32,000 nt of DNA from Candidatus Saccharimonadota bacterium (lineage in GTDB: Archaea; Nanohalarchaeota; Nanosalinia; Nanosalinales; Nanosalinaceae), in contig CP012986.1 of assembly GCA_001761425.1 (NCBI GenBank), positions 720,001-752,000 on the forward strand. Reading direction: 5' to 3'. The position numbers and the translations under genes are program-made. The notes under the pieces were generated by a model, which saw only the letters and a program-made list of their open reading frames with translations, ran no database searches and had not been told where the DNA came from. Shown here piece by piece: positions 1 to 32,000 of the stretch. How positions within the stretch are numbered: position 1 is the stretch's first letter; the number at the start of each line of letters is the position of its first letter.

Positions 1-1
1 A

Positions 2-541
2 GGTATAGTCGTTCTTGTCGCTCTGATAAGTATTTACTATTACAACAGGATGGTGAAGCTGGAAAACCGTGTGGACAATGCATGGGCGCAGATAGATGTC
101 CAGCTTAAGAAACGTGCCGATTTAGTGCCTAATCTTATGGAGACGGTCGAGGGATACATGGAGCACGAAAGAGAAGTAATGGATCAGGTCTCAGAGTCCA
201 GGGAGAAAATGATGAACGCACAGAGCCAGGAAGAGGAGGTCCAGGCTGGAAATGACATGGGAAAGGCTCTCAAATCACTGTTCGCCGTCGCAGAGGACTA
301 CCCCGATCTGAAGGCGTCGCAGAATTTCTCCGAGCTTCAGCAGGAACTATCAAGTATTGAGAACAAGATTGCCTACGCACGCCAACACTACAATGACTCA
401 GTCATGACATTTAACAACGCGATCGAGACCTTCCCGGCTGTTTTATTCGCCAACATCTTCGGCAAACAGGAGAAAGATCAGCTTGAGATCGAGACAGCAG
501 ATAAAGAGCTTCCAGAAGTAGATTTCTCCAGCGATGAGTAA
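2..541 (+). CDS. LemA family membrane protein (5' end runs off the window)
   Basis: The listed ORF 50..541 stays open in the same frame back to base 2. That extension reads GIVVLVALISIYYYNR, a TM helix. It is followed by NAWAQIDVQLKKRADLVPNLMETVEGY, which matches the LemA core as I remember it. Confidence 0.75.
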   Translation, partial: GIVVLVALISIYYYNRMVKLENRVDNAWAQIDVQLKKRADLVPNLMETVEGYMEHEREVMDQVSESREKMMNAQSQEEEVQAGNDMGKALKSLFAVAEDYPDLKASQNFSELQQELSSIENKIAYARQHYNDSVMTFNNAIETFPAVLFANIFGKQEKDQLEIETADKELPEVDFSSDE

Positions 542-559
542 AGAGGAGGTGAAAGGCCT

Positions 560-1429
560 ATGATGCTGGAAGATCAGATTAAATGGAACCGGCGTAAAAG
601 CTATGCATTACTCTTCATAGTTCCACTAATCCTTCTGGCGGTTATATTCGTCTTTGGAAGAGTTTTCGTACCGAGAATCAGCCCTTTCCTTATTCTCGCA
701 GCTGGATCAGGTATATCAGTTCTGTACGTGCTTTTCTCCTATTTCAAGAGCGATGAAATGATACTTGAGGTTGTGGGCGCAAAAGAAGCTTCCGAACAGG
801 AGTACAGCCAGCTTCATGATTTAATGGAAGGCCTTACTATCTCTTCCGGTATGTCCAAGCCTGATCTCTACATACAGGAAGATGACAGGATCAACGCGTT
901 CGCAACCGGTAGAAAACCAGAGGACGGGAAAGTCTGTGTGACAACCGGTGCACTGGAGAAACTGGACGAAGACGAACTCGAAGGAGTCCTGGCCCACGAA
1001 CTCTCACACATCAAAAACCAGGATATCATGTTCATGACAGTCGCAGTCGCACTGATCGGAGTCATCAGCATCATCAGCGAACTACTGCTCCACAGCATGT
1101 TCTTCGGAGTAGACGATGATGCACCACCATGGGCAATGGCAGCAGGCCTTTTACTCGCAATCCTCGCACCTATATCAGCGAGAATGGTACAGCTTGCCAT
1201 GTCAAGAAAAAGAGAATACCTGGCCGATGCTTCAGGCGCACAGATGACACGCTACCCGGAAGGCCTCGCATCAGCACTGGAAAAAATCCAGAACCAGAAA
1301 AACCCGAAGATGGATGTGAACAAAGCCGTCTCGCACCTGTACTTCTCAAATCCCTTCAAAAACAAGGCCTCTTTCTTCTCAACGCATCCACCGCTGGAGG
1401 AAAGAGTTGAAAGACTCCGCAACATGTAA
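560..1429 (+). CDS. htpX: M48 family zinc metalloprotease, HtpX-like
   Basis: HELSH zinc motif (LAHELSHIKNQD). N-terminal and central TM helices. C-terminal STHPPLEERV typical of HtpX. GGAGGTGA Shine-Dalgarno at 545-552, 7 nt before the ATG. Confidence 0.85.
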   Translation: MMLEDQIKWNRRKSYALLFIVPLILLAVIFVFGRVFVPRISPFLILAAGSGISVLYVLFSYFKSDEMILEVVGAKEASEQEYSQLHDLMEGLTISSGMSKPDLYIQEDDRINAFATGRKPEDGKVCVTTGALEKLDEDELEGVLAHELSHIKNQDIMFMTVAVALIGVISIISELLLHSMFFGVDDDAPPWAMAAGLLLAILAPISARMVQLAMSRKREYLADASGAQMTRYPEGLASALEKIQNQKNPKMDVNKAVSHLYFSNPFKNKASFFSTHPPLEERVERLRNM

Positions 1430-1436
1430 AAAAATT

Positions 1437-1862
1437 TTAGCTGAGGTTCTCTCTCAGGAGTCCCTGTGTGTATGCTCCCAGTAACATTCCTGCTATCGCC
1501 AAAAGAGCAGGAAAGTTCCCTATACCGATACTTGCGTATGCTGCTCCGGGACAGATCCCTGAAATACCCCATCCTACGCCGAATACGATACCGCCGAAGA
1601 CTACTCTTCTATCAAGGTCTTTAACGCGTTTTCCCAGTTTTTGACCTGTTATCAGAGCCTCTATGTTTCTCCTTACTGCGATTTCGAATAGAAGGCCTAC
1701 TGAAACAGCTCCTGTAAGCAGGAAAGCCAGTAACCCTAGGTCCTTGAGCTGGAGGAAGTTCAGAACTACTTCAGGCCTTGCCATCTGGCTCAGGGCCAGT
1801 CCCAGGCCGAAAAGCATTCCGCCGGTGATGTAGACTGCGTTCAGCTTCCGGCTTTTTTTCAT
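1437..1862 (-). CDS. YeeE/YedE family (sulfur-compound transport-like) membrane protein, second half-size gene
   Basis: The hydrophobic protein starts at MKKSRKLNAVYITGGMLFGLGL and contains GWGISGICPG. I chose the start at 1862 because it gives an ATGA overlap with the upstream gene. The 61-aa N-terminal extension in the ORF track is Arg-rich and implausible. Confidence 0.6.
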   Translation of the reverse strand: MKKSRKLNAVYITGGMLFGLGLALSQMARPEVVLNFLQLKDLGLLAFLLTGAVSVGLLFEIAVRRNIEALITGQKLGKRVKDLDRRVVFGGIVFGVGWGISGICPGAAYASIGIGNFPALLAIAGMLLGAYTQGLLRENLS

Positions 1863-2317
1863 GGAGTTACCCCCAGTGCCTGTACGGTCAGTGCTGTGAT
1901 GATTGCGGTGAAGAGGAAGAAAACAAAGTTGACTATCGAGGCCTTTGACAGCGATCCTATCCCGTTCATACCGTGTCCTGAGGTACAGCCTTTGCCGAAC
2001 CTCGTGCCGAAGCCTACAAGTATTCCGCCTACGAGAAGCCTCCATAGACTTACATCTGTCCTCCAGAGGCCTTCCTGGTAAAAAACTGCGTAGAGAGAAG
2101 CACCGAGAACGATTCCTGCGGTGAAGAGAATCCTCCAGACCCTGGAACTTTCCCTGAAAACCTCTCTATCGGATACAAAAGAGATTGCTGTTTCAAGAAA
2201 GGTCGAAGCACCAGGTATTCTAGAGGAAATGATATAGATCAGGGCTATACCCGAAGCCAGAAGCAAAGCTCCGGTCACATACCTGTAAAGGCCCAGAGGG
2301 AACAGAGATTCAATCAT
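1859..2317 (-). CDS. YeeE/YedE family (sulfur-compound transport-like) membrane protein, first half-size gene
   Basis: Multi-TM protein with GFGTRFGKGCTSGHG, the conserved Cys loop of YeeE/YedE (PF04143-type) proteins. Its stop overlaps the next start (ATGA at 1859-1862). Confidence 0.7.
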   Translation of the reverse strand: MIESLFPLGLYRYVTGALLLASGIALIYIISSRIPGASTFLETAISFVSDREVFRESSRVWRILFTAGIVLGASLYAVFYQEGLWRTDVSLWRLLVGGILVGFGTRFGKGCTSGHGMNGIGSLSKASIVNFVFFLFTAIITALTVQALGVTP

Positions 2318-2325
2318 GTATCAAA

Positions 2326-2339
2326 ACCTGGATCCAGGT
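2326..2339. promoter_or_regulatory. Perfect 14-bp palindrome ACCTGGATCCAGGT between a TATA-like box and the YeeE/YedE start
   Basis: Read directly. The palindrome lies 9-22 nt upstream of the minus-strand ATG (2315-2317). On the minus strand CTATTTTTA sits immediately upstream of it. Confidence 0.35.
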
Positions 2340-2487
2340 AAAAATAGTGACTCGCCGAATAAAAAACCGGATAAAGGCCTCTGACCTGAGATAAAGTTTT
2401 AATCTATCCACGGACAGAAAAATGTCAGGAGAGAAAAGCATAGACCAGATCGAGTACAGAGAAACCAGTTAGCTGAGGCCTCTACAA

Positions 2488-2874
2488 TTGTTTTTTAACA
2501 CTTTCAGTTCAACAAAGTTATCAGTGAATATAGAAGATATCACAGATGAAATCCTGGAGGAAACGGATTACCTGGAATCAGCGACAACCGGTTACCCACG
2601 CTACACCGAAGATGAGGCCTTGAACGCTGCGGAGGCCCTAGAAAGCAGTGAAGACATCCAGATGCTGGAAGAACTCGGGAATGGAAAAGGCCTCTATGAC
2701 ATCTACACCGAAGGTATAGGACAGAACCTTGACAGGTTGGATGATGCAGAGCTGATTGAACGGCCTGAAACAGGACAGGAATTTGTAAAACTTACACGTC
2801 TTTCACAGACCTACTTGCAGTACTACAGGAAGGTTCAAAGACTGGACAACTCTTTAGAACCCGCTCAACAGTAA
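2488..2874 (+). CDS. Hypothetical acidic protein (start uncertain, TTG in the ORF track)
   Basis: Open frame of 128 codons with an acidic composition like its neighbours. No motif recognised. The first codon is TTG. Confidence 0.4.
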   Translation: MFFNTFSSTKLSVNIEDITDEILEETDYLESATTGYPRYTEDEALNAAEALESSEDIQMLEELGNGKGLYDIYTEGIGQNLDRLDDAELIERPETGQEFVKLTRLSQTYLQYYRKVQRLDNSLEPAQQ

Positions 2875-2894
2875 ACTACCGCCAGCGATTCCTT

Positions 2895-3425
2895 TCATCC
2901 GCTGAAACCTCTTTCACCGCGTGAAGGATAAACCGATTCCCTGTCAACACCAACGTAAAGGCCTATCACATCCCTCAGATATCTCTGCTCCCCGGACTCA
3001 TCAAGTATTTCAGCCTCCTCATCCAGCGTCATCCTCAAACCCGAGGCCTCATTCTCCACCTGGGAAACATTTTCCAGAGAAGGACTGTTCCTGTTAAGAT
3101 AATCAACCATTTCATCGACAGAATCCGGCATTTTGACGACAGAATCTGTCCTGTAATTAACATCTATACTCCCATCAGGCCTTCCAGAAACACTGATCCT
3201 TCCTTTATCGCCTTCATACTCCGCCCGGAGATCCCACCAAGAATCACCGGCAGAGACATCAAAATCCCAGCCATAACTCACAACCTGGCGGGCCTCCTCA
3301 TGAATACTGGAAAAACTTTGGACCATATCACCACGAAGACCTACCGCATCATCAACACCCATATCAACATCATACAAATCAAGGCCTACCTTCTCTCCCT
3401 GAAACAGATCATCTCCTCTGAACAT
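2895..3425 (-). CDS. Hypothetical acidic protein
   Basis: 176-codon ORF with an ATG start, acidic composition and several AGGCCT copies, as in native genes. No motif recognised. Confidence 0.5.
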   Translation of the reverse strand: MFRGDDLFQGEKVGLDLYDVDMGVDDAVGLRGDMVQSFSSIHEEARQVVSYGWDFDVSAGDSWWDLRAEYEGDKGRISVSGRPDGSIDVNYRTDSVVKMPDSVDEMVDYLNRNSPSLENVSQVENEASGLRMTLDEEAEILDESGEQRYLRDVIGLYVGVDRESVYPSRGERGFSG

Positions 3426-3536
3426 AAGTAAAGAATAGGCCTGAAAATTTACAAACCAATTTCAAAAATTCTAGCTACCAACAATCTCTTTCTACTATTT
3501 CAACAAATTCATTATACTTTGGAGTAATCAGTAAAT

Positions 3537-3692
3537 ATGAGCAATTCCGAAGATAACTTTTGGAAAAAAGCTATCGGAGCAGCCGGTTTAGGAGGACTAG
3601 CTTATCTATTGTCTACACAGAAATGTCAAAGTTGTGGAAAGAGAAATCCTAATGAAAATAATAGGTGTTCTAACTGTGGTGCCTGGCTGTGA
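3537..3692 (+). CDS. Small (51 aa) membrane-anchored zinc-ribbon protein, below the ORF-track cutoff
   Basis: Manual translation gives MSNSEDNFWKKAIGAAGLGGLAYLLSTQKCQSCGKRNPNENNRCSNCGAWL*. It has one hydrophobic helix and a CxxC-x11-CxxC motif. The TGA stop overlaps the next ATG (TGATG at 3690-3694). Confidence 0.45.
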   Translation: MSNSEDNFWKKAIGAAGLGGLAYLLSTQKCQSCGKRNPNENNRCSNCGAWL

Positions 3693-4042
3693 TGAGCTAC
3701 ATCAAAGAAGTCCTACAGATATCTGATGTGGAATTCTGGAAGGAAATAAAGGCGAACTGGAATCATGGGAGCATGAAAGATCAGATGTTTTTCTGCCTTT
3801 TTCTAGTTCCTTTGTTAGGATTTCTAATATTTTACGAAAATAGTTTGACGAAAGTGCAGGCTTATTTCACCGGAGGAATTCTGACGGTTATTTTCATCTC
3901 AATTTTGAACACCTGGGCTTTTGCCAAGGTAGAATATGAAAAAAGAAATTATCGATGTCCTAATTGTGGAAATCCAATGGAGCATAGGTTAACTGAGGAC
4001 CACAATTGCCAATCGAAGCAATCAAAATCTGGCGTGTCCTAA
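3692..4042 (+). CDS. Small membrane protein with a C-terminal CxxC/H...C zinc-finger-like tail
   Basis: Two to three hydrophobic helices followed by YRCPNCGNPMEHRLTEDHNC. I prefer ATG 3692, since the track start 3689 is GTG. Confidence 0.5.
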   Translation: MSYIKEVLQISDVEFWKEIKANWNHGSMKDQMFFCLFLVPLLGFLIFYENSLTKVQAYFTGGILTVIFISILNTWAFAKVEYEKRNYRCPNCGNPMEHRLTEDHNCQSKQSKSGVS

Positions 4043-4534
4043 CTCTCCCTCTAGTTGTTCAACTCTTTTCTCTAACCTCCGTATTTTATCCTCTAACTTG
4101 TCAACCTGAGACTCCAGGGGATCAAAATTATTACTACCGAAACTTCCGAAGACCTCATCTTTAGTGTTCTCAACTTCACTCTGAGTTCTCTCAACCTCTA
4201 CTTTAGTACTTTGAACCTCACTCCTAGTTTGACCAATTTCGTCTTTGGCATCTTCAATCTCTTCATAAGCTTCTTCAATTTCCTCCTCTCTTCTCTCTAT
4301 CTCATCTTGTACATGCATGATGTCATTTTTAGTAAATCCAATACTCTTTTCTGTAAGATAAACTCCTAAAATATCAAGTAATGTCCCTAAGGTAAACAGG
4401 AATCCTCCAATAACCATCTTATTAGGAAAAAACCCAACGGTTGAGATTGCAATCAAAAGCGTACCCGTCACGAAAAAGCCTTTCTTGAAAGGAATTATCT
4501 TTTCCCAGGTACTCCTTTCAACTTTATTATTCAT
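4022..4534 (-). CDS. Membrane-anchored coiled-coil protein with internal approx 11-aa repeats
   Basis: The N-terminus carries two TM helices. It is followed by EEIEEAYEEIEDAKDEIGQTRSEVQSTKVEVERTQSEVENTKDEV and then a heptad-like C-terminus. The repeats are also visible in the DNA. The gene overlaps 3692..4042 convergently by 21 nt. Confidence 0.5.
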   Translation of the reverse strand: MNNKVERSTWEKIIPFKKGFFVTGTLLIAISTVGFFPNKMVIGGFLFTLGTLLDILGVYLTEKSIGFTKNDIMHVQDEIERREEEIEEAYEEIEDAKDEIGQTRSEVQSTKVEVERTQSEVENTKDEVFGSFGSNNFDPLESQVDKLEDKIRRLEKRVEQLEGELGHARF

Positions 4535-4585
4535 CTGAACGTATAAAGAAATGCTACAGGAACCTTTTAGTTTTTAATCTCAATT

Positions 4586-5827
4586 TCATAGGATTTTATC
4601 GAACGGATCATCGTCGTCATCTTCGAGATACGAGTCCAGTTCAATGTTTTTCTCGATTTTCCTTTCGTTTCCTCCACTCTTGAGACCTCCAGAATCAAAT
4701 CCGAAGTCCATCGGGCGACTGTCCTCAAGAGTGACAGAACCATCCTTAACCTGTACAGTCAGGTCCGGTTCAGGCCTTCCATTGAACTCTCGGACTGTCG
4801 GCACGTAGACACTTCCTCTCTCCTCATAACCGGATCTAGCATCAACTTCCGGTGCCTGAGCATCTACCACGGGAGGTGTGACACCGAAGCTGTCCCAGGT
4901 GTTGAGATCGATTTCTACATCTCCTTCCCAGACCTGGATAGTTCCACGAAGCTCGGGATCCTCAACGGTAACTGAGCCATCGGGAACCTTGACATAGACC
5001 TCATTATCCCTCTGAACTTTTGAATCTCCCAATAGAGATACCCGTAAAATTCCTTCATCCTGCTCCGCTCTCGGAACAGCTTGGAAATCCTGATCGCTTT
5101 TATCTTCAACAAAGGTAAGATCTCCATGTGCAGTAATATCAGTTAACTCCTCTTCAACAAGATCAGGATACTTCTCACCACTGCTGATGTAACCCATTCC
5201 GCCACGAACATTTATCGCATCCTCAACCCGCTGTCTGCGGTCTTCGAAACGATCTCTGACAGAATCGCGAAGCTCCTGCTCTTCCACATCTCTTCCCAGG
5301 GCCTCGGCCTTCAACAACTCCAGCTCAACCCTGTTATCAACTTTTTCATCAAGATCAGAAGGCCTCCTATCCTGAAGCTCCTGATAACGCTCAAAATAAT
5401 CATTTCCACGAGCCTCATCCGCATCCTTCAAAGCCTCCTCCATTCTCTGTTGCTCCATCTTACCGCGGAAACGACCATACATCAATTTTTCAAGGCCTGA
5501 AACACGCTCATCTAATACACCTCCGTCAAAGAAATCCTCGGCTTCCTGCCACTCCTGATACTCATCCATATCCACGAAATCCGGCTCCTCCAAGGCCTCA
5601 CCAGTCAAGATATCTCTTACCTGCCTAATAGTCTTGTAAGCGGCAGCATCACCATTTTTAGCATCAGGATGATAACGGCCCATCAAATCGCGGGCGGCAT
5701 TACGAACCTGATCCTCAGAGGCCTCATAGTCAAGCCCCAACATATCATACAGATCCTCCTCATCCTCAGCACCCATAAAATCTCCAGTAAAAGTTATCGC
5801 GTTATGCTGAGGAACCAGATCAGTCAT
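4586..5827 (-). CDS. J-domain (DnaJ-like) protein with a long acidic, non-DnaJ C-terminal region
   Basis: DLYDMLGLDYEASEDQVRNAARDLMGRYHPDAKNGD is a J domain with an HPD motif. There is no Cys-rich DnaJ zinc-finger region. I chose ATG at 5827, since the track start 5833 is GTG. Confidence 0.7.
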   Translation of the reverse strand: MTDLVPQHNAITFTGDFMGAEDEEDLYDMLGLDYEASEDQVRNAARDLMGRYHPDAKNGDAAAYKTIRQVRDILTGEALEEPDFVDMDEYQEWQEAEDFFDGGVLDERVSGLEKLMYGRFRGKMEQQRMEEALKDADEARGNDYFERYQELQDRRPSDLDEKVDNRVELELLKAEALGRDVEEQELRDSVRDRFEDRRQRVEDAINVRGGMGYISSGEKYPDLVEEELTDITAHGDLTFVEDKSDQDFQAVPRAEQDEGILRVSLLGDSKVQRDNEVYVKVPDGSVTVEDPELRGTIQVWEGDVEIDLNTWDSFGVTPPVVDAQAPEVDARSGYEERGSVYVPTVREFNGRPEPDLTVQVKDGSVTLEDSRPMDFGFDSGGLKSGGNERKIEKNIELDSYLEDDDDDPFDKIL

Positions 5828-5904
5828 ATTCACGAATTAGTGACAAAAAATTAAATATTTCTTGAAGAACTCAAGAGATACATTAGTCCAGAGGAACTGA
5901 TAGT

Positions 5905-6258
5905 TTACTTTCTGACCTTCTCTATCTCAACCTGCTCCTCACCATGTCTCTCCAGGTATTTTTCTGCGATATCCTCCCAGCTCTCCTCAAGTTTGTTCCA
6001 GGTCTCCCAGAAATCCCATTCTATGTACTCCACTCTTGTAGGAGGCCTTTCATAGAACTTGTCAAAGTGAATTCCGTTATGTTCTTCCTTATAATCTACT
6101 CTTGCTACATTGATCTTTTCCTCATCTCCATTTCTGTCGTAACTTCTGAAAAAAATATTGATGGAGTAATCATCAGGATTATCCTCTGGCGGCTTCCGAG
6201 GCCTCCAGAAAATCTTCTTATCTAGAACCTCTCCAAGCTCGAAAGAGTTTCCTGCCAC
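5905..6258 (-). CDS. Hypothetical protein (GTG start)
   Basis: 117-codon ORF. The stretch ARVDYKEEHNGIHFDKFY faintly resembles small DUF6516/TumE-like proteins, but I cannot verify that. Confidence 0.4.
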   Translation of the reverse strand: MAGNSFELGEVLDKKIFWRPRKPPEDNPDDYSINIFFRSYDRNGDEEKINVARVDYKEEHNGIHFDKFYERPPTRVEYIEWDFWETWNKLEESWEDIAEKYLERHGEEQVEIEKVRK

Positions 6259-6315
6259 GCATGTTTTCCAGGGAACAAGATTTTAAAGTGTTCGCATCAA
6301 GTGTTAACGTGTTGT

Positions 6316-6344
6316 ATGGTCCACCCGGGACTCGAACCCGGGAC
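6316..6344 (-). repeat. 29-bp direct repeat: orphan copy of the tRNA-Ile 3' end (T-arm plus acceptor)
   Basis: ATGGTCCACCCGGGACTCGAACCCGGGAC at 6316-6344 is identical to 7125-7153. Identity stops on both sides. Confidence 0.9.
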
Positions 6345-6377
6345 TGGGCTTTGCACCCCTCCCAGGTGAAAATCAAG

Positions 6378-6731
6378 ATGAAAACTAAGAGCACGAAGCC
6401 AGAAGAATCGCCCAGTTTCGAGGACTACAACGATTTTATGAAGTTCCTCACAAAGTCGGGAGTAGAAGATATACTTGTACTGAAAAGAGACACCTTCAGA
6501 GACGTAACCACGCCGAAAAGGACAGAAATAATCGAAACGATCCAGAAAGAAGAAATCTCTTCAATCAGAGACCTCTCAAGAAAACTTGACAGAAAAGTCA
6601 GCGCAGTACACAAAGACCTTGAAGTACTCTACGAAAGCAACGTCATCGACTTCAGAAAGGAAAAAGAAAGCAAGATACCAGAAATAAAACACCAAAATAT
6701 TCTACCAGAACCGCTCGTCTACAACGACTGA
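6378..6731 (+). CDS. Winged-helix DNA-binding protein (HVO_A0114-like/MarR-like wHTH)
   Basis: ISSIRDLSRKLDRKVSAVHKDLEVLYESNVIDFRKEKESKIPEIKHQNILPEPL matches the small archaeal wHTH pattern. AGGTGA Shine-Dalgarno at 6364-6369, 8 nt before ATG 6378. The track start 6261 reads through the tRNA fragment and is rejected. Confidence 0.55.
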   Translation: MKTKSTKPEESPSFEDYNDFMKFLTKSGVEDILVLKRDTFRDVTTPKRTEIIETIQKEEISSIRDLSRKLDRKVSAVHKDLEVLYESNVIDFRKEKESKIPEIKHQNILPEPLVYND

Positions 6732-6782
6732 AACCCAAAAAAATGAACACATGTGCACAGGCTGTACCGCCAATGGGATAAA

Positions 6783-6950
6783 CTAGAAAGCCTCCTGTTT
6801 CTGCTCCGAGTTATCATTTGACTCTCTTATTGCCCTGACAGTAAATAGTACAGGTTTAAACAGAAGTTTGAGTTTCCTTCTACGCTCTCTTTTTCTCTCC
6901 TCAGCCTTTTTACCTAACTGATATCCAATAAACAACTTCCCCAATCCCAT
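6783..6950 (-). CDS. Possible 55-aa strongly basic small protein (below the ORF-track cutoff)
   Basis: Manual translation gives MGLGKLFIGYQLGKKAEERKRERRRKLKLLFKPVLFTVRAIRESNDNSEQKQEAF*. No obvious Shine-Dalgarno. Its basic composition contrasts with the acidic proteome. Confidence 0.2.
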   Translation of the reverse strand: MGLGKLFIGYQLGKKAEERKRERRRKLKLLFKPVLFTVRAIRESNDNSEQKQEAF

Positions 6951-7125
6951 AAAGAGGAAATTTTGCTAAAATGTTAAATCGCTAAGTTCTGTAGATGGCC
7001 TTCATAACTCTGACAAGCATGGCCAAAACCATCATAATCTAATTTCGAGCCTTTGGCTGTTCTAAACATCGGAGCCTTGGACCAGATTCGCCCTGGTTCT
7101 CAAGTTCAATAACACAATACACAGA

Positions 7126-7326
7126 TGGTCCACCCGGGACTCGAACCCGGGACCACCGCCTCTCTTAGGCAGACGAGCTGAGCTCGTCACAGCCCGTGAT
7201 AAAACGGGTCTGTATTGCCAACTGCTGCTGGCAGTTGAGGCAGTCACACAGGCCTTTTTTCAGGCAAGTTTTTTCTGTGTGAATGTCCGTATAAGGACGG
7301 CGCTCTAACCACTGAGCTAGTGGACC
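7126..7326 (-). tRNA. tRNA-Ile, anticodon UAU, with an intron at the canonical 37/38 position
   Basis: Folded by hand. Acceptor GGTCCAC/GTGGACC (7 bp). D arm GCTC-AGTGGTTA-GAGC. Anticodon stem CCGTC/GGCGG with one G-U pair. Loop CU-UAU-A with the intron after position 37, followed by A38. Variable loop TGGTC. T arm CCGGG-TTCGAGT-CCCGG. Discriminator A. CCA is not encoded. Exon 1 is 7290-7326 and exon 2 is 7126-7161. Confidence 0.8.
7162..7289 (-). other. tRNA intron, 128 nt, four internal hairpins
   Basis: Anticodon-loop CUUA pairs with intron UAAG just before the 3' splice site, forming the central 4-bp helix of a bulge-helix-bulge with 3-nt bulges at both junctions. Hairpins on plus-strand coordinates are 7172-7188 (7 bp), 7193-7208 (5 bp), 7219-7237 (7 bp) and 7245-7281 (7 bp with a 23-nt loop containing AGGCCT). 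Confidence 0.7.
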
Positions 7327-7466
7327 CAACGAAGATTCGTTGGAGTGATCAGAACGCTCGCTGACGCGAACGTACTTCGTAACCAGTTGCAGTCGGAGGC
7401 CTTGTGGGCCTTGTTCATCCTGCGTATCTACGGTTTAAAGGTGTAATTTGAAAAAGGCTTTTATTT

Positions 7467-8249
7467 TCAGTGCTGGAGTGTTTGAGGCCTTTTGACTGTG
7501 ATATCGAGTTCTTTGAGTTTTTTATCTAGGTGCTGGTTGAGTTTTCCTATGTCTTCGGGTCTGTGGCTGTCTGTTCCCGCTGTGAAGGTTATGCCTTTCT
7601 CGATGAGTATTTCACGGAATTCTTTGGTCGGGTGTATTTCTTCGAGGCCTTGAAGTGCTCTTCCTGCGTTGATTTCTGGAATGGTTTTTGAGTGTTTGAA
7701 GGCTTCTGCGATCTGTTCGTAGTCTTCTTTGTCGGCGAATCCCTGGAACTGTGGGTTGCGTTCGAAGACGTCGATGTGTGAGGCGATGTCGAACATTTCG
7801 GATTGGATGAGTTTTTCGAGTTTCTCGAAGTATTTTTTCACTAGTTTTCTCCTGCTTTTCTTTGTCTTGTTTCTGAAGTAGTCTCTGATATGGACGTTCG
7901 TGTTTTCCAGGTTGTGTACGCTTCCGAGGCTGTAGTCGAAGTTTTTCTTGTCCAGGAATTTCCTGATGTTTTTCTCGTCTCTCGGATCGTAGTCCATCTC
8001 TACGGCGGAGTAGATGGTGATTTCTTTTCTTTCCCTGAGTTTTTCTATGGCAGTTTCTCTTCTTTCACAGGTCATGTCCAGGTTGAATCCGTTGTTGTAT
8101 TTGACCTGTTTCATCGCTTTTCTCTGTGAGACGTTGGCATGATCAGAGAAACCGATTTCTTCAAGGCCTGCTTCTTCGGCTGCTGAGGCCATCATGTGCA
8201 TTAAGCTTCCGTCGCTGTAGGTTGTATGAGTATGTAAGTCGAACTCCAT
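7467..8249 (-). CDS. PHP-domain phosphoesterase, histidinol-phosphatase (HisJ)-like
   Basis: N-terminal MEFDLHTHTTYSDGS followed by GFSDHAN and a later SHID and TDSH. These are the PHP metal-binding His/Asp motifs. Confidence 0.65.
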   Translation of the reverse strand: MEFDLHTHTTYSDGSLMHMMASAAEEAGLEEIGFSDHANVSQRKAMKQVKYNNGFNLDMTCERRETAIEKLRERKEITIYSAVEMDYDPRDEKNIRKFLDKKNFDYSLGSVHNLENTNVHIRDYFRNKTKKSRRKLVKKYFEKLEKLIQSEMFDIASHIDVFERNPQFQGFADKEDYEQIAEAFKHSKTIPEINAGRALQGLEEIHPTKEFREILIEKGITFTAGTDSHRPEDIGKLNQHLDKKLKELDITVKRPQTLQH

Positions 8250-8403
8250 ATCTTTGGTTGAGGCCTCTTCTGTTTTGTTTCCACCGGTTTCTGTTATACT
8301 TTTAAGCTTTCCAGAGGCATTGTTCTGTATAAACTAAAGAGGTTTCTCAAATGACGAAAATTACGAATTTTCTTGACACAGAAAACAGAGGTGTTTTCGA
8401 GTA

Positions 8404-9114
8404 ATGCAGATGACTAATCAGCAACAGCAGCAGTACGACCGTGGGGCAACGATTTTCTCTCCTGATGGACGTTTGTTCCAGGTTGAGTACGCTAAAGAAG
8501 CAGTTAAAAAAGGTGCTACAGCTCTAGGAGTGGTCTACGAGGACGGAGTGGTTCTTGCAGCTACACGGAATATTCCAGATCTCCAGGTCAGGAATCCTGA
8601 GAAAGTTTTCAAGATAGACAGTCATATCGGAGTCGCGACCTCAGGCCTTGTAGCAGACGGCAGAACACTTGTAGAAGAAGCGAGGAATGAAGCACAGAAG
8701 CATATGATGACTTACGATGAGGATATCCCTACTCCTGTGCTTGCGAAGTTCATCGCTGACAGATGTCAGCAGTTCACTCAGTACGGAGGAGTCAGGCCTT
8801 ACGGTCTCTCCACGATCTCCGGCGGTGTCAAGGACGGAGTTTCCAAGGTCTACCATACTGATCCTTCTGGAACTCTCTCAGAATGGAAGGCTATCGCCAT
8901 CGGTAAAGGCGGAGATGAAGCCAAGGAACACCTGGAGGAGAACTGGGAGGAAGGCCTCTCAGAGGAAGATGCAATGGAGCTTGCTGTTGAAGCCCTGGAG
9001 AAGGGAGAGGAAGACATCGGTACAGAAAACGTTGAAATGTCTGTAGTCGATGAGGAATCTCTTTTCAGGCGTGTCAGCCCTGAAGATCTTGAAGACCTGA
9101 GTGTCGACCTCTAG
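8404..9114 (+). CDS. psmA: Proteasome subunit alpha
   Basis: YDRGATIFSPDGRLFQVEYAKEAVKKGATALGV is the canonical alpha-subunit N-terminus. AGAGGTG Shine-Dalgarno lies about 10 nt upstream. Confidence 0.95.
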   Translation: MQMTNQQQQQYDRGATIFSPDGRLFQVEYAKEAVKKGATALGVVYEDGVVLAATRNIPDLQVRNPEKVFKIDSHIGVATSGLVADGRTLVEEARNEAQKHMMTYDEDIPTPVLAKFIADRCQQFTQYGGVRPYGLSTISGGVKDGVSKVYHTDPSGTLSEWKAIAIGKGGDEAKEHLEENWEEGLSEEDAMELAVEALEKGEEDIGTENVEMSVVDEESLFRRVSPEDLEDLSVDL

Positions 9115-9157
9115 ACCAACAGGTTTCTTATTCACATATTTTCCTTTTAATTAATAG

Positions 9158-9466
9158 ATGATAGAAGACCTTCTCATAGCTTCAGGCCTTCTTATAACTG
9201 CCTATCTTGCCTGGGAGTTCCAGAAAGGATGGATCGGAAACGAGTACCGGTCAACTACCTTTCTGAAGCTGAACAGGAAAAAGACCACCCTGGTGTTCGG
9301 ACTGGCGTTCCTCGGTTCACTATCGGTTTTCGCAGGAACAGTCTTCACAGGGCTTGGAAAAGAAGTTATGAGAAGTTTTGCATTCGATACAGGCCTCCTG
9401 TTTTACATGCTGTTTTTCTTCCTTTTGAACAGGCTTGCAGGAGGTGGTAGAAAATGGCTTCGATGA
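9158..9466 (+). CDS. Hypothetical membrane protein
   Basis: 102 codons with three hydrophobic segments. Contains AGGCCT copies like native DNA. Confidence 0.45.
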   Translation: MIEDLLIASGLLITAYLAWEFQKGWIGNEYRSTTFLKLNRKKTTLVFGLAFLGSLSVFAGTVFTGLGKEVMRSFAFDTGLLFYMLFFFLLNRLAGGGRKWLR

Positions 9467-9825
9467 CAGGAGCGTACATGACAGTACCTCTTGTATTGCT
9501 TTCAGGCCTTTTCATCTTTCAGATAATAAGGTGCCAGCAGAAAAGCTATGCAAGGCTCTCCTTCAAGGCCTTTGATGTACGTGTTTCTTTCCAGTTGATA
9601 ATGCTGGCTTTCGTGATCCTTTCGTTTTCCAGAGTTCCTGATTTACTTGGGTTTTCACAGCTAAATGTTACTGTTTCGATAACTGTAGGAAGCACTGCTA
9701 CTGTGCTTTTGACCGTCGCCTTCTTAATTCTGAATGCGGTGGTTTACGGACCGGGTAATCCTCTTTACTACCGTTTGCCGAGCAATTTCTTCGGTGACAG
9801 GGAGAGATATATCCACAGGGATTGA
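9454..9825 (+). CDS. Hypothetical membrane protein (alternative start 9463 would give an ATGA overlap)
   Basis: 123 codons with four hydrophobic segments. It overlaps the previous ORF's end. Confidence 0.45.
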   Translation: MASMTGAYMTVPLVLLSGLFIFQIIRCQQKSYARLSFKAFDVRVSFQLIMLAFVILSFSRVPDLLGFSQLNVTVSITVGSTATVLLTVAFLILNAVVYGPGNPLYYRLPSNFFGDRERYIHRD

Positions 9826-9865
9826 CAGGATAACAGGTTTAAAGAAAAAGGCCTTTTCTTAGGTT

Positions 9866-10543
9866 ATGGATACTTCTGATGCGATCAAGGTCAGGTACCA
9901 GGATTATGAGATACTTGTTGAGCCGGACCTGGCGAAGGAGGCCAAGCTCGAGGGTAAAGACCACAGTATTCAGAGACTGCTGTTTGTCCAGGAGGTCTTT
10001 GAGGACGCAGGTGACGGTAAGAGAGCTTCTGCTCAAGACCTGGAGGATGATTTCGGGACCAGACAGATCATGGAGGCTGCCGAGGAGATCTTCGAGAAAG
10101 GAGATATGCAGTTGACGACGGAACAGAAAAAGGAGATGAGAGAGGACAAACATAAACAGATCGTCAGCATGATCGCCCGCAGAGCCCAGGATCCGAAGAC
10201 AGGTAACCCACACCCACCGGAAAGAGTGCAGAACGCATTGGAAGAAGCAGGTTTCAACGCAGACGCCATGAAAGACGTCGAAGAACAGTTCGACGAGGCC
10301 ATCGACGAGATAAGGCCTATCATCCCTGTCTCTCTTGACGAAAAACAGGTCGCGATAAAGATACCGAGTGAAAAAGCTGGAAAGGCCTACGACAAGATAC
10401 AGAGTACCGCAGAGGTTCTCGAGGAGCAATGGGGCAACGAGTACTTCTTTGCAAAAATCAAGGTTCCCGCGGGCGTTCTGACAGAGCTGATGGAGGATAT
10501 CCAGGAGATCACAGGCGGGGAAAGCGAGGTAACAGAGACGTGA
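9866..10543 (+). CDS. sdo1: Ribosome maturation protein SBDS/Sdo1 homologue
   Basis: IKVRYQDYEILVEPDLAKEAK plus a length of about 225 aa and its position between psmA and rrp4, as in the conserved archaeal superoperon. Confidence 0.8.
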   Translation: MDTSDAIKVRYQDYEILVEPDLAKEAKLEGKDHSIQRLLFVQEVFEDAGDGKRASAQDLEDDFGTRQIMEAAEEIFEKGDMQLTTEQKKEMREDKHKQIVSMIARRAQDPKTGNPHPPERVQNALEEAGFNADAMKDVEEQFDEAIDEIRPIIPVSLDEKQVAIKIPSEKAGKAYDKIQSTAEVLEEQWGNEYFFAKIKVPAGVLTELMEDIQEITGGESEVTET

Positions 10544-10917
10544 GCACCTCACTGGTCTACCCGGAAAACAGTTACAGGGACGATCTGGAGATGATAGAAG
10601 AAGAACTCGGTGACAGAAGAATCGCCGGGGCAACAAGCACAGAGTTCCATGATGTAAAGCTTAGATGGAGCACAGGCCTTGAAGAAGACGAAGTTATGGC
10701 ACAGCTAGAAGATTTAGGCCTTGAACAGGAGGCTCTCGGCGCCCGACTGGAAAACGGTGCCCTGGTTAATTATTCAGATGGATGTGTTCAGTACTCCTCT
10801 CCTGAAGGAGATATCTCTCTTCTGCCAGAGGTCCTGGACTCTTCCATGGAGGAAAATGTTTACGGAGCAAGTTTTGCTGAAGGCCTTTCAGAACAGTATC
10901 GCTGGCTGGAAAATTAA
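10540..10917 (+). CDS. Hypothetical acidic protein inserted between SBDS and rrp4 (start uncertain: GTG 10540 or ATG 10591)
   Basis: Open frame. GTG 10540 overlaps the SBDS stop (GTGA). No motif recognised. The upstream part of track ORF 10429.. overlaps SBDS in another frame and is discounted. Confidence 0.4.
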   Translation: MSTSLVYPENSYRDDLEMIEEELGDRRIAGATSTEFHDVKLRWSTGLEEDEVMAQLEDLGLEQEALGARLENGALVNYSDGCVQYSSPEGDISLLPEVLDSSMEENVYGASFAEGLSEQYRWLEN

Positions 10918-11085
10918 CTCTCGGATAAAGTTGAGGGGGAGAAATTCGGAGTTTTCTGGACTCGTAGAAAATCTGGGATCTTCGAATACTAAGGAAGTTG
11001 AGGCGGTTATAAAAAGTTTCGGCCCGGCTTTGTTTTTACAAACAGCCATTTTCTAGTTTGAACGAAGTTTGAGGTAATACAATTT

Positions 11086-11775
11086 ATGTCACGTGTGAAA
11101 GAAGAAGATGACCTTGTAACTCCAGGAGATATGATAACTGATGCAGACGCTCTGTCTGCGACTTCTGGTGCTTACGAAGAAAATAATAAAATCTATTCAA
11201 AACACCTGGGAACTGTCCATTTCAATGGCCAGGAAGTTGAGGTAAGGCCTATGTCCGGTCGTTACATGCCTGAGGAAGGTGATACGATCATCGGAGAGGT
11301 CACGAGAGTCAGTTACTCTCGCTGGACTGTCGAGTTCAACTCTGCTTATGAAGGCAGTTTGAACATTGCTGATGCAACGGATGAGTACGTCGATCTTGAT
11401 GAAGACGATCTTTCTGACTTCTTTGAGGTTGGAGATGCTGTCGTGATCAAGGTTAAGTCCGTTACTGATGGCATGGACGTCGATCTTTCTATGAAAGATA
11501 AGAGATGTCGCAAGCTTGAAGGAGGACGTGTGATCGGGATTGCACCTTCCAAAGTTCCCCGTGTAATCGGTAAGAAGGGAACCATGGTTAAACAGATCAA
11601 CGAGAAGACCAACTGCAACATCATTGTCGGCCAGAACGGACAGGTCTGGATCTCGGGCGACAAAGCCAATCTTGCAGCGAGAGCTGTCAAAAAAGTAGAA
11701 AGAGAAGCCCACACAGAAAACCTGACTGACAGAATAAGTGAATGGCTTGAAGAAGAACTAGAGGGTGAAAAGTAA
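11086..11775 (+). CDS. rrp4: Exosome complex RNA-binding protein Rrp4 (S1 + KH)
   Basis: VTPGD...GDTIIGEVTRVSYSRWTVEF (S1 domain) followed by PSKVPRVIGKKGTMVKQINEKTNCNIIVGQNGQVWI (KH domain). Position is upstream of rrp41/rrp42. Confidence 0.9.
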   Translation: MSRVKEEDDLVTPGDMITDADALSATSGAYEENNKIYSKHLGTVHFNGQEVEVRPMSGRYMPEEGDTIIGEVTRVSYSRWTVEFNSAYEGSLNIADATDEYVDLDEDDLSDFFEVGDAVVIKVKSVTDGMDVDLSMKDKRCRKLEGGRVIGIAPSKVPRVIGKKGTMVKQINEKTNCNIIVGQNGQVWISGDKANLAARAVKKVEREAHTENLTDRISEWLEEELEGEK

Positions 11776-11776
11776 A

Positions 11777-12538
11777 ATGACAAGTTCAGATGAAGATATC
11801 GAATGGTTCGATGATGAAGGAAAACGTGTCGATGGAAGAGAGAAAGACGAACTAAGAGAGACAGAGATGGAAGTCGATGTCCTAACTGAAGCAGACGGAT
11901 CCGCAATGGTCGAAGTCGGCAACACCAGAGTAGTTGCATCCGTCTTCGGACCTCAGGAGCTTCACCCAAAACACCTTCAGGAAAGTGACCGTGCTGTAAT
12001 CAAGATGCGTTACAACATGGCACCTTTCTCTGTTGACGACAGGATGAGCCCTGGACCGAACAGAAGAGCAAAAGAGATAGGCCTTGTAGCCAAAAAGGCC
12101 CTGGAACCAGCTATCGAGATGGAGAAATTCCCGACCGCAGGAATCGATATCTCGATGGAAGTAATGGAATCCGACGGAGGAACAAGAGTAACAGGTATCA
12201 CAGCAGCAGCTCTTGCACTCGCCGACGCAGGCATCCCTATGAAAGGAATGGTTTCCTCGACAGCAGCAGGAGTAGTAGACGAGACACCTGTCCTCGACGT
12301 TAACGGAAAAGAAGACAAGGAAGGGAACGCAGACATCCCTATCGCACTCATCAACTACGACGAGGACGGCGAACACGTCGGTGAAGAGATCACTCTGGTC
12401 CAGATGGACGGAGACCTCACACAGGAACAGGTAGAGGACTGCATCAAACTTGCGAAGGACGGATGCAGACAGCTACACGAAATGCAGCAGGAAGCAATGC
12501 TTGAAAAATACAGAGAACTCAGAGGAGGTGATTTCTAA
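11777..12538 (+). CDS. rrp41: Exosome complex exonuclease Rrp41 (RNase PH domain)
   Basis: RVDGREKDELRE...EADGSAMVEVGNTRVVASVFGP is an RNase PH-type N-terminus. I prefer ATG 11777, with AGGGTGA 8 nt upstream, over the track's GTG 11765. Confidence 0.9.
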   Translation: MTSSDEDIEWFDDEGKRVDGREKDELRETEMEVDVLTEADGSAMVEVGNTRVVASVFGPQELHPKHLQESDRAVIKMRYNMAPFSVDDRMSPGPNRRAKEIGLVAKKALEPAIEMEKFPTAGIDISMEVMESDGGTRVTGITAAALALADAGIPMKGMVSSTAAGVVDETPVLDVNGKEDKEGNADIPIALINYDEDGEHVGEEITLVQMDGDLTQEQVEDCIKLAKDGCRQLHEMQQEAMLEKYRELRGGDF

Positions 12539-13329
12539 TGAAACTTAATCAAAAGACAATCCGCGAAATGGCGGAAGACGGAGAAAGACTCGACGGCAGA
12601 GGCCTCAAAGAGATGAGAGACGTCAAAGTCGAGACAGATTACATCAATGAAACTTCAGAAGGTTCAGCACTTGTAGAAATCGGAGACACGAAAGTCCTTG
12701 TAGGCCTTTCAGTCGAGATAGAGGAACCTTACAGCGACAGGCCTGGAAAGGGAACAATCGTTACGAACGCAGAGCTTGCTCCTATGGCTCGGCGTGACTA
12801 CGAGTCAGGTCCTCCACAGGAAGACGGAGTCGAACTCGCAAGAGTAGTCGACAGAGGAATCAGAGAGGCTGAAGCTATCGACCTTGAAGACCTCTGTATG
12901 GTAGAGGGAGAGAAGGTCTACACAGTCTTCATCGATGCCCACGTCCTGAACGACGATGGGAATCTGATCGATGCGACATCCTTAGCTGCTATGGCAGCAC
13001 TCAAGTCCGGATACCTTCCAGCTTATGACGAAGAAGCAGGAGAGCTCAACAGAGATGAGAAATGGAAGGACTTCGATCTTCAGTGTGAACCAGTCACAGT
13101 TACCGGCCACAAGATCGGCGACACAGTCATGTGGGATGTCACAGGGGAAGAAGAGAAGGCCCTCGACGCTCGCCTGACAGTTGCGAAGAAAAAAGATGGA
13201 AACATCGTCGCAATGCAGAAGGGAGAGACTCAGCCTTTCACAGCTGACGAGATGTCCCAGATTATGTCGACAGCGGACGAGAAAATCCAGAAATTCCGTG
13301 AAATCCTCGAAGCAGAGGTAGGGGAATAA
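12538..13329 (+). CDS. rrp42: Exosome complex protein Rrp42 (RNase PH-like, non-catalytic)
   Basis: RLDGRGLKEMRDVKVETDYINETSEGSALVEIGDTKVLVG. TAATG overlap with rrp41. GGAGGTGA at 12524-12531. Confidence 0.9.
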   Translation: MKLNQKTIREMAEDGERLDGRGLKEMRDVKVETDYINETSEGSALVEIGDTKVLVGLSVEIEEPYSDRPGKGTIVTNAELAPMARRDYESGPPQEDGVELARVVDRGIREAEAIDLEDLCMVEGEKVYTVFIDAHVLNDDGNLIDATSLAAMAALKSGYLPAYDEEAGELNRDEKWKDFDLQCEPVTVTGHKIGDTVMWDVTGEEEKALDARLTVAKKKDGNIVAMQKGETQPFTADEMSQIMSTADEKIQKFREILEAEVGE

Positions 13330-13383
13330 AAAATCTTCCCCTCCATATGCTTCTTAATAACTATCTTAACAGGTGAATAAAAA

Positions 13384-13677
13384 ATGCCACGAGATAACAA
13401 GTCAGCGAAAAGATTCGGCTCCCGTTACGGAAGCAGAATCAGGAAGAACGTAGACGAAGCAGAAGACAGAGAAGACGTAGAATGCCCGGAATGCGGATCA
13501 GGAAAAGTAGAGAGAAACGCAGCAGGAATCTGGGAATGCAGAAAATGCGGACAGAAAACCGCAGGCGGAGCCTACAACATGGACACAGGCGCACAGGAAC
13601 AGATGAAAAAAGCCCTAGAACTAGGCGAAGAAGAGCTAGAAGAACTCGAAGAAGCCAAAGAACAGATTGAGGCATAA
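13384..13677 (+). CDS. rpl37ae: 50S ribosomal protein L37Ae (eL43) with an acidic C-terminal tail
   Basis: RFGSRYGSRIRKNV...CPECGSGKVERNAAGIWECRKCGQKTAGGAY is the eL43 zinc ribbon. AGGTGA at 13371-13376. Confidence 0.9.
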   Translation: MPRDNKSAKRFGSRYGSRIRKNVDEAEDREDVECPECGSGKVERNAAGIWECRKCGQKTAGGAYNMDTGAQEQMKKALELGEEELEELEEAKEQIEA

Positions 13678-13680
13678 AAA

Positions 13681-13818
13681 ATGAGTTACGTATGCGTCAA
13701 CTGCGAACAAGAAGTAGAGATCGACCCTGTAGAAGAAAAAGTAATCTGTCCAAAATGCAGTCACAGAGTCCTCCTCAAGAAGAGGCCTGACGACCCAGAC
13801 ACCGTACAAGCGGTATGA
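13681..13818 (+). CDS. rpoP: DNA-directed RNA polymerase subunit P (Rpo12), 45 aa, below the ORF-track cutoff
   Basis: Manual translation gives MSYVCVNCEQEVEIDPVEEKVICPKCSHRVLLKKRPDDPDTVQAV*. It has a CxxC...CxxC ribbon and RVLLKKR, and sits right after L37Ae as in other archaea. Confidence 0.85.
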   Translation: MSYVCVNCEQEVEIDPVEEKVICPKCSHRVLLKKRPDDPDTVQAV

Positions 13819-14027
13819 ACTCAACAGTCGAGATAGACGCAGAAAATCCAGGGGAACTGCAAAAAATCCTCGAACCATCACTCTCCTCAGATAACACAGT
13901 CCAGTACGAATTAAACGCGGGAAAGGAGAAAATCAAGATCAAAGTTGACACAGAAGGCCTAGGGCCTTTAAGAGGTTGCACTGACACAGTTTTCAGGTTA
14001 GCAACGCTCGCCAAAAAATTATGCTAG
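13815..14027 (+). CDS. pcc1: KEOPS complex subunit Pcc1-like
   Basis: 70 aa. The C-terminal GPLRGCTDTVFRLATLAKK resembles the Pcc1 LRGxxNSxLRW helix. ATGA overlap with rpoP. Located next to prefoldin beta, as commonly seen. Confidence 0.6.
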   Translation: MNSTVEIDAENPGELQKILEPSLSSDNTVQYELNAGKEKIKIKVDTEGLGPLRGCTDTVFRLATLAKKLC

Positions 14028-14042
14028 AAGGTGAATAAAATT

Positions 14043-14375
14043 ATGTCAGAAGAACAAGACGCACAGCAGCTTATGATGCAGATGCAGCAAACCCAGCAAC
14101 AGATGCAGGAAATCGCACAGCAGAAAGAACAGACAGAAAACGAGATTCAGGGCGTAAAGAAGGCCCTGAACGAACTTGAGAGATCTGACGGAGACGAAGT
14201 TTACCGTCAGGTAGGCGAGATCATGGTTGCCCGTGAAAGAGAAGAGCTCGAAGACGAGCTTGAGGAAAGACAGGAAGATCTCGAGGTCCGTATGGAAGGC
14301 CTTGAGAAGAAAGAAAAGCAGCTTGAGGAAAAGATCAAAGAATCTCAGAGTCAGTTCTCTCAAGGCATGGAGTAA
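14043..14375 (+). CDS. pfdB: Prefoldin subunit beta
   Basis: Coiled coil - beta hairpin - coiled coil layout, with EVYRQVGEIMVAREREEL in the hairpin. I prefer ATG 14043 with AGGTGA at 14029-14034. The track start 14031 is the GTG inside that Shine-Dalgarno. Confidence 0.85.
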   Translation: MSEEQDAQQLMMQMQQTQQQMQEIAQQKEQTENEIQGVKKALNELERSDGDEVYRQVGEIMVAREREELEDELEERQEDLEVRMEGLEKKEKQLEEKIKESQSQFSQGME

Positions 14376-14390
14376 AGAGGTCGATGCTCC

Positions 14391-14636
14391 ATGACTTCGG
14401 TTCCTTCGGTCGTGCAGAGAATGCGTGATCAAGCGGAGAAGGACGCAGTTCCTTCAAACGTCGCTGAAATGCTTGAGAAGGCAGCTCAGGAGTTAGAGGA
14501 TGAGGACAGGGATCTCTCGGTCCGTGTCAACTCAGCTTCTTCAATCCTTGATGAGATAAGCAACGATCCGAACATCAGACAGCATACCAGGACAGAGATC
14601 TGGAACCTTGCTTCAAAGGTTGAAAGCCTGGACTGA
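14391..14636 (+). CDS. UPF0147 family protein
   Basis: 81 aa. VPSNVAEMLEKAAQEL...VRVNSASSILDEISNDPNIRQHTRTEIWNLASKVESL matches the UPF0147 pattern (VPrNvR...LdeIsnDPNmp...Rt.iW) from memory. Confidence 0.6.
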   Translation: MTSVPSVVQRMRDQAEKDAVPSNVAEMLEKAAQELEDEDRDLSVRVNSASSILDEISNDPNIRQHTRTEIWNLASKVESLD

Positions 14637-14720
14637 CAAAGCTTTTTCACATCTACTTTTTCCAGTTTTCAACTCTTCTCACGTGTTTACCCGTTCTTCC
14701 CTGCTCTCCCACTGGTAAGC

Positions 14721-14728
14721 TATAAAAA
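14721..14728 (+). promoter_or_regulatory. TATA-box candidate for sepF
   Basis: TATAAAAA lies 47 nt before ATG 14768. GAGGT Shine-Dalgarno at 14753-14757. T-rich tracts at 14640-14670 could end the preceding transcription unit. Confidence 0.35.
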
Positions 14729-14767
14729 AATCAGTTCCCTCTTATTAACCAAGAGGTAACCAAAACT

Positions 14768-15139
14768 ATGGCACTGGGGTTTCTAAAAAAAGATGGAGAA
14801 GATTCAGAAGACAACGAAATGATCGAAGACGAGTTCGTGGAACTTGACGCAGAGGTTTCCGAAAGAGAAAAGAAAGTGGTCGTCAGAGCGGAGACACTGA
14901 AAGAATTCGACGACGTAGAAAACGTCCAGGAACACCTGAGGAACGAACACATCGTATGGGTAAATATCAAGCCCCTGAAAAACAGAGACATGTCAAAACT
15001 CAAAAGAGCCGTCAAAAGACTGAAGAAAACAGTCAAAGCAGTCGACGGAGACGTCGCAGGCGTAGACGAAGACTGGGTAGTCGTAACCCCAAGCTACGCA
15101 AAGATCGAAAGAACAAGCGAAAAAATCAACGGCGAATAA
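14768..15139 (+). CDS. sepF: Archaeal SepF-like cell division protein (DUF552)
   Basis: Acidic N-terminal linker followed by VVVRAETLKEFDDVENVQEHLRNEHIVWVNIKPLKNRDMSKLKRAVKRLKKTVKAVDGDVAGVDEDWVVVTP. This matches the SepF core pattern. Confidence 0.6.
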   Translation: MALGFLKKDGEDSEDNEMIEDEFVELDAEVSEREKKVVVRAETLKEFDDVENVQEHLRNEHIVWVNIKPLKNRDMSKLKRAVKRLKKTVKAVDGDVAGVDEDWVVVTPSYAKIERTSEKINGE

Positions 15140-15149
15140 AGAGTGAAAA

Positions 15150-15168
15150 AAGGCCTGTAGAAGGCCTT
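15150..15168. terminator. Bidirectional hairpin made of two AGGCCT copies, flanked by T-runs on both strands
   Basis: AAGGCCT-gtaga-AGGCCTT forms a 7-bp stem. TTTTTT follows on the plus strand at about 15181-15186. On the minus strand TTTTTT (complement of 15144-15149) follows. It sits between convergent sepF and the zinc-ribbon gene. Confidence 0.55.
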
Positions 15169-15190
15169 ATCAAAACATATTTTTTCCCAT

Positions 15191-15421
15191 TTATCCCAGT
15201 TCGTTGCTGACCTTTGTCTCAAGTTTCTCCAGCCTGTCAAGCATATCCTGGCCTCCGAAACGAACAAATTTCTCAACGCATCCACGGCAGTAAACCTCAT
15301 CATCGAACTCCAAGGCGTTTTCAGGTATCTTCTGTTCATCCCCGCCGAATTTTTCCTCAGGATCTTTTCCGCCAAAATTCAGTATGTCCCCGCAGTTCGA
15401 ACACTTTACCTCATAGACCAT
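15191..15421 (-). CDS. Small CxxC...CxxC zinc-ribbon protein
   Basis: MVYEVKCSNCGDILNF...EVYCRGCVEKF. I chose ATG at 15421. The track's 6-codon extension is not needed. Confidence 0.5.
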   Translation of the reverse strand: MVYEVKCSNCGDILNFGGKDPEEKFGGDEQKIPENALEFDDEVYCRGCVEKFVRFGGQDMLDRLEKLETKVSNELG

Positions 15422-15489
15422 GATTAGACAGAGAAGCACTGAAACTTAACTCTAACCCCTAAAAACCTGAAAACACAACTGGAACAACA

Positions 15490-16050
15490 ATGAAGAAAAA
15501 ACTACAGGGCCTTCTACTCCTCACAGTTATCGCCAGCGGATGCAACGTCAACACAGCCAGCCCAGCGACAGAGACGAAAACTAAAGTTACCGATGTAATC
15601 GACGGAGACACCGTAGAAATAAACCTCAACGGTACTGTAGAAAAAGTCAGACTGCTCGGAGTCGACACGCCCGAAGTACACGTCAAGGTAAAACCCGGGA
15701 AATACAGAGACATACCGGACACCGAAAGAACAAGAAAATGCCTCAGAAAATGGGGAGAAAAGGCCTCACAGTACGCCAAAAACAAGCTTTCAGGGAAAAA
15801 CGTGGAGTTCAAGACAGACCCCCTCAGCGATACACGCGGAAACTACGGACGAATACTCGGATACGTAAAAACCAACGACACAAACTTCAACCACAGACTG
15901 GTGGAAAAAGGCCTCGCCCAGGTCTACGAATCAGACTTCTCCCAGCTAGAAAGATTCCAAAAAGCGGAGAAAGAAGCCCAGGAACAGTTGAAAGGCCTCT
16001 GGCAATGCAGAAGCTACGAAGTACAGAACCTGACAGTTGAACAGAAATGA
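15490..16050 (+). CDS. Secreted/lipoprotein thermonuclease (staphylococcal nuclease, SNase-like)
   Basis: Signal peptide with a lipobox-like LTVIASGC. This is followed by VIDGDTVEINLNGTVEKVRLLGVDTPE...GRILGYV...NHRLVEKGLAQVY, the SNase fold motifs. Confidence 0.8.
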   Translation: MKKKLQGLLLLTVIASGCNVNTASPATETKTKVTDVIDGDTVEINLNGTVEKVRLLGVDTPEVHVKVKPGKYRDIPDTERTRKCLRKWGEKASQYAKNKLSGKNVEFKTDPLSDTRGNYGRILGYVKTNDTNFNHRLVEKGLAQVYESDFSQLERFQKAEKEAQEQLKGLWQCRSYEVQNLTVEQK

Positions 16051-16109
16051 AGAGAAATCCTGCGGTTCTGTGTTCCCTGATTTAAGATTTTGTCGATCAT
16101 TATCTGTGT

Positions 16110-17399
16110 ATGGAAGACAAATACGATGTCGCTGTGGTCGGTGCTGGACCAGCAGGCCTTGAAGCGGCAAGGACTGTGGCTTCACGTGGCTGGGATGTTG
16201 CTGTACTTGAATCTGAGGGCGAAGAGGAGTATCCTGCGCAGAGCAATAAGTCTACGGCAGGGACCTTCCCGCGTATGATGGGCAGTTACAACATTCCCGG
16301 CGATGTGGTAATGCATAATACTGACAGCGTTTTACTTGAGTCTCCCGACGATTTCTACAGGCAGGCACGGACTGGATCAGTCCTTGATTTCGGCGAGTTC
16401 AAAGAGTACATGATGGATGAGGCTGTTGAAGCAGGTGCCGAGGCCTTCTACAGTTCACGTGTCAACGCTCCTGTTGTTGAAGACGGTAGTATCCAGGGCG
16501 TAAAGTACAGCGGTGACGAAGAACTCTATGCGGATATCGTTATCGATGCCGCAGGTCCTGGTGCACCGATCGCCCAGGATGATGATATCGGGTTCATCGA
16601 CTTGGAGCCTGGTAACAGGGCTGTGGGATGGGAGTACCTGCTTGAAGGATTGGAACCTGATGCGGAAGGTTTCGCCGATCTCACCGATTCAATGATGCTG
16701 AGACTTGACCACGATATCGCTCCCGGCGGCTACTCCTGGATCTTCCATACTGGAGAGGATCAGGCAAAGGTAGGCCTCTGCTACATCGACAACGAGACGC
16801 ACAGAGAGTACCGGGGAGACGATTTCAATATACTAGATAGCCTGGAAGAATGGATAGTCGACGATCCAAGGTTCCCGGAAATCAAGGACAGAGAAGACAT
16901 TGATCCCGTGGAGAGACATCAGGGCTCGGCGCACATCCAGATACCTGAAAGCGTGAGCAACGAAGGAGTGATGGGTGTCGGAGACACGGTTTCGACTGTC
17001 GACCCTCTCTGGGGCGAAGGAATCGATACAGGGATGAAGTCAGGCGAACAGGCAGGTATAACCGCATTGGAGGCGCTCGGACAGGGAAGACACGGCGGAG
17101 AGCCGGATACCTCAGAGAAAATGATGCAGAGATACGACCGGAGATGGAGAGAAAAAGTAGCTCCAAACAGATGGAAAAGAGACTTCATGACACATCTGAT
17201 CTACAACGCGGAAAACGAACGTTACAACACACTAATGCAACAGCTCAAGGAGAAGGAAGGTGACTCACTCAGAAAACTAAACGAGGGAAAGGCCAGAGAG
17301 ATAATCGACATAGCCCGGCTCGAAGACCTGCCAGGCCTCGCAAAAGTCACAAAGGACAAGATACCAGAACATCCTGTAATAAGAAAATTCAAGGACTGA
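16110..17399 (+). CDS. FAD-dependent oxidoreductase, geranylgeranyl reductase family
   Basis: YDVAVVGAGPAGLEAARTVASRGWDVAVLE is a Rossmann GxGxxG motif. A later GVGDTVSTVDPLWGEGI is a GD-type FAD motif. The length of 429 aa fits. Confidence 0.6.
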   Translation: MEDKYDVAVVGAGPAGLEAARTVASRGWDVAVLESEGEEEYPAQSNKSTAGTFPRMMGSYNIPGDVVMHNTDSVLLESPDDFYRQARTGSVLDFGEFKEYMMDEAVEAGAEAFYSSRVNAPVVEDGSIQGVKYSGDEELYADIVIDAAGPGAPIAQDDDIGFIDLEPGNRAVGWEYLLEGLEPDAEGFADLTDSMMLRLDHDIAPGGYSWIFHTGEDQAKVGLCYIDNETHREYRGDDFNILDSLEEWIVDDPRFPEIKDREDIDPVERHQGSAHIQIPESVSNEGVMGVGDTVSTVDPLWGEGIDTGMKSGEQAGITALEALGQGRHGGEPDTSEKMMQRYDRRWREKVAPNRWKRDFMTHLIYNAENERYNTLMQQLKEKEGDSLRKLNEGKAREIIDIARLEDLPGLAKVTKDKIPEHPVIRKFKD

Positions 17400-17451
17400 C
17401 AGGAGAAAACCGCAAACCCTGTTAAGAATTCAACCACATAACTCAGACAGA

Positions 17452-17778
17452 ATGGGTCTCGGAGAATACAGCTGGAGCCAGGAAGACATAGACGCTGGAA
17501 AATACGTCGGAAAGTACGTCACCCACGACTGGATAAACAAGAAAAACATAGTACAACAGGTCGAAAACCCCGATACAGACCTGGAACTGGGAGAACACAC
17601 TCTGGAATACGACGGAGAGAAAATGGACGTCGAACTGGTCGCCAACAACCGCTGGGCCGCCCTCCTGTACGATGAAACATTCGACGAAAAACTCGGAGAC
17701 CAGAGACTCGAAGAAGTCATCACCTACTTCCTCACACCGGAACCCTGGAAACCCAGCTCCAACATACACCCGGAATAA
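17452..17778 (+). CDS. Hypothetical acidic protein (orphan cluster, gene A)
   Basis: 108-codon ORF with an ATG start. No motif recognised. Confidence 0.45.
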   Translation: MGLGEYSWSQEDIDAGKYVGKYVTHDWINKKNIVQQVENPDTDLELGEHTLEYDGEKMDVELVANNRWAALLYDETFDEKLGDQRLEEVITYFLTPEPWKPSSNIHPE

Positions 17779-17832
17779 CTCCCAGATAAAATTTCAGGAA
17801 AGGCCTTATAATTTACTCTCCAGTAACTGCCT

Positions 17833-18249
17833 ATGAGCTTTATAGACCTCCCTGGAAAGGCCGAGGCCCTGAAAGATGACTGGAGACCTCTTGAAAACGC
17901 CGACAACGGGATGGGCGATACAGTCGGGATGATCAGCGAATACCTGGAAGAAGGCCTGGAGGAAAGAGCACAGGAGATGACCCTAGACTACCCGATGGAA
18001 AGAGCAGAATACGACATACTCGTGAACCCGGATAAAGAAGTCGCAGTAATGTACGGAGAATTCTACAAGAACAGCTGGATACCTCTAATAGGAGCTGACG
18101 TATGGCTATGTGAAAAAACCAACAGCTCCGACCACAGGGGAAGGACCGCGGGAAAAAGAGAGTACAGGGCACCGACCAGAGGAGGAGAAACACTGATAGA
18201 CGAGACCAGTCTTAGAGCACACGCAGACTACCTCGACGAACAGACCTGA
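17833..18249 (+). CDS. Hypothetical protein (orphan cluster, family B copy 1)
   Basis: 138 codons. Shares DxxxPL..xDxGMGxT, EVAVMYGEFY / EAVLYGETYG and LRAHADYL / LRATGDWL blocks with 18883..19314. Shares ACTGCCTATGA at the start codon. Confidence 0.55.
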   Translation: MSFIDLPGKAEALKDDWRPLENADNGMGDTVGMISEYLEEGLEERAQEMTLDYPMERAEYDILVNPDKEVAVMYGEFYKNSWIPLIGADVWLCEKTNSSDHRGRTAGKREYRAPTRGGETLIDETSLRAHADYLDEQT

Positions 18250-18290
18250 AAAAAGCGAATAAATCATTTGAGGCCTCAAAAAAATTTCGA

Positions 18291-18803
18291 GTGGAACTGG
18301 AAACCATCCTGGAAAACACGAGGGAAGAACTATCCCAGGCTGTCAAAGACCCTGAAAGATACGATTTTAGGGAAAGGCCTCCATACAAAATACCTGTCCA
18401 CCCGGAACCTGAAAAAATGGCCTCAGCAACCATAGACCTCGAGAACCAGAACGTCAAAGTAAGATACGAAGACCAGAAACCCAGGGAAAACTACACCTGC
18501 GTCAAGCACGACCCGATCAACAAAGTTGCGATAGTCGAAGGCGATACAGTCCACGACTACAGAGACACCAAAATCTGTTCCACCATGTACTACCTCATAG
18601 ACGGAGAAAACACCTGGAGACACACAGACACCGGATACGAAAAATCCCTACAGACAAGACCCCAGGAAGTAGCCCAGAACTTCGAGCAACTCTACAGACA
18701 GGCACTGAGAGAAGACAAAAAAGAAAACTTCACACAGGAAACACGTGACCAAGGCCTCGAACCCGTACCACCACCAGAAAAAGACGAAATGTTTCCAGAA
18801 TAA
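18291..18803 (+). CDS. Hypothetical protein (orphan cluster, gene C; GTG start, uncertain)
   Basis: 170-codon ORF. No motif recognised. Confidence 0.4.
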   Translation: MELETILENTREELSQAVKDPERYDFRERPPYKIPVHPEPEKMASATIDLENQNVKVRYEDQKPRENYTCVKHDPINKVAIVEGDTVHDYRDTKICSTMYYLIDGENTWRHTDTGYEKSLQTRPQEVAQNFEQLYRQALREDKKENFTQETRDQGLEPVPPPEKDEMFPE

Positions 18804-18882
18804 AACCTCTTCCAGTTTTAGAAGAAAAGGCCTTGACCCGGAAAAAGTATTTAATACTCAGTTAACAAATTTTTCACTGCCT

Positions 18883-19314
18883 ATGACGCTAGAGGAAAGA
18901 ATTGACCAACGTTACGAAGACAGCAAGCCCCTGAGAAAAGTTGACAGAGGAATGGGAAAGACAGCAGAAGCCGCTGAGTCAGAACTTGTGAAAGAGATCA
19001 ACGAATACGCTGAAGAACTGGGAATCGACACAGATCTGAACAAGGTGGACACTCATTCAAGATTTTCACAATCCAACAACGAAGCAGTACTCTACGGAGA
19101 AACATACGGCGGAATCCACAGATGGGTCGGAGAAACAACAGCATTCCTCTACGACAACGACTCAGCACAGGCAGCATCATACAAAGACCCAAACGGTCCA
19201 GCAGTAAGACTCGGAAACGGCGACATCAACATCAACGAAGAACACCTCAGAGCAACCGGAGACTGGCTGAAAAACAGAGGAAAAAGCCACCTCGAACCAC
19301 AGAGAGCCAGCTAG
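18883..19314 (+). CDS. Hypothetical protein (orphan cluster, family B copy 2)
   Basis: ATG at 18883 is preceded by the same ACTGCCT as copy 1. Its paralogy to 17833..18249 is described there. The track start 18745 overlaps gene C and is rejected. Confidence 0.55.
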   Translation: MTLEERIDQRYEDSKPLRKVDRGMGKTAEAAESELVKEINEYAEELGIDTDLNKVDTHSRFSQSNNEAVLYGETYGGIHRWVGETTAFLYDNDSAQAASYKDPNGPAVRLGNGDININEEHLRATGDWLKNRGKSHLEPQRAS

Positions 19315-19564
19315 AAGAAAGGCCTAGACAACAGAAATCTTCTCAGAAATCAAACTCCCGATACCATCCTCAAGTTTTGAGGCCTTTACACCTGAATAGT
19401 TCTTGCGGAATTATCTCGATGAGAGGCCTGAAGATATTGATTTACCTAGGGAGTTTGAGGAGTTGAAAGGTTCTGCCAGGGAGCTATCTAAAGAGGAGAA
19501 GGAGAGGAAGGCAGAGGAAGTTGAGGATATGTCCAGTGAAGAAATCAGAGAGGTTTTCGGCCCG

Positions 19565-19611
19565 GTTTAAGAAAATATTTAATCGTTTAAGGAAAAGCTT
19601 AAACATTTAAG
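19565..19611 (+). promoter_or_regulatory. Cluster of GTTTAAG/CTTAAAC repeats upstream of the MNT-HEPN operon (TATA and/or operator candidates)
   Basis: GTTTAAG at 19565-19571 and 19585-19591. Inverted GCTTAAAC at 19597-19604. ATTTAAG at 19605-19611, about 25-29 nt before ATG 19634 with no Shine-Dalgarno, which is consistent with a leaderless mRNA. Confidence 0.4.
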
Positions 19612-19633
19612 TTTTTCCTCATAATATTGGTGT

Positions 19634-20248
19634 ATGGCGGAGAGGTTTGTGGATTTGCTGGGTAAGGAGTACCGGGGTCAGGTTCTGGAGTTTCTGAGGG
19701 ATAGTCCTGATCAGATGTTTACTATTAATGAGGTTGCTGAAAGTGTTGATGGTTCTTATCCTGCTGTAAGGGATTTTATCCGGGAGTTGGAGGATCTTGA
19801 TTTAGTGAAGATTAGGAAGAAAGGTAGTTCTTATCTCGTAGAGTTTAACCAAGATTCGCGTTATTTCGATACTGTCGATTCTATCTTTCAGGTAGAGGTT
19901 AATCCATTGTTCACAGCTGCTGACGAGTTTGTTCATGATCTTATGGAGTCGGATGAGCTAGAGGAGAAGACTTTAAGCGTTGTTCTGTTTGGGAGTGTGG
20001 CGAGAGGTACAGCAGATGCAAATTCGGATATAGATGTTTTTTTCCTTGTTGAGGACGGCGTTGATACCGATTATTTCAAGAATCTGGTGATTCAGAAGGC
20101 GAGGAACCGTGAGTACGAGATTGTTCCTGTTGTTGAACCCGTAAATGAGTTCCTGGAAAACTACAGAGAGCGTAAAAGATTTGAGGAAAATTTGATGAGA
20201 GATTCAGAGCTTCTGTACGGTGATTCTTTAGATGAAAAGGTCGACTGA
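19634..20248 (+). CDS. Minimal nucleotidyltransferase (MNT) fused to an N-terminal winged-helix domain
   Basis: N-terminal VLEFLRDSPDQMFTINEVAESVDGSYPAVRDFIRELEDLDLVKIRKKG (wHTH). This is followed by VVLFGSVARGTADANSDIDVFFLVED, the GS...DxD NTase motif. Confidence 0.75.
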   Translation: MAERFVDLLGKEYRGQVLEFLRDSPDQMFTINEVAESVDGSYPAVRDFIRELEDLDLVKIRKKGSSYLVEFNQDSRYFDTVDSIFQVEVNPLFTAADEFVHDLMESDELEEKTLSVVLFGSVARGTADANSDIDVFFLVEDGVDTDYFKNLVIQKARNREYEIVPVVEPVNEFLENYRERKRFEENLMRDSELLYGDSLDEKVD

Positions 20249-20639
20249 ATCGATAATTGAGGCGGAGGCCTATGTGAGAGCAGCGGAACTCGTCAGAGAG
20301 AAGATTCTGGATCAAGACGAGAAGATCTGGAATCCTGTTGTAGTGAACTGTATCATGGCGATGATCAAATGTAATGACGCCTTGATGCTGGAAAATCAGG
20401 GTCACACGAACAAGGATCATTCGAAGACTGCGAACGAGTTGCAGGAGATGTACGAAGAAAGAATGATCTCACAGGACTTCAAGTCCAACATTAATTCAGT
20501 TAGAAACTGGGTTGTAGACAAGAAAACTGAGATCCAGTACAGGAACGCAAAAGTATCCATGAGCGACGCCGACAAGGCCTTAAAGTCAGCCAAAAGATTC
20601 CTTGAAAAGACCAAAGAAGAACTTGACGCAGAACAGTGA
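20232..20639 (+). CDS. HEPN domain protein (partner of the MNT)
   Basis: 135 aa, predicted all-helical. AEAYVRAAELV...AMIKCNDALML...HSKTANEL...KKTEIQYRNAKVSMSDADKALKSAKRFLE follows the HEPN helix pattern. It overlaps the MNT gene by 17 nt. Confidence 0.6.
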   Translation: MKRSTESIIEAEAYVRAAELVREKILDQDEKIWNPVVVNCIMAMIKCNDALMLENQGHTNKDHSKTANELQEMYEERMISQDFKSNINSVRNWVVDKKTEIQYRNAKVSMSDADKALKSAKRFLEKTKEELDAEQ

Positions 20640-20832
20640 GAAATACCGCCAGGAACACTTTTAGCATGAGCTCTGGAATCATTTTCTCACCCATTAAGCT
20701 AGTCTCCAAACTTGGTAAAACTCCCTCAGCTTACGATAAAAACTCCTGTGACAAGTAGGCCTATGAGAGATTCTGTGTTCTTGACTACTGTTTCATTACA
20801 ACTTATTAGTTTTGAGGCCTGTTTTGTAGGTG

Positions 20833-21609
20833 ATGTCTTCTCAGAGCGGGGATGATTCAGAGGCACGGGGTAAAGAAGTTATTGAGTGGAGTGAGAATGT
20901 TGAGGATCATACTCTTGCTGTTCTTGAGGGTGATCTTGAGGAGGATCCTGATGCGGATGTCGAATTGAGTGATCTTGATGGTCGTGAAGGTGTTGCGAAG
21001 GCTAACACGGAGAGGTATGTTACTGATTTCCAGGAGGAGTTCGAGTTCAGAGGTTCTACTGTATATCTGAATGTTGAGAGGTCTGATGGTTTGAATACTG
21101 TTGAGTACTGGAGCGATGATCCCGGTGTCCTGGATGATTTCGATGAGTTCCTGGAGCAGAGGGTGAGAGATGTAGAACAGCAACCTTACCTGGAACCTTA
21201 CAAGTTTGAAAACGTTCCTAGCGACGAAATAGCTGAACTTGTTACGGTTTACAGAGACGAGTTCGATCTAGAAGGACCTCTTCCAAGGGGTAGAAACGGC
21301 CAGCCAAGGATGCATATGCAGAGAGTGACAGATATAAGAGATACCAGCGAATACAGAAAGGACTCTACTGAAGACGAAAAAGGCCTGAACGCCCAGCACA
21401 GGATTCCAGGAGATGCCAAATACGTTATAGAAGGTGTTGAAAACGGCGATAAACAGGTTGAAGGAAAACTTGTGATAAGGCCTCAGAAGCATGATCTCGG
21501 ACTTTACACTGTAAAGTTTGACGGAGAAAACGCTGAGTCACAGGCATACATGGTTAACACCGGGCTTAAAGCGATCGACCCGGACGAAAGAGACAGCTTC
21601 CCGATATAA
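20833..21609 (+). CDS. Hypothetical acidic protein
   Basis: About 258 codons. I prefer ATG 20833 over the track's GTG 20830. No motif recognised. Confidence 0.5.
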   Translation: MSSQSGDDSEARGKEVIEWSENVEDHTLAVLEGDLEEDPDADVELSDLDGREGVAKANTERYVTDFQEEFEFRGSTVYLNVERSDGLNTVEYWSDDPGVLDDFDEFLEQRVRDVEQQPYLEPYKFENVPSDEIAELVTVYRDEFDLEGPLPRGRNGQPRMHMQRVTDIRDTSEYRKDSTEDEKGLNAQHRIPGDAKYVIEGVENGDKQVEGKLVIRPQKHDLGLYTVKFDGENAESQAYMVNTGLKAIDPDERDSFPI

Positions 21610-21619
21610 TAGCTGGTTT

Positions 21620-21808
21620 TTACATGATAGCCTGAAGTAAAAAATTCTCAATTATCAGCACTGTTCCTGTTATCAGTGTTGCCGCGAAGAAGTTGAGTAG
21701 TCCGTATTTTACCAGGTCTGTTCTCTTCGGAATCTCTACACTGTTTTCTCTCGCTCTGTTTTCCTGTCTCATCCTGTTGGACCAGATAAACCGGAGGAGA
21801 AACGGCAT
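21620..21808 (-). CDS. Possible small tail-anchored membrane protein
   Basis: 62 codons with a C-terminal hydrophobic helix. The ATG directly follows the AGGCCT hairpin downstream of aCPSF1. Coding status is uncertain. Confidence 0.3.
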   Translation of the reverse strand: MPFLLRFIWSNRMRQENRARENSVEIPKRTDLVKYGLLNFFAATLITGTVLIIENFLLQAIM

Positions 21809-21811
21809 GTG

Positions 21812-21838
21812 AGGCCTTTAGGTAGGCCTTCTTTTTTT
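21812..21838 (+). terminator. AGGCCT-ttaggt-AGGCCT hairpin followed by a T-run
   Basis: Two AGGCCT copies (21812, 21824) form a 6-bp stem. TCTTTTTTT follows on the plus strand. Confidence 0.4.
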
Positions 21839-23714
21839 AGTTGAGTCTGTTTGCGTCGAGGTTTTGTGGTGCGGATGTGTCGATGTTGAGGATTTTGTGG
21901 AGCGCGCTTGCGAGTGAGAAGCATTTGCTTTTTTCTCCGTGGTTGGTCAGGATTTTGTTGGGTGTTGAGCGCAGGTTTTTGGAAAAGTTGATGATCTGCT
22001 GTCTGTCGCTGTGTGCGGAGAATCCTGATACTGTGTAGGTGTCCAGGTTGACATCTATTCTTTCTCCGTTGATTTCTGCGGTGTCGGCTCCGTCCTGGAT
22101 TTTTCTTCCCAGGCTTCCGTCGAACTGGTATCCTACGAAGATCATTGTGTTTTTCTTGTCTTCGGCAAGGTTTTCGAGGTATGATAGTACAGGTCCGCCG
22201 GTCAGTGATCCTGAGGTGGTGAGGATGATGCCTGGTCCGCTTTCGTAGACTTCTTCGCGTTCTCTGTGGCTGCCGATTGTGTCTATGTTGTCCTGGAGGA
22301 AAGGAGAGTTTTCTTTCTCGAATACTTTCTTCTGGACTTTTTTCGATAGGAACTCTGGATAGGCTGTGTGTAATGCGTTAACATCCCGGATCATTCCGTC
22401 GATGTATACCGGGTAGTTGAAGTAGTCTCTGTCCATTTCATCTGCGAGAAGGCCTAGGACTTCCTGGCTTCTTCCTACTGCGAAGACGGGGACGATGACT
22501 TTTCCTCCTTTTTTCAGGGTCTGTTTGACTTTGGAGAGGAATTTCTTGTTTGCTTCGTCTCTGTCTGTCTGTTCGTCGTCTCTTCCACCGTACGTTGATT
22601 CTGTTATCATCGTTTCAACGCGCTGGAAGTTTGTATCTGCTTCTCTCAGCATCTCAGTCGAGTCGTAGTTGTAGTCTCCTGTGTAGAGGATGTTGTGGAG
22701 GCCTTCTCCGACGTGGAGGTGGACAAGACTTGATCCGATGATGTGACCTGCGTTTTTCAGTGTCAGACGCATGTCAGGTGTGATATCCGTGACTTCGCCG
22801 TAGTCCGGTGTGATTGTTCTCTTAACTGCTTTCTTTATAGCTGATGAATCGTACGGTGCGTCCTGTCCCTGGCTATGTGCCAGTCCGATGTAGTCGAGGG
22901 CCAACATGATCATCAGGTCTCTGGTGGGCTTTGTACAGTAAAGCGGGCCGTCGTATCCCATCTTGTAAAGATACGGGATCATTCCGAGGTGGTCCATGTG
23001 TGCATGGCTCAGGATAACGGCGTCCAGATCACGTAGATCAAGTTCCGGAGCGTTCAGGTAAGGGAAGTTTTCCTGTGTCCCCGGTTTAGCTGAAGGATCT
23101 ATACCTGCATCCATCAGTACGTTTGATTCCTCTGTCTGTACAAGGAAACAGCTTCTTCCGACCTGGCGACAGCCTCCAAGGCCTGAAATCCTTACCCATT
23201 CGTCTCCCACTCCTTTATCCAGCCTGATCTTTTTCCCGACATCATGGAGAAAGTCCTTCCTGAACTCCGGATCCTCCACCGTTAACTCACGCGCACGGTC
23301 GACAACTTTAGACTGGATCGCGGGAACTCTTTCCACCTGAGGAGACCAGAGAGTACTTTCCCTGATCTCGTCTAGGCCTGAACCATTGTTTCCTATGACT
23401 TCTCCCGGCTTCTCTGCTCTAATTATCATTTTTCCAAGACTTGGCTGCATAATAACTTCATCAAGGCCTGCTTCCTCACTTACAATGTCTTTAACTGCTT
23501 TCTTTGCCTTTTCCGCTTCGTGGAAAAGTTTTGCTGAAGGCCTTACCTCTACTCTTTTCTTGAGGTCTGAGACTATTCTTTTTACTGTTTCTGAATGGTT
23601 GAGGAAAAAGTCTTTGCTGTCCGTGTAGATGACTATGTCTGATCCTTCGAATCTGATGTCGGATACGCTTGCATCTGACGGTATGTACTTTTTTACGTCG
23701 TCTAGTTCTTCCAT
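21837..23714 (-). CDS. fttA: aCPSF1/FttA: KH-domain beta-CASP metallo-beta-lactamase ribonuclease (transcription termination factor)
   Basis: 625 aa. N-terminal KH-like region. LGGCRQVGRSCFLV, ILSHAHMDHLG (HxHxDH motif), beta-CASP region and C-terminal SGFSAHSD. Confidence 0.9.
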   Translation of the reverse strand: MEELDDVKKYIPSDASVSDIRFEGSDIVIYTDSKDFFLNHSETVKRIVSDLKKRVEVRPSAKLFHEAEKAKKAVKDIVSEEAGLDEVIMQPSLGKMIIRAEKPGEVIGNNGSGLDEIRESTLWSPQVERVPAIQSKVVDRARELTVEDPEFRKDFLHDVGKKIRLDKGVGDEWVRISGLGGCRQVGRSCFLVQTEESNVLMDAGIDPSAKPGTQENFPYLNAPELDLRDLDAVILSHAHMDHLGMIPYLYKMGYDGPLYCTKPTRDLMIMLALDYIGLAHSQGQDAPYDSSAIKKAVKRTITPDYGEVTDITPDMRLTLKNAGHIIGSSLVHLHVGEGLHNILYTGDYNYDSTEMLREADTNFQRVETMITESTYGGRDDEQTDRDEANKKFLSKVKQTLKKGGKVIVPVFAVGRSQEVLGLLADEMDRDYFNYPVYIDGMIRDVNALHTAYPEFLSKKVQKKVFEKENSPFLQDNIDTIGSHREREEVYESGPGIILTTSGSLTGGPVLSYLENLAEDKKNTMIFVGYQFDGSLGRKIQDGADTAEINGERIDVNLDTYTVSGFSAHSDRQQIINFSKNLRSTPNKILTNHGEKSKCFSLASALHKILNIDTSAPQNLDANRLN

Positions 23715-23808
23715 AATATCGTTCTCTTGTGTTTAGCTGTAAAGTATCGTGTTGAACTGTTGAGATAGGAAAATTAGGGGGAGAAGAAAGGGAAGTAAGG
23801 ATATCAGT

Positions 23809-24465
23809 TTATTTGAGAACTGATTCTACTTCTTTCTCCTCGAGTACGCTGTAGCCGTCTTCTGTGATCTCTGCGACCATGATTCCGTTTCCGGAAGCTG
23901 TGTCTCTTTCCATCGCGGCCTGTACAGCACGTGAAGCGATCTTTCTTCCTTCTCCGTGGTCAAGATCGTCTTCGTAGTTGTCCTCGAGGACTCCGAACGC
24001 CATCTGGCTTCCGGAACCTGTCGCTGTGAAGCCTTCGCCGTGAGGCATAAGGCCTCCTGCAGGGTCAAGGCTGTAGAGAACTCCTTCTCCATTCTCCTTG
24101 AGGCCTCCGAGGATGAACTGGTTCATGAAAGGCATCATCTTGTTGCCGTGAAGAATGTTCGAAAGCAGTGTTCCTGCTCCTTTAACGGAAAGTTCCTTTG
24201 TCTCAAGCTTGTGGAGTTTCAACTGAGATTTCATGATCCTGACGATCTTCTGGGCATCGCCAACGCTTCCAGCAATCGTAAGGCCTAGATTGTCATCCAG
24301 CCTGTAGATCTTTTTCGCATGCTTGTTACTTACCAGGCGTCCTCCCAGAGCAGCTCTTTTATCCGCTGCCAGGATGACACCGTCTTCCGTAGTAAGGCCT
24401 ATAGTAGTAGTACCGGTTTCAAACTCTTCCATCTCCTTTTTCATCTGCATTTGTTCATTCTGCAT
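23809..24465 (-). CDS. psmB: Proteasome subunit beta (with propeptide)
   Basis: MQNEQMQMKKEMEEFETG|TTTIGLTTEDGVILAADKR has the catalytic Thr after a short propeptide. I chose ATG at 24465. The upstream extension in the ORF track is implausible. Confidence 0.9.
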   Translation of the reverse strand: MQNEQMQMKKEMEEFETGTTTIGLTTEDGVILAADKRAALGGRLVSNKHAKKIYRLDDNLGLTIAGSVGDAQKIVRIMKSQLKLHKLETKELSVKGAGTLLSNILHGNKMMPFMNQFILGGLKENGEGVLYSLDPAGGLMPHGEGFTATGSGSQMAFGVLEDNYEDDLDHGEGRKIASRAVQAAMERDTASGNGIMVAEITEDGYSVLEEKEVESVLK

Positions 24466-24558
24466 AATAGTATCACGCTCTCCAGAAAAATCTGTGAGCC
24501 AAAAAAATCCAACTCCTGTAGAACAAAAAGGCCTCTTCAACTTTAAATAGGTGACTTC

Positions 24559-25836
24559 TCAATGCTCGAACTTCCCGACCCGGGACTGGACCGCCTTGAA
24601 AACCTCCTCTCTATCAACTGTCTGTAAGACACCGTCTTCAACCACCTTTTCACCATTCACGTAGACTTCTGAGACATCGCCGTCAAAACTGTAGACAAGG
24701 TTAGAAACGACTCCTCTGGCCCGGTAGAAAGGCCTCATTGAGGGCTGTTTCAGATCGATTGTAACCAGGTCTGCTTTCTTTCCTTCCTCTATGCTTCCTA
24801 CCCTGTCGTCGATGTTCAGGGCCTTGGCTCCCTTGATCGTCATCATGTCAAAGATTTCCTGCTCTGTAAGTGCCTCGGGATCCTGTTCCTTGTGGATCAG
24901 GGCGGAGAGTTTGGCCTCGTCAAAAATGTTCAAACTGTTGTTTGAGGCAGGTCCGTCTGTTCCAAGGCCTATGTCGAGGCCTCTTTCCTCAAGTTCTATT
25001 ATGTCTGCGCGTCCGCTTCCCAGTTTCATGTTCGCTGCGGGGTTGTGTGCGAGGCCTGTCTTGGTCCTCTGTAGTCTCAGCATGTCGTCTTCTGTGAGGT
25101 GTGTTCCGTGGGCTGCGATGACTTTTTCGTCCAGTATTCCGAGTTCGTCGAGGTACTCTGTCGGTGTCATACCTCTTTCCTCGAGCATGTCATTGTTCTC
25201 CTTCTCTGTCTCCGAGAGATGGATGTGGTAAAGTGTATCGTATTTTTCCGCTAATTCCTTAGCATTGAGTAAGAGATCTTCAGAACATGTATATACGGAG
25301 TGAGGAGCTACTCCAATATCGATCGTATCGTGGCCTGCGTATTCTCTGATCAGGTCTTCAGCCCCATACATATCTGCTTTATCCTCTATATCGGTGAGGC
25401 CTTTCGAGAGAACTGCTCTTATCCCTGTATCCTCTACTGCGTCGGCGACACTTTCCATATGGAAGTACATGTCGTTGAAGGTTGTCGTACCTGTCTCCAG
25501 CATCTCTATCGATGCTAGAACTGTTCCGAGATATGCGTCGGTCTCCTCGATATCCTCTTCCGCCGGGAAAATATAGCTTTCCAGCCATTCCTGGAGATTC
25601 GTGTTGTCCGAGATCCCGCGTAACAGAGTCATGGAAGAATGGGTGTGTGCGTTGACAAGGCCTGGAATCACGACTTTTTCCGAGCAGTCGATTACCTCTT
25701 CCGGGTTGATGAAGTCTGTGAGGCCTCTTCCGATCTCGTAGATCTTGTCTTCGTGTATGAGAACGTCGACGTGTTCCTTTATCTCCCTTTCTTCATTCTG
25801 GGTTACGAGGAACCTCACGTTTTTGAGCAACTTCAT
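24559..25836 (-). CDS. mtaD: Amidohydrolase, MTA/SAH (5'-deoxyadenosine) deaminase MtaD-like
   Basis: VIPGLVNAHTHSSMTLLRG, HIHLSET, AHGTHL and GLGTDG are the metal-binding motifs of the chlorohydrolase/deaminase family. I chose the start at MKLLKNVRFLV (25836). Confidence 0.65.
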   Translation of the reverse strand: MKLLKNVRFLVTQNEEREIKEHVDVLIHEDKIYEIGRGLTDFINPEEVIDCSEKVVIPGLVNAHTHSSMTLLRGISDNTNLQEWLESYIFPAEEDIEETDAYLGTVLASIEMLETGTTTFNDMYFHMESVADAVEDTGIRAVLSKGLTDIEDKADMYGAEDLIREYAGHDTIDIGVAPHSVYTCSEDLLLNAKELAEKYDTLYHIHLSETEKENNDMLEERGMTPTEYLDELGILDEKVIAAHGTHLTEDDMLRLQRTKTGLAHNPAANMKLGSGRADIIELEERGLDIGLGTDGPASNNSLNIFDEAKLSALIHKEQDPEALTEQEIFDMMTIKGAKALNIDDRVGSIEEGKKADLVTIDLKQPSMRPFYRARGVVSNLVYSFDGDVSEVYVNGEKVVEDGVLQTVDREEVFKAVQSRVGKFEH

Positions 25837-26050
25837 AACAAAGGTCGGGGGACTGAACTTTAATAGGGTCTTGGCAGTCAAGCCTGGAGGCCTCAGGTGG
25901 TCTATGCGTTTCCTTTAAATTAGTTGTTGAACTAGGGTTAAAGTATGCGCCATGCATCAACCAAGGGTGGACGCGTTCTACCCGGGAAGGTACGCATCTA
26001 AGTTTTCAAAACCTGTAGTTAATACTGAATTCTTCTCTGAGTGGTACTGA

Positions 26051-27787
26051 ATGTCAGCTGACAGCAGTGAGGGCCTTGTGTACAGTGAGGTTCTTGAAGA
26101 GTTTACCGAGGATTTTGCCTCGAACTTTGAGGATAACACTGCTCCGACGGGAATGGGGATAGAGTCAGAGATCCCTAATGTCAGAGCAGAGGACGGTATC
26201 ATGCCGCTCGCCGACCAGTATCAGGGCATTATCAGTGAAGGCCTCTGGGAAAGTATTGAGGAGGAACTTGAGGAAAACGTTGAGGGATACGGCGAGGACT
26301 TCAGCTTCGAGTTCGAAGGAGTCAAGGAGAAAGGCCATTTCGAGGATATGCCAGCAGAGATGAATATCGGGATCGCTGAAAGCCCGGATGAAGTGATTGA
26401 TACCCCTGCGGTTGACTGGGAGATAGGGCCTCAGATCGAGAACGATTCAGGTGCTTTTCAGATCGATGGAACCGGTAATTTCGGTACTCTTCTTGATGTA
26501 CTTGAATCTGTGAAAGCAGGTACCCGGAAGTACATGGCCCAGAATCATCCAGAGATTGTTCCTGCGGATCAGGGCCTTACAAGACAGTTCCGTGAACCAG
26601 GAGAGGTTCCTGACGAGGTCGAAAGACTTGATGGTGAAGGCCAGAGAGATGTAGTCAAAAGAGGTGTAGGACAGGATTATGGCCGGGATGAGGCCCTGGA
26701 GTTTATCGAAAATTTCTACGATCATTTCAGTTCTATCGAGTACTGTGCGGATTATATCGGTACTATCTTCGGCCCTCAGATAATGGAGAACATGTTTGGA
26801 GGTTCGACGCAGCTTACGTCAGGCCTCTGGCATGAAGGTGATGAAGAGATAGATCTTGATGAGCGGGTCAGCGAGGAGATGGCGTACAGGATTATATTCG
26901 AAGCAGGTTTCGACGCGCTCGCATCTAACGTCTACGAAGAAGAGGAAGGAATACCTGAGAGAAAGGTAGGAGTGAACCAGGATTACTGGGAGGCCTCGGC
27001 CTATGCTCAGCATTTCCTTGACGATGCGGATGTCGATGAGGATGCTCTTGGCCGCACAGGAACTCCATGGGAAATGATCCAGACAGTGGTTGAAGAGGAT
27101 GAATCCTTCCAGGCGATGGTTGATCATTACATGACAGAGCACAACATGGCCTGGATAACACCTCCGGAGGAAGAACACGTAGAGTTCGAGGATGGAACTC
27201 CTGAAGGATTCGATTACGAAAGTGTTGCCTTGCTTGCTGTAGACCCTGATAATCCAAAGACTCCGAGAGAATACATCGAAGACGATGAGGTAAAGTTCTC
27301 CAAAGTCGTCAGCGATGAGGAAGGAGGCTTTGAAAAGGTCACCGGAACAGTTGATCTCTCCAGCATGGACGAGGAATCAGCAAAGCAGTATCACAAGGCC
27401 AACTTCTCCCAGGTTCATATCGGAGGGATGCACCACGATGTAAGGCCTAAATTTAGCACTGGAGGTTTCGAGTACAGGAATGCACGCCAGAACTACGATG
27501 CCGAGCCTAGCGTTGCGATCGCCAAGGCCTCAGTTATGCCTCACGGAGATAAAATCGTAGACGTGATGCAGGATTACGGTATTGATCCTATGGATCCTGA
27601 GACTGTTCCCGACTACGATGACAAAGAGGCCTGGACTGAGATCTTCAGCGAGGTATACGATGATGAAGTAGTAGAGACTGCTGAAGAGATGGCACCGGCT
27701 TACGTGGACGAGTTCCAGACCTATGTACAGAAAAGGCTTTCAGATCCCTCGGAAATCATGAGCGGTATCGACCAGACAAAGGTATGA
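26051..27787 (+). CDS. Large acidic protein with divergent carboxylate-amine ligase (GCS2/YbdK-like) motifs, paralogue 1
   Basis: GMGIESEI (GxExE). WEIGPQIENDSG (xQIE). FGGSTQLTSG in place of the GxHVHVG box. HDVRPKFSTGGFEYRNAR, compare WDIRPSPHFGTVEVRVMD in E. coli YbdK as I recall it. Confidence 0.45.
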   Translation: MSADSSEGLVYSEVLEEFTEDFASNFEDNTAPTGMGIESEIPNVRAEDGIMPLADQYQGIISEGLWESIEEELEENVEGYGEDFSFEFEGVKEKGHFEDMPAEMNIGIAESPDEVIDTPAVDWEIGPQIENDSGAFQIDGTGNFGTLLDVLESVKAGTRKYMAQNHPEIVPADQGLTRQFREPGEVPDEVERLDGEGQRDVVKRGVGQDYGRDEALEFIENFYDHFSSIEYCADYIGTIFGPQIMENMFGGSTQLTSGLWHEGDEEIDLDERVSEEMAYRIIFEAGFDALASNVYEEEEGIPERKVGVNQDYWEASAYAQHFLDDADVDEDALGRTGTPWEMIQTVVEEDESFQAMVDHYMTEHNMAWITPPEEEHVEFEDGTPEGFDYESVALLAVDPDNPKTPREYIEDDEVKFSKVVSDEEGGFEKVTGTVDLSSMDEESAKQYHKANFSQVHIGGMHHDVRPKFSTGGFEYRNARQNYDAEPSVAIAKASVMPHGDKIVDVMQDYGIDPMDPETVPDYDDKEAWTEIFSEVYDDEVVETAEEMAPAYVDEFQTYVQKRLSDPSEIMSGIDQTKV

Positions 27788-27812
27788 GGCCTCCAGGCCT
27801 CTCCCAACCCCT

Positions 27813-27838
27813 GGTTTCTCCCCCGGAGCCTAGAAACC
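27813..27838 (+). terminator. Inverted repeat GGTTTCT-12 nt-AGAAACC downstream of 26051..27787
   Basis: 7-bp stem read directly. Only TTT follows, so terminator function is uncertain. Confidence 0.25.
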
Positions 27839-28064
27839 TTTAAAAACGTTAAAGGCCGAAGTAAGTTTAAGATGTCACTGACTGACCACGAAAACATTTC
27901 AGCAGATGGTTTGGTCAGTCTTATCGCTATCATTATTATCTCAATTATTGTATAGAGAGGCCTAACCCCTGAAACGGAGTGTAGAAGCGGGACGGGCCTC
28001 AGAGGAAAAATTAACTTAGTCCAGTTTCTACGCTCCACCAGAACAACTCGGTGGAACAAAAAGT

Positions 28065-29987
28065 ATGTCGGCAAGCACTAAACAAACGCAGCAAAACGTG
28101 AAACAGTCCCTCAGCTCTACCTGGGACCAAAACCATAGAGAAAACAGCATCTACAACGTCGGAGCAGAGGTAGAGGACCTCCTCTTCCACAGGAACAGGG
28201 AACCGGTGGACAACCAGATCACGGAGAGAGTTCTCAGGAATATCGTGGAGAAAGAGGATGCTGAGGCCAAGGAACAGGTTATCGACGGCGAAAAAAGACT
28301 TCTTGGCACGAAATTAGAAGATAAAAGATTCCAGAAACACGAGGACTTCGCTGCGGAGATAGATACTGATTACCATCCTGCTCAAAGCGAGATCGCAACC
28401 GAGGTATTCCAGAACCCTGCCGACATGGCCTTCAGGACAGAGAACCTCCGCTACCTGAGAGACAGGAACCTTCCCGACAAAGTATCAAGCCACAAAATCG
28501 GAATGTTCCCGGACATGTCACTGCTACAAAAAGATCCTGAACACCTGGCAAGGCCTAAAAAGCGTTACAAAGGCCTTAGTTCCAGGCACGGAGAGGCCTT
28601 CGGCTCGATGGGATGGATCGGTGCCACACAGTTGAATACAGGAAGCCCGGCAGGTGAGGAGATGAGGACGGAAGAGTTTTTCCACAGCTTCTTTGACGGA
28701 GGAGAACAGCCTTCAATGCTTGATGTAGTCCCGGCTGTAGATCCTCTGTTCGCCTCGGATCCTGTCTTCGAAAAAAACGATGATTTATATGAGACGGTCG
28801 CGGAAGGCGGAAGAGACATGGTTTATGACCTGTTCGTCTCTAAATCTCCTGCAGTTTTAAGAAGAGGTACAGAACGCTGGGGAGATGTACTCGACGAAGC
28901 CCTGCCGACCAACGAAAACTACGGATACATAGAAGATTTGAGAGGCCTCGAAGATCAGGAAGACTACCTTGATATGGCTATGGAAAGGCCTATGATTCTT
29001 TCACCGGAGATAGATGCTTCAGATGTCGAAGTACTTGATCCTGAGACCCGTGAACCGGTCGGGAGCTTCGAAGACGTATACGGCGAGGATTCTACATGGG
29101 TGATGCCAGGCCTCTCAGAGGTTGAGGAGTCAACAGTCACTTTCGAGCAGTTCCTGGAGGACGAGATGTACCTGGGAGAAGTTCTTGTAGATGGAGAGAT
29201 GAAGCCGGTGAAAGTCGATCACAGCGACATGGAAGATGAGGAATTCACCGAGCTGGCAGGCCTCGGTCCTGAAGACGGAGCAGGTTACTTCAATTTCCAC
29301 AACACTTTTGTCAGGCCTGATGTGGCTCCGAAGAACAACGGAGTCGTCGAGTTCCGTTCTTTCTCCAACAGCGACAGGAGCTACGAGGCCTTGCTGACCC
29401 AGAACAGTTTGATGCATGTCTACCAGGATGTGCAGGAGCTTTTCGCAGGTCATGGTTTGACAAGTGATAATTCCCTGGAGTTCCGTGAGGATGCGAAGCG
29501 TAGAGGCCTTGATGCCGAGCTTCCTTCGGGAAGTACGGTTCAGAGCGTATATGAGAATGAGCTTGTGGATGTTCTATCTGAAGGTGTCAGGGAGAGCTTT
29601 TCCGGCGAGACTCCTTACTCCATGGAGGTTGTACTTGAAGGCGCGGATAGTTACGATGACTTCGGCGATTATCTTCAAACAGAGTTCAACGATCTCTCCG
29701 ATTTCGCCGAGTATACCGCGGTCGCGTTCGAAACCGGTGTAAGGCCTGAACCCGGCGAATATTCAGGTGAAGAGCACCGTGAAGAACAGGAGAAGTTCGT
29801 GGACTGGTTTGTAGATACCTACAGAGAAACCATGCATGAGTACCTGGAAGATGAGTTCAAAGGAGACAGCTACGACACGAGAAACTTCCAGACAGAGTCG
29901 AAGAAGCTTGAAAAAGCTGTTAACGAGGGAGGCCTCAAGAAGATGCTTGAAGTCACAGCAAGGCCTGAAACCGGAGAGGCAAGATAG
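28065..29987 (+). CDS. Large acidic protein with divergent carboxylate-amine ligase (GCS2/YbdK-like) motifs, paralogue 2
   Basis: NVGAEVEDLL (GxExE). HPAQSEIATEVFQNP. KIGMFP. IGATQLNTG in place of GxHVHVG. FVRPDVAPKNNGVVEFRSFSNSD. Motif order is the same as in 26051..27787. Confidence 0.5.
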   Translation: MSASTKQTQQNVKQSLSSTWDQNHRENSIYNVGAEVEDLLFHRNREPVDNQITERVLRNIVEKEDAEAKEQVIDGEKRLLGTKLEDKRFQKHEDFAAEIDTDYHPAQSEIATEVFQNPADMAFRTENLRYLRDRNLPDKVSSHKIGMFPDMSLLQKDPEHLARPKKRYKGLSSRHGEAFGSMGWIGATQLNTGSPAGEEMRTEEFFHSFFDGGEQPSMLDVVPAVDPLFASDPVFEKNDDLYETVAEGGRDMVYDLFVSKSPAVLRRGTERWGDVLDEALPTNENYGYIEDLRGLEDQEDYLDMAMERPMILSPEIDASDVEVLDPETREPVGSFEDVYGEDSTWVMPGLSEVEESTVTFEQFLEDEMYLGEVLVDGEMKPVKVDHSDMEDEEFTELAGLGPEDGAGYFNFHNTFVRPDVAPKNNGVVEFRSFSNSDRSYEALLTQNSLMHVYQDVQELFAGHGLTSDNSLEFREDAKRRGLDAELPSGSTVQSVYENELVDVLSEGVRESFSGETPYSMEVVLEGADSYDDFGDYLQTEFNDLSDFAEYTAVAFETGVRPEPGEYSGEEHREEQEKFVDWFVDTYRETMHEYLEDEFKGDSYDTRNFQTESKKLEKAVNEGGLKKMLEVTARPETGEAR

Positions 29988-29988
29988 G

Positions 29989-31107
29989 ATGAAGACAGAA
30001 GAACTGGCAAAAGAACTGATGAAGTACGAGACAGTTTCACCAATCGAAAACCCGGATGCATTCCAGTTCCTGAAAGGAGTACTGGAGGACGAGGGAATAA
30101 ACGCAGAGATCAGGGAGATAAACGGCGTCTACAACCTTGTAGCAGAGACCGGAGATCCTGAAGCAGAAGAATCAGTCTGTCTCAACGGCCACATGGACGT
30201 AGTGGAACCAGAGGGAGAATGGAGCATCACAGAACCGTTTGAACCCGTAGAGGAAAACGGAAAGCTCTACGGCAGGGGAGCAGCCGATATGAAAGGTGCG
30301 CTAGCCGCCCAGACCAAGGCCTTCATCGATCTACACCGCGACAGCGAGTTCAACGGCCGGGCAGTACTGATGGCAGTAGGAGACGAAGAGATCGGAGGAT
30401 TCGACGGCTCCAAGGTACTGGCAAACGAATACAGCGAAAAAGGAAAGGGCTTCGACCATGTGATAGTCGGAGAACCAACAGACCTGGACTTACAGGTCGG
30501 AACAAGAGGCCTGTTCTGGGCAAACGTCTACCTGAAAGGAGAATCTGTTCATGCGACAAGGCCTCACCTCGCAGAGACGAATACAATGGAAAAACTGCCT
30601 GAAGCCCTGAAAAGACTGGGGAACCTGGAGATGAGCTTTGAAAACGATGGCCCTCTGCCTGATCCTTCCTCAGAGGTTACGATAGTCGAGTCAACCGATA
30701 CCTACAACAGTATCCCTGCCGAGGTCAAGATAGGCATGGATTTAAGGTATCTTCCAGGACAGAAAGTTGATGAAGTAGTCGAAGATATAGAAAACAGTCT
30801 TGAAGGCCTTGAAGTCGATGTCGAAGTTGAAGTTGAACAGGATCACGGCGGAGACTTCAAATTAGAGGATGAAAAGTTCAGAAACACTGCTTTCAATGTT
30901 CTAATAGAGGTCAGAGGTGAAGAACCGGAGCAGATTACTTCTGGAGGTGCCTCAGATGGGCGTTTCTTCTCGAACAATGGAACACCGTTCATAGAGCTGG
31001 GTGTCAACCAGGAATCAGTCCACGGCGAAAACGAGTACTGTACAGTAGATAACCTGAAGAAACTGAGAAAGGCCTACTTCGATATCAGTAAAAGAATGGC
31101 GGGGTAA
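29989..31107 (+). CDS. M20 family metallopeptidase/deacylase (ArgE/DapE-like)
   Basis: CLNGHMDVVEP, GRGAADMKG, GDEEIGG and GGASDG are M20 metal-binding and catalytic motifs. ATG 29989 lies 1 nt after the upstream stop. The track start 29836 overlaps the previous gene and is rejected. Confidence 0.75.
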   Translation: MKTEELAKELMKYETVSPIENPDAFQFLKGVLEDEGINAEIREINGVYNLVAETGDPEAEESVCLNGHMDVVEPEGEWSITEPFEPVEENGKLYGRGAADMKGALAAQTKAFIDLHRDSEFNGRAVLMAVGDEEIGGFDGSKVLANEYSEKGKGFDHVIVGEPTDLDLQVGTRGLFWANVYLKGESVHATRPHLAETNTMEKLPEALKRLGNLEMSFENDGPLPDPSSEVTIVESTDTYNSIPAEVKIGMDLRYLPGQKVDEVVEDIENSLEGLEVDVEVEVEQDHGGDFKLEDEKFRNTAFNVLIEVRGEEPEQITSGGASDGRFFSNNGTPFIELGVNQESVHGENEYCTVDNLKKLRKAYFDISKRMAG

Positions 31108-31205
31108 AAAATTTGTCTATCTCAGGCCTCTAGCTTTTTTTGCTTTCTGTTTAAAAAGTTTCGCGGATATCTTCTTGTTATAAAACGAGGGAGGTTTTTG
31201 GATTT

Positions 31206-32000
31206 ATGAAATTTTCAGATTTGACTATTTCGGAAAGTACAGTTTCTAGACTTGAGGAAAACGGTATTACAGAGCCTACAGAGGTTCAGGAAAAGGCCAT
31301 TCCAGAGGTTTTGAACGGGAAGGATCTTCTTGTGGAATCGGAGACAGGTTCAGGGAAGACTCTTGCGTTTTCACTGCCTATGATCGAAAATCTTGACCAT
31401 GAAAGCGGTGAGACAGAGGCCCTGGTACTTTCACCGACGCGTGAGCTGGCTAAACAGATCACCGCGGAGATAGAGATGGCTTCGGACAGTATCGATGCTG
31501 TCACGATTTATGGAGGCGTTGATTACGAGCCTCAGATCCAGGGTGCGAAGGAAGCGAATATAATCGTAGGTACGCCGGGAAGAGTCCTTGATCTGTTACA
31601 GCAGGGAAAGATTGATGTCTCGGATGTCGAATACTTCGTTCTTGACGAGGCAGACAGGATGCTGGACATGGGTTTCCAGGACGAACTGGAAGCCATCATT
31701 GACTTCCTGCCTGGGAAAAGAAAAAATCTACTGTTCGGAGCTACTATCCCGAGAGCACTGAAGAGAATGTGTGACAAATACAGTATAGATCCGGAGATCA
31801 TCCGTATCGAGCCAGGAGAACATACCGCAGAGCTTGAAGAGGCCTATATCAACGTCAAAAACAATAACAAGCTTTCCTACCTCTACACCTTCCTGAAAAA
31901 GAAAGATAGAGACCTGGCTATCGTCTTCTGCCAGACCAAGAACACGACACGCTGGTTAGCGGACAAACTGAGAAAAAACGGTATCAATGCACAGGAGATG
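31206..32000 (+). CDS. DEAD-box ATP-dependent RNA helicase (3' end runs off the window)
   Basis: Not in the ORF track because there is no stop inside the window. Manual translation shows a Q-motif region (TEPTEVQEKAIP), SETGSGKT, SPTRELA, GTPGR and VLDEADRMLDMGF. GGGAGG Shine-Dalgarno lies 9 nt upstream. Confidence 0.9.
   Translation, partial: MKFSDLTISESTVSRLEENGITEPTEVQEKAIPEVLNGKDLLVESETGSGKTLAFSLPMIENLDHESGETEALVLSPTRELAKQITAEIEMASDSIDAVTIYGGVDYEPQIQGAKEANIIVGTPGRVLDLLQQGKIDVSDVEYFVLDEADRMLDMGFQDELEAIIDFLPGKRKNLLFGATIPRALKRMCDKYSIDPEIIRIEPGEHTAELEEAYINVKNNNKLSYLYTFLKKKDRDLAIVFCQTKNTTRWLADKLRKNGINAQEM

Follow-up and report, generated by a model that had tools for sequence, protein, structure and literature searches.

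AGGCCT as a highly iterated palindrome outside the cyanobacteria, present in some nanohaloarchaeal lineages

Why does one six-base palindrome recur throughout the stretch of nanohaloarchaeal DNA analysed here (32,000 nt, hereafter the window)? The host is a tiny, salt-loving, symbiotic archaeon of the DPANN group, represented here by the 1.1-Mb metagenome contig that contains the window. An exact count places 126 copies of AGGCCT in the window (3.9 per kb), from a first copy at 554 to a final one at 31840-31845, while order-0 and order-1 Markov models predict 6.8 and 7.2, respectively, corresponding to a 17-18-fold excess. Dinucleotide-preserving shuffles agree, with a mean of 7.64 (sd 2.7, maximum 15). 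The initial annotation had claimed some 126 sites against about 7 expected (~18-fold) at ~47% GC, and had described this as the opposite of restriction-site avoidance; the recount and the computed GC content of 47.0% bear it out on each of these points. Markov expectations climb to 20, 52 and 114 sites at orders 2, 3 and 4, because AGGCC and GGCCT occur almost entirely as parts of AGGCCT. The sites are as follows.

554..31845, unstranded: AGGCCT array, 126 exact sites, dispersed
Starts 1-32: 554, 829, 1144, 1261, 1365, 1693, 1773, 1939, 2067, 2375, 2476, 2615, 2688, 2959, 3044, 3177, 3382, 3437, 4772, 5360, 5493, 5593, 5719, 6043, 6199, 7250, 7397, 7485, 7645, 8164, 8261, 8643
Starts 33-64: 8794, 8952, 9184, 9391, 9504, 9566, 9849, 10313, 10383, 10674, 10716, 10881, 11245, 12079, 12600, 12702, 12739, 13783, 13955, 14297, 15151, 15162, 15761, 15909, 15993, 16154, 16441, 16772, 17333, 17801, 17952, 18271
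Starts 65-96: 18375, 18752, 18828, 19320, 19380, 19424, 20266, 20575, 20757, 20815, 21381, 21478, 21812, 21824, 22450, 22699, 23179, 23374, 23464, 23538, 24050, 24101, 24281, 24395, 24529, 24730, 24965, 24977, 25052, 25397, 25658, 25721
Starts 97-126: 25888, 26239, 26821, 26991, 27443, 27525, 27627, 27787, 27795, 27958, 28551, 28571, 28594, 28943, 28986, 29108, 29258, 29313, 29386, 29504, 29742, 29930, 29961, 30317, 30507, 30559, 30804, 31070, 31124, 31840

A force on the complete hexamer

AGGCCT is the commonest of all hexamers in the window, and the next-ranked words (AAGGCC, GGCCTT, GGCCTC and GAGGCC) all overlap it. Its sister palindromes are rare (CGGCCG 1, GGGCCC 0, TGGCCA 2) and GGCC lying elsewhere than in AGGCCT is, if anything, scarcer than expected; the earlier claim that this is no general GGCC effect thus stands. 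Plus-strand genes hold 66 sites and minus-strand genes 35, the remaining 25 lying in or straddling non-coding DNA. As had been proposed, the 101 genic sites use all three frames on both strands, and the three examples offered were read correctly (829, GAA GGC CTT = E-G-L; 1365, AAG GCC TCT = K-A-S; 8794, AGG CCT = R-P). Each 2-kb bin contains 5-13 sites, with near-random spacing (CV 0.92) and close pairs tolerated. The hexamer does not belong to a longer repeat: flanks are random beyond ±1, and none of the repeat families checked contains it.

The frame xxA-GGC-CTx is dominant (54 of 95 genic sites) and Gly-Leu is a common dipeptide, both of which would suit an excess that is simply a by-product, be it of base composition, codon usage, dipeptides or some dispersed repeat (REP/MITE). 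We give this reading virtually no credence. Codon and dipeptide bias had been judged insufficient beforehand, and the codon-preserving shuffle preset as the test fell ~6-fold short of the observed count: shuffling synonymous codons within genes yielded 14.7±3.4 sites (maximum 25) versus 95 observed with rough gene calls, and 28.2±4.8 (maximum 42) versus 165 with the JGI gene calls over 50.5 kb. Indeed, dinucleotide, codon-order and synonymous-codon shuffles all remain 6-18-fold short. Non-coding DNA carries 36 copies versus ~0.9 expected at its 40.5% GC, an enrichment of ~37-fold, and orthologues from AGGCCT-poor lineages use different codons for the same peptides. Shuffles, non-coding excess, random flanks and orthologue codons already refute the by-product.

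Codon choice is cooperative across the hexamer. In the A|GGC|CT context GGC accounts for 93% of glycine codons versus 18% otherwise; AGG makes up 85% of arginine codons before proline versus 19-25%, and GCC 77% of alanine codons in the phase-1 context versus 19%. Five-of-six matches are up only ~1.8-fold; among one-nucleotide deviants, those altered at an outer position (GGGCCT/AGGCCC) are 3.2-fold up and inner variants lie at 0.8-1.25. Hence, the pressure targets the whole of AGGCCT.

This pressure also reaches the proteome. In AGGCCT-rich genomes 60-79% of compatible peptide positions are occupied, versus 3-10% in poor ones; compatible peptides are also more frequent, at 15.1 versus 10.2 per 1000 aa, and the observed/expected ratio of Gly-Leu is 1.45 versus 1.06, a shift of the proteome towards this dipeptide. 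Across the 50.5 kb no gene is significantly under-filled, and genes that lack the hexamer contain few or no compatible peptides. The sites behave independently of one another. The DNA itself is under a strong directional force whose target is the entire hexamer, and which is not an effect of codons, dipeptides or composition; under it, intergenic DNA, synonymous sites and many amino-acid positions have moved towards AGGCCT until close to saturation.

Gain and loss among relatives

Related nanohaloarchaeal loci fall into "on" (2.2-4.4 sites/kb) and "off" (0.0-0.3/kb) classes, and the AGGCCT-poor loci show no other enriched palindrome. The "on" genomes, among them Ga0136257_100001 and NZ_CP180230.1, were assembled independently (JGI, Logan, ENA, GenBank), one of them as the complete genome of an isolate, so that an assembly artefact is ruled out. 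In a neighbour-joining tree built on two proteins, aCPSF1 and the proteasome, poor lineages are interspersed among the rich ones, which form four or more groups. Within the nanohaloarchaea the force operates in some lineages but not in others closely related to them. A few lineages are intermediate and look to be decaying: the intermediate members of the L148/L154/L155 clade retain 7-9% of sites versus 19-21%, and so conserve them no better than background.

Between rich genomes, 70-73% of AGGCCT sites are retained versus 24-27% for other 6-mers, and amino-acid changes are tolerated to create the hexamer. These observations would fit direct selection, with site density as the selected trait, the sites being bound by a nucleoid, segregation, replication or chromatin protein or serving as a self-mark that protects the cell's own DNA; the conservation argument is that of Xu et al. 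for HIP1, where selection was favoured over biased repair (PMC5861425). We regard this as improbable here. Rich genomes share 32 sites versus 28.2 expected from the product of their fill fractions, which fits independent saturation. Furthermore, spacing is near-random with pairs 8-12 nt apart, a density-dependent function needs no 60-79% saturation, sister lineages live without the motif, and the intermediates show no excess conservation.

Individual sites and candidate drivers

Individual sites and features are as follows.

15150..15168, minus strand: AGGCCT pair 11 nt apart between convergent genes, a 7-bp hairpin and then a T-run on this strand; AAGGCCTTCTACAGGCCTT + TTTTTCAC in the terminator-like scan
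21811..21830, plus strand: pair 12 nt apart just 3' of the aCPSF1 gene end, a hairpin and then CTTTTTTT; GAGGCCTTTAGGTAGGCCTT + CTTTTTTTAG in the same scan
27787..27800, unstranded: pair 8 nt apart; the stop codon of a 578-aa gene ends in the base that opens the first copy
28098..29987, plus strand: 629-aa gene with no assigned function and the most sites, 13, filling 13 of 14 compatible peptide positions
28551, 28571 and 28594: cluster of sites within the 629-aa gene
554..559, plus strand: site exactly between a Shine-Dalgarno-like GGAGGTGA and the ATG of an HtpX-like gene (sequence ggaggtgaaAGGCCTatg)
9845..9858, unstranded: perfect 14-bp palindrome GAAAAGGCCTTTTC extending AGGCCT within a 40-nt intergenic spacer
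7250..7255, unstranded: site within tRNA-Ile(UAU), in its 128-nt intron (gene at complement 7126-7326; ARAGORN, introns allowed)

Non-coding sites tend to fall 5-28 nt past stop codons, the window is almost wholly transcribed sequence, and one site lies in the tRNA intron, all of which could suggest that AGGCCU is read in transcripts, for example in processing or decay. This is very unlikely. An RNA signal would not require perfect palindromy, which only 64 of the 4096 hexamers possess; sites are equally at home in genes of both orientations and also occur in divergent promoter spacers, and there is no match to an Rfam family.

The same position past stop codons would suit a DNA-uptake or kin-recognition signal, bound by a component of DNA import or recombination, with AGGCCT alleles preferred and spread by molecular drive, as for the DUS of Neisseria and the USS of Pasteurellaceae. 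Known uptake sequences show both a proteome shift and terminator-like hairpins. Here, too, the proteome is shifted, sites build up independently of one another in genes and non-coding DNA, and two inverted pairs make such hairpins just past genes, since AGGCCT is self-complementary. In addition, a 2026 preprint reports that HIP1 abundance and proteins of Type IV secretion systems are phylogenetically correlated, and puts forward a role in DNA uptake and transformation as a hypothesis (10.64898/2026.06.24.733823). Nevertheless, we consider an uptake signal unlikely: known ones are 9-12 nt long and non-palindromic, a 6-mer offers little specificity, and a core uptake apparatus would account less well than a mobile enzyme gene for one motif being sharply on or off in interleaved lineages. 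The DNA examined showed no competence or uptake genes, and to our knowledge none are known in nanohaloarchaea.

A perfect 6-bp palindrome gained and lost as though by a single gene points most readily to a symmetric, sequence-specific protein that recognises double-stranded DNA, most likely encoded by some lineages and absent from others. The best candidate would be an AGGCCT-specific (StuI-type) DNA methyltransferase. Putative repair or recombination coupled to it would favour the methylatable or methylated allele, giving a ratchet like the one put forward by Elhai for the HIPs of cyanobacteria, in which site-creating changes are fixed and site-destroying ones reverted, at every site independently. 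The abundance of AGGCCT would then be largely a by-product of molecular drive and not of per-site selection. Consistent with this, the alternate 6-mer HIPs of cyanobacteria are found together with a methyltransferase that has the matching specificity (PMC4390886). Such an enzyme with biased repair or recombination is our best guess at the cause of the excess, and a HIP of the nanohaloarchaeal lineage, with this as likeliest driver, is the reading we tentatively prefer.

Several points count against this methyltransferase proposal. The search for an AGGCCT-specific enzyme that the initial annotation had called for came up empty: the window with 10 kb on each side (52 kb; Pfam annotation, PADLOC) contains no methyltransferase, Vsr or restriction gene, and 545 kb of nanohaloarchaeal loci (motif scan, tblastn) contain none apart from NPPY-motif ORFs, which occur only in L145 and L146, both AGGCCT-poor contigs. 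The agent proposed here has thus not been observed. In rich genomes, one-off neighbours stand at ratios of 0.77-1.0 with no clear depletion, depletion being what a simple T:G-to-C:G very-short-patch mechanism predicts. Moreover, m4C, the known chemistry of AGGCCT systems, creates no T:G mismatches, and restriction-modification systems usually cause avoidance of their own site, not enrichment as found here. For HIP1, both the case for selection made by Xu et al. and the uptake hypothesis of the 2026 preprint also weigh against a methylation-and-repair drive.

Comparison with known systems

Dcm/Vsr very-short-patch repair in Escherichia coli produces a CCWGG excess and a CTWGG deficit, and so shows that a repair bias linked to a methyltransferase can make methylated sites more frequent. 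Its effect is <2-fold, compared with ~18-fold for AGGCCT, for which the predicted deficit of T-containing neighbours is not seen. StuI-type systems show that proteins reading exactly this palindrome exist and methylate both strands. AGGCCT-specific type II systems with m4C methylation are documented in Alcanivorax (AgGCcT in A. borkumensis SK2, which has an identical recognition sequence), whose 1674 genomic sites are not described as an excess (PMC12128166); nanohaloarchaea have so far yielded no such gene.

DUS and USS resemble AGGCCT in their thousands of copies in genes and spacers, in paired copies acting as terminator-like hairpins past genes, in the over-representation of their encoded peptides and in plausible accumulation by molecular drive. 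They differ in being asymmetric, 9-12 nt long, present at ~1 per kb and tied to known competence machinery; for the 6-bp AGGCCT no uptake system is known.

The closest likeness is to the HIPs of cyanobacteria, namely HIP1 (GCGATCGC) and the alternates GGCGCC, rCCGGy and GCsGC (Elhai 2015, PMC4390886; Xu et al. 2018, PMC5861425). We found no description of hyper-abundant AGGCCT in nanohaloarchaea in the literature. The present motif has an archaeal host, a GGCC core with A/T flanks, a higher density (~3.6-4.4 per kb versus the 0.5-2.5 that Elhai gives for most HIPs), 60-79% saturation with a measurable proteome shift, and no cognate methyltransferase seen; the periodicity reported for HIP1 spans 10-90 kb, compared with the 50 kb examined here. 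The resemblance to HIP1 that had been suggested nonetheless extends to every feature tested: AGGCCT is a short, G+C-rich, perfect palindrome with a central GC, at least 15-fold over-represented and the commonest word of its length in the window, found in all frames and in non-coding DNA outside any longer repeat, sporadically present among related genomes, positionally conserved among rich ones, and with deviants biased to outer positions as in cyanobacteria (PMC4390886). AGGCCT is, therefore, a highly iterated palindrome outside the cyanobacteria, carried by a nanohaloarchaeon at most places its genes and spacers allow while close relatives do without it; this contrast could help to locate the cause, HIP1 being likewise unexplained.

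Abundance and specificity of AGGCCT

An exact search located 126 AGGCCT sites in the window (47.0% GC), spanning positions 554-31845, in agreement with the approximately 126 sites and 18-fold excess previously obtained by manual count. Dinucleotide-preserving shuffles of the window returned a mean of 7.6 sites (s.d. 2.7, maximum 15), and the observed density of 3.9 sites per kb represents a 17-18-fold excess under order-0, order-1 and dinucleotide nulls. The Markov expectation, which amounts to 6.8, 7.2, 20, 52 and 114 sites at orders 0 to 4, climbs at high order because AGGCC (146 occurrences) and GGCCT (147) are nearly always located within AGGCCT. The motif is the commonest hexamer of the window, the next-ranked hexamers overlap it, and it likewise ranks first among hexamers or among palindromes in the remaining nanohaloarchaeal loci classed as rich by AGGCCT density. 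Each 2-kb bin of the window holds 5-13 sites, with none empty. By gene orientation, 66 sites fall on + strand genes, 35 on - strand genes and 25 in non-coding DNA (approximately 80% of sites being intragenic), while rough ORF calls place 95 genic sites in the three frames in the proportions 22, 19 and 54. The reported use of the motif on genes of both orientations is thus borne out, and the three reading-frame examples given by the initial annotation are all correct. A general GGCC effect, also discounted there, is ruled out: the sister palindromes CGGCCG, GGGCCC and TGGCCA occur once, never and twice, respectively, and GGCC without an AGGCC half-site is under-represented, at approximately 0.4 of expectation (an estimate from the counts), being about equally rare in rich and poor lineages.

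The initial annotation had further argued against codon or dipeptide bias and had proposed a codon-preserving shuffle as the check. Shuffling synonymous codons within each gene, which preserves both the proteins and their codon usage, yielded 14.7 ± 3.4 sites (maximum 25) against the 95 observed in the rough ORF calls, and shuffling codon order yielded 7.4. When the analysis was rebuilt on 50.5 kb of contiguous sequence (the window ± 10 kb, with 73 JGI gene calls), the synonymous null gave 28.2 ± 4.8 sites against 165, a 6-fold excess. In the 6.6 kb of non-coding DNA within this region (40.5% GC), 36 sites were present where approximately 0.9 was expected, and the density was higher there (5.5 per kb) than in genes (3.75 per kb). 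The synonymous-codon and codon-order nulls, together with the non-coding enrichment, rule out codon and dipeptide bias, as had been proposed.

Codon choice is strongly cooperative across the hexamer. Glycine is encoded by GGC in 93% of cases between a codon ending in A and one beginning with CT (18-19% otherwise), arginine before proline by AGG in 85% (19-25% otherwise), proline after arginine by CCT in 91% (37-43% otherwise), and alanine by GCC in 77% of [K/E/Q]-Ala contexts followed by a T-initial codon (19% at baseline). Matches to five of the six positions rise only about 1.8-fold; the pressure must therefore read the entire hexamer in nucleic acid, and it is highly improbable that it does so as an RNA motif.

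Outside positions -1 and +1, the sequence flanking the sites in the window is of random composition, and T is scarce at -1, where the stop codon TAG would result. Since a repeat search found no repeat family containing the motif, AGGCCT is a free-standing 6-mer; a REP/MITE-type or longer dispersed repeat is ruled out by the same observations and by the intragenic location of most sites, and an artefact of composition or repeats is refuted. Local spacing is near-random across the 50.5 kb (CV 0.92), which rules out a regular arrangement at this scale, and pairs 8-12 nt apart occur. Four gaps of more than 1 kb are not attributable to islands of foreign DNA, as the genes within them offer few or no compatible peptides, that is, peptide sites whose synonymous codons could spell AGGCCT.

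Occupancy of such compatible positions is close to saturation. In the window, 81% of Arg-Pro dipeptides, 76% of compatible X-Gly-Leu tripeptides and 44% of [KEQ]-Ala-[FLSYCW] tripeptides are spelled AGGCCT, and the pooled fill is 60-79% in rich genomes versus 3-10% in poor relatives. The proteins themselves are altered: rich proteomes carry 15.1 compatible peptides per 1000 aa versus 10.2 in poor ones, with Gly-Leu at 1.45 versus 1.06 times expectation. Across the 50.5 kb, no gene shows significant under-filling, and the genes that lack a site have hardly any compatible peptides or none. The drive seems to act on every potential site separately, regardless of gene function.

Approximately 16 of the 36 non-coding sites of the 50.5 kb (counted from distances) lie no more than 30 nt downstream of a stop codon. 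Individual sites of note in the window are the following.

Position 554: site between a Shine-Dalgarno-like box and a start codon
Position 7250: site in a tRNA intron
Positions 9845-9858: 14-bp palindrome containing a site
Positions 15151/15162: close pair of sites, forming a hairpin followed by a T-run
Positions 21812/21824: close pair of sites, forming a hairpin followed by a T-run

Several other features of this DNA were recorded. The intron site belongs to a tRNA-Ile(UAU) gene (7126-7326, - strand; 128-nt intron), which was detected only by ARAGORN with introns allowed and was missed by default ARAGORN and by Rfam; a UAU anticodon for isoleucine is uncommon. Its 3' end is duplicated in an exact 29-nt direct repeat (6316-6344 and 7125-7153), the copy being located approximately 780 nt downstream of the gene, and this arrangement is like the att duplication left by an integrated element. 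A doubtful intron-containing 'tRNA-Asp' (6317-6524) was called by ARAGORN inside an HVO_A0114-like gene (6261-6731), and the interval 6204-7250 is entirely devoid of AGGCCT. Two overlapping genes of unassigned function at 3692-4534 also lack the motif and have a GC content of 38% (47% overall), one of them showing weak coiled-coil matches to SMC-like defence proteins; this DNA may have been acquired recently, although its missing sites prove little with one compatible peptide position per gene. Adjacent proteins of 578 and 629 aa (26051-27787 and 28098-29987) have no Pfam, NCBIfam or PADLOC match, and the gene for the latter carries 13 sites, the most of any gene in the window. Finally, GATATC (the EcoRV site) is mildly over-represented in the window and its flanks (26 versus 10 expected in 50.5 kb, z ~5) and is also among the top palindromes of several rich loci.

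Distribution and conservation among relatives

The window corresponds to positions 726420-758419 of a 1,125,078-bp JGI metagenome contig (Ga0136257_100001, JGI 3300010222), to which an identical Logan contig exists. Its gene content is archaeal, with aCPSF1, exosome Rrp41/42, digeranylgeranylglycerophospholipid reductase and proteasome, and among named relatives the closest are Candidatus Nanohalobium MAGs, whose aCPSF1 is 92% identical. AGGCCT density is essentially bimodal over the 32 related loci compared, which were drawn from two collections and include a few contigs counted twice, and no substitute palindrome was found to be enriched in the poor lineages.

AGGCCT density classes among related loci
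Rich, 2.2-4.4 per kb: the window contig; Nanohalobium-labelled MAGs DAL-WCL_22_76C1R, 66C1R and 75C1R; the complete genome of Ca. Nanosalina sp. VS9-1 (NZ_CP180230.1); PL-Br10_U2g27; several ENA/JGI contigs
Intermediate, 0.5, 0.7 and 1.0 per kb: three cases, including the B1-Br10_U2g21/LFCJ01 lineage
Poor, 0.0-0.3 per kb: the remaining loci, including Ca. Nanosalina sp. J07AB43 (GL982576), CAZSAB01 and JBEQAY01

In a neighbour-joining tree of aCPSF1 and one proteasome subunit (479 columns), the rich lineages are split into at least four groups with poor lineages lying between them, with support of 75-100% for most informative nodes and 58% for one. At orthologous columns, AGGCCT in rich lineages is replaced in poor ones by AGGTCT, AGGACT, CGGTCT and similar spellings of the same peptide. 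One poor locus, L007 (JBLGBK010000008.1), is titled as a 'Colwellia polaris' MAG; it looks mis-binned, given its nanohaloarchaeal aCPSF1, proteasome and exosome genes with 64-83% identity to the window. GGCC is under-represented in this contig and in four further poor contigs (L145, L146, L147 and L006; first-order observed/expected ratios of 0.39-0.72), as though these lineages were exposed to GGCC-directed restriction.

Pairs of rich genomes, at approximately 78% DNA identity, share 70-73% of their AGGCCT sites versus 24-27% of other hexamers. At positions compatible in both genomes, the joint occupancy (32 versus 28.2 expected and 13 versus 12.8) is close to the product of the individual fills, and conservation therefore cannot separate selected inheritance from independent saturation. 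Direct selection, with the hexamer serving as a protein-binding or self-marking site, is in our view unlikely. The rich contig L148 shares only 7-9% of AGGCCT with the intermediate contigs L154 and L155, versus 19-21% of other hexamers. In a separate alignment of L148 and L154 (there as L008 and L014), seven of the nine sites of the intermediate genome were common to the rich one, and single-step differences comprised ten transitions and three transversions. The L154/L155 lineage reads as one that is losing its sites after the force weakened or disappeared.

Variants differing at an outer position are raised in rich relative to poor genomes (GGGCCT/AGGCCC 3.2-fold; TGGCCT/AGGCCA 1.67-fold), while inner-position variants range from 0.77 to 1.25; part of this outer bias reflects codon constraints. 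No depletion of one-off neighbours was seen in rich versus poor genomes (0.77-1.0). A deficit of T-for-C neighbours was also not found, the rich/poor ratios being 0.94 for AGGTCT/AGACCT and 0.77 for AGGCTT/AAGCCT, with observed/expected values of 0.8-1.6 in the window, and the signature of Vsr/Dcm-type very-short-patch repair is thus not seen.

Candidate agents of the enrichment

These analyses demonstrate a force that acts at the DNA level, is specific to the hexamer, operates on each site independently to near saturation, and varies between lineages. The perfect palindrome would suit a symmetric protein binding double-stranded DNA, and the patchy, gene-like distribution would suit a gene that is mobile or readily lost. 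Type II systems specific for AGGCCT are known, with methylation of both strands (AgGCcT in Alcanivorax; PMC12128166), and Elhai reported that each alternate 6-mer highly iterated palindrome (HIP) of cyanobacteria co-occurs with a methyltransferase of that specificity, proposing a methyl-directed repair ratchet for their origin (PMC4390886). On these grounds we favour a biased repair or recombination drive linked to a putative methyltransferase, a preference held tentatively and with somewhat less than even confidence.

The weak points of this methyltransferase-linked drive are the missing very-short-patch signature and the outcome of the enzyme search. Pfam annotation revealed no DNA methyltransferase in 52 kb of the 1.125-Mb contig (the window ± 10 kb), and PADLOC returned only weak coiled-coil matches for ten unannotated proteins. 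In 545 kb of nanohaloarchaeal loci, motif regular expressions and tblastn (queried with the L130 methylase, described below, and with M.HaeIII) recovered only ORFs with an NPPY motif in two poor contigs; a weak match in L147 was shown by Pfam to be spurious. Methylome reports for the nanohaloarchaeal SVXNc describe only GDGcHC methylation, with two Dcm-like genes and a motif assigned to only one of them.

An unrelated IMG/VR viral contig, L130 (65% GC), contains 24 dispersed AGGCCT sites versus 4.6 expected, and its ORF 4971-6710 codes for a C-5 cytosine DNA methylase (Pfam PF00145), one anecdotal instance of enrichment and a methyltransferase occurring together. Among the matches listed, the viral contigs scanned for triple AGGCCT clusters gave mostly chance or tandem-repeat matches.

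AGGCCT and known iterated and uptake motifs

The Neisseria and Pasteurellaceae uptake sequences (DUS/USS) offer one comparison. Their terminator-like inverted pairs and enriched peptides have counterparts here in the two T-run hairpin pairs and the Gly-Leu excess, both of which would be expected under any strong drive, and a similar role has been proposed for HIP1, the cyanobacterial case, in a preprint (10.64898/2026.06.24.733823). However, the uptake sequences, which are coupled to a cognate receptor or competence machinery and to biased uptake, have an asymmetric core of 9-12 nt, unlike the short, perfectly palindromic 6 bp of AGGCCT with its uninformative flanks, and an uptake or recombination signal appears fairly unlikely overall. 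It is similarly doubtful that AGGCCT serves a DPANN ectosymbiont as a tag for self-identity or exchange, whereby a methylated, dense palindrome might separate own or kin DNA from imported or degraded host haloarchaeal DNA, or might alternatively direct the uptake and recombination of kin DNA. If this were true, Archaea would have their first described sequence for uptake or kin recognition, and the on and off lineages would be natural knock-outs.

A full-text search of open-access papers found none naming both Nanohaloarchaea and AGGCCT, general searches of such papers found nothing relevant on its over-representation, and the SVXNc methylome reports examined do not mention the motif. As far as we have found, this is the first HIP outside cyanobacteria and the first in Archaea, and it is unusually dense for one. 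The function and origin of HIPs have been open for some 30 years and have been studied almost only in cyanobacteria; AGGCCT provides an independent case from another domain of life and from genomes of approximately 1 Mb, with a stronger signal in that compatible positions are near saturation and the proteome is measurably reshaped. It also constitutes a natural experiment, as the force is on in some close relatives, off in others and apparently decaying in yet others, so that comparing gene presence and absence among a few dozen of these small genomes should lead to the gene or genes responsible. The same contrast would test methyltransferase-linked biased repair against uptake or a selected function. 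In practical terms, AGGCCT density offers a sharp signature by which these DPANN genomes can be binned and foreign DNA in them recognised, and StuI is predicted either to shred AGGCCT-rich DNA or to fail to cut it, depending on methylation.

Among the other known systems, the T-for-C neighbour deficit typical of Vsr/Dcm is absent for AGGCCT, as are the tens of conserved nucleotides beyond the core and the mostly extragenic location typical of REP/MITE elements. Most traits of the HIP class, in contrast, are shared. The class is further associated with a genome-encoded DNA methyltransferase of matching or nested specificity, looked for here in the 52 kb and 545 kb described above, and with a periodicity of 10-90 kb along the chromosome, for which the 50.5 kb of contiguous sequence yields local spacing only. 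AGGCCT is a short, G+C-rich perfect palindrome and the commonest of its length; its 17-18-fold excess at 3.9 per kb compares with the approximately 15-fold or greater excess of the class, whose density is roughly one site per kb or higher; and it occupies all frames, both strands and non-coding DNA with no embedding in a longer dispersed repeat. Its positional conservation exceeds background, as described for HIPs by Xu et al. 2018 (PMC5861425), a trait that alone does not show selection. Its presence is sporadic among relatives, the two states being interleaved on the tree, and its one-nucleotide deviants are biased to the first and last positions, as Elhai found for the cyanobacterial palindromes (PMC4390886).

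What the first reader, a model, noticed from the sequence alone, without database searches (positions are those of the whole stretch)
7126..7326. tRNA-Ile with a genomically encoded UAU anticodon
The hand-folded cloverleaf is canonical, and the anticodon loop reads C-U-UAU-A.

Most archaea decode AUA with a tRNA-Ile2 encoded as CAU and modified to agmatidine by TiaS. From memory, a genuine UAU tRNA-Ile has been noted only in a few reduced lineages that lack tiaS, such as Nanoarchaeum equitans and Korarchaeum.

ATA codons are used freely in the genes of this window, for example in htpX. If this organism lacks TiaS, this gene is its AUA decoder and says something about its decoding system.
Basis: partly seen in the sequence, partly recalled or inferred. 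Interest (0 to 1): 0.6.

Follow-up and report, generated by a model that had tools for sequence, protein, structure and literature searches.

The report
Intron-bearing tRNA-Ile(UAU) in a nanohaloarchaeon
A tiny salt-loving symbiotic archaeon reads the common isoleucine codon AUA with a directly encoded UAU-anticodon tRNA that carries a long intron, because its whole lineage lacks the enzyme (TiaS) most archaea use; the strategy is known from a few other reduced archaea, so this is a new lineage for it, not a new mechanism.

Summary
On the minus strand of window 7126-7326 lies a canonical 73-nt tRNA with anticodon UAU. A 128-nt intron interrupts it exactly at 37/38, at a bulge-helix-bulge site. 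Default ARAGORN and Rfam miss the gene only because of the intron.

The genome is a 1.12-Mb nanohaloarchaeon (DPANN), close to Ca. Nanohalobium. TiaS was not found in it, nor in 69 of 70 genomes of the phylum. The one exception is a 189-aa ORF with a marginal match to one domain.

The UAU gene is present in 39 of 41 related genomes. All 24 parseable copies share an invariant anticodon arm and an intron at 37/38, and their other stems show compensatory changes. AUA makes up 34% of Ile codons. EndA, RtcB and Elp3 are present.

The finished relative BNXNv has only two CAU tRNAs, an initiator and an elongator, so it has no tRNA-Ile2(CAU).

One caveat: this assembly shows no elongator tRNA-Met and no tRNA-Val(GAC), so its own CAU inventory cannot be closed.

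The same solution is published for Nanoarchaeum, Korarchaeum and ARMAN. I found no report of it for nanohaloarchaea in the paper library. I judge it a new member of a known kind, of moderate interest. How AUG misreading is avoided remains untested.

The parts
7126..7326 (-). Whole tRNA-Ile(UAU) gene (pre-tRNA, 201 nt; no encoded CCA; discriminator A73)
   Evidence: ARAGORN -i; own structural scan; orthologues in 39/41 relatives
7290..7326 (-). 5' exon, tRNA positions 1-37: acceptor GGUCCAC, U8 A9, D arm GCUC-AGUGGUUA-GAGC, anticodon stem 5' strand CCGUC, loop CUUAUA
7291..7293 (-). Anticodon U34 A35 U36 (reads ATA on the + strand)
   Evidence: invariant in 24/24 parsed orthologues
7162..7289 (-). 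128-nt intron at 37/38. It has a conserved core (CGGAC, stem CACACAG/CUGUGUG around an A-rich loop, GCCUC) plus about 65 nt of lineage-specific hairpins before the 3' splice site
   Evidence: intron lengths in orthologues 37-128 nt
7164..7167 (-). Intron nucleotides UAAG. They pair with C32-A35 to form the 4-bp central helix of the bulge-helix-bulge motif; the bulges are UA|C (5' site) and AG|A (3' site)
   Evidence: central helix 4/4 in 16 of 24 orthologues, 3/4 in the rest
7126..7161 (-). 3' exon, positions 38-73: A38, GGCGG, variable loop UGGUC, T arm CCGGG-UUCGAGU-CCCGG, acceptor GUGGACC, A73
6316..6344 (-). Exact 29-nt second copy of the tRNA's 3' end (T arm from position 47, acceptor 3' strand, A73, plus 1 nt), lying 809 nt downstream; att-like duplication
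6378..6731 (+). 117-aa ORF between the two repeat copies, Pfam HVO_A0114 family (haloarchaeal winged-helix-like protein); likely cargo or remnant of an element inserted at the tRNA 3' end
   Evidence: 71.4 bits; downstream region not shared with relatives
8404..9114 (+). Proteasome alpha subunit gene, the conserved upstream neighbour of the tRNA in relatives (context only)

Best explanation
This is a functional, chromosomally native gene for tRNA-Ile(UAU). It is the organism's dedicated, and probably only, decoder of the abundant isoleucine codon AUA.

Shown here. The gene encodes a canonical cloverleaf interrupted at 37/38 by a 128-nt intron that sits in a bulge-helix-bulge motif. The genome encodes the splicing endonuclease EndA and the ligase RtcB needed to remove the intron. 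The lineage (phylum Nanohaloarchaeota) lacks TiaS and carries this gene almost universally, with an invariant anticodon arm. AUA is a major codon.

Inferred. The pre-tRNA is cut by EndA at the two bulges and joined by RtcB. The spliced tRNA is charged by the archaeal/eukaryote-type IleRS and carries t6A37. U34 pairs with the A of AUA.

My best guess for specificity, at about 35-40%, is as follows. U34 receives an Elp3-dependent 5-substituted modification (Elp3 is present). Misreading of AUG is then limited by competition from elongator Met-tRNA and by co-adapted IleRS and ribosome, and not by an agmatidine-like chemical block.

The gene more likely descends from the CAU (Met/Ile2) tRNA family than from tRNA-Ile(GAU), since its D and T arms nearly match elongator tRNA-Met. 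That fits a C34-to-U change followed by loss of TiaS.
For: Gene and splice site.

Selection on structure: 100% pairing and 6 doubly changed pairs, with 0/500 shuffles reaching the covariation score. The anticodon arm CCGUC-CUUAUAA-GGCGG and the 37/38 intron are invariant in 24/24 orthologues across 5 families.

Distribution: both exons found in 39/41 relatives, including 21/21 high-quality genomes.

No TiaS. The single hit is a 189-aa ORF with only a marginal FLD match, in a genome that also has the UAU gene.

No Ile2(CAU): the only intact CAU arm in a tRNA context is the initiator. The closed relative G019 (BNXNv, PMC10266531) has two CAU tRNAs, an initiator and an elongator.

Demand: ATA is 20.2 per 1000 codons, 34% of Ile codons, and occurs in 786/819 long ORFs.

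Machinery: EndA, RtcB, Elp3 at 627.6 bits.

Native locus: psmA synteny upstream is conserved.

Precedent: the same arrangement, with no TiaS and no CAU Ile tRNA, is published for ARMAN, where the pre-tRNA-Ile(UAU) intron at 37/38 was spliced in vitro (PMC3239211), and for N. equitans and K. cryptofilum (PMC6000648, PMC3895270).

Family resemblance: 75% identity to elongator Met and 77% to Val-GAC, with Ile-GAU below 67%.
Against: This assembly has no detectable elongator tRNA-Met or tRNA-Val(GAC). Its tRNA inventory is therefore demonstrably incomplete, and a hidden CAU tRNA cannot be formally excluded in this genome.

TiaS absence rests on one Pfam domain model.

The unconstrained minimum-energy fold of the anticodon arm plus intron does not form the BHB. 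It forms a competing pair of hairpins instead.

In haloarchaea an engineered U34 tRNA-Ile becomes cnm5U34, binds AUG as well as AUA, and is a poor IleRS substrate (PMC3895270). An Elp3-type modification alone therefore would not explain fidelity.

The identity comparison with other tRNAs is too shallow to fix the gene's ancestry.
Confidence: 0.82

Rival explanations
1. The gene is the AUA decoder, but U34 is left unmodified. Discrimination against AUG is done by the ribosome and a specially adapted IleRS, as shown for Mycoplasma mobile and the Bacillus subtilis tilS-deletion suppressor.
For: M. mobile tRNA-Ile(UAU) is unmodified and reads only AUA on its own ribosome (PMC3575796). The B. subtilis case is cited in PMC3895270. 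The anticodon arm is absolutely invariant across five families, which would fit tight co-adaptation with IleRS and the ribosome.
Against: Elp3 is present. In halophilic archaea a U34 placed in tRNA-Ile is modified by default to cnm5U (PMC3895270). Archaeal IleRS is of the eukaryote type, so the mycoplasma Arg865 mechanism does not carry over directly (PMC3575796).
Confidence: 0.25
2. The intron is retained because it is required for an anticodon modification made on the pre-tRNA, which confers AUA specificity. This would parallel eukaryotic tRNA-Ile(UAU), where pseudouridines 34 and 36 are made only on the intron-containing precursor.
For: Every parsed orthologue (24/24) keeps an intron at 37/38 with a conserved core. 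This includes BNXNv, where only 4 of 38 tRNA genes have introns (PMC10266531). In contrast, Ile-GAU, Val-UAC, Lys-CUU, Asn and Thr carry introns in this genome but not in BNXNv. The UAU tRNA-Ile of ARMAN-2 and Korarchaeum also carries an intron (PMC3239211, PMC6000648). Cbf5 and fibrillarin are present.
Against: No TruA/Pus1-type synthase was found. I found no box C/D, box H/ACA or long guide element in the intron (by eye). Intron retention could simply be historical. The eukaryotic intron dependence is recalled from my own knowledge and was not checked in a paper here.
Confidence: 0.15
3. The tRNA is redundant or not the real AUA decoder. A tRNA-Ile2(CAU) and an unrecognised C34-modifying enzyme exist but were missed, or the gene came in on a mobile element as an accessory tRNA.
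For: The tRNA inventory of this assembly is incomplete: elongator Met and Val-GAC were not found. A 29-nt att-like repeat and a variable region adjoin the gene.
Against: The closed BNXNv genome has only two CAU tRNAs, and archaea need both an initiator and an elongator. TiaS is missing phylum-wide. The gene lies at a conserved position next to psmA and is present in 39/41 genomes with purifying selection. The repeat duplicates the tRNA's 3' end, which marks the tRNA as the target of an insertion and not as its cargo.
Confidence: 0.04

Closest known systems
tRNA-Ile(UAU) of the ARMAN lineages (Ca. Micrarchaeum / Parvarchaeum; Fujishima et al. 2011, PMC3239211)
   Same: These are DPANN archaea that lack both TiaS and tRNA-Ile(CAU). 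AUA is assigned to a genomically encoded UAU tRNA. In ARMAN-2 the gene has an intron at the canonical 37/38 site in a strict hBHBh' motif, and that intron was shown to be cleaved in vitro.
   Different: The ARMAN-2 intron is 25 nt; here it is 128 nt (37-128 nt across the phylum) and has a conserved structured core. ARMAN uses a three-unit epsilon2 endonuclease; here EndA is a single 179-aa unit. The habitat is hypersaline, not acidic, and the phylum is different.
tRNA-Ile(UAU) of Nanoarchaeum equitans and Korarchaeum cryptofilum (PMC6000648, PMC3895270)
   Same: These are archaea reported to encode a UAU tRNA-Ile; PMC3575796 links TAT-anticodon tRNA-Ile genes to archaea that lack a tiaS homologue, citing the papers on these two genomes. 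The Korarchaeum gene has an intron.
   Different: The Korarchaeum gene most resembles that genome's own tRNA-Ile(GAU) (PMC6000648). Here the gene resembles elongator tRNA-Met and Val-GAC more than Ile-GAU, which suggests an independent origin. Those cases are single species; here the trait spans a whole phylum sample of 70 genomes.
Engineered U34 mutants of Haloarcula marismortui tRNA-Ile in Haloferax volcanii (Mandal et al. 2014, PMC3895270)
   Same: A UAU-anticodon isoleucine tRNA working in a high-salt archaeal cytoplasm. This is the closest experimental model for what happens to U34 there: it becomes cnm5U.
   Different: The mutants are artificial, bind AUG and AUU as well as AUA, are poor IleRS substrates and slow growth. 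The natural nanohaloarchaeal tRNA is conserved and presumably accurate, so something in the tRNA, IleRS, ribosome or modification must differ.
Bacterial tRNA-Ile2(UAU) in tilS-less bacteria (Mycoplasma mobile; PMC3575796)
   Same: The C34-modifying enzyme has been lost and replaced by a directly encoded UAU anticodon.
   Different: These are bacteria, with no intron, a bacterial-type IleRS with a defined Arg865 adaptation, and U34 shown to be unmodified.
Eukaryotic cytoplasmic tRNA-Ile(UAU)
   Same: An encoded UAU anticodon, a eukaryote/archaeal-type IleRS, and a gene that always carries an intron next to the anticodon (from my own knowledge).
   Different: Eukaryotes convert U34 and U36 to pseudouridine with a Pus1-type enzyme. 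No TruA/Pus1-family gene was found here.

Membership tests
Genomically encoded tRNA-Ile(UAU) AUA decoder of TiaS-less archaea | Canonical cloverleaf tRNA with conserved tertiary positions (U8, A14, G18 G19, G53 U54 U55 C56, A58, C61) | tested here: met
   all stems pair, and these positions are invariant in the alignment
Genomically encoded tRNA-Ile(UAU) AUA decoder of TiaS-less archaea | Anticodon UAU in the spliced product | tested here: met
   ARAGORN and the BHB geometry agree on a 37/38 junction. 24/24 orthologues give the loop CUUAUAA. The splicing itself was not observed
Genomically encoded tRNA-Ile(UAU) AUA decoder of TiaS-less archaea | No TiaS homologue in the genome | tested here: met
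   PF08489: 0 matches in the window's genome (98.75% complete), 0/41 relatives, 1/70 in the phylum (a marginal fragment); 4/4 archaeal control genomes match
Genomically encoded tRNA-Ile(UAU) AUA decoder of TiaS-less archaea | No tRNA-Ile2 with a CAU anticodon | tested here: inconclusive
   Met in the closed relative BNXNv, which has only initiator and elongator CAU tRNAs. In this genome only the initiator was found and the elongator is missing from the assembly, so the inventory is incomplete
Genomically encoded tRNA-Ile(UAU) AUA decoder of TiaS-less archaea | AUA codons are actually used in the proteome | tested here: met
   20.2 per 1000 codons, 34% of Ile codons
Genomically encoded tRNA-Ile(UAU) AUA decoder of TiaS-less archaea | Charged with isoleucine and reads AUA but not AUG | not testable with these tools
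   Needs aminoacylation and ribosome-binding assays
Archaeal bulge-helix-bulge (BHB) tRNA intron | 4-bp central helix flanked by two 3-nt bulges on opposite strands, with both splice sites at equivalent positions in the bulges | tested here: met
   CUUA/UAAG helix, bulges UA|C and AG|A, outer helix is the anticodon stem, inner helix GG/CC. Caveat: the unconstrained MFE prefers a competing fold
Archaeal bulge-helix-bulge (BHB) tRNA intron | Splicing endonuclease and RNA ligase encoded in the genome | tested here: met
   EndA at 92.4 bits with Pfam and TIGR00324 at 106 bits; RtcB at 544.7 bits
Archaeal bulge-helix-bulge (BHB) tRNA intron | Intron excised in vivo | not testable with these tools
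Box C/D guide RNA embedded in a tRNA intron (as in haloarchaeal pre-tRNA-Trp) | C (RUGAUGA) and D (CUGA) boxes framing a guide complementary to the target | tested here: not met
   No such motifs in the conserved intron core when aligned by eye across 24 introns. No Rfam hit even at E<=10

The most novel reading that the evidence does not exclude
The intron of tRNA-Ile(UAU), which is always retained and has a conserved core, is functionally required. On the precursor it presents the anticodon for a wobble or anticodon modification that restricts U34 to reading A. That would make nanohaloarchaea an archaeal parallel of the intron-dependent modification of eukaryotic tRNA-Ile(UAU). The conserved competing fold (exon GUCC with intron GGAC; intron GCCUN with N'AGGC across the 3' junction) could be part of that recognition.
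Probability: 0.15. Interest if true: 0.65.

Novelty: new member of a known kind. Interest (0 to 1): 0.4.

Why it matters
AUA is the one codon that nearly all bacteria and archaea read through a chemically rewritten cytidine. Lineages that abandoned that system show how the genetic code can be kept accurate by other means.

This analysis shows that an entire archaeal phylum, and not just isolated species, uses an encoded UAU tRNA for a codon that makes up a third of its isoleucines.

Experiments in the haloarchaea that host these organisms showed that a UAU tRNA-Ile misreads AUG and is poorly charged (PMC3895270). The natural nanohaloarchaeal system must therefore contain a fix.

Several nanohaloarchaea now grow in defined co-cultures (PMC10266531). 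The tRNA, its modification state, its IleRS and its ribosome can therefore be studied directly, which has not been practical for most other TiaS-less archaea.

Tried and rejected
**Detection tools**
- Default ARAGORN and Rfam (gathering threshold, and E<=10) found nothing at the locus. This is explained by the 128-nt intron and is not evidence against the gene.

**Search for a second CAU tRNA or the elongator tRNA-Met in this genome (all negative)**
- RF00005 over the genome.
- T-arm, acceptor and D-arm structural scans, strict and relaxed.
- CAU anticodon-arm scans, intact and BHB-interrupted. The scan was too unspecific to use.
- nhmmer with a profile of this genome's own tRNAs and with elongator-Met and Val-GAC profiles from 12 relatives.
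- blastn-short and synteny walks from G019 and G002.
- In-silico removal of 250,421 strict and 918,982 relaxed BHB candidates followed by ARAGORN.

**ARAGORN calls rejected as false**
- 'tRNA-Ala(agc)' at 625991: weak stems inside coding sequence.
- 'tRNA-Asp(gtc)' at 726317: it is the 28-nt 3'-end copy plus coding sequence.
- 'Tyr(ata)' and 'Asp(atc)' in four orthologous loci: mis-set splice sites that parse as Ile(UAU).

**Other ideas considered**
- Haloarchaeal contamination as the source of the single TiaS_FLD hit: not supported, since the contig has 47% GC. The ORF is still too short and too weak to be TiaS.
- A box C/D guide in the intron: no motifs found.
- An empty-site comparison for the 780-bp segment between the direct repeats: not possible, because no relative shares the downstream flank.

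Full report
**1. The observation**

Read on the minus strand, window 7326 to 7126 gives:
- GGUCCAC-UA-GCUC-AGUGGUUA-GAGC-G-CCGUC-CUUAUA
- then 128 nt
- then A-GGCGG-UGGUC-CCGGG-UUCGAGU-CCCGG-GUGGACC-A.

ARAGORN with introns allowed reports exactly this. It calls tRNA-Ile(tat), 73 nt, with a 128-nt intron between positions 37 and 38, at genome c[727126,727326], which is window 7126-7326. Default ARAGORN and Rfam report nothing. A 128-nt insertion in a 73-nt RNA is enough to explain that.

**2. The splice site**

I tested the junction independently of ARAGORN by searching the precursor for bulge-helix-bulge geometry.
- C32-A35 (CUUA) pair with the intron nucleotides UAAG.
- The flanking 3-nt bulges are UA|C and AG|A.
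- The anticodon stem is the outer helix, and GG/CC is the inner helix.
- This is the only candidate with full outer and inner helices whose removal restores a cloverleaf.
- The same site comes out of two genome-wide in-silico splicing screens.

One caveat applies. An unconstrained energy minimisation of the anticodon arm plus intron does not form this structure. It pairs exon GUCC with intron GGAC, and intron GCCUC with GAGGC across the 3' junction. The BHB is therefore a well-supported model but not the isolated thermodynamic optimum.

**3. The organism**

- The window lies in a single-contig genome of 1,118,574 bp with 46.4% GC, estimated 98.75% complete.
- The neighbouring genes are archaeal: proteasome alpha subunit, FttA/aCPSF1 and geranylgeranyl reductase.
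- The FttA protein is 92% identical to that of Ca. Nanohalobium MAGs and 76-86% identical to those of other nanohaloarchaea.
- The organism is therefore a nanohaloarchaeon, a DPANN symbiont of haloarchaea.

**4. Conservation**

- Both exons are found in 39 of 41 related genomes spanning five families, including all 21 high-quality genomes.
- Twenty-four loci could be parsed end to end. All have the identical anticodon arm CCGUC-CUUAUAA-GGCGG, including the U30-G40 wobble pair.
- All have an intron exactly at 37/38, of 37 to 128 nt, with a central BHB helix of 4/4 pairs in 16 cases and 3/4 in 8.
- Four loci that ARAGORN labelled Tyr(ata) or Asp(atc) are the same gene with a mis-set junction.
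- The acceptor and T stems vary by compensatory changes, for example GGUCCAC/GUGGACC, GCUCCAC/GUGGAGC and GGACCCG/CGGGUCC.
- On ten distinct sequences every one of 210 stem cells is a standard pair, and six pairs change on both sides. No shuffle out of 500 reaches the covariation score, and sliding the partners drops pairing to 31-53%.
- This is a tRNA under purifying selection, not a pseudogene.

**5. Is it the AUA decoder?**

- *TiaS.* The TiaS FLD domain (PF08489) matches in all four archaeal control genomes. It has no match in this genome, none in 41/41 relatives, and one in 70 genomes of the phylum.
- *The one exception.* That hit is a 189-aa ORF scoring 23.2 bits against a 21-bit cut-off, with no other TiaS domain. 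Its genome also carries the UAU gene. The contig has 47% GC, so the hit looks like a relic and not like host contamination.
- *Demand.* In 819 long ORFs, ATA is used 5,880 times. That is 20.2 per 1000 codons and 34% of Ile codons, and 786 ORFs contain it.
- *CAU tRNAs.* The only CAU tRNA in this genome is an initiator with A1-U72 and three G-C pairs closing the anticodon stem.
- *A finished relative.* G019 matches Ca. Nanohalovita haloferacivicina BNXNv by exact length (1,046,959 bp) and GC content, and that genome is a closed circle (PMC10266531). It has two CAU tRNAs, the same initiator and an intron-bearing elongator, plus Ile(UAU) and Ile(GAU). That leaves no room for a tRNA-Ile2(CAU).

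**6. An unresolved gap**

In this assembly I could not find an elongator tRNA-Met or a tRNA-Val(GAC).
- I tried covariance, structural, profile, BLAST, synteny and exhaustive in-silico splicing searches.
- In relatives the two genes are adjacent, at the edge of a variable island.
- The flanks map to 462,988-467,291 and 477,262-477,636 of this genome. Between them lie about 10 kb of pilin-like genes and no tRNA.
- GUC and GUU together make up 37 per 1000 codons, so the Val tRNA should be essential.
- The most likely reading is an assembly omission.

As a result, the statement 'no Ile2(CAU)' is secure for the lineage but formally open for this assembly.

**7. Machinery and mechanism**

- *Present:* one EndA (179 aa, TIGR00324), RtcB, a full-length Elp3 (TIGR01211, 627.6 bits against a 350-bit cut-off), fibrillarin and Cbf5.
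- *Not found:* a TruA/Pus1-type synthase.

Cleavage at the BHB by EndA and ligation by RtcB follow from established archaeal biology. They were shown in vitro for the ARMAN-2 pre-tRNA-Ile(UAU) (PMC3239211).

How AUG is avoided is unknown.
- In haloarchaea an engineered U34 tRNA-Ile acquires cnm5U. It binds AUA more than AUG more than AUU, and is poorly charged (PMC3895270).
- In Mycoplasma mobile U34 is unmodified, and specificity comes from IleRS and the ribosome (PMC3575796).
- Because Elp3 is present, I favour an Elp3-dependent modification plus competition and co-adaptation, but only at 35-40%.

**8. Origin**

The gene shares near-identical D and T arms with elongator tRNA-Met (GCUCAG.GGUUAGAGC; GGUCCCGGGUUCGA.UCCCGG). 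In BNXNv it is 75% identical to elongator Met and 77% to Val(GAC), while Ile(GAU) is below 67%.

This contrasts with Korarchaeum, whose UAU tRNA most resembles its own Ile(GAU) (PMC6000648). It fits descent from a CAU-family tRNA by a C34-to-U change. The evidence for this is thin.

**9. Surroundings**

- The last 28 nt of the tRNA plus one base are repeated exactly 809 nt downstream, at 6316-6344 and 7125-7153.
- The 780 bp between the copies encode a 117-aa HVO_A0114-family protein.
- Upstream synteny with psmA is conserved, but nothing downstream is shared with any relative compared.

The tRNA's 3' end is therefore the border of a variable region, as expected for an integration target. No integrase is present, and no empty site could be shown.

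**10. Comparison with what is known**

A UAU tRNA-Ile is published for Nanoarchaeum equitans, Korarchaeum cryptofilum and the ARMAN lineages; for ARMAN the source states explicitly that both TiaS and tRNA-Ile(CAU) are lacking (PMC3239211, PMC6000648, PMC3895270, PMC3575796). A survey of 167 archaeal genomes found the UAU gene in only two (PMC6000648).

In the held paper library I found no paper that connects nanohaloarchaea with this trait. The genome paper for cultured strains only counts tRNAs and introns. Public annotation pipelines would nevertheless label the gene correctly.

I therefore class it as a new member of a known kind. The additions are:
- phylum-wide distribution;
- an invariant anticodon arm;
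- an intron that is always retained, even where most other tRNA introns have been lost;
- relevance to the haloarchaeal misreading experiments.

An earlier first-stage note of this scan had already described the 128-nt intron on this same stretch (e1-2717041).

Noticed in passing
whole genome (G000); expected near genome 467,300-477,260: No elongator tRNA-Met(CAU) and no tRNA-Val(GAC) can be found in this single-contig, 98.75%-complete assembly by any method tried. In relatives the two genes sit side by side at the edge of a variable island. Probably an assembly omission, but it could be unusual gene structures.
   Followed up: yes
window 6316-6344 and 7125-7153; ORF 6378-6731 (+): An exact 29-nt direct repeat of the tRNA's 3' end brackets 780 bp encoding an HVO_A0114-family protein. 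It looks like an att-like scar of an insertion into the tRNA gene. Similar partial 3'-end copies follow tRNA-Tyr (genome 843,083-843,107), tRNA-Pro(GGG), the initiator tRNA-Met and tRNA-Lys(UUU).
   Followed up: partly
window 7162-7289 and orthologous introns in L019-L046: The introns share a conserved core ([C/A]GGAC, CACACAG, A-rich loop, CUGUGUG, GCCU) and differ by hairpins inserted before the 3' splice site. Exon GUCC:intron GGAC and intron GCCUN:N'AGGC can form a competing fold that the energy model prefers. The base after GCCU is C in all 13 cases where the last intron base is G.
   Followed up: partly
L100-L111 (elongator tRNA-Met genes of relatives), e.g. L100:1501-1642: The elongator tRNA-Met introns begin with UUAUGAGC, the exact complement of the anticodon loop GCUCAUAA. 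This is followed by AAUGAG, and later by a conserved GAUGAUUAAA and GUGAGA. It may be a box C/D-like guide for 2'-O-methylation of C34 carried in cis.
   Followed up: no
genome 34,568-34,729 and 35,971-36,076 (-): Two tRNA-Gln genes share a roughly 31-nt insert in the D arm, and one also has an anticodon-loop intron. Removing the D-arm insert restores tRNA-Gln(CUG). This is notable because the only EndA found is a single 179-aa unit, a type usually considered limited to canonical introns.
   Followed up: partly
genome 794,401-794,525 (+): tRNA-Cys(GCA) has an intron and an unusual T-loop, UGCAAAU, with G where the near-universal U55 should be.
   Followed up: no
L112:62-631 (-) (genome G054, contig 58): A 189-aa ORF with a marginal TiaS FLD-domain match (23 bits) lies on a 47%-GC contig next to an MFS transporter. 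It is the only such hit in 70 genomes of the phylum and may be a relic of a lost tiaS.
   Followed up: partly
window 7210-7233 (-), intron nt 53-76: The intron hairpin CAACUGCCAGCAGCAGUUGGCAAU has 88-96% matches of 23-30 nt at unrelated loci in several other nanohaloarchaeal genomes, but nowhere else in this genome. Its origin is unknown.
   Followed up: no
window 7327-7345 (-): A perfect 8-bp hairpin, CCAACGAA-UC-UUCGUUGG, lies immediately upstream of the tRNA, ending one nucleotide before its 5' end. The nearest TATA-like element (TTTAAA) is about 110 nt upstream, which suggests a long structured leader or co-transcription with the PHP-domain gene at 7467-8249.
   Followed up: no

Follow-up and report, generated by a model that had tools for sequence, protein, structure and literature searches.

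A nanohaloarchaeal operon of two remote paralogues, probably divergent GCL-class ligases, coupled to a DapE-like M20 metallohydrolase

The locus lies within a window of 32,000 nt, which is the whole stretch of DNA that was analysed. It contains two long genes, here called A and B, and a third gene for an M20 metallohydrolase, all read in the same direction and preceded by a conserved DNA motif:

25965 to 25979, plus strand: conserved DNA motif AGGTGGACGCGTTCT, about 85 nt upstream of the ATG of A
26051 to 27787, plus strand: gene A, 578 aa, defined by its open reading frame
27788 to 28064, no strand: A-B intergenic spacer, 277 nt
28065 to 29987, plus strand: gene B, 640 aa, defined by its open reading frame, with the stop codon TAG at 29985 to 29987
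29989 to 31107, plus strand: M20 metallohydrolase gene, 372 aa, DapE/ArgE-like, with its ATG 1 nt past the stop of B

The open reading frame coordinates agree with the sequence-only reading that preceded this analysis, both in the three genes and in the 1-nt gap between B and M20. The reading frame of M20 opens at 29836, and the ATG at 29989 gives the N-terminus MKTEEL that is also found in its orthologues. While the B-M20 junction is tight, the A-B spacer is long and variable in relatives (about 296 nt in locus L006, 396 nt in L008 and about 870 nt in L001 and L015), and no Rfam or tRNA match was found in it. Rfam and tRNA scans of the complete window were likewise empty, and PADLOC reported no defence systems. 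The products of A (pI 4.05, D+E 24.6%) and B (pI 4.35, D+E 22.2%) are strongly acidic; since the M20 and the amidohydrolase beside them are almost equally acidic, this is the proteome-wide composition of a halophile and nothing peculiar to A and B.

The motif AGGTGGACGCGTTCT occurs in eight loci, once in each. Its strand is the same in all of them and it precedes the first gene of the cluster by a comparable distance; L004 is among the eight despite its unrelated genomic context. No covariation was found when the motif was treated as RNA, and it stands as a candidate site for cis-regulation of the operon. The operon adjoins the proteasome β-subunit gene and the exosome-proteasome gene cluster in the window and several relatives, with an amidohydrolase gene placed between psmB and A in the window. 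Many hydrolases populate the neighbourhood in related genomes, namely AstE-like, second M20, M29/NicX-like and amidohydrolase proteins. A threonine-dehydratase-like gene lies upstream of A in L004 and gives no functional clue.

A and B go unrecognised by Pfam and NCBIfam, the YbdK and GCL models included. The GCS2 model PF04107 (gathering score 21 bits) has no match at E ≤ 1 in A or B, nor in any of 32 B/C or 10 C members (C being a third subfamily, introduced below), and none of the 18 orthologues of A, which are 46-98% identical and come from nanohaloarchaeal sources throughout, has a Pfam match. B has 36 homologue clusters; neither its profile nor that of A gave a relevant match in the PDB. 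The kinship of the two proteins also escapes direct comparison (BLASTP E 0.55; hhalign 13%, C-terminal motif only). It emerges through the third, single-copy subfamily C, to which both A (hhalign 97.9%, E 3.7e-13) and B (100%) can be aligned; A against the combined B+C profile reaches 98.8% with E 6.9e-17 over 486 columns, whereas reversed and shuffled controls stay at or below 0.8%, with scores of 17-24 against 138 for the real profile. Because both are homologous to C over their full length and the shuffled controls fail, A and B are paralogues as had been proposed, if remote ones. Two neighbouring families, one of 449-483 aa (D) and one of 392 aa, served as negative controls and did not exceed 0.5% in hhalign against GCS2 and A/B/C; the stretch VVLKTDPMGSWGDSIVVF of family D looks ATP-grasp-like.

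Subfamilies A, B and C form a small family of 19 clusters among 1.84 billion representatives, in which the single-copy form C is apparently ancestral. Wherever a source is named, it is a nanohaloarchaeon. The genome scan for C returned no relatives, so that the taxonomy of this subfamily is known from genomic context alone. A description of the family was not found in the literature, and the "GshAB" of Reva et al. 2023 was rejected as a member, as it concerns RimK-type genes at another locus.

The fold is best seen in B. Its AF2 model is confident (pLDDT 83, pTM 0.87), all four sequence motifs described below lie on β-strands of the predicted structure, and the best Foldseek match in the PDB is plant GCL (2gwc, E 1.5e-10, target-normalised TM 0.70), followed by YbdK, E. 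coli GshA, PafA and Dop. The top 24 PDB matches are GCL, YbdK, GshAB or PafA without exception, which at the superfamily level gives B a GCL-type fold. Profile comparisons point in the same direction: B matches Pfam-positive nanohaloarchaeal GCS2 proteins with the motifs in register (hhalign 90%, E 1.7e-6), and the B+C profile searched against the whole PDB retrieves nothing but GshAB (E 0.02) and plant GCL (E 1.6), with motifs 1 and 2 as the aligned segments. Glutamine synthetases of types I-III were considered as well and rejected, as the Foldseek matches to GS chains are partial alignments with E ≥ 0.086 throughout and there is no Pfam Gln-synt match. Modelling and structure search, as the sequence-only reading had suggested, were thus productive for B, but the model of A is poor (pLDDT 57) and found no meaningful Foldseek match; a GCL-type fold is predicted for A by its full-length profile homology to B+C. 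The earlier assignment of both proteins as GCS2/YbdK-like ligases consequently holds for the fold class, through model, Foldseek and hhalign for B and profile homology for A, but not for membership in PF04107.

The four motifs noticed earlier are present in A and B in the same order, and no key residue varies among 18 orthologues of A or 26 of B, far more conservation than expected by chance:

26156 to 26170, plus strand: A motif 1, GIESE, residues 36-40, counterpart of E. coli GshA E27 and E29
26414 to 26440, plus strand: A motif 2, DWEIGPQIE, residues 122-130, counterpart of GshA D60 and E67
26798 to 26824, plus strand: A motif 3, GGSTQLTSG, residues 250-258
27437 to 27478, plus strand: A motif 4, DVRPKFSTGGFEYR, residues 463-476, counterpart of GshA E328 and R330
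28161 to 28175, plus strand: B motif 1, GAEVE, residues 33-37
28362 to 28391, plus strand: B motif 2, DTDYHPAQSE, residues 100-109, aligned to GshAB QTDFAESQLE
28620 to 28643, plus strand: B motif 3, GATQLNTG, residues 186-193, corresponding to TVQVNL in plant GCL and STQLNV in nanohaloarchaeal GCS2
29310 to 29357, plus strand: B motif 4, VRPDVAPKNNGVVEFR, residues 416-431, with the plant GCL counterpart PEVRLKRYLEMR

The Mg ligands of E. coli GshA are E27, E29, D60, E67, H150 and E328 (PMC12817896). By motif order and partial alignments rather than superposition, they appear to correspond to columns that are invariant across 32 B+C sequences, among them E35, E37, D102, E109, Q189, E429 and R431; the invariant residues of B further include G33, Y168, R250 and Y254. 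In A, the positions kept are E38, E40, D/E124, E130, Q254, E474 and R476. The acidic metal ligands and the E-x-R arginine of the GCL/GS-like superfamily are present in A, B and C, and all GCL metal-ligand positions appear to survive in the three subfamilies when aligned with known enzymes, as the sequence-only reading had proposed to check. That reading had also taken the shared TQL as an altered His box implying changed chemistry or a non-catalytic role. This finds no support: Q189 is the likely equivalent of GshA His150 (from motif order and the plant GCL alignment, not superposition), active plant GCL carries Gln at the His position, a Pfam-positive nanohaloarchaeal GCS2 shares the TQL itself, and the other metal-ligand positions are invariant. 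The TQL box, it would appear, is not an alteration. A near doubling in length, cited in the same sense, is true relative to YbdK only, as the closest structural relative, plant GCL, has about 450 aa.

The two paralogues differ on the substrate side. B and C retain the Arg of the GCS2 "S-x-R...W" box, while in A W313 takes the position of an Arg that is invariant in subfamilies B and C, and their R-Y motif is missing. With the metal site kept and two conserved substrate-side Arg positions gone, A probably has a different substrate or serves as an accessory partner of B.

The third gene was correctly read as an ArgE/DapE-type M20 enzyme. Its product matches Pfam Peptidase_M20 (PF01546, E 4e-38) and M20_dimer (PF07687, E 6e-11), so that catalytic domain and dimerisation domain are both in place. 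Its best PDB matches are DapE structures (E 4e-35) with the H/D/EE/E/H metal motifs aligned, and GHxDVV, GAADMKG, DEE, GEP and HxxNE align with DapE 3ic1. The DapE and ArgE models of NCBIfam do match, with scores that fall short of the equivalog cut-offs; DapE itself was rejected for this separate clade, with 226 bits for NF009557 (cut-off 284) and 206 for TIGR01246 (cut-off 362). The name "succinyl-diaminopimelate desuccinylase", given to it by automatic annotation in several sources, is probably wrong for the clade. Within the nanohaloarchaeal orthogroup, identity declines from 97% to 40% and then drops to the 32-33% of generic M20 proteins.

The comparison across genomes, which had been suggested as a check, confirmed co-conservation: in about 15 genomic contexts an M20 of this orthogroup comes straight after whichever of A, B and C is the last gene, and gene calls, where they exist, put the gap at -4 to +3 nt. 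The contexts with this M20 directly downstream are the window, L001, L004, L006, L008, L011-L017, L019, L020, L021 and L023; in L004, A is followed by an AstE-like::M20 fusion. Judged by gene order and spacing, the M20 gene is strictly co-conserved with A/B/C and predicted to be translationally coupled to them, and the A/B/C-M20 arrangement defines a lineage-specific operon of predicted amide-bond chemistry.

The earlier interpretation is therefore partly supported, and it is rather probable that A and B are very divergent ATP-dependent carboxylate-amine ligases of the GCL/GCS2 class, coupled to a deacylase. By analogy with GCL, Mg-ATP bound on the conserved Glu/Asp/Gln cluster would phosphorylate the carboxylate of the substrate to an acyl-phosphate, which an amine would then attack to give an amide. 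As B and C keep the Arg of the "S-x-R...W" box, the carboxylate most likely belongs to a glutamate-like substrate or a dicarboxylate, and A and B may act as a complex. The coupled DapE-like M20 would serve the same pathway by cleaving an amide of the N-(carboxyacyl) or gamma-glutamyl type, for the removal of a protecting group, the recycling of a product or the supply of a substrate. An operon that encodes both a ligase and a hydrolase for one type of bond looks futile unless intermediate steps or regulation intervene, and it holds no such genes.

The GCL-type fold can also work as an amidase, as Dop does, so ligase activity is not obligatory. A and B could thus be Dop-like amidases with a nucleotide as cofactor, which together with M20 (and the AstE-like and M29-like proteins in relatives) would form a catabolic route by which an auxotrophic symbiont frees amino acids from gamma-glutamyl or N-acyl peptides that it scavenges from its host. 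Such an all-hydrolytic pathway would avoid the futile cycle and suit the hydrolase-rich neighbourhood, and B has Foldseek matches to Dop and PafA (E 1.8e-4 to 2e-2). It is nevertheless unlikely, as true ligases (plant GCL, YbdK, GshA/GshAB) lead both the structural and the sequence matches with far better scores than Dop, the complete GCL metal-ligand and Arg set is conserved, and no Dop-specific feature was identified.

The top structural match could also be taken at face value, with B (C elsewhere) as the gamma-glutamylcysteine ligase GshA of the lineage, making the halophilic-archaeal thiol, A as a degenerate regulatory duplicate and M20 as a dipeptidase in the turnover of thiols or peptides. 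This would fit B and C, where every metal ligand and the glutamate-side Arg are conserved, and also A, from which two substrate-side Arg positions are missing. Yet several family-bearing genomes carry a separate, Pfam-recognised GCS2 that is closer to plant and YbdK-type GCL and is the more obvious GshA candidate, cysteine-binding residues could not be mapped, and gshA loci are not known to be strictly tied to a DapE-like enzyme. This identification is quite unlikely. More speculative, and distinctly improbable, is an operon that builds and removes a new gamma-glutamyl-type conjugate, either a hitherto unknown metabolite (a small thiol or a peptide) or a tag attached to proteins or a carrier much as in pupylation, with heteromeric GCL-fold ligases (A+B or C+B) and the DapE-like hydrolase as editor. 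If true, the adjoining pairs of ligase and metallohydrolase in relatives would extend it to a larger amide-remodelling island central to the amino-acid economy of the symbiont.

That A and B are PafA/Dop-like protein modifiers, whose pupylation-like tagging is tied to the proteasome genes and whose tag is trimmed or removed by M20, is very improbable. The proteasome genes beside the operon, the shared fold and two paralogues that echo the PafA-Dop pair suggest it, but the proteasome linkage is lost in six loci (L004, L011, L012, L021-L023) that keep the M20 linkage, and in the window an amidohydrolase gene intervenes. Membership of the Pup ligase family was also rejected on structure, with a TM of 0.30-0.37 to PafA/Dop compared with 0.70 to plant GCL and no Pup_ligase Pfam match; a partial check found no conserved Pup-like small ORF, and in L011 and L023 C is preceded by small ORFs for hydrophobic membrane-type peptides. 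Non-enzymatic acidic scaffold proteins with a fortuitous motif likeness, which the missing Pfam/NCBIfam matches, the extreme acidity and the poor model of A might suggest, are strongly disfavoured by motif residues that are invariant in orthologues just 35-47% identical overall and lie on predicted active-site strands, and by significant Foldseek and hhalign results with clean negative controls.

The favoured ligase reading provides a fold and a probable reaction class for two conserved nanohaloarchaeal "hypothetical proteins" that no curated family model recognises. It also places a strictly conserved two- or three-gene operon of GCL-like ligase(s) and an M20 deacylase in organisms thought to be nearly without biosynthetic metabolism. 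The retention of ATP-spending amide ligases in a reduced symbiont genome implies a product that matters, for which a thiol, a protected amino acid and a peptide or protein conjugate are candidates. Nanohalobium and Nanohalococcus co-cultures exist in cultivation.

Among known systems, LysX-LysK and ArgX-ArgE of the amino-group-carrier pathways follow a similar logic, an ATP-dependent amide ligase paired with deprotection by an M20 enzyme, although the ligase here has a GCL fold instead of ATP-grasp and the operon holds no carrier-protein or intermediate pathway genes. Of the M20 deacylases, DapE aligns with the window enzyme from end to end, metal and catalytic motifs included, but the latter forms its own clade below the DapE cut-off. 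PafA/Dop share the superfamily fold, a paralogue pair and, in some genomes, nearby proteasome genes; the structural likeness is weak, no Pup-like gene was seen beside A/B/C in a partial check, and their proteasome linkage is not conserved. E. coli GshA and the gamma-GCL domain of GshAB (1v4g, 3ln7) have the same fold as B at a lower TM of about 0.4, GshAB resembles motif 2 in sequence (QTDFAESQLE against DTDYxPxQxE), and the GshA Mg-ligand set has invariant counterparts in B+C with His150 replaced by Gln; unlike these systems, the A/B/C operon has no glutathione synthetase partner. YbdK-type ligases (GCS2; 1r8g, 1tt4) share fold (Foldseek E 4e-7, TM 0.59) and motif order with B, but are shorter (about 370 aa) and have a His-rich box where A and B have T-Q-L. 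The closest structural relative is the plant/alpha-proteobacterial-type GCL (2gwc, 6gmo; the plant GCL group in Pfam GCS2), which has in common with B the Gln strand (ATQLNT against TVQVNL), an "ALFANSPF"-like helix, the Arg box and the E-x-R strand, at only about 14% identity and with PF04107 failing to match B. B is about 190 aa longer, with a predicted β-rich insert at about residues 300-400 and a long C-terminal helical extension. Unlike plant GCL, the A/B/C family has split by duplication into divergent subfamilies, and an M20 gene always accompanies it.

Genes A and B, two unannotated acidic proteins, form a co-directional trio with a gene for a DapE/ArgE-like metallohydrolase (M20) in a window of ~47-50% G+C that encodes highly acidic proteins and whose genes have their nearest relatives in Candidatus Nanohalobium, Nanosalina and other Nanohaloarchaea MAGs:

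8404-13329, minus strand, classic archaeal exosome-proteasome cluster (PsmA, SBDS, Rrp4, Rrp41, Rrp42), syntenic with related loci
24559-25881, minus strand, TRZ/ATZ-family amidohydrolase, between psmB and A
26051-27787, plus strand, A, ORF of 578 aa
28065-29987, plus strand, B, ORF of 640 aa
29989-31107, plus strand, M20, 372 aa, ATG 1 nt past the stop of B

The minus strand 5' of A also carries the proteasome beta subunit gene and an archaeal beta-CASP RNase gene, whose product has an identical Pfam domain architecture in a related locus (L001), while a DEAD-box helicase gene 3' of M20 extends past the window edge. As the flanking M20 and amidohydrolase are similarly acidic, the low pI of A (4.05) and B (4.35) reflects proteome composition. 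The amidohydrolase resembles MTA/SAH or 5'-deoxyadenosine deaminases but scores below equivalog cut-offs; in relatives, the ligase/hydrolase island has its orthologue (54% identity) at the far end, which indicates a local rearrangement.

The four motifs recognised by the sequence-only reading (GxExE, xQxEI, the TQL box and the E[FY]R box) occur in identical order in both proteins, and their key residues do not vary among 18 orthologues of A and 26 of B. That A and B are paralogues, as had been claimed, is borne out by way of an intermediate family, although direct alignment fails: BLASTP of A against B gives E 0.55 and hhalign 13%, in the C-terminal motif region only. An exhaustive HMMER search of 1.84 billion representatives with the B profile yielded only 19 clusters, among them subfamily C, proteins of 540-602 aa that are single-copy in other genomes. 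Against C, B has a homology probability of 100% (E 3e-46) and A one of 97.9% (E 3.7e-13, 474 columns), and A against a merged B+C alignment reaches 98.8% (E 6.9e-17) over 486 columns spanning both proteins, in which all four motifs line up. This match is no artefact of composition, as the real profile scores 138 whereas reversed or column-shuffled controls reach 17-24 (<=0.8%), and two unrelated acidic nanohaloarchaeal families give <=0.5%. Judged by these profiles, A and B are remote paralogues.

For B, AlphaFold2 gave a confident model (pLDDT 83, pTM 0.87), with β-strands carrying all four motifs, and the 24 matches that Foldseek found to it in the PDB at E<=1e-3 are all to plant glutamate-cysteine ligase (GCL; 2gwc, E 1.5e-10, TM 0.70 on target), YbdK (1r8g, 1tt4), GshA of E. 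coli and Francisella, GshAB or PafA. Dop ranks next, and glutamine synthetases appear only at E>=0.086. Run against the whole PDB, the merged B+C profile picked out nothing but GshAB (E 0.02), with DTDYxPxQxE / QTDFAESQLE as the aligned stretch, and plant GCL (E 1.6), where GxExE is aligned; its hhalign comparison with Pfam-positive GCS2 proteins of other nanohaloarchaea gave 90% probability with motifs 1-3 in register. Pfam and NCBIfam models match neither A nor B, PF04107 has no hit at E<=1 to any of 32 B/C-type sequences, and PDB searches with the A profile and with the B profile returned nothing relevant. The proposed GCS2-family membership therefore holds for the fold of B and fails at the level of PF04107, which neither A nor B matches. 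By its structure model and the profile comparisons, B is a GCL-fold protein beyond the reach of the curated GCS2 model. The structure model of A is poor (pLDDT 57) and uninformative, and we infer its GCL fold by homology.

Identity among the 32 B and C sequences falls to 19-25%, and the columns that stay invariant are G33, E35, E37, D102, E109, Y168, Q189, R250, Y254, E429, R431, R474 and G481. By motif order and partial alignments, these match the Mg ligands of E. coli GshA (Glu27, Glu29, Asp60, Glu67, His150 and Glu328; PMC12817896) and the Arg of the E-x-R strand. The altered His box had been read as a sign of changed chemistry, a view that the comparison does not support: plant GCL has TVQVNL at the TQL-box position and one Pfam-positive nanohaloarchaeal GCS2 has STQLNV. 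Gln at this position is the normal state in the plant-type branch, a branch of active ligases, so that the TQL box is no evidence for changed chemistry. A keeps E38, E40, D/E124, E130, Q254, E474 and R476, while profile alignments place an invariant W313 at the position of R250 of B and C, the Arg of the GCS2 "S-x-R...W" box, and show A to be without the R167-Y168 motif. These two differences, seen in alignments of modest reliability, suggest that A may have a different substrate or an accessory role.

M20 can be aligned over its full length with DapE structures (E 4e-35) and keeps the metal and catalytic motifs GHxDVV, GAADMKG, DEE, GEP and HxxNE. Several sources name it DapE; since it scores below every NCBIfam equivalog cut-off, it should not be called so.

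Three arrangements cover every locus fetched from relatives (L001-L023):

A or C-type gene, then B, then M20: window, L001-3, L006/7, L008/9, L015, L016, L017, L019, L020
C, then M20: L011, L012, L013, L014, L021, L023; fragmented copy in L022
A, then an AstE-like::M20 fusion: L004/5

An M20 orthologue lies 3' of the last ligase-like gene in all three, which confirms the ligase-deacylase pairing first noticed in the window. The M20 genes are mutual orthologues (39-86% identity) of a clade that ends at 40% identity, the next relatives being generic DapE/M20 proteins at 32-33%. By the gene calls supplied with the loci, the last ligase-like gene and M20 overlap by up to 4 nt or are at most 3 nt apart, which indicates translational coupling; the A-B spacer varies from 277 to ~870 nt. 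Flanking genes are wholly different between clades, with proteasome/exosome genes in some and RadB-like, ribosomal-protein or tRNA-synthetase genes elsewhere, and the ligase-M20 pairing is therefore the conserved unit. As the slot 5' of B is taken by A in some genomes and by a C-type gene in others, an ancestral C-M20 pair is suggested, in which a duplication gave rise to B while the upstream copy diverged rapidly into A.

Several loci have peculiarities of their own. In Candidatus Nanosalina sp. J07AB43-like contigs (L001 9806-12561, L018 6682-9787), B is broken into two pieces (453 and 180 aa), which could reflect a frameshift, pseudogene or assembly error, and an unrelated 179-aa ORF lies within the A-B spacer. 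A MAG titled "Colwellia polaris" (L016, JBLGBK010000008.1) has a typical nanohaloarchaeal C-B-M20 locus, its B 60% identical to that of the window; this contig is probably mis-binned or mislabelled. A conserved hydrophobic small ORF of 33-40 aa (…DTQV.G…IAIILxILIIS) just 5' of the C-type gene (L011 2651-2773, L023 3984-4085) looks like a membrane peptide, not Pup-like.

The best-supported reading, which we hold to be somewhat probable, is that B, C and probably A are Mg-ATP carboxylate-amine ligases and that M20 hydrolyses a like amide in one pathway. Ligation would proceed through an acyl-phosphate in the manner of GCL, and the coupled M20 would cleave an amide of broadly the same type within that pathway to deprotect, recycle or supply substrate. 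A Dop-like amidase activity in a scavenging pathway is unlikely, and a true gamma-Glu-Cys ligase whose partner is degenerate is slightly less likely still. A pupylation-like protein-tagging system is very improbable, as the proteasome adjacency is not conserved, PafA and Dop are only weakly similar and no Pup-like ORF was seen among the small ORFs checked; that A and B are non-enzymatic is scarcely credible.

Two DNA elements lie near A. The 15-nt motif AGGTGGACGCGTTCT, i.e. AGGTGGAC(G/A)CGTTCT, is invariant at all but one position and occurs at window 25965-25979, L001 7890, L004 6468, L006 8905, L008 6554, L015 67, L016 5764 and L017 5884, with exactly one copy per locus, on the coding strand, ~85-100 nt 5' of the first ligase-like gene. 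In the different genomic context of L004 it lies ~230 nt 5' of a 254-aa gene, which is followed by a threonine-dehydratase-like gene, A and the AstE::M20 fusion. No RNA covariation was found at the motif, which is probably a protein-binding regulatory site. A perfect 14-nt inverted repeat (GCCTGGAGGCCTCA / TGAGGCCTCCAGGC) at window 25882-25895 and 27785-27798, with no other copies in the window, flanks A together with the region 5' of it, and the second arm overlaps the stop codon of A; at least 2 matches at <=2 mismatches arose in 4 of 100 shuffles.

Additional pairs of a putative ligase and a metallohydrolase adjoin the operon in related genomes:

L001 13992-16264
L004 10836-13550
L006 15568-19731
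L008 12431-14781
L019 8770-12954

Here, a gene for a Pfam-positive GCS2 of 422-499 aa, or for an unannotated protein of 449-483 aa, overlaps an AstE/aspartoacylase-like gene by 4 nt, and a 392-aa unknown protein is encoded directly 5' of a second M20; an M29/NicX-like gene also occurs near the operon, and in L004 AstE and M20 are fused. None of these pairs lies inside the window, and they may sit past its 3' end. In the cultivated Ca. Nanohalococcus occultus, SVXNc_0218-0220 (hypothetical protein, peptidase M28/Iap, succinylglutamate desuccinylase), with expression values given for all three genes (PMC10266531 supplement), may be the equivalent module. The "GshAB" of PMC10266531 refers to RimK-type ATP-grasp genes at a different locus.

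Every named source of the A/B/C family is a nanohaloarchaeon, its members have so far been annotated as hypothetical, and a literature search found no description of it. The work gives an unannotated family a solid assignment and offers a useful lead for the study of nanohaloarchaeal physiology. The A/B/C-M20 operon is not a new kind of system; within a known enzyme superfamily, A, B and C stand as new and very divergent subfamilies whose operon partner is distinctive and strictly conserved. The amide cleaved by DapE is of the N-(3-carboxypropanoyl) type and the one made by GCL is a gamma-glutamyl amide, and from enzymology and inference the bond cleaved by the one would be chemically close to that formed by the other.
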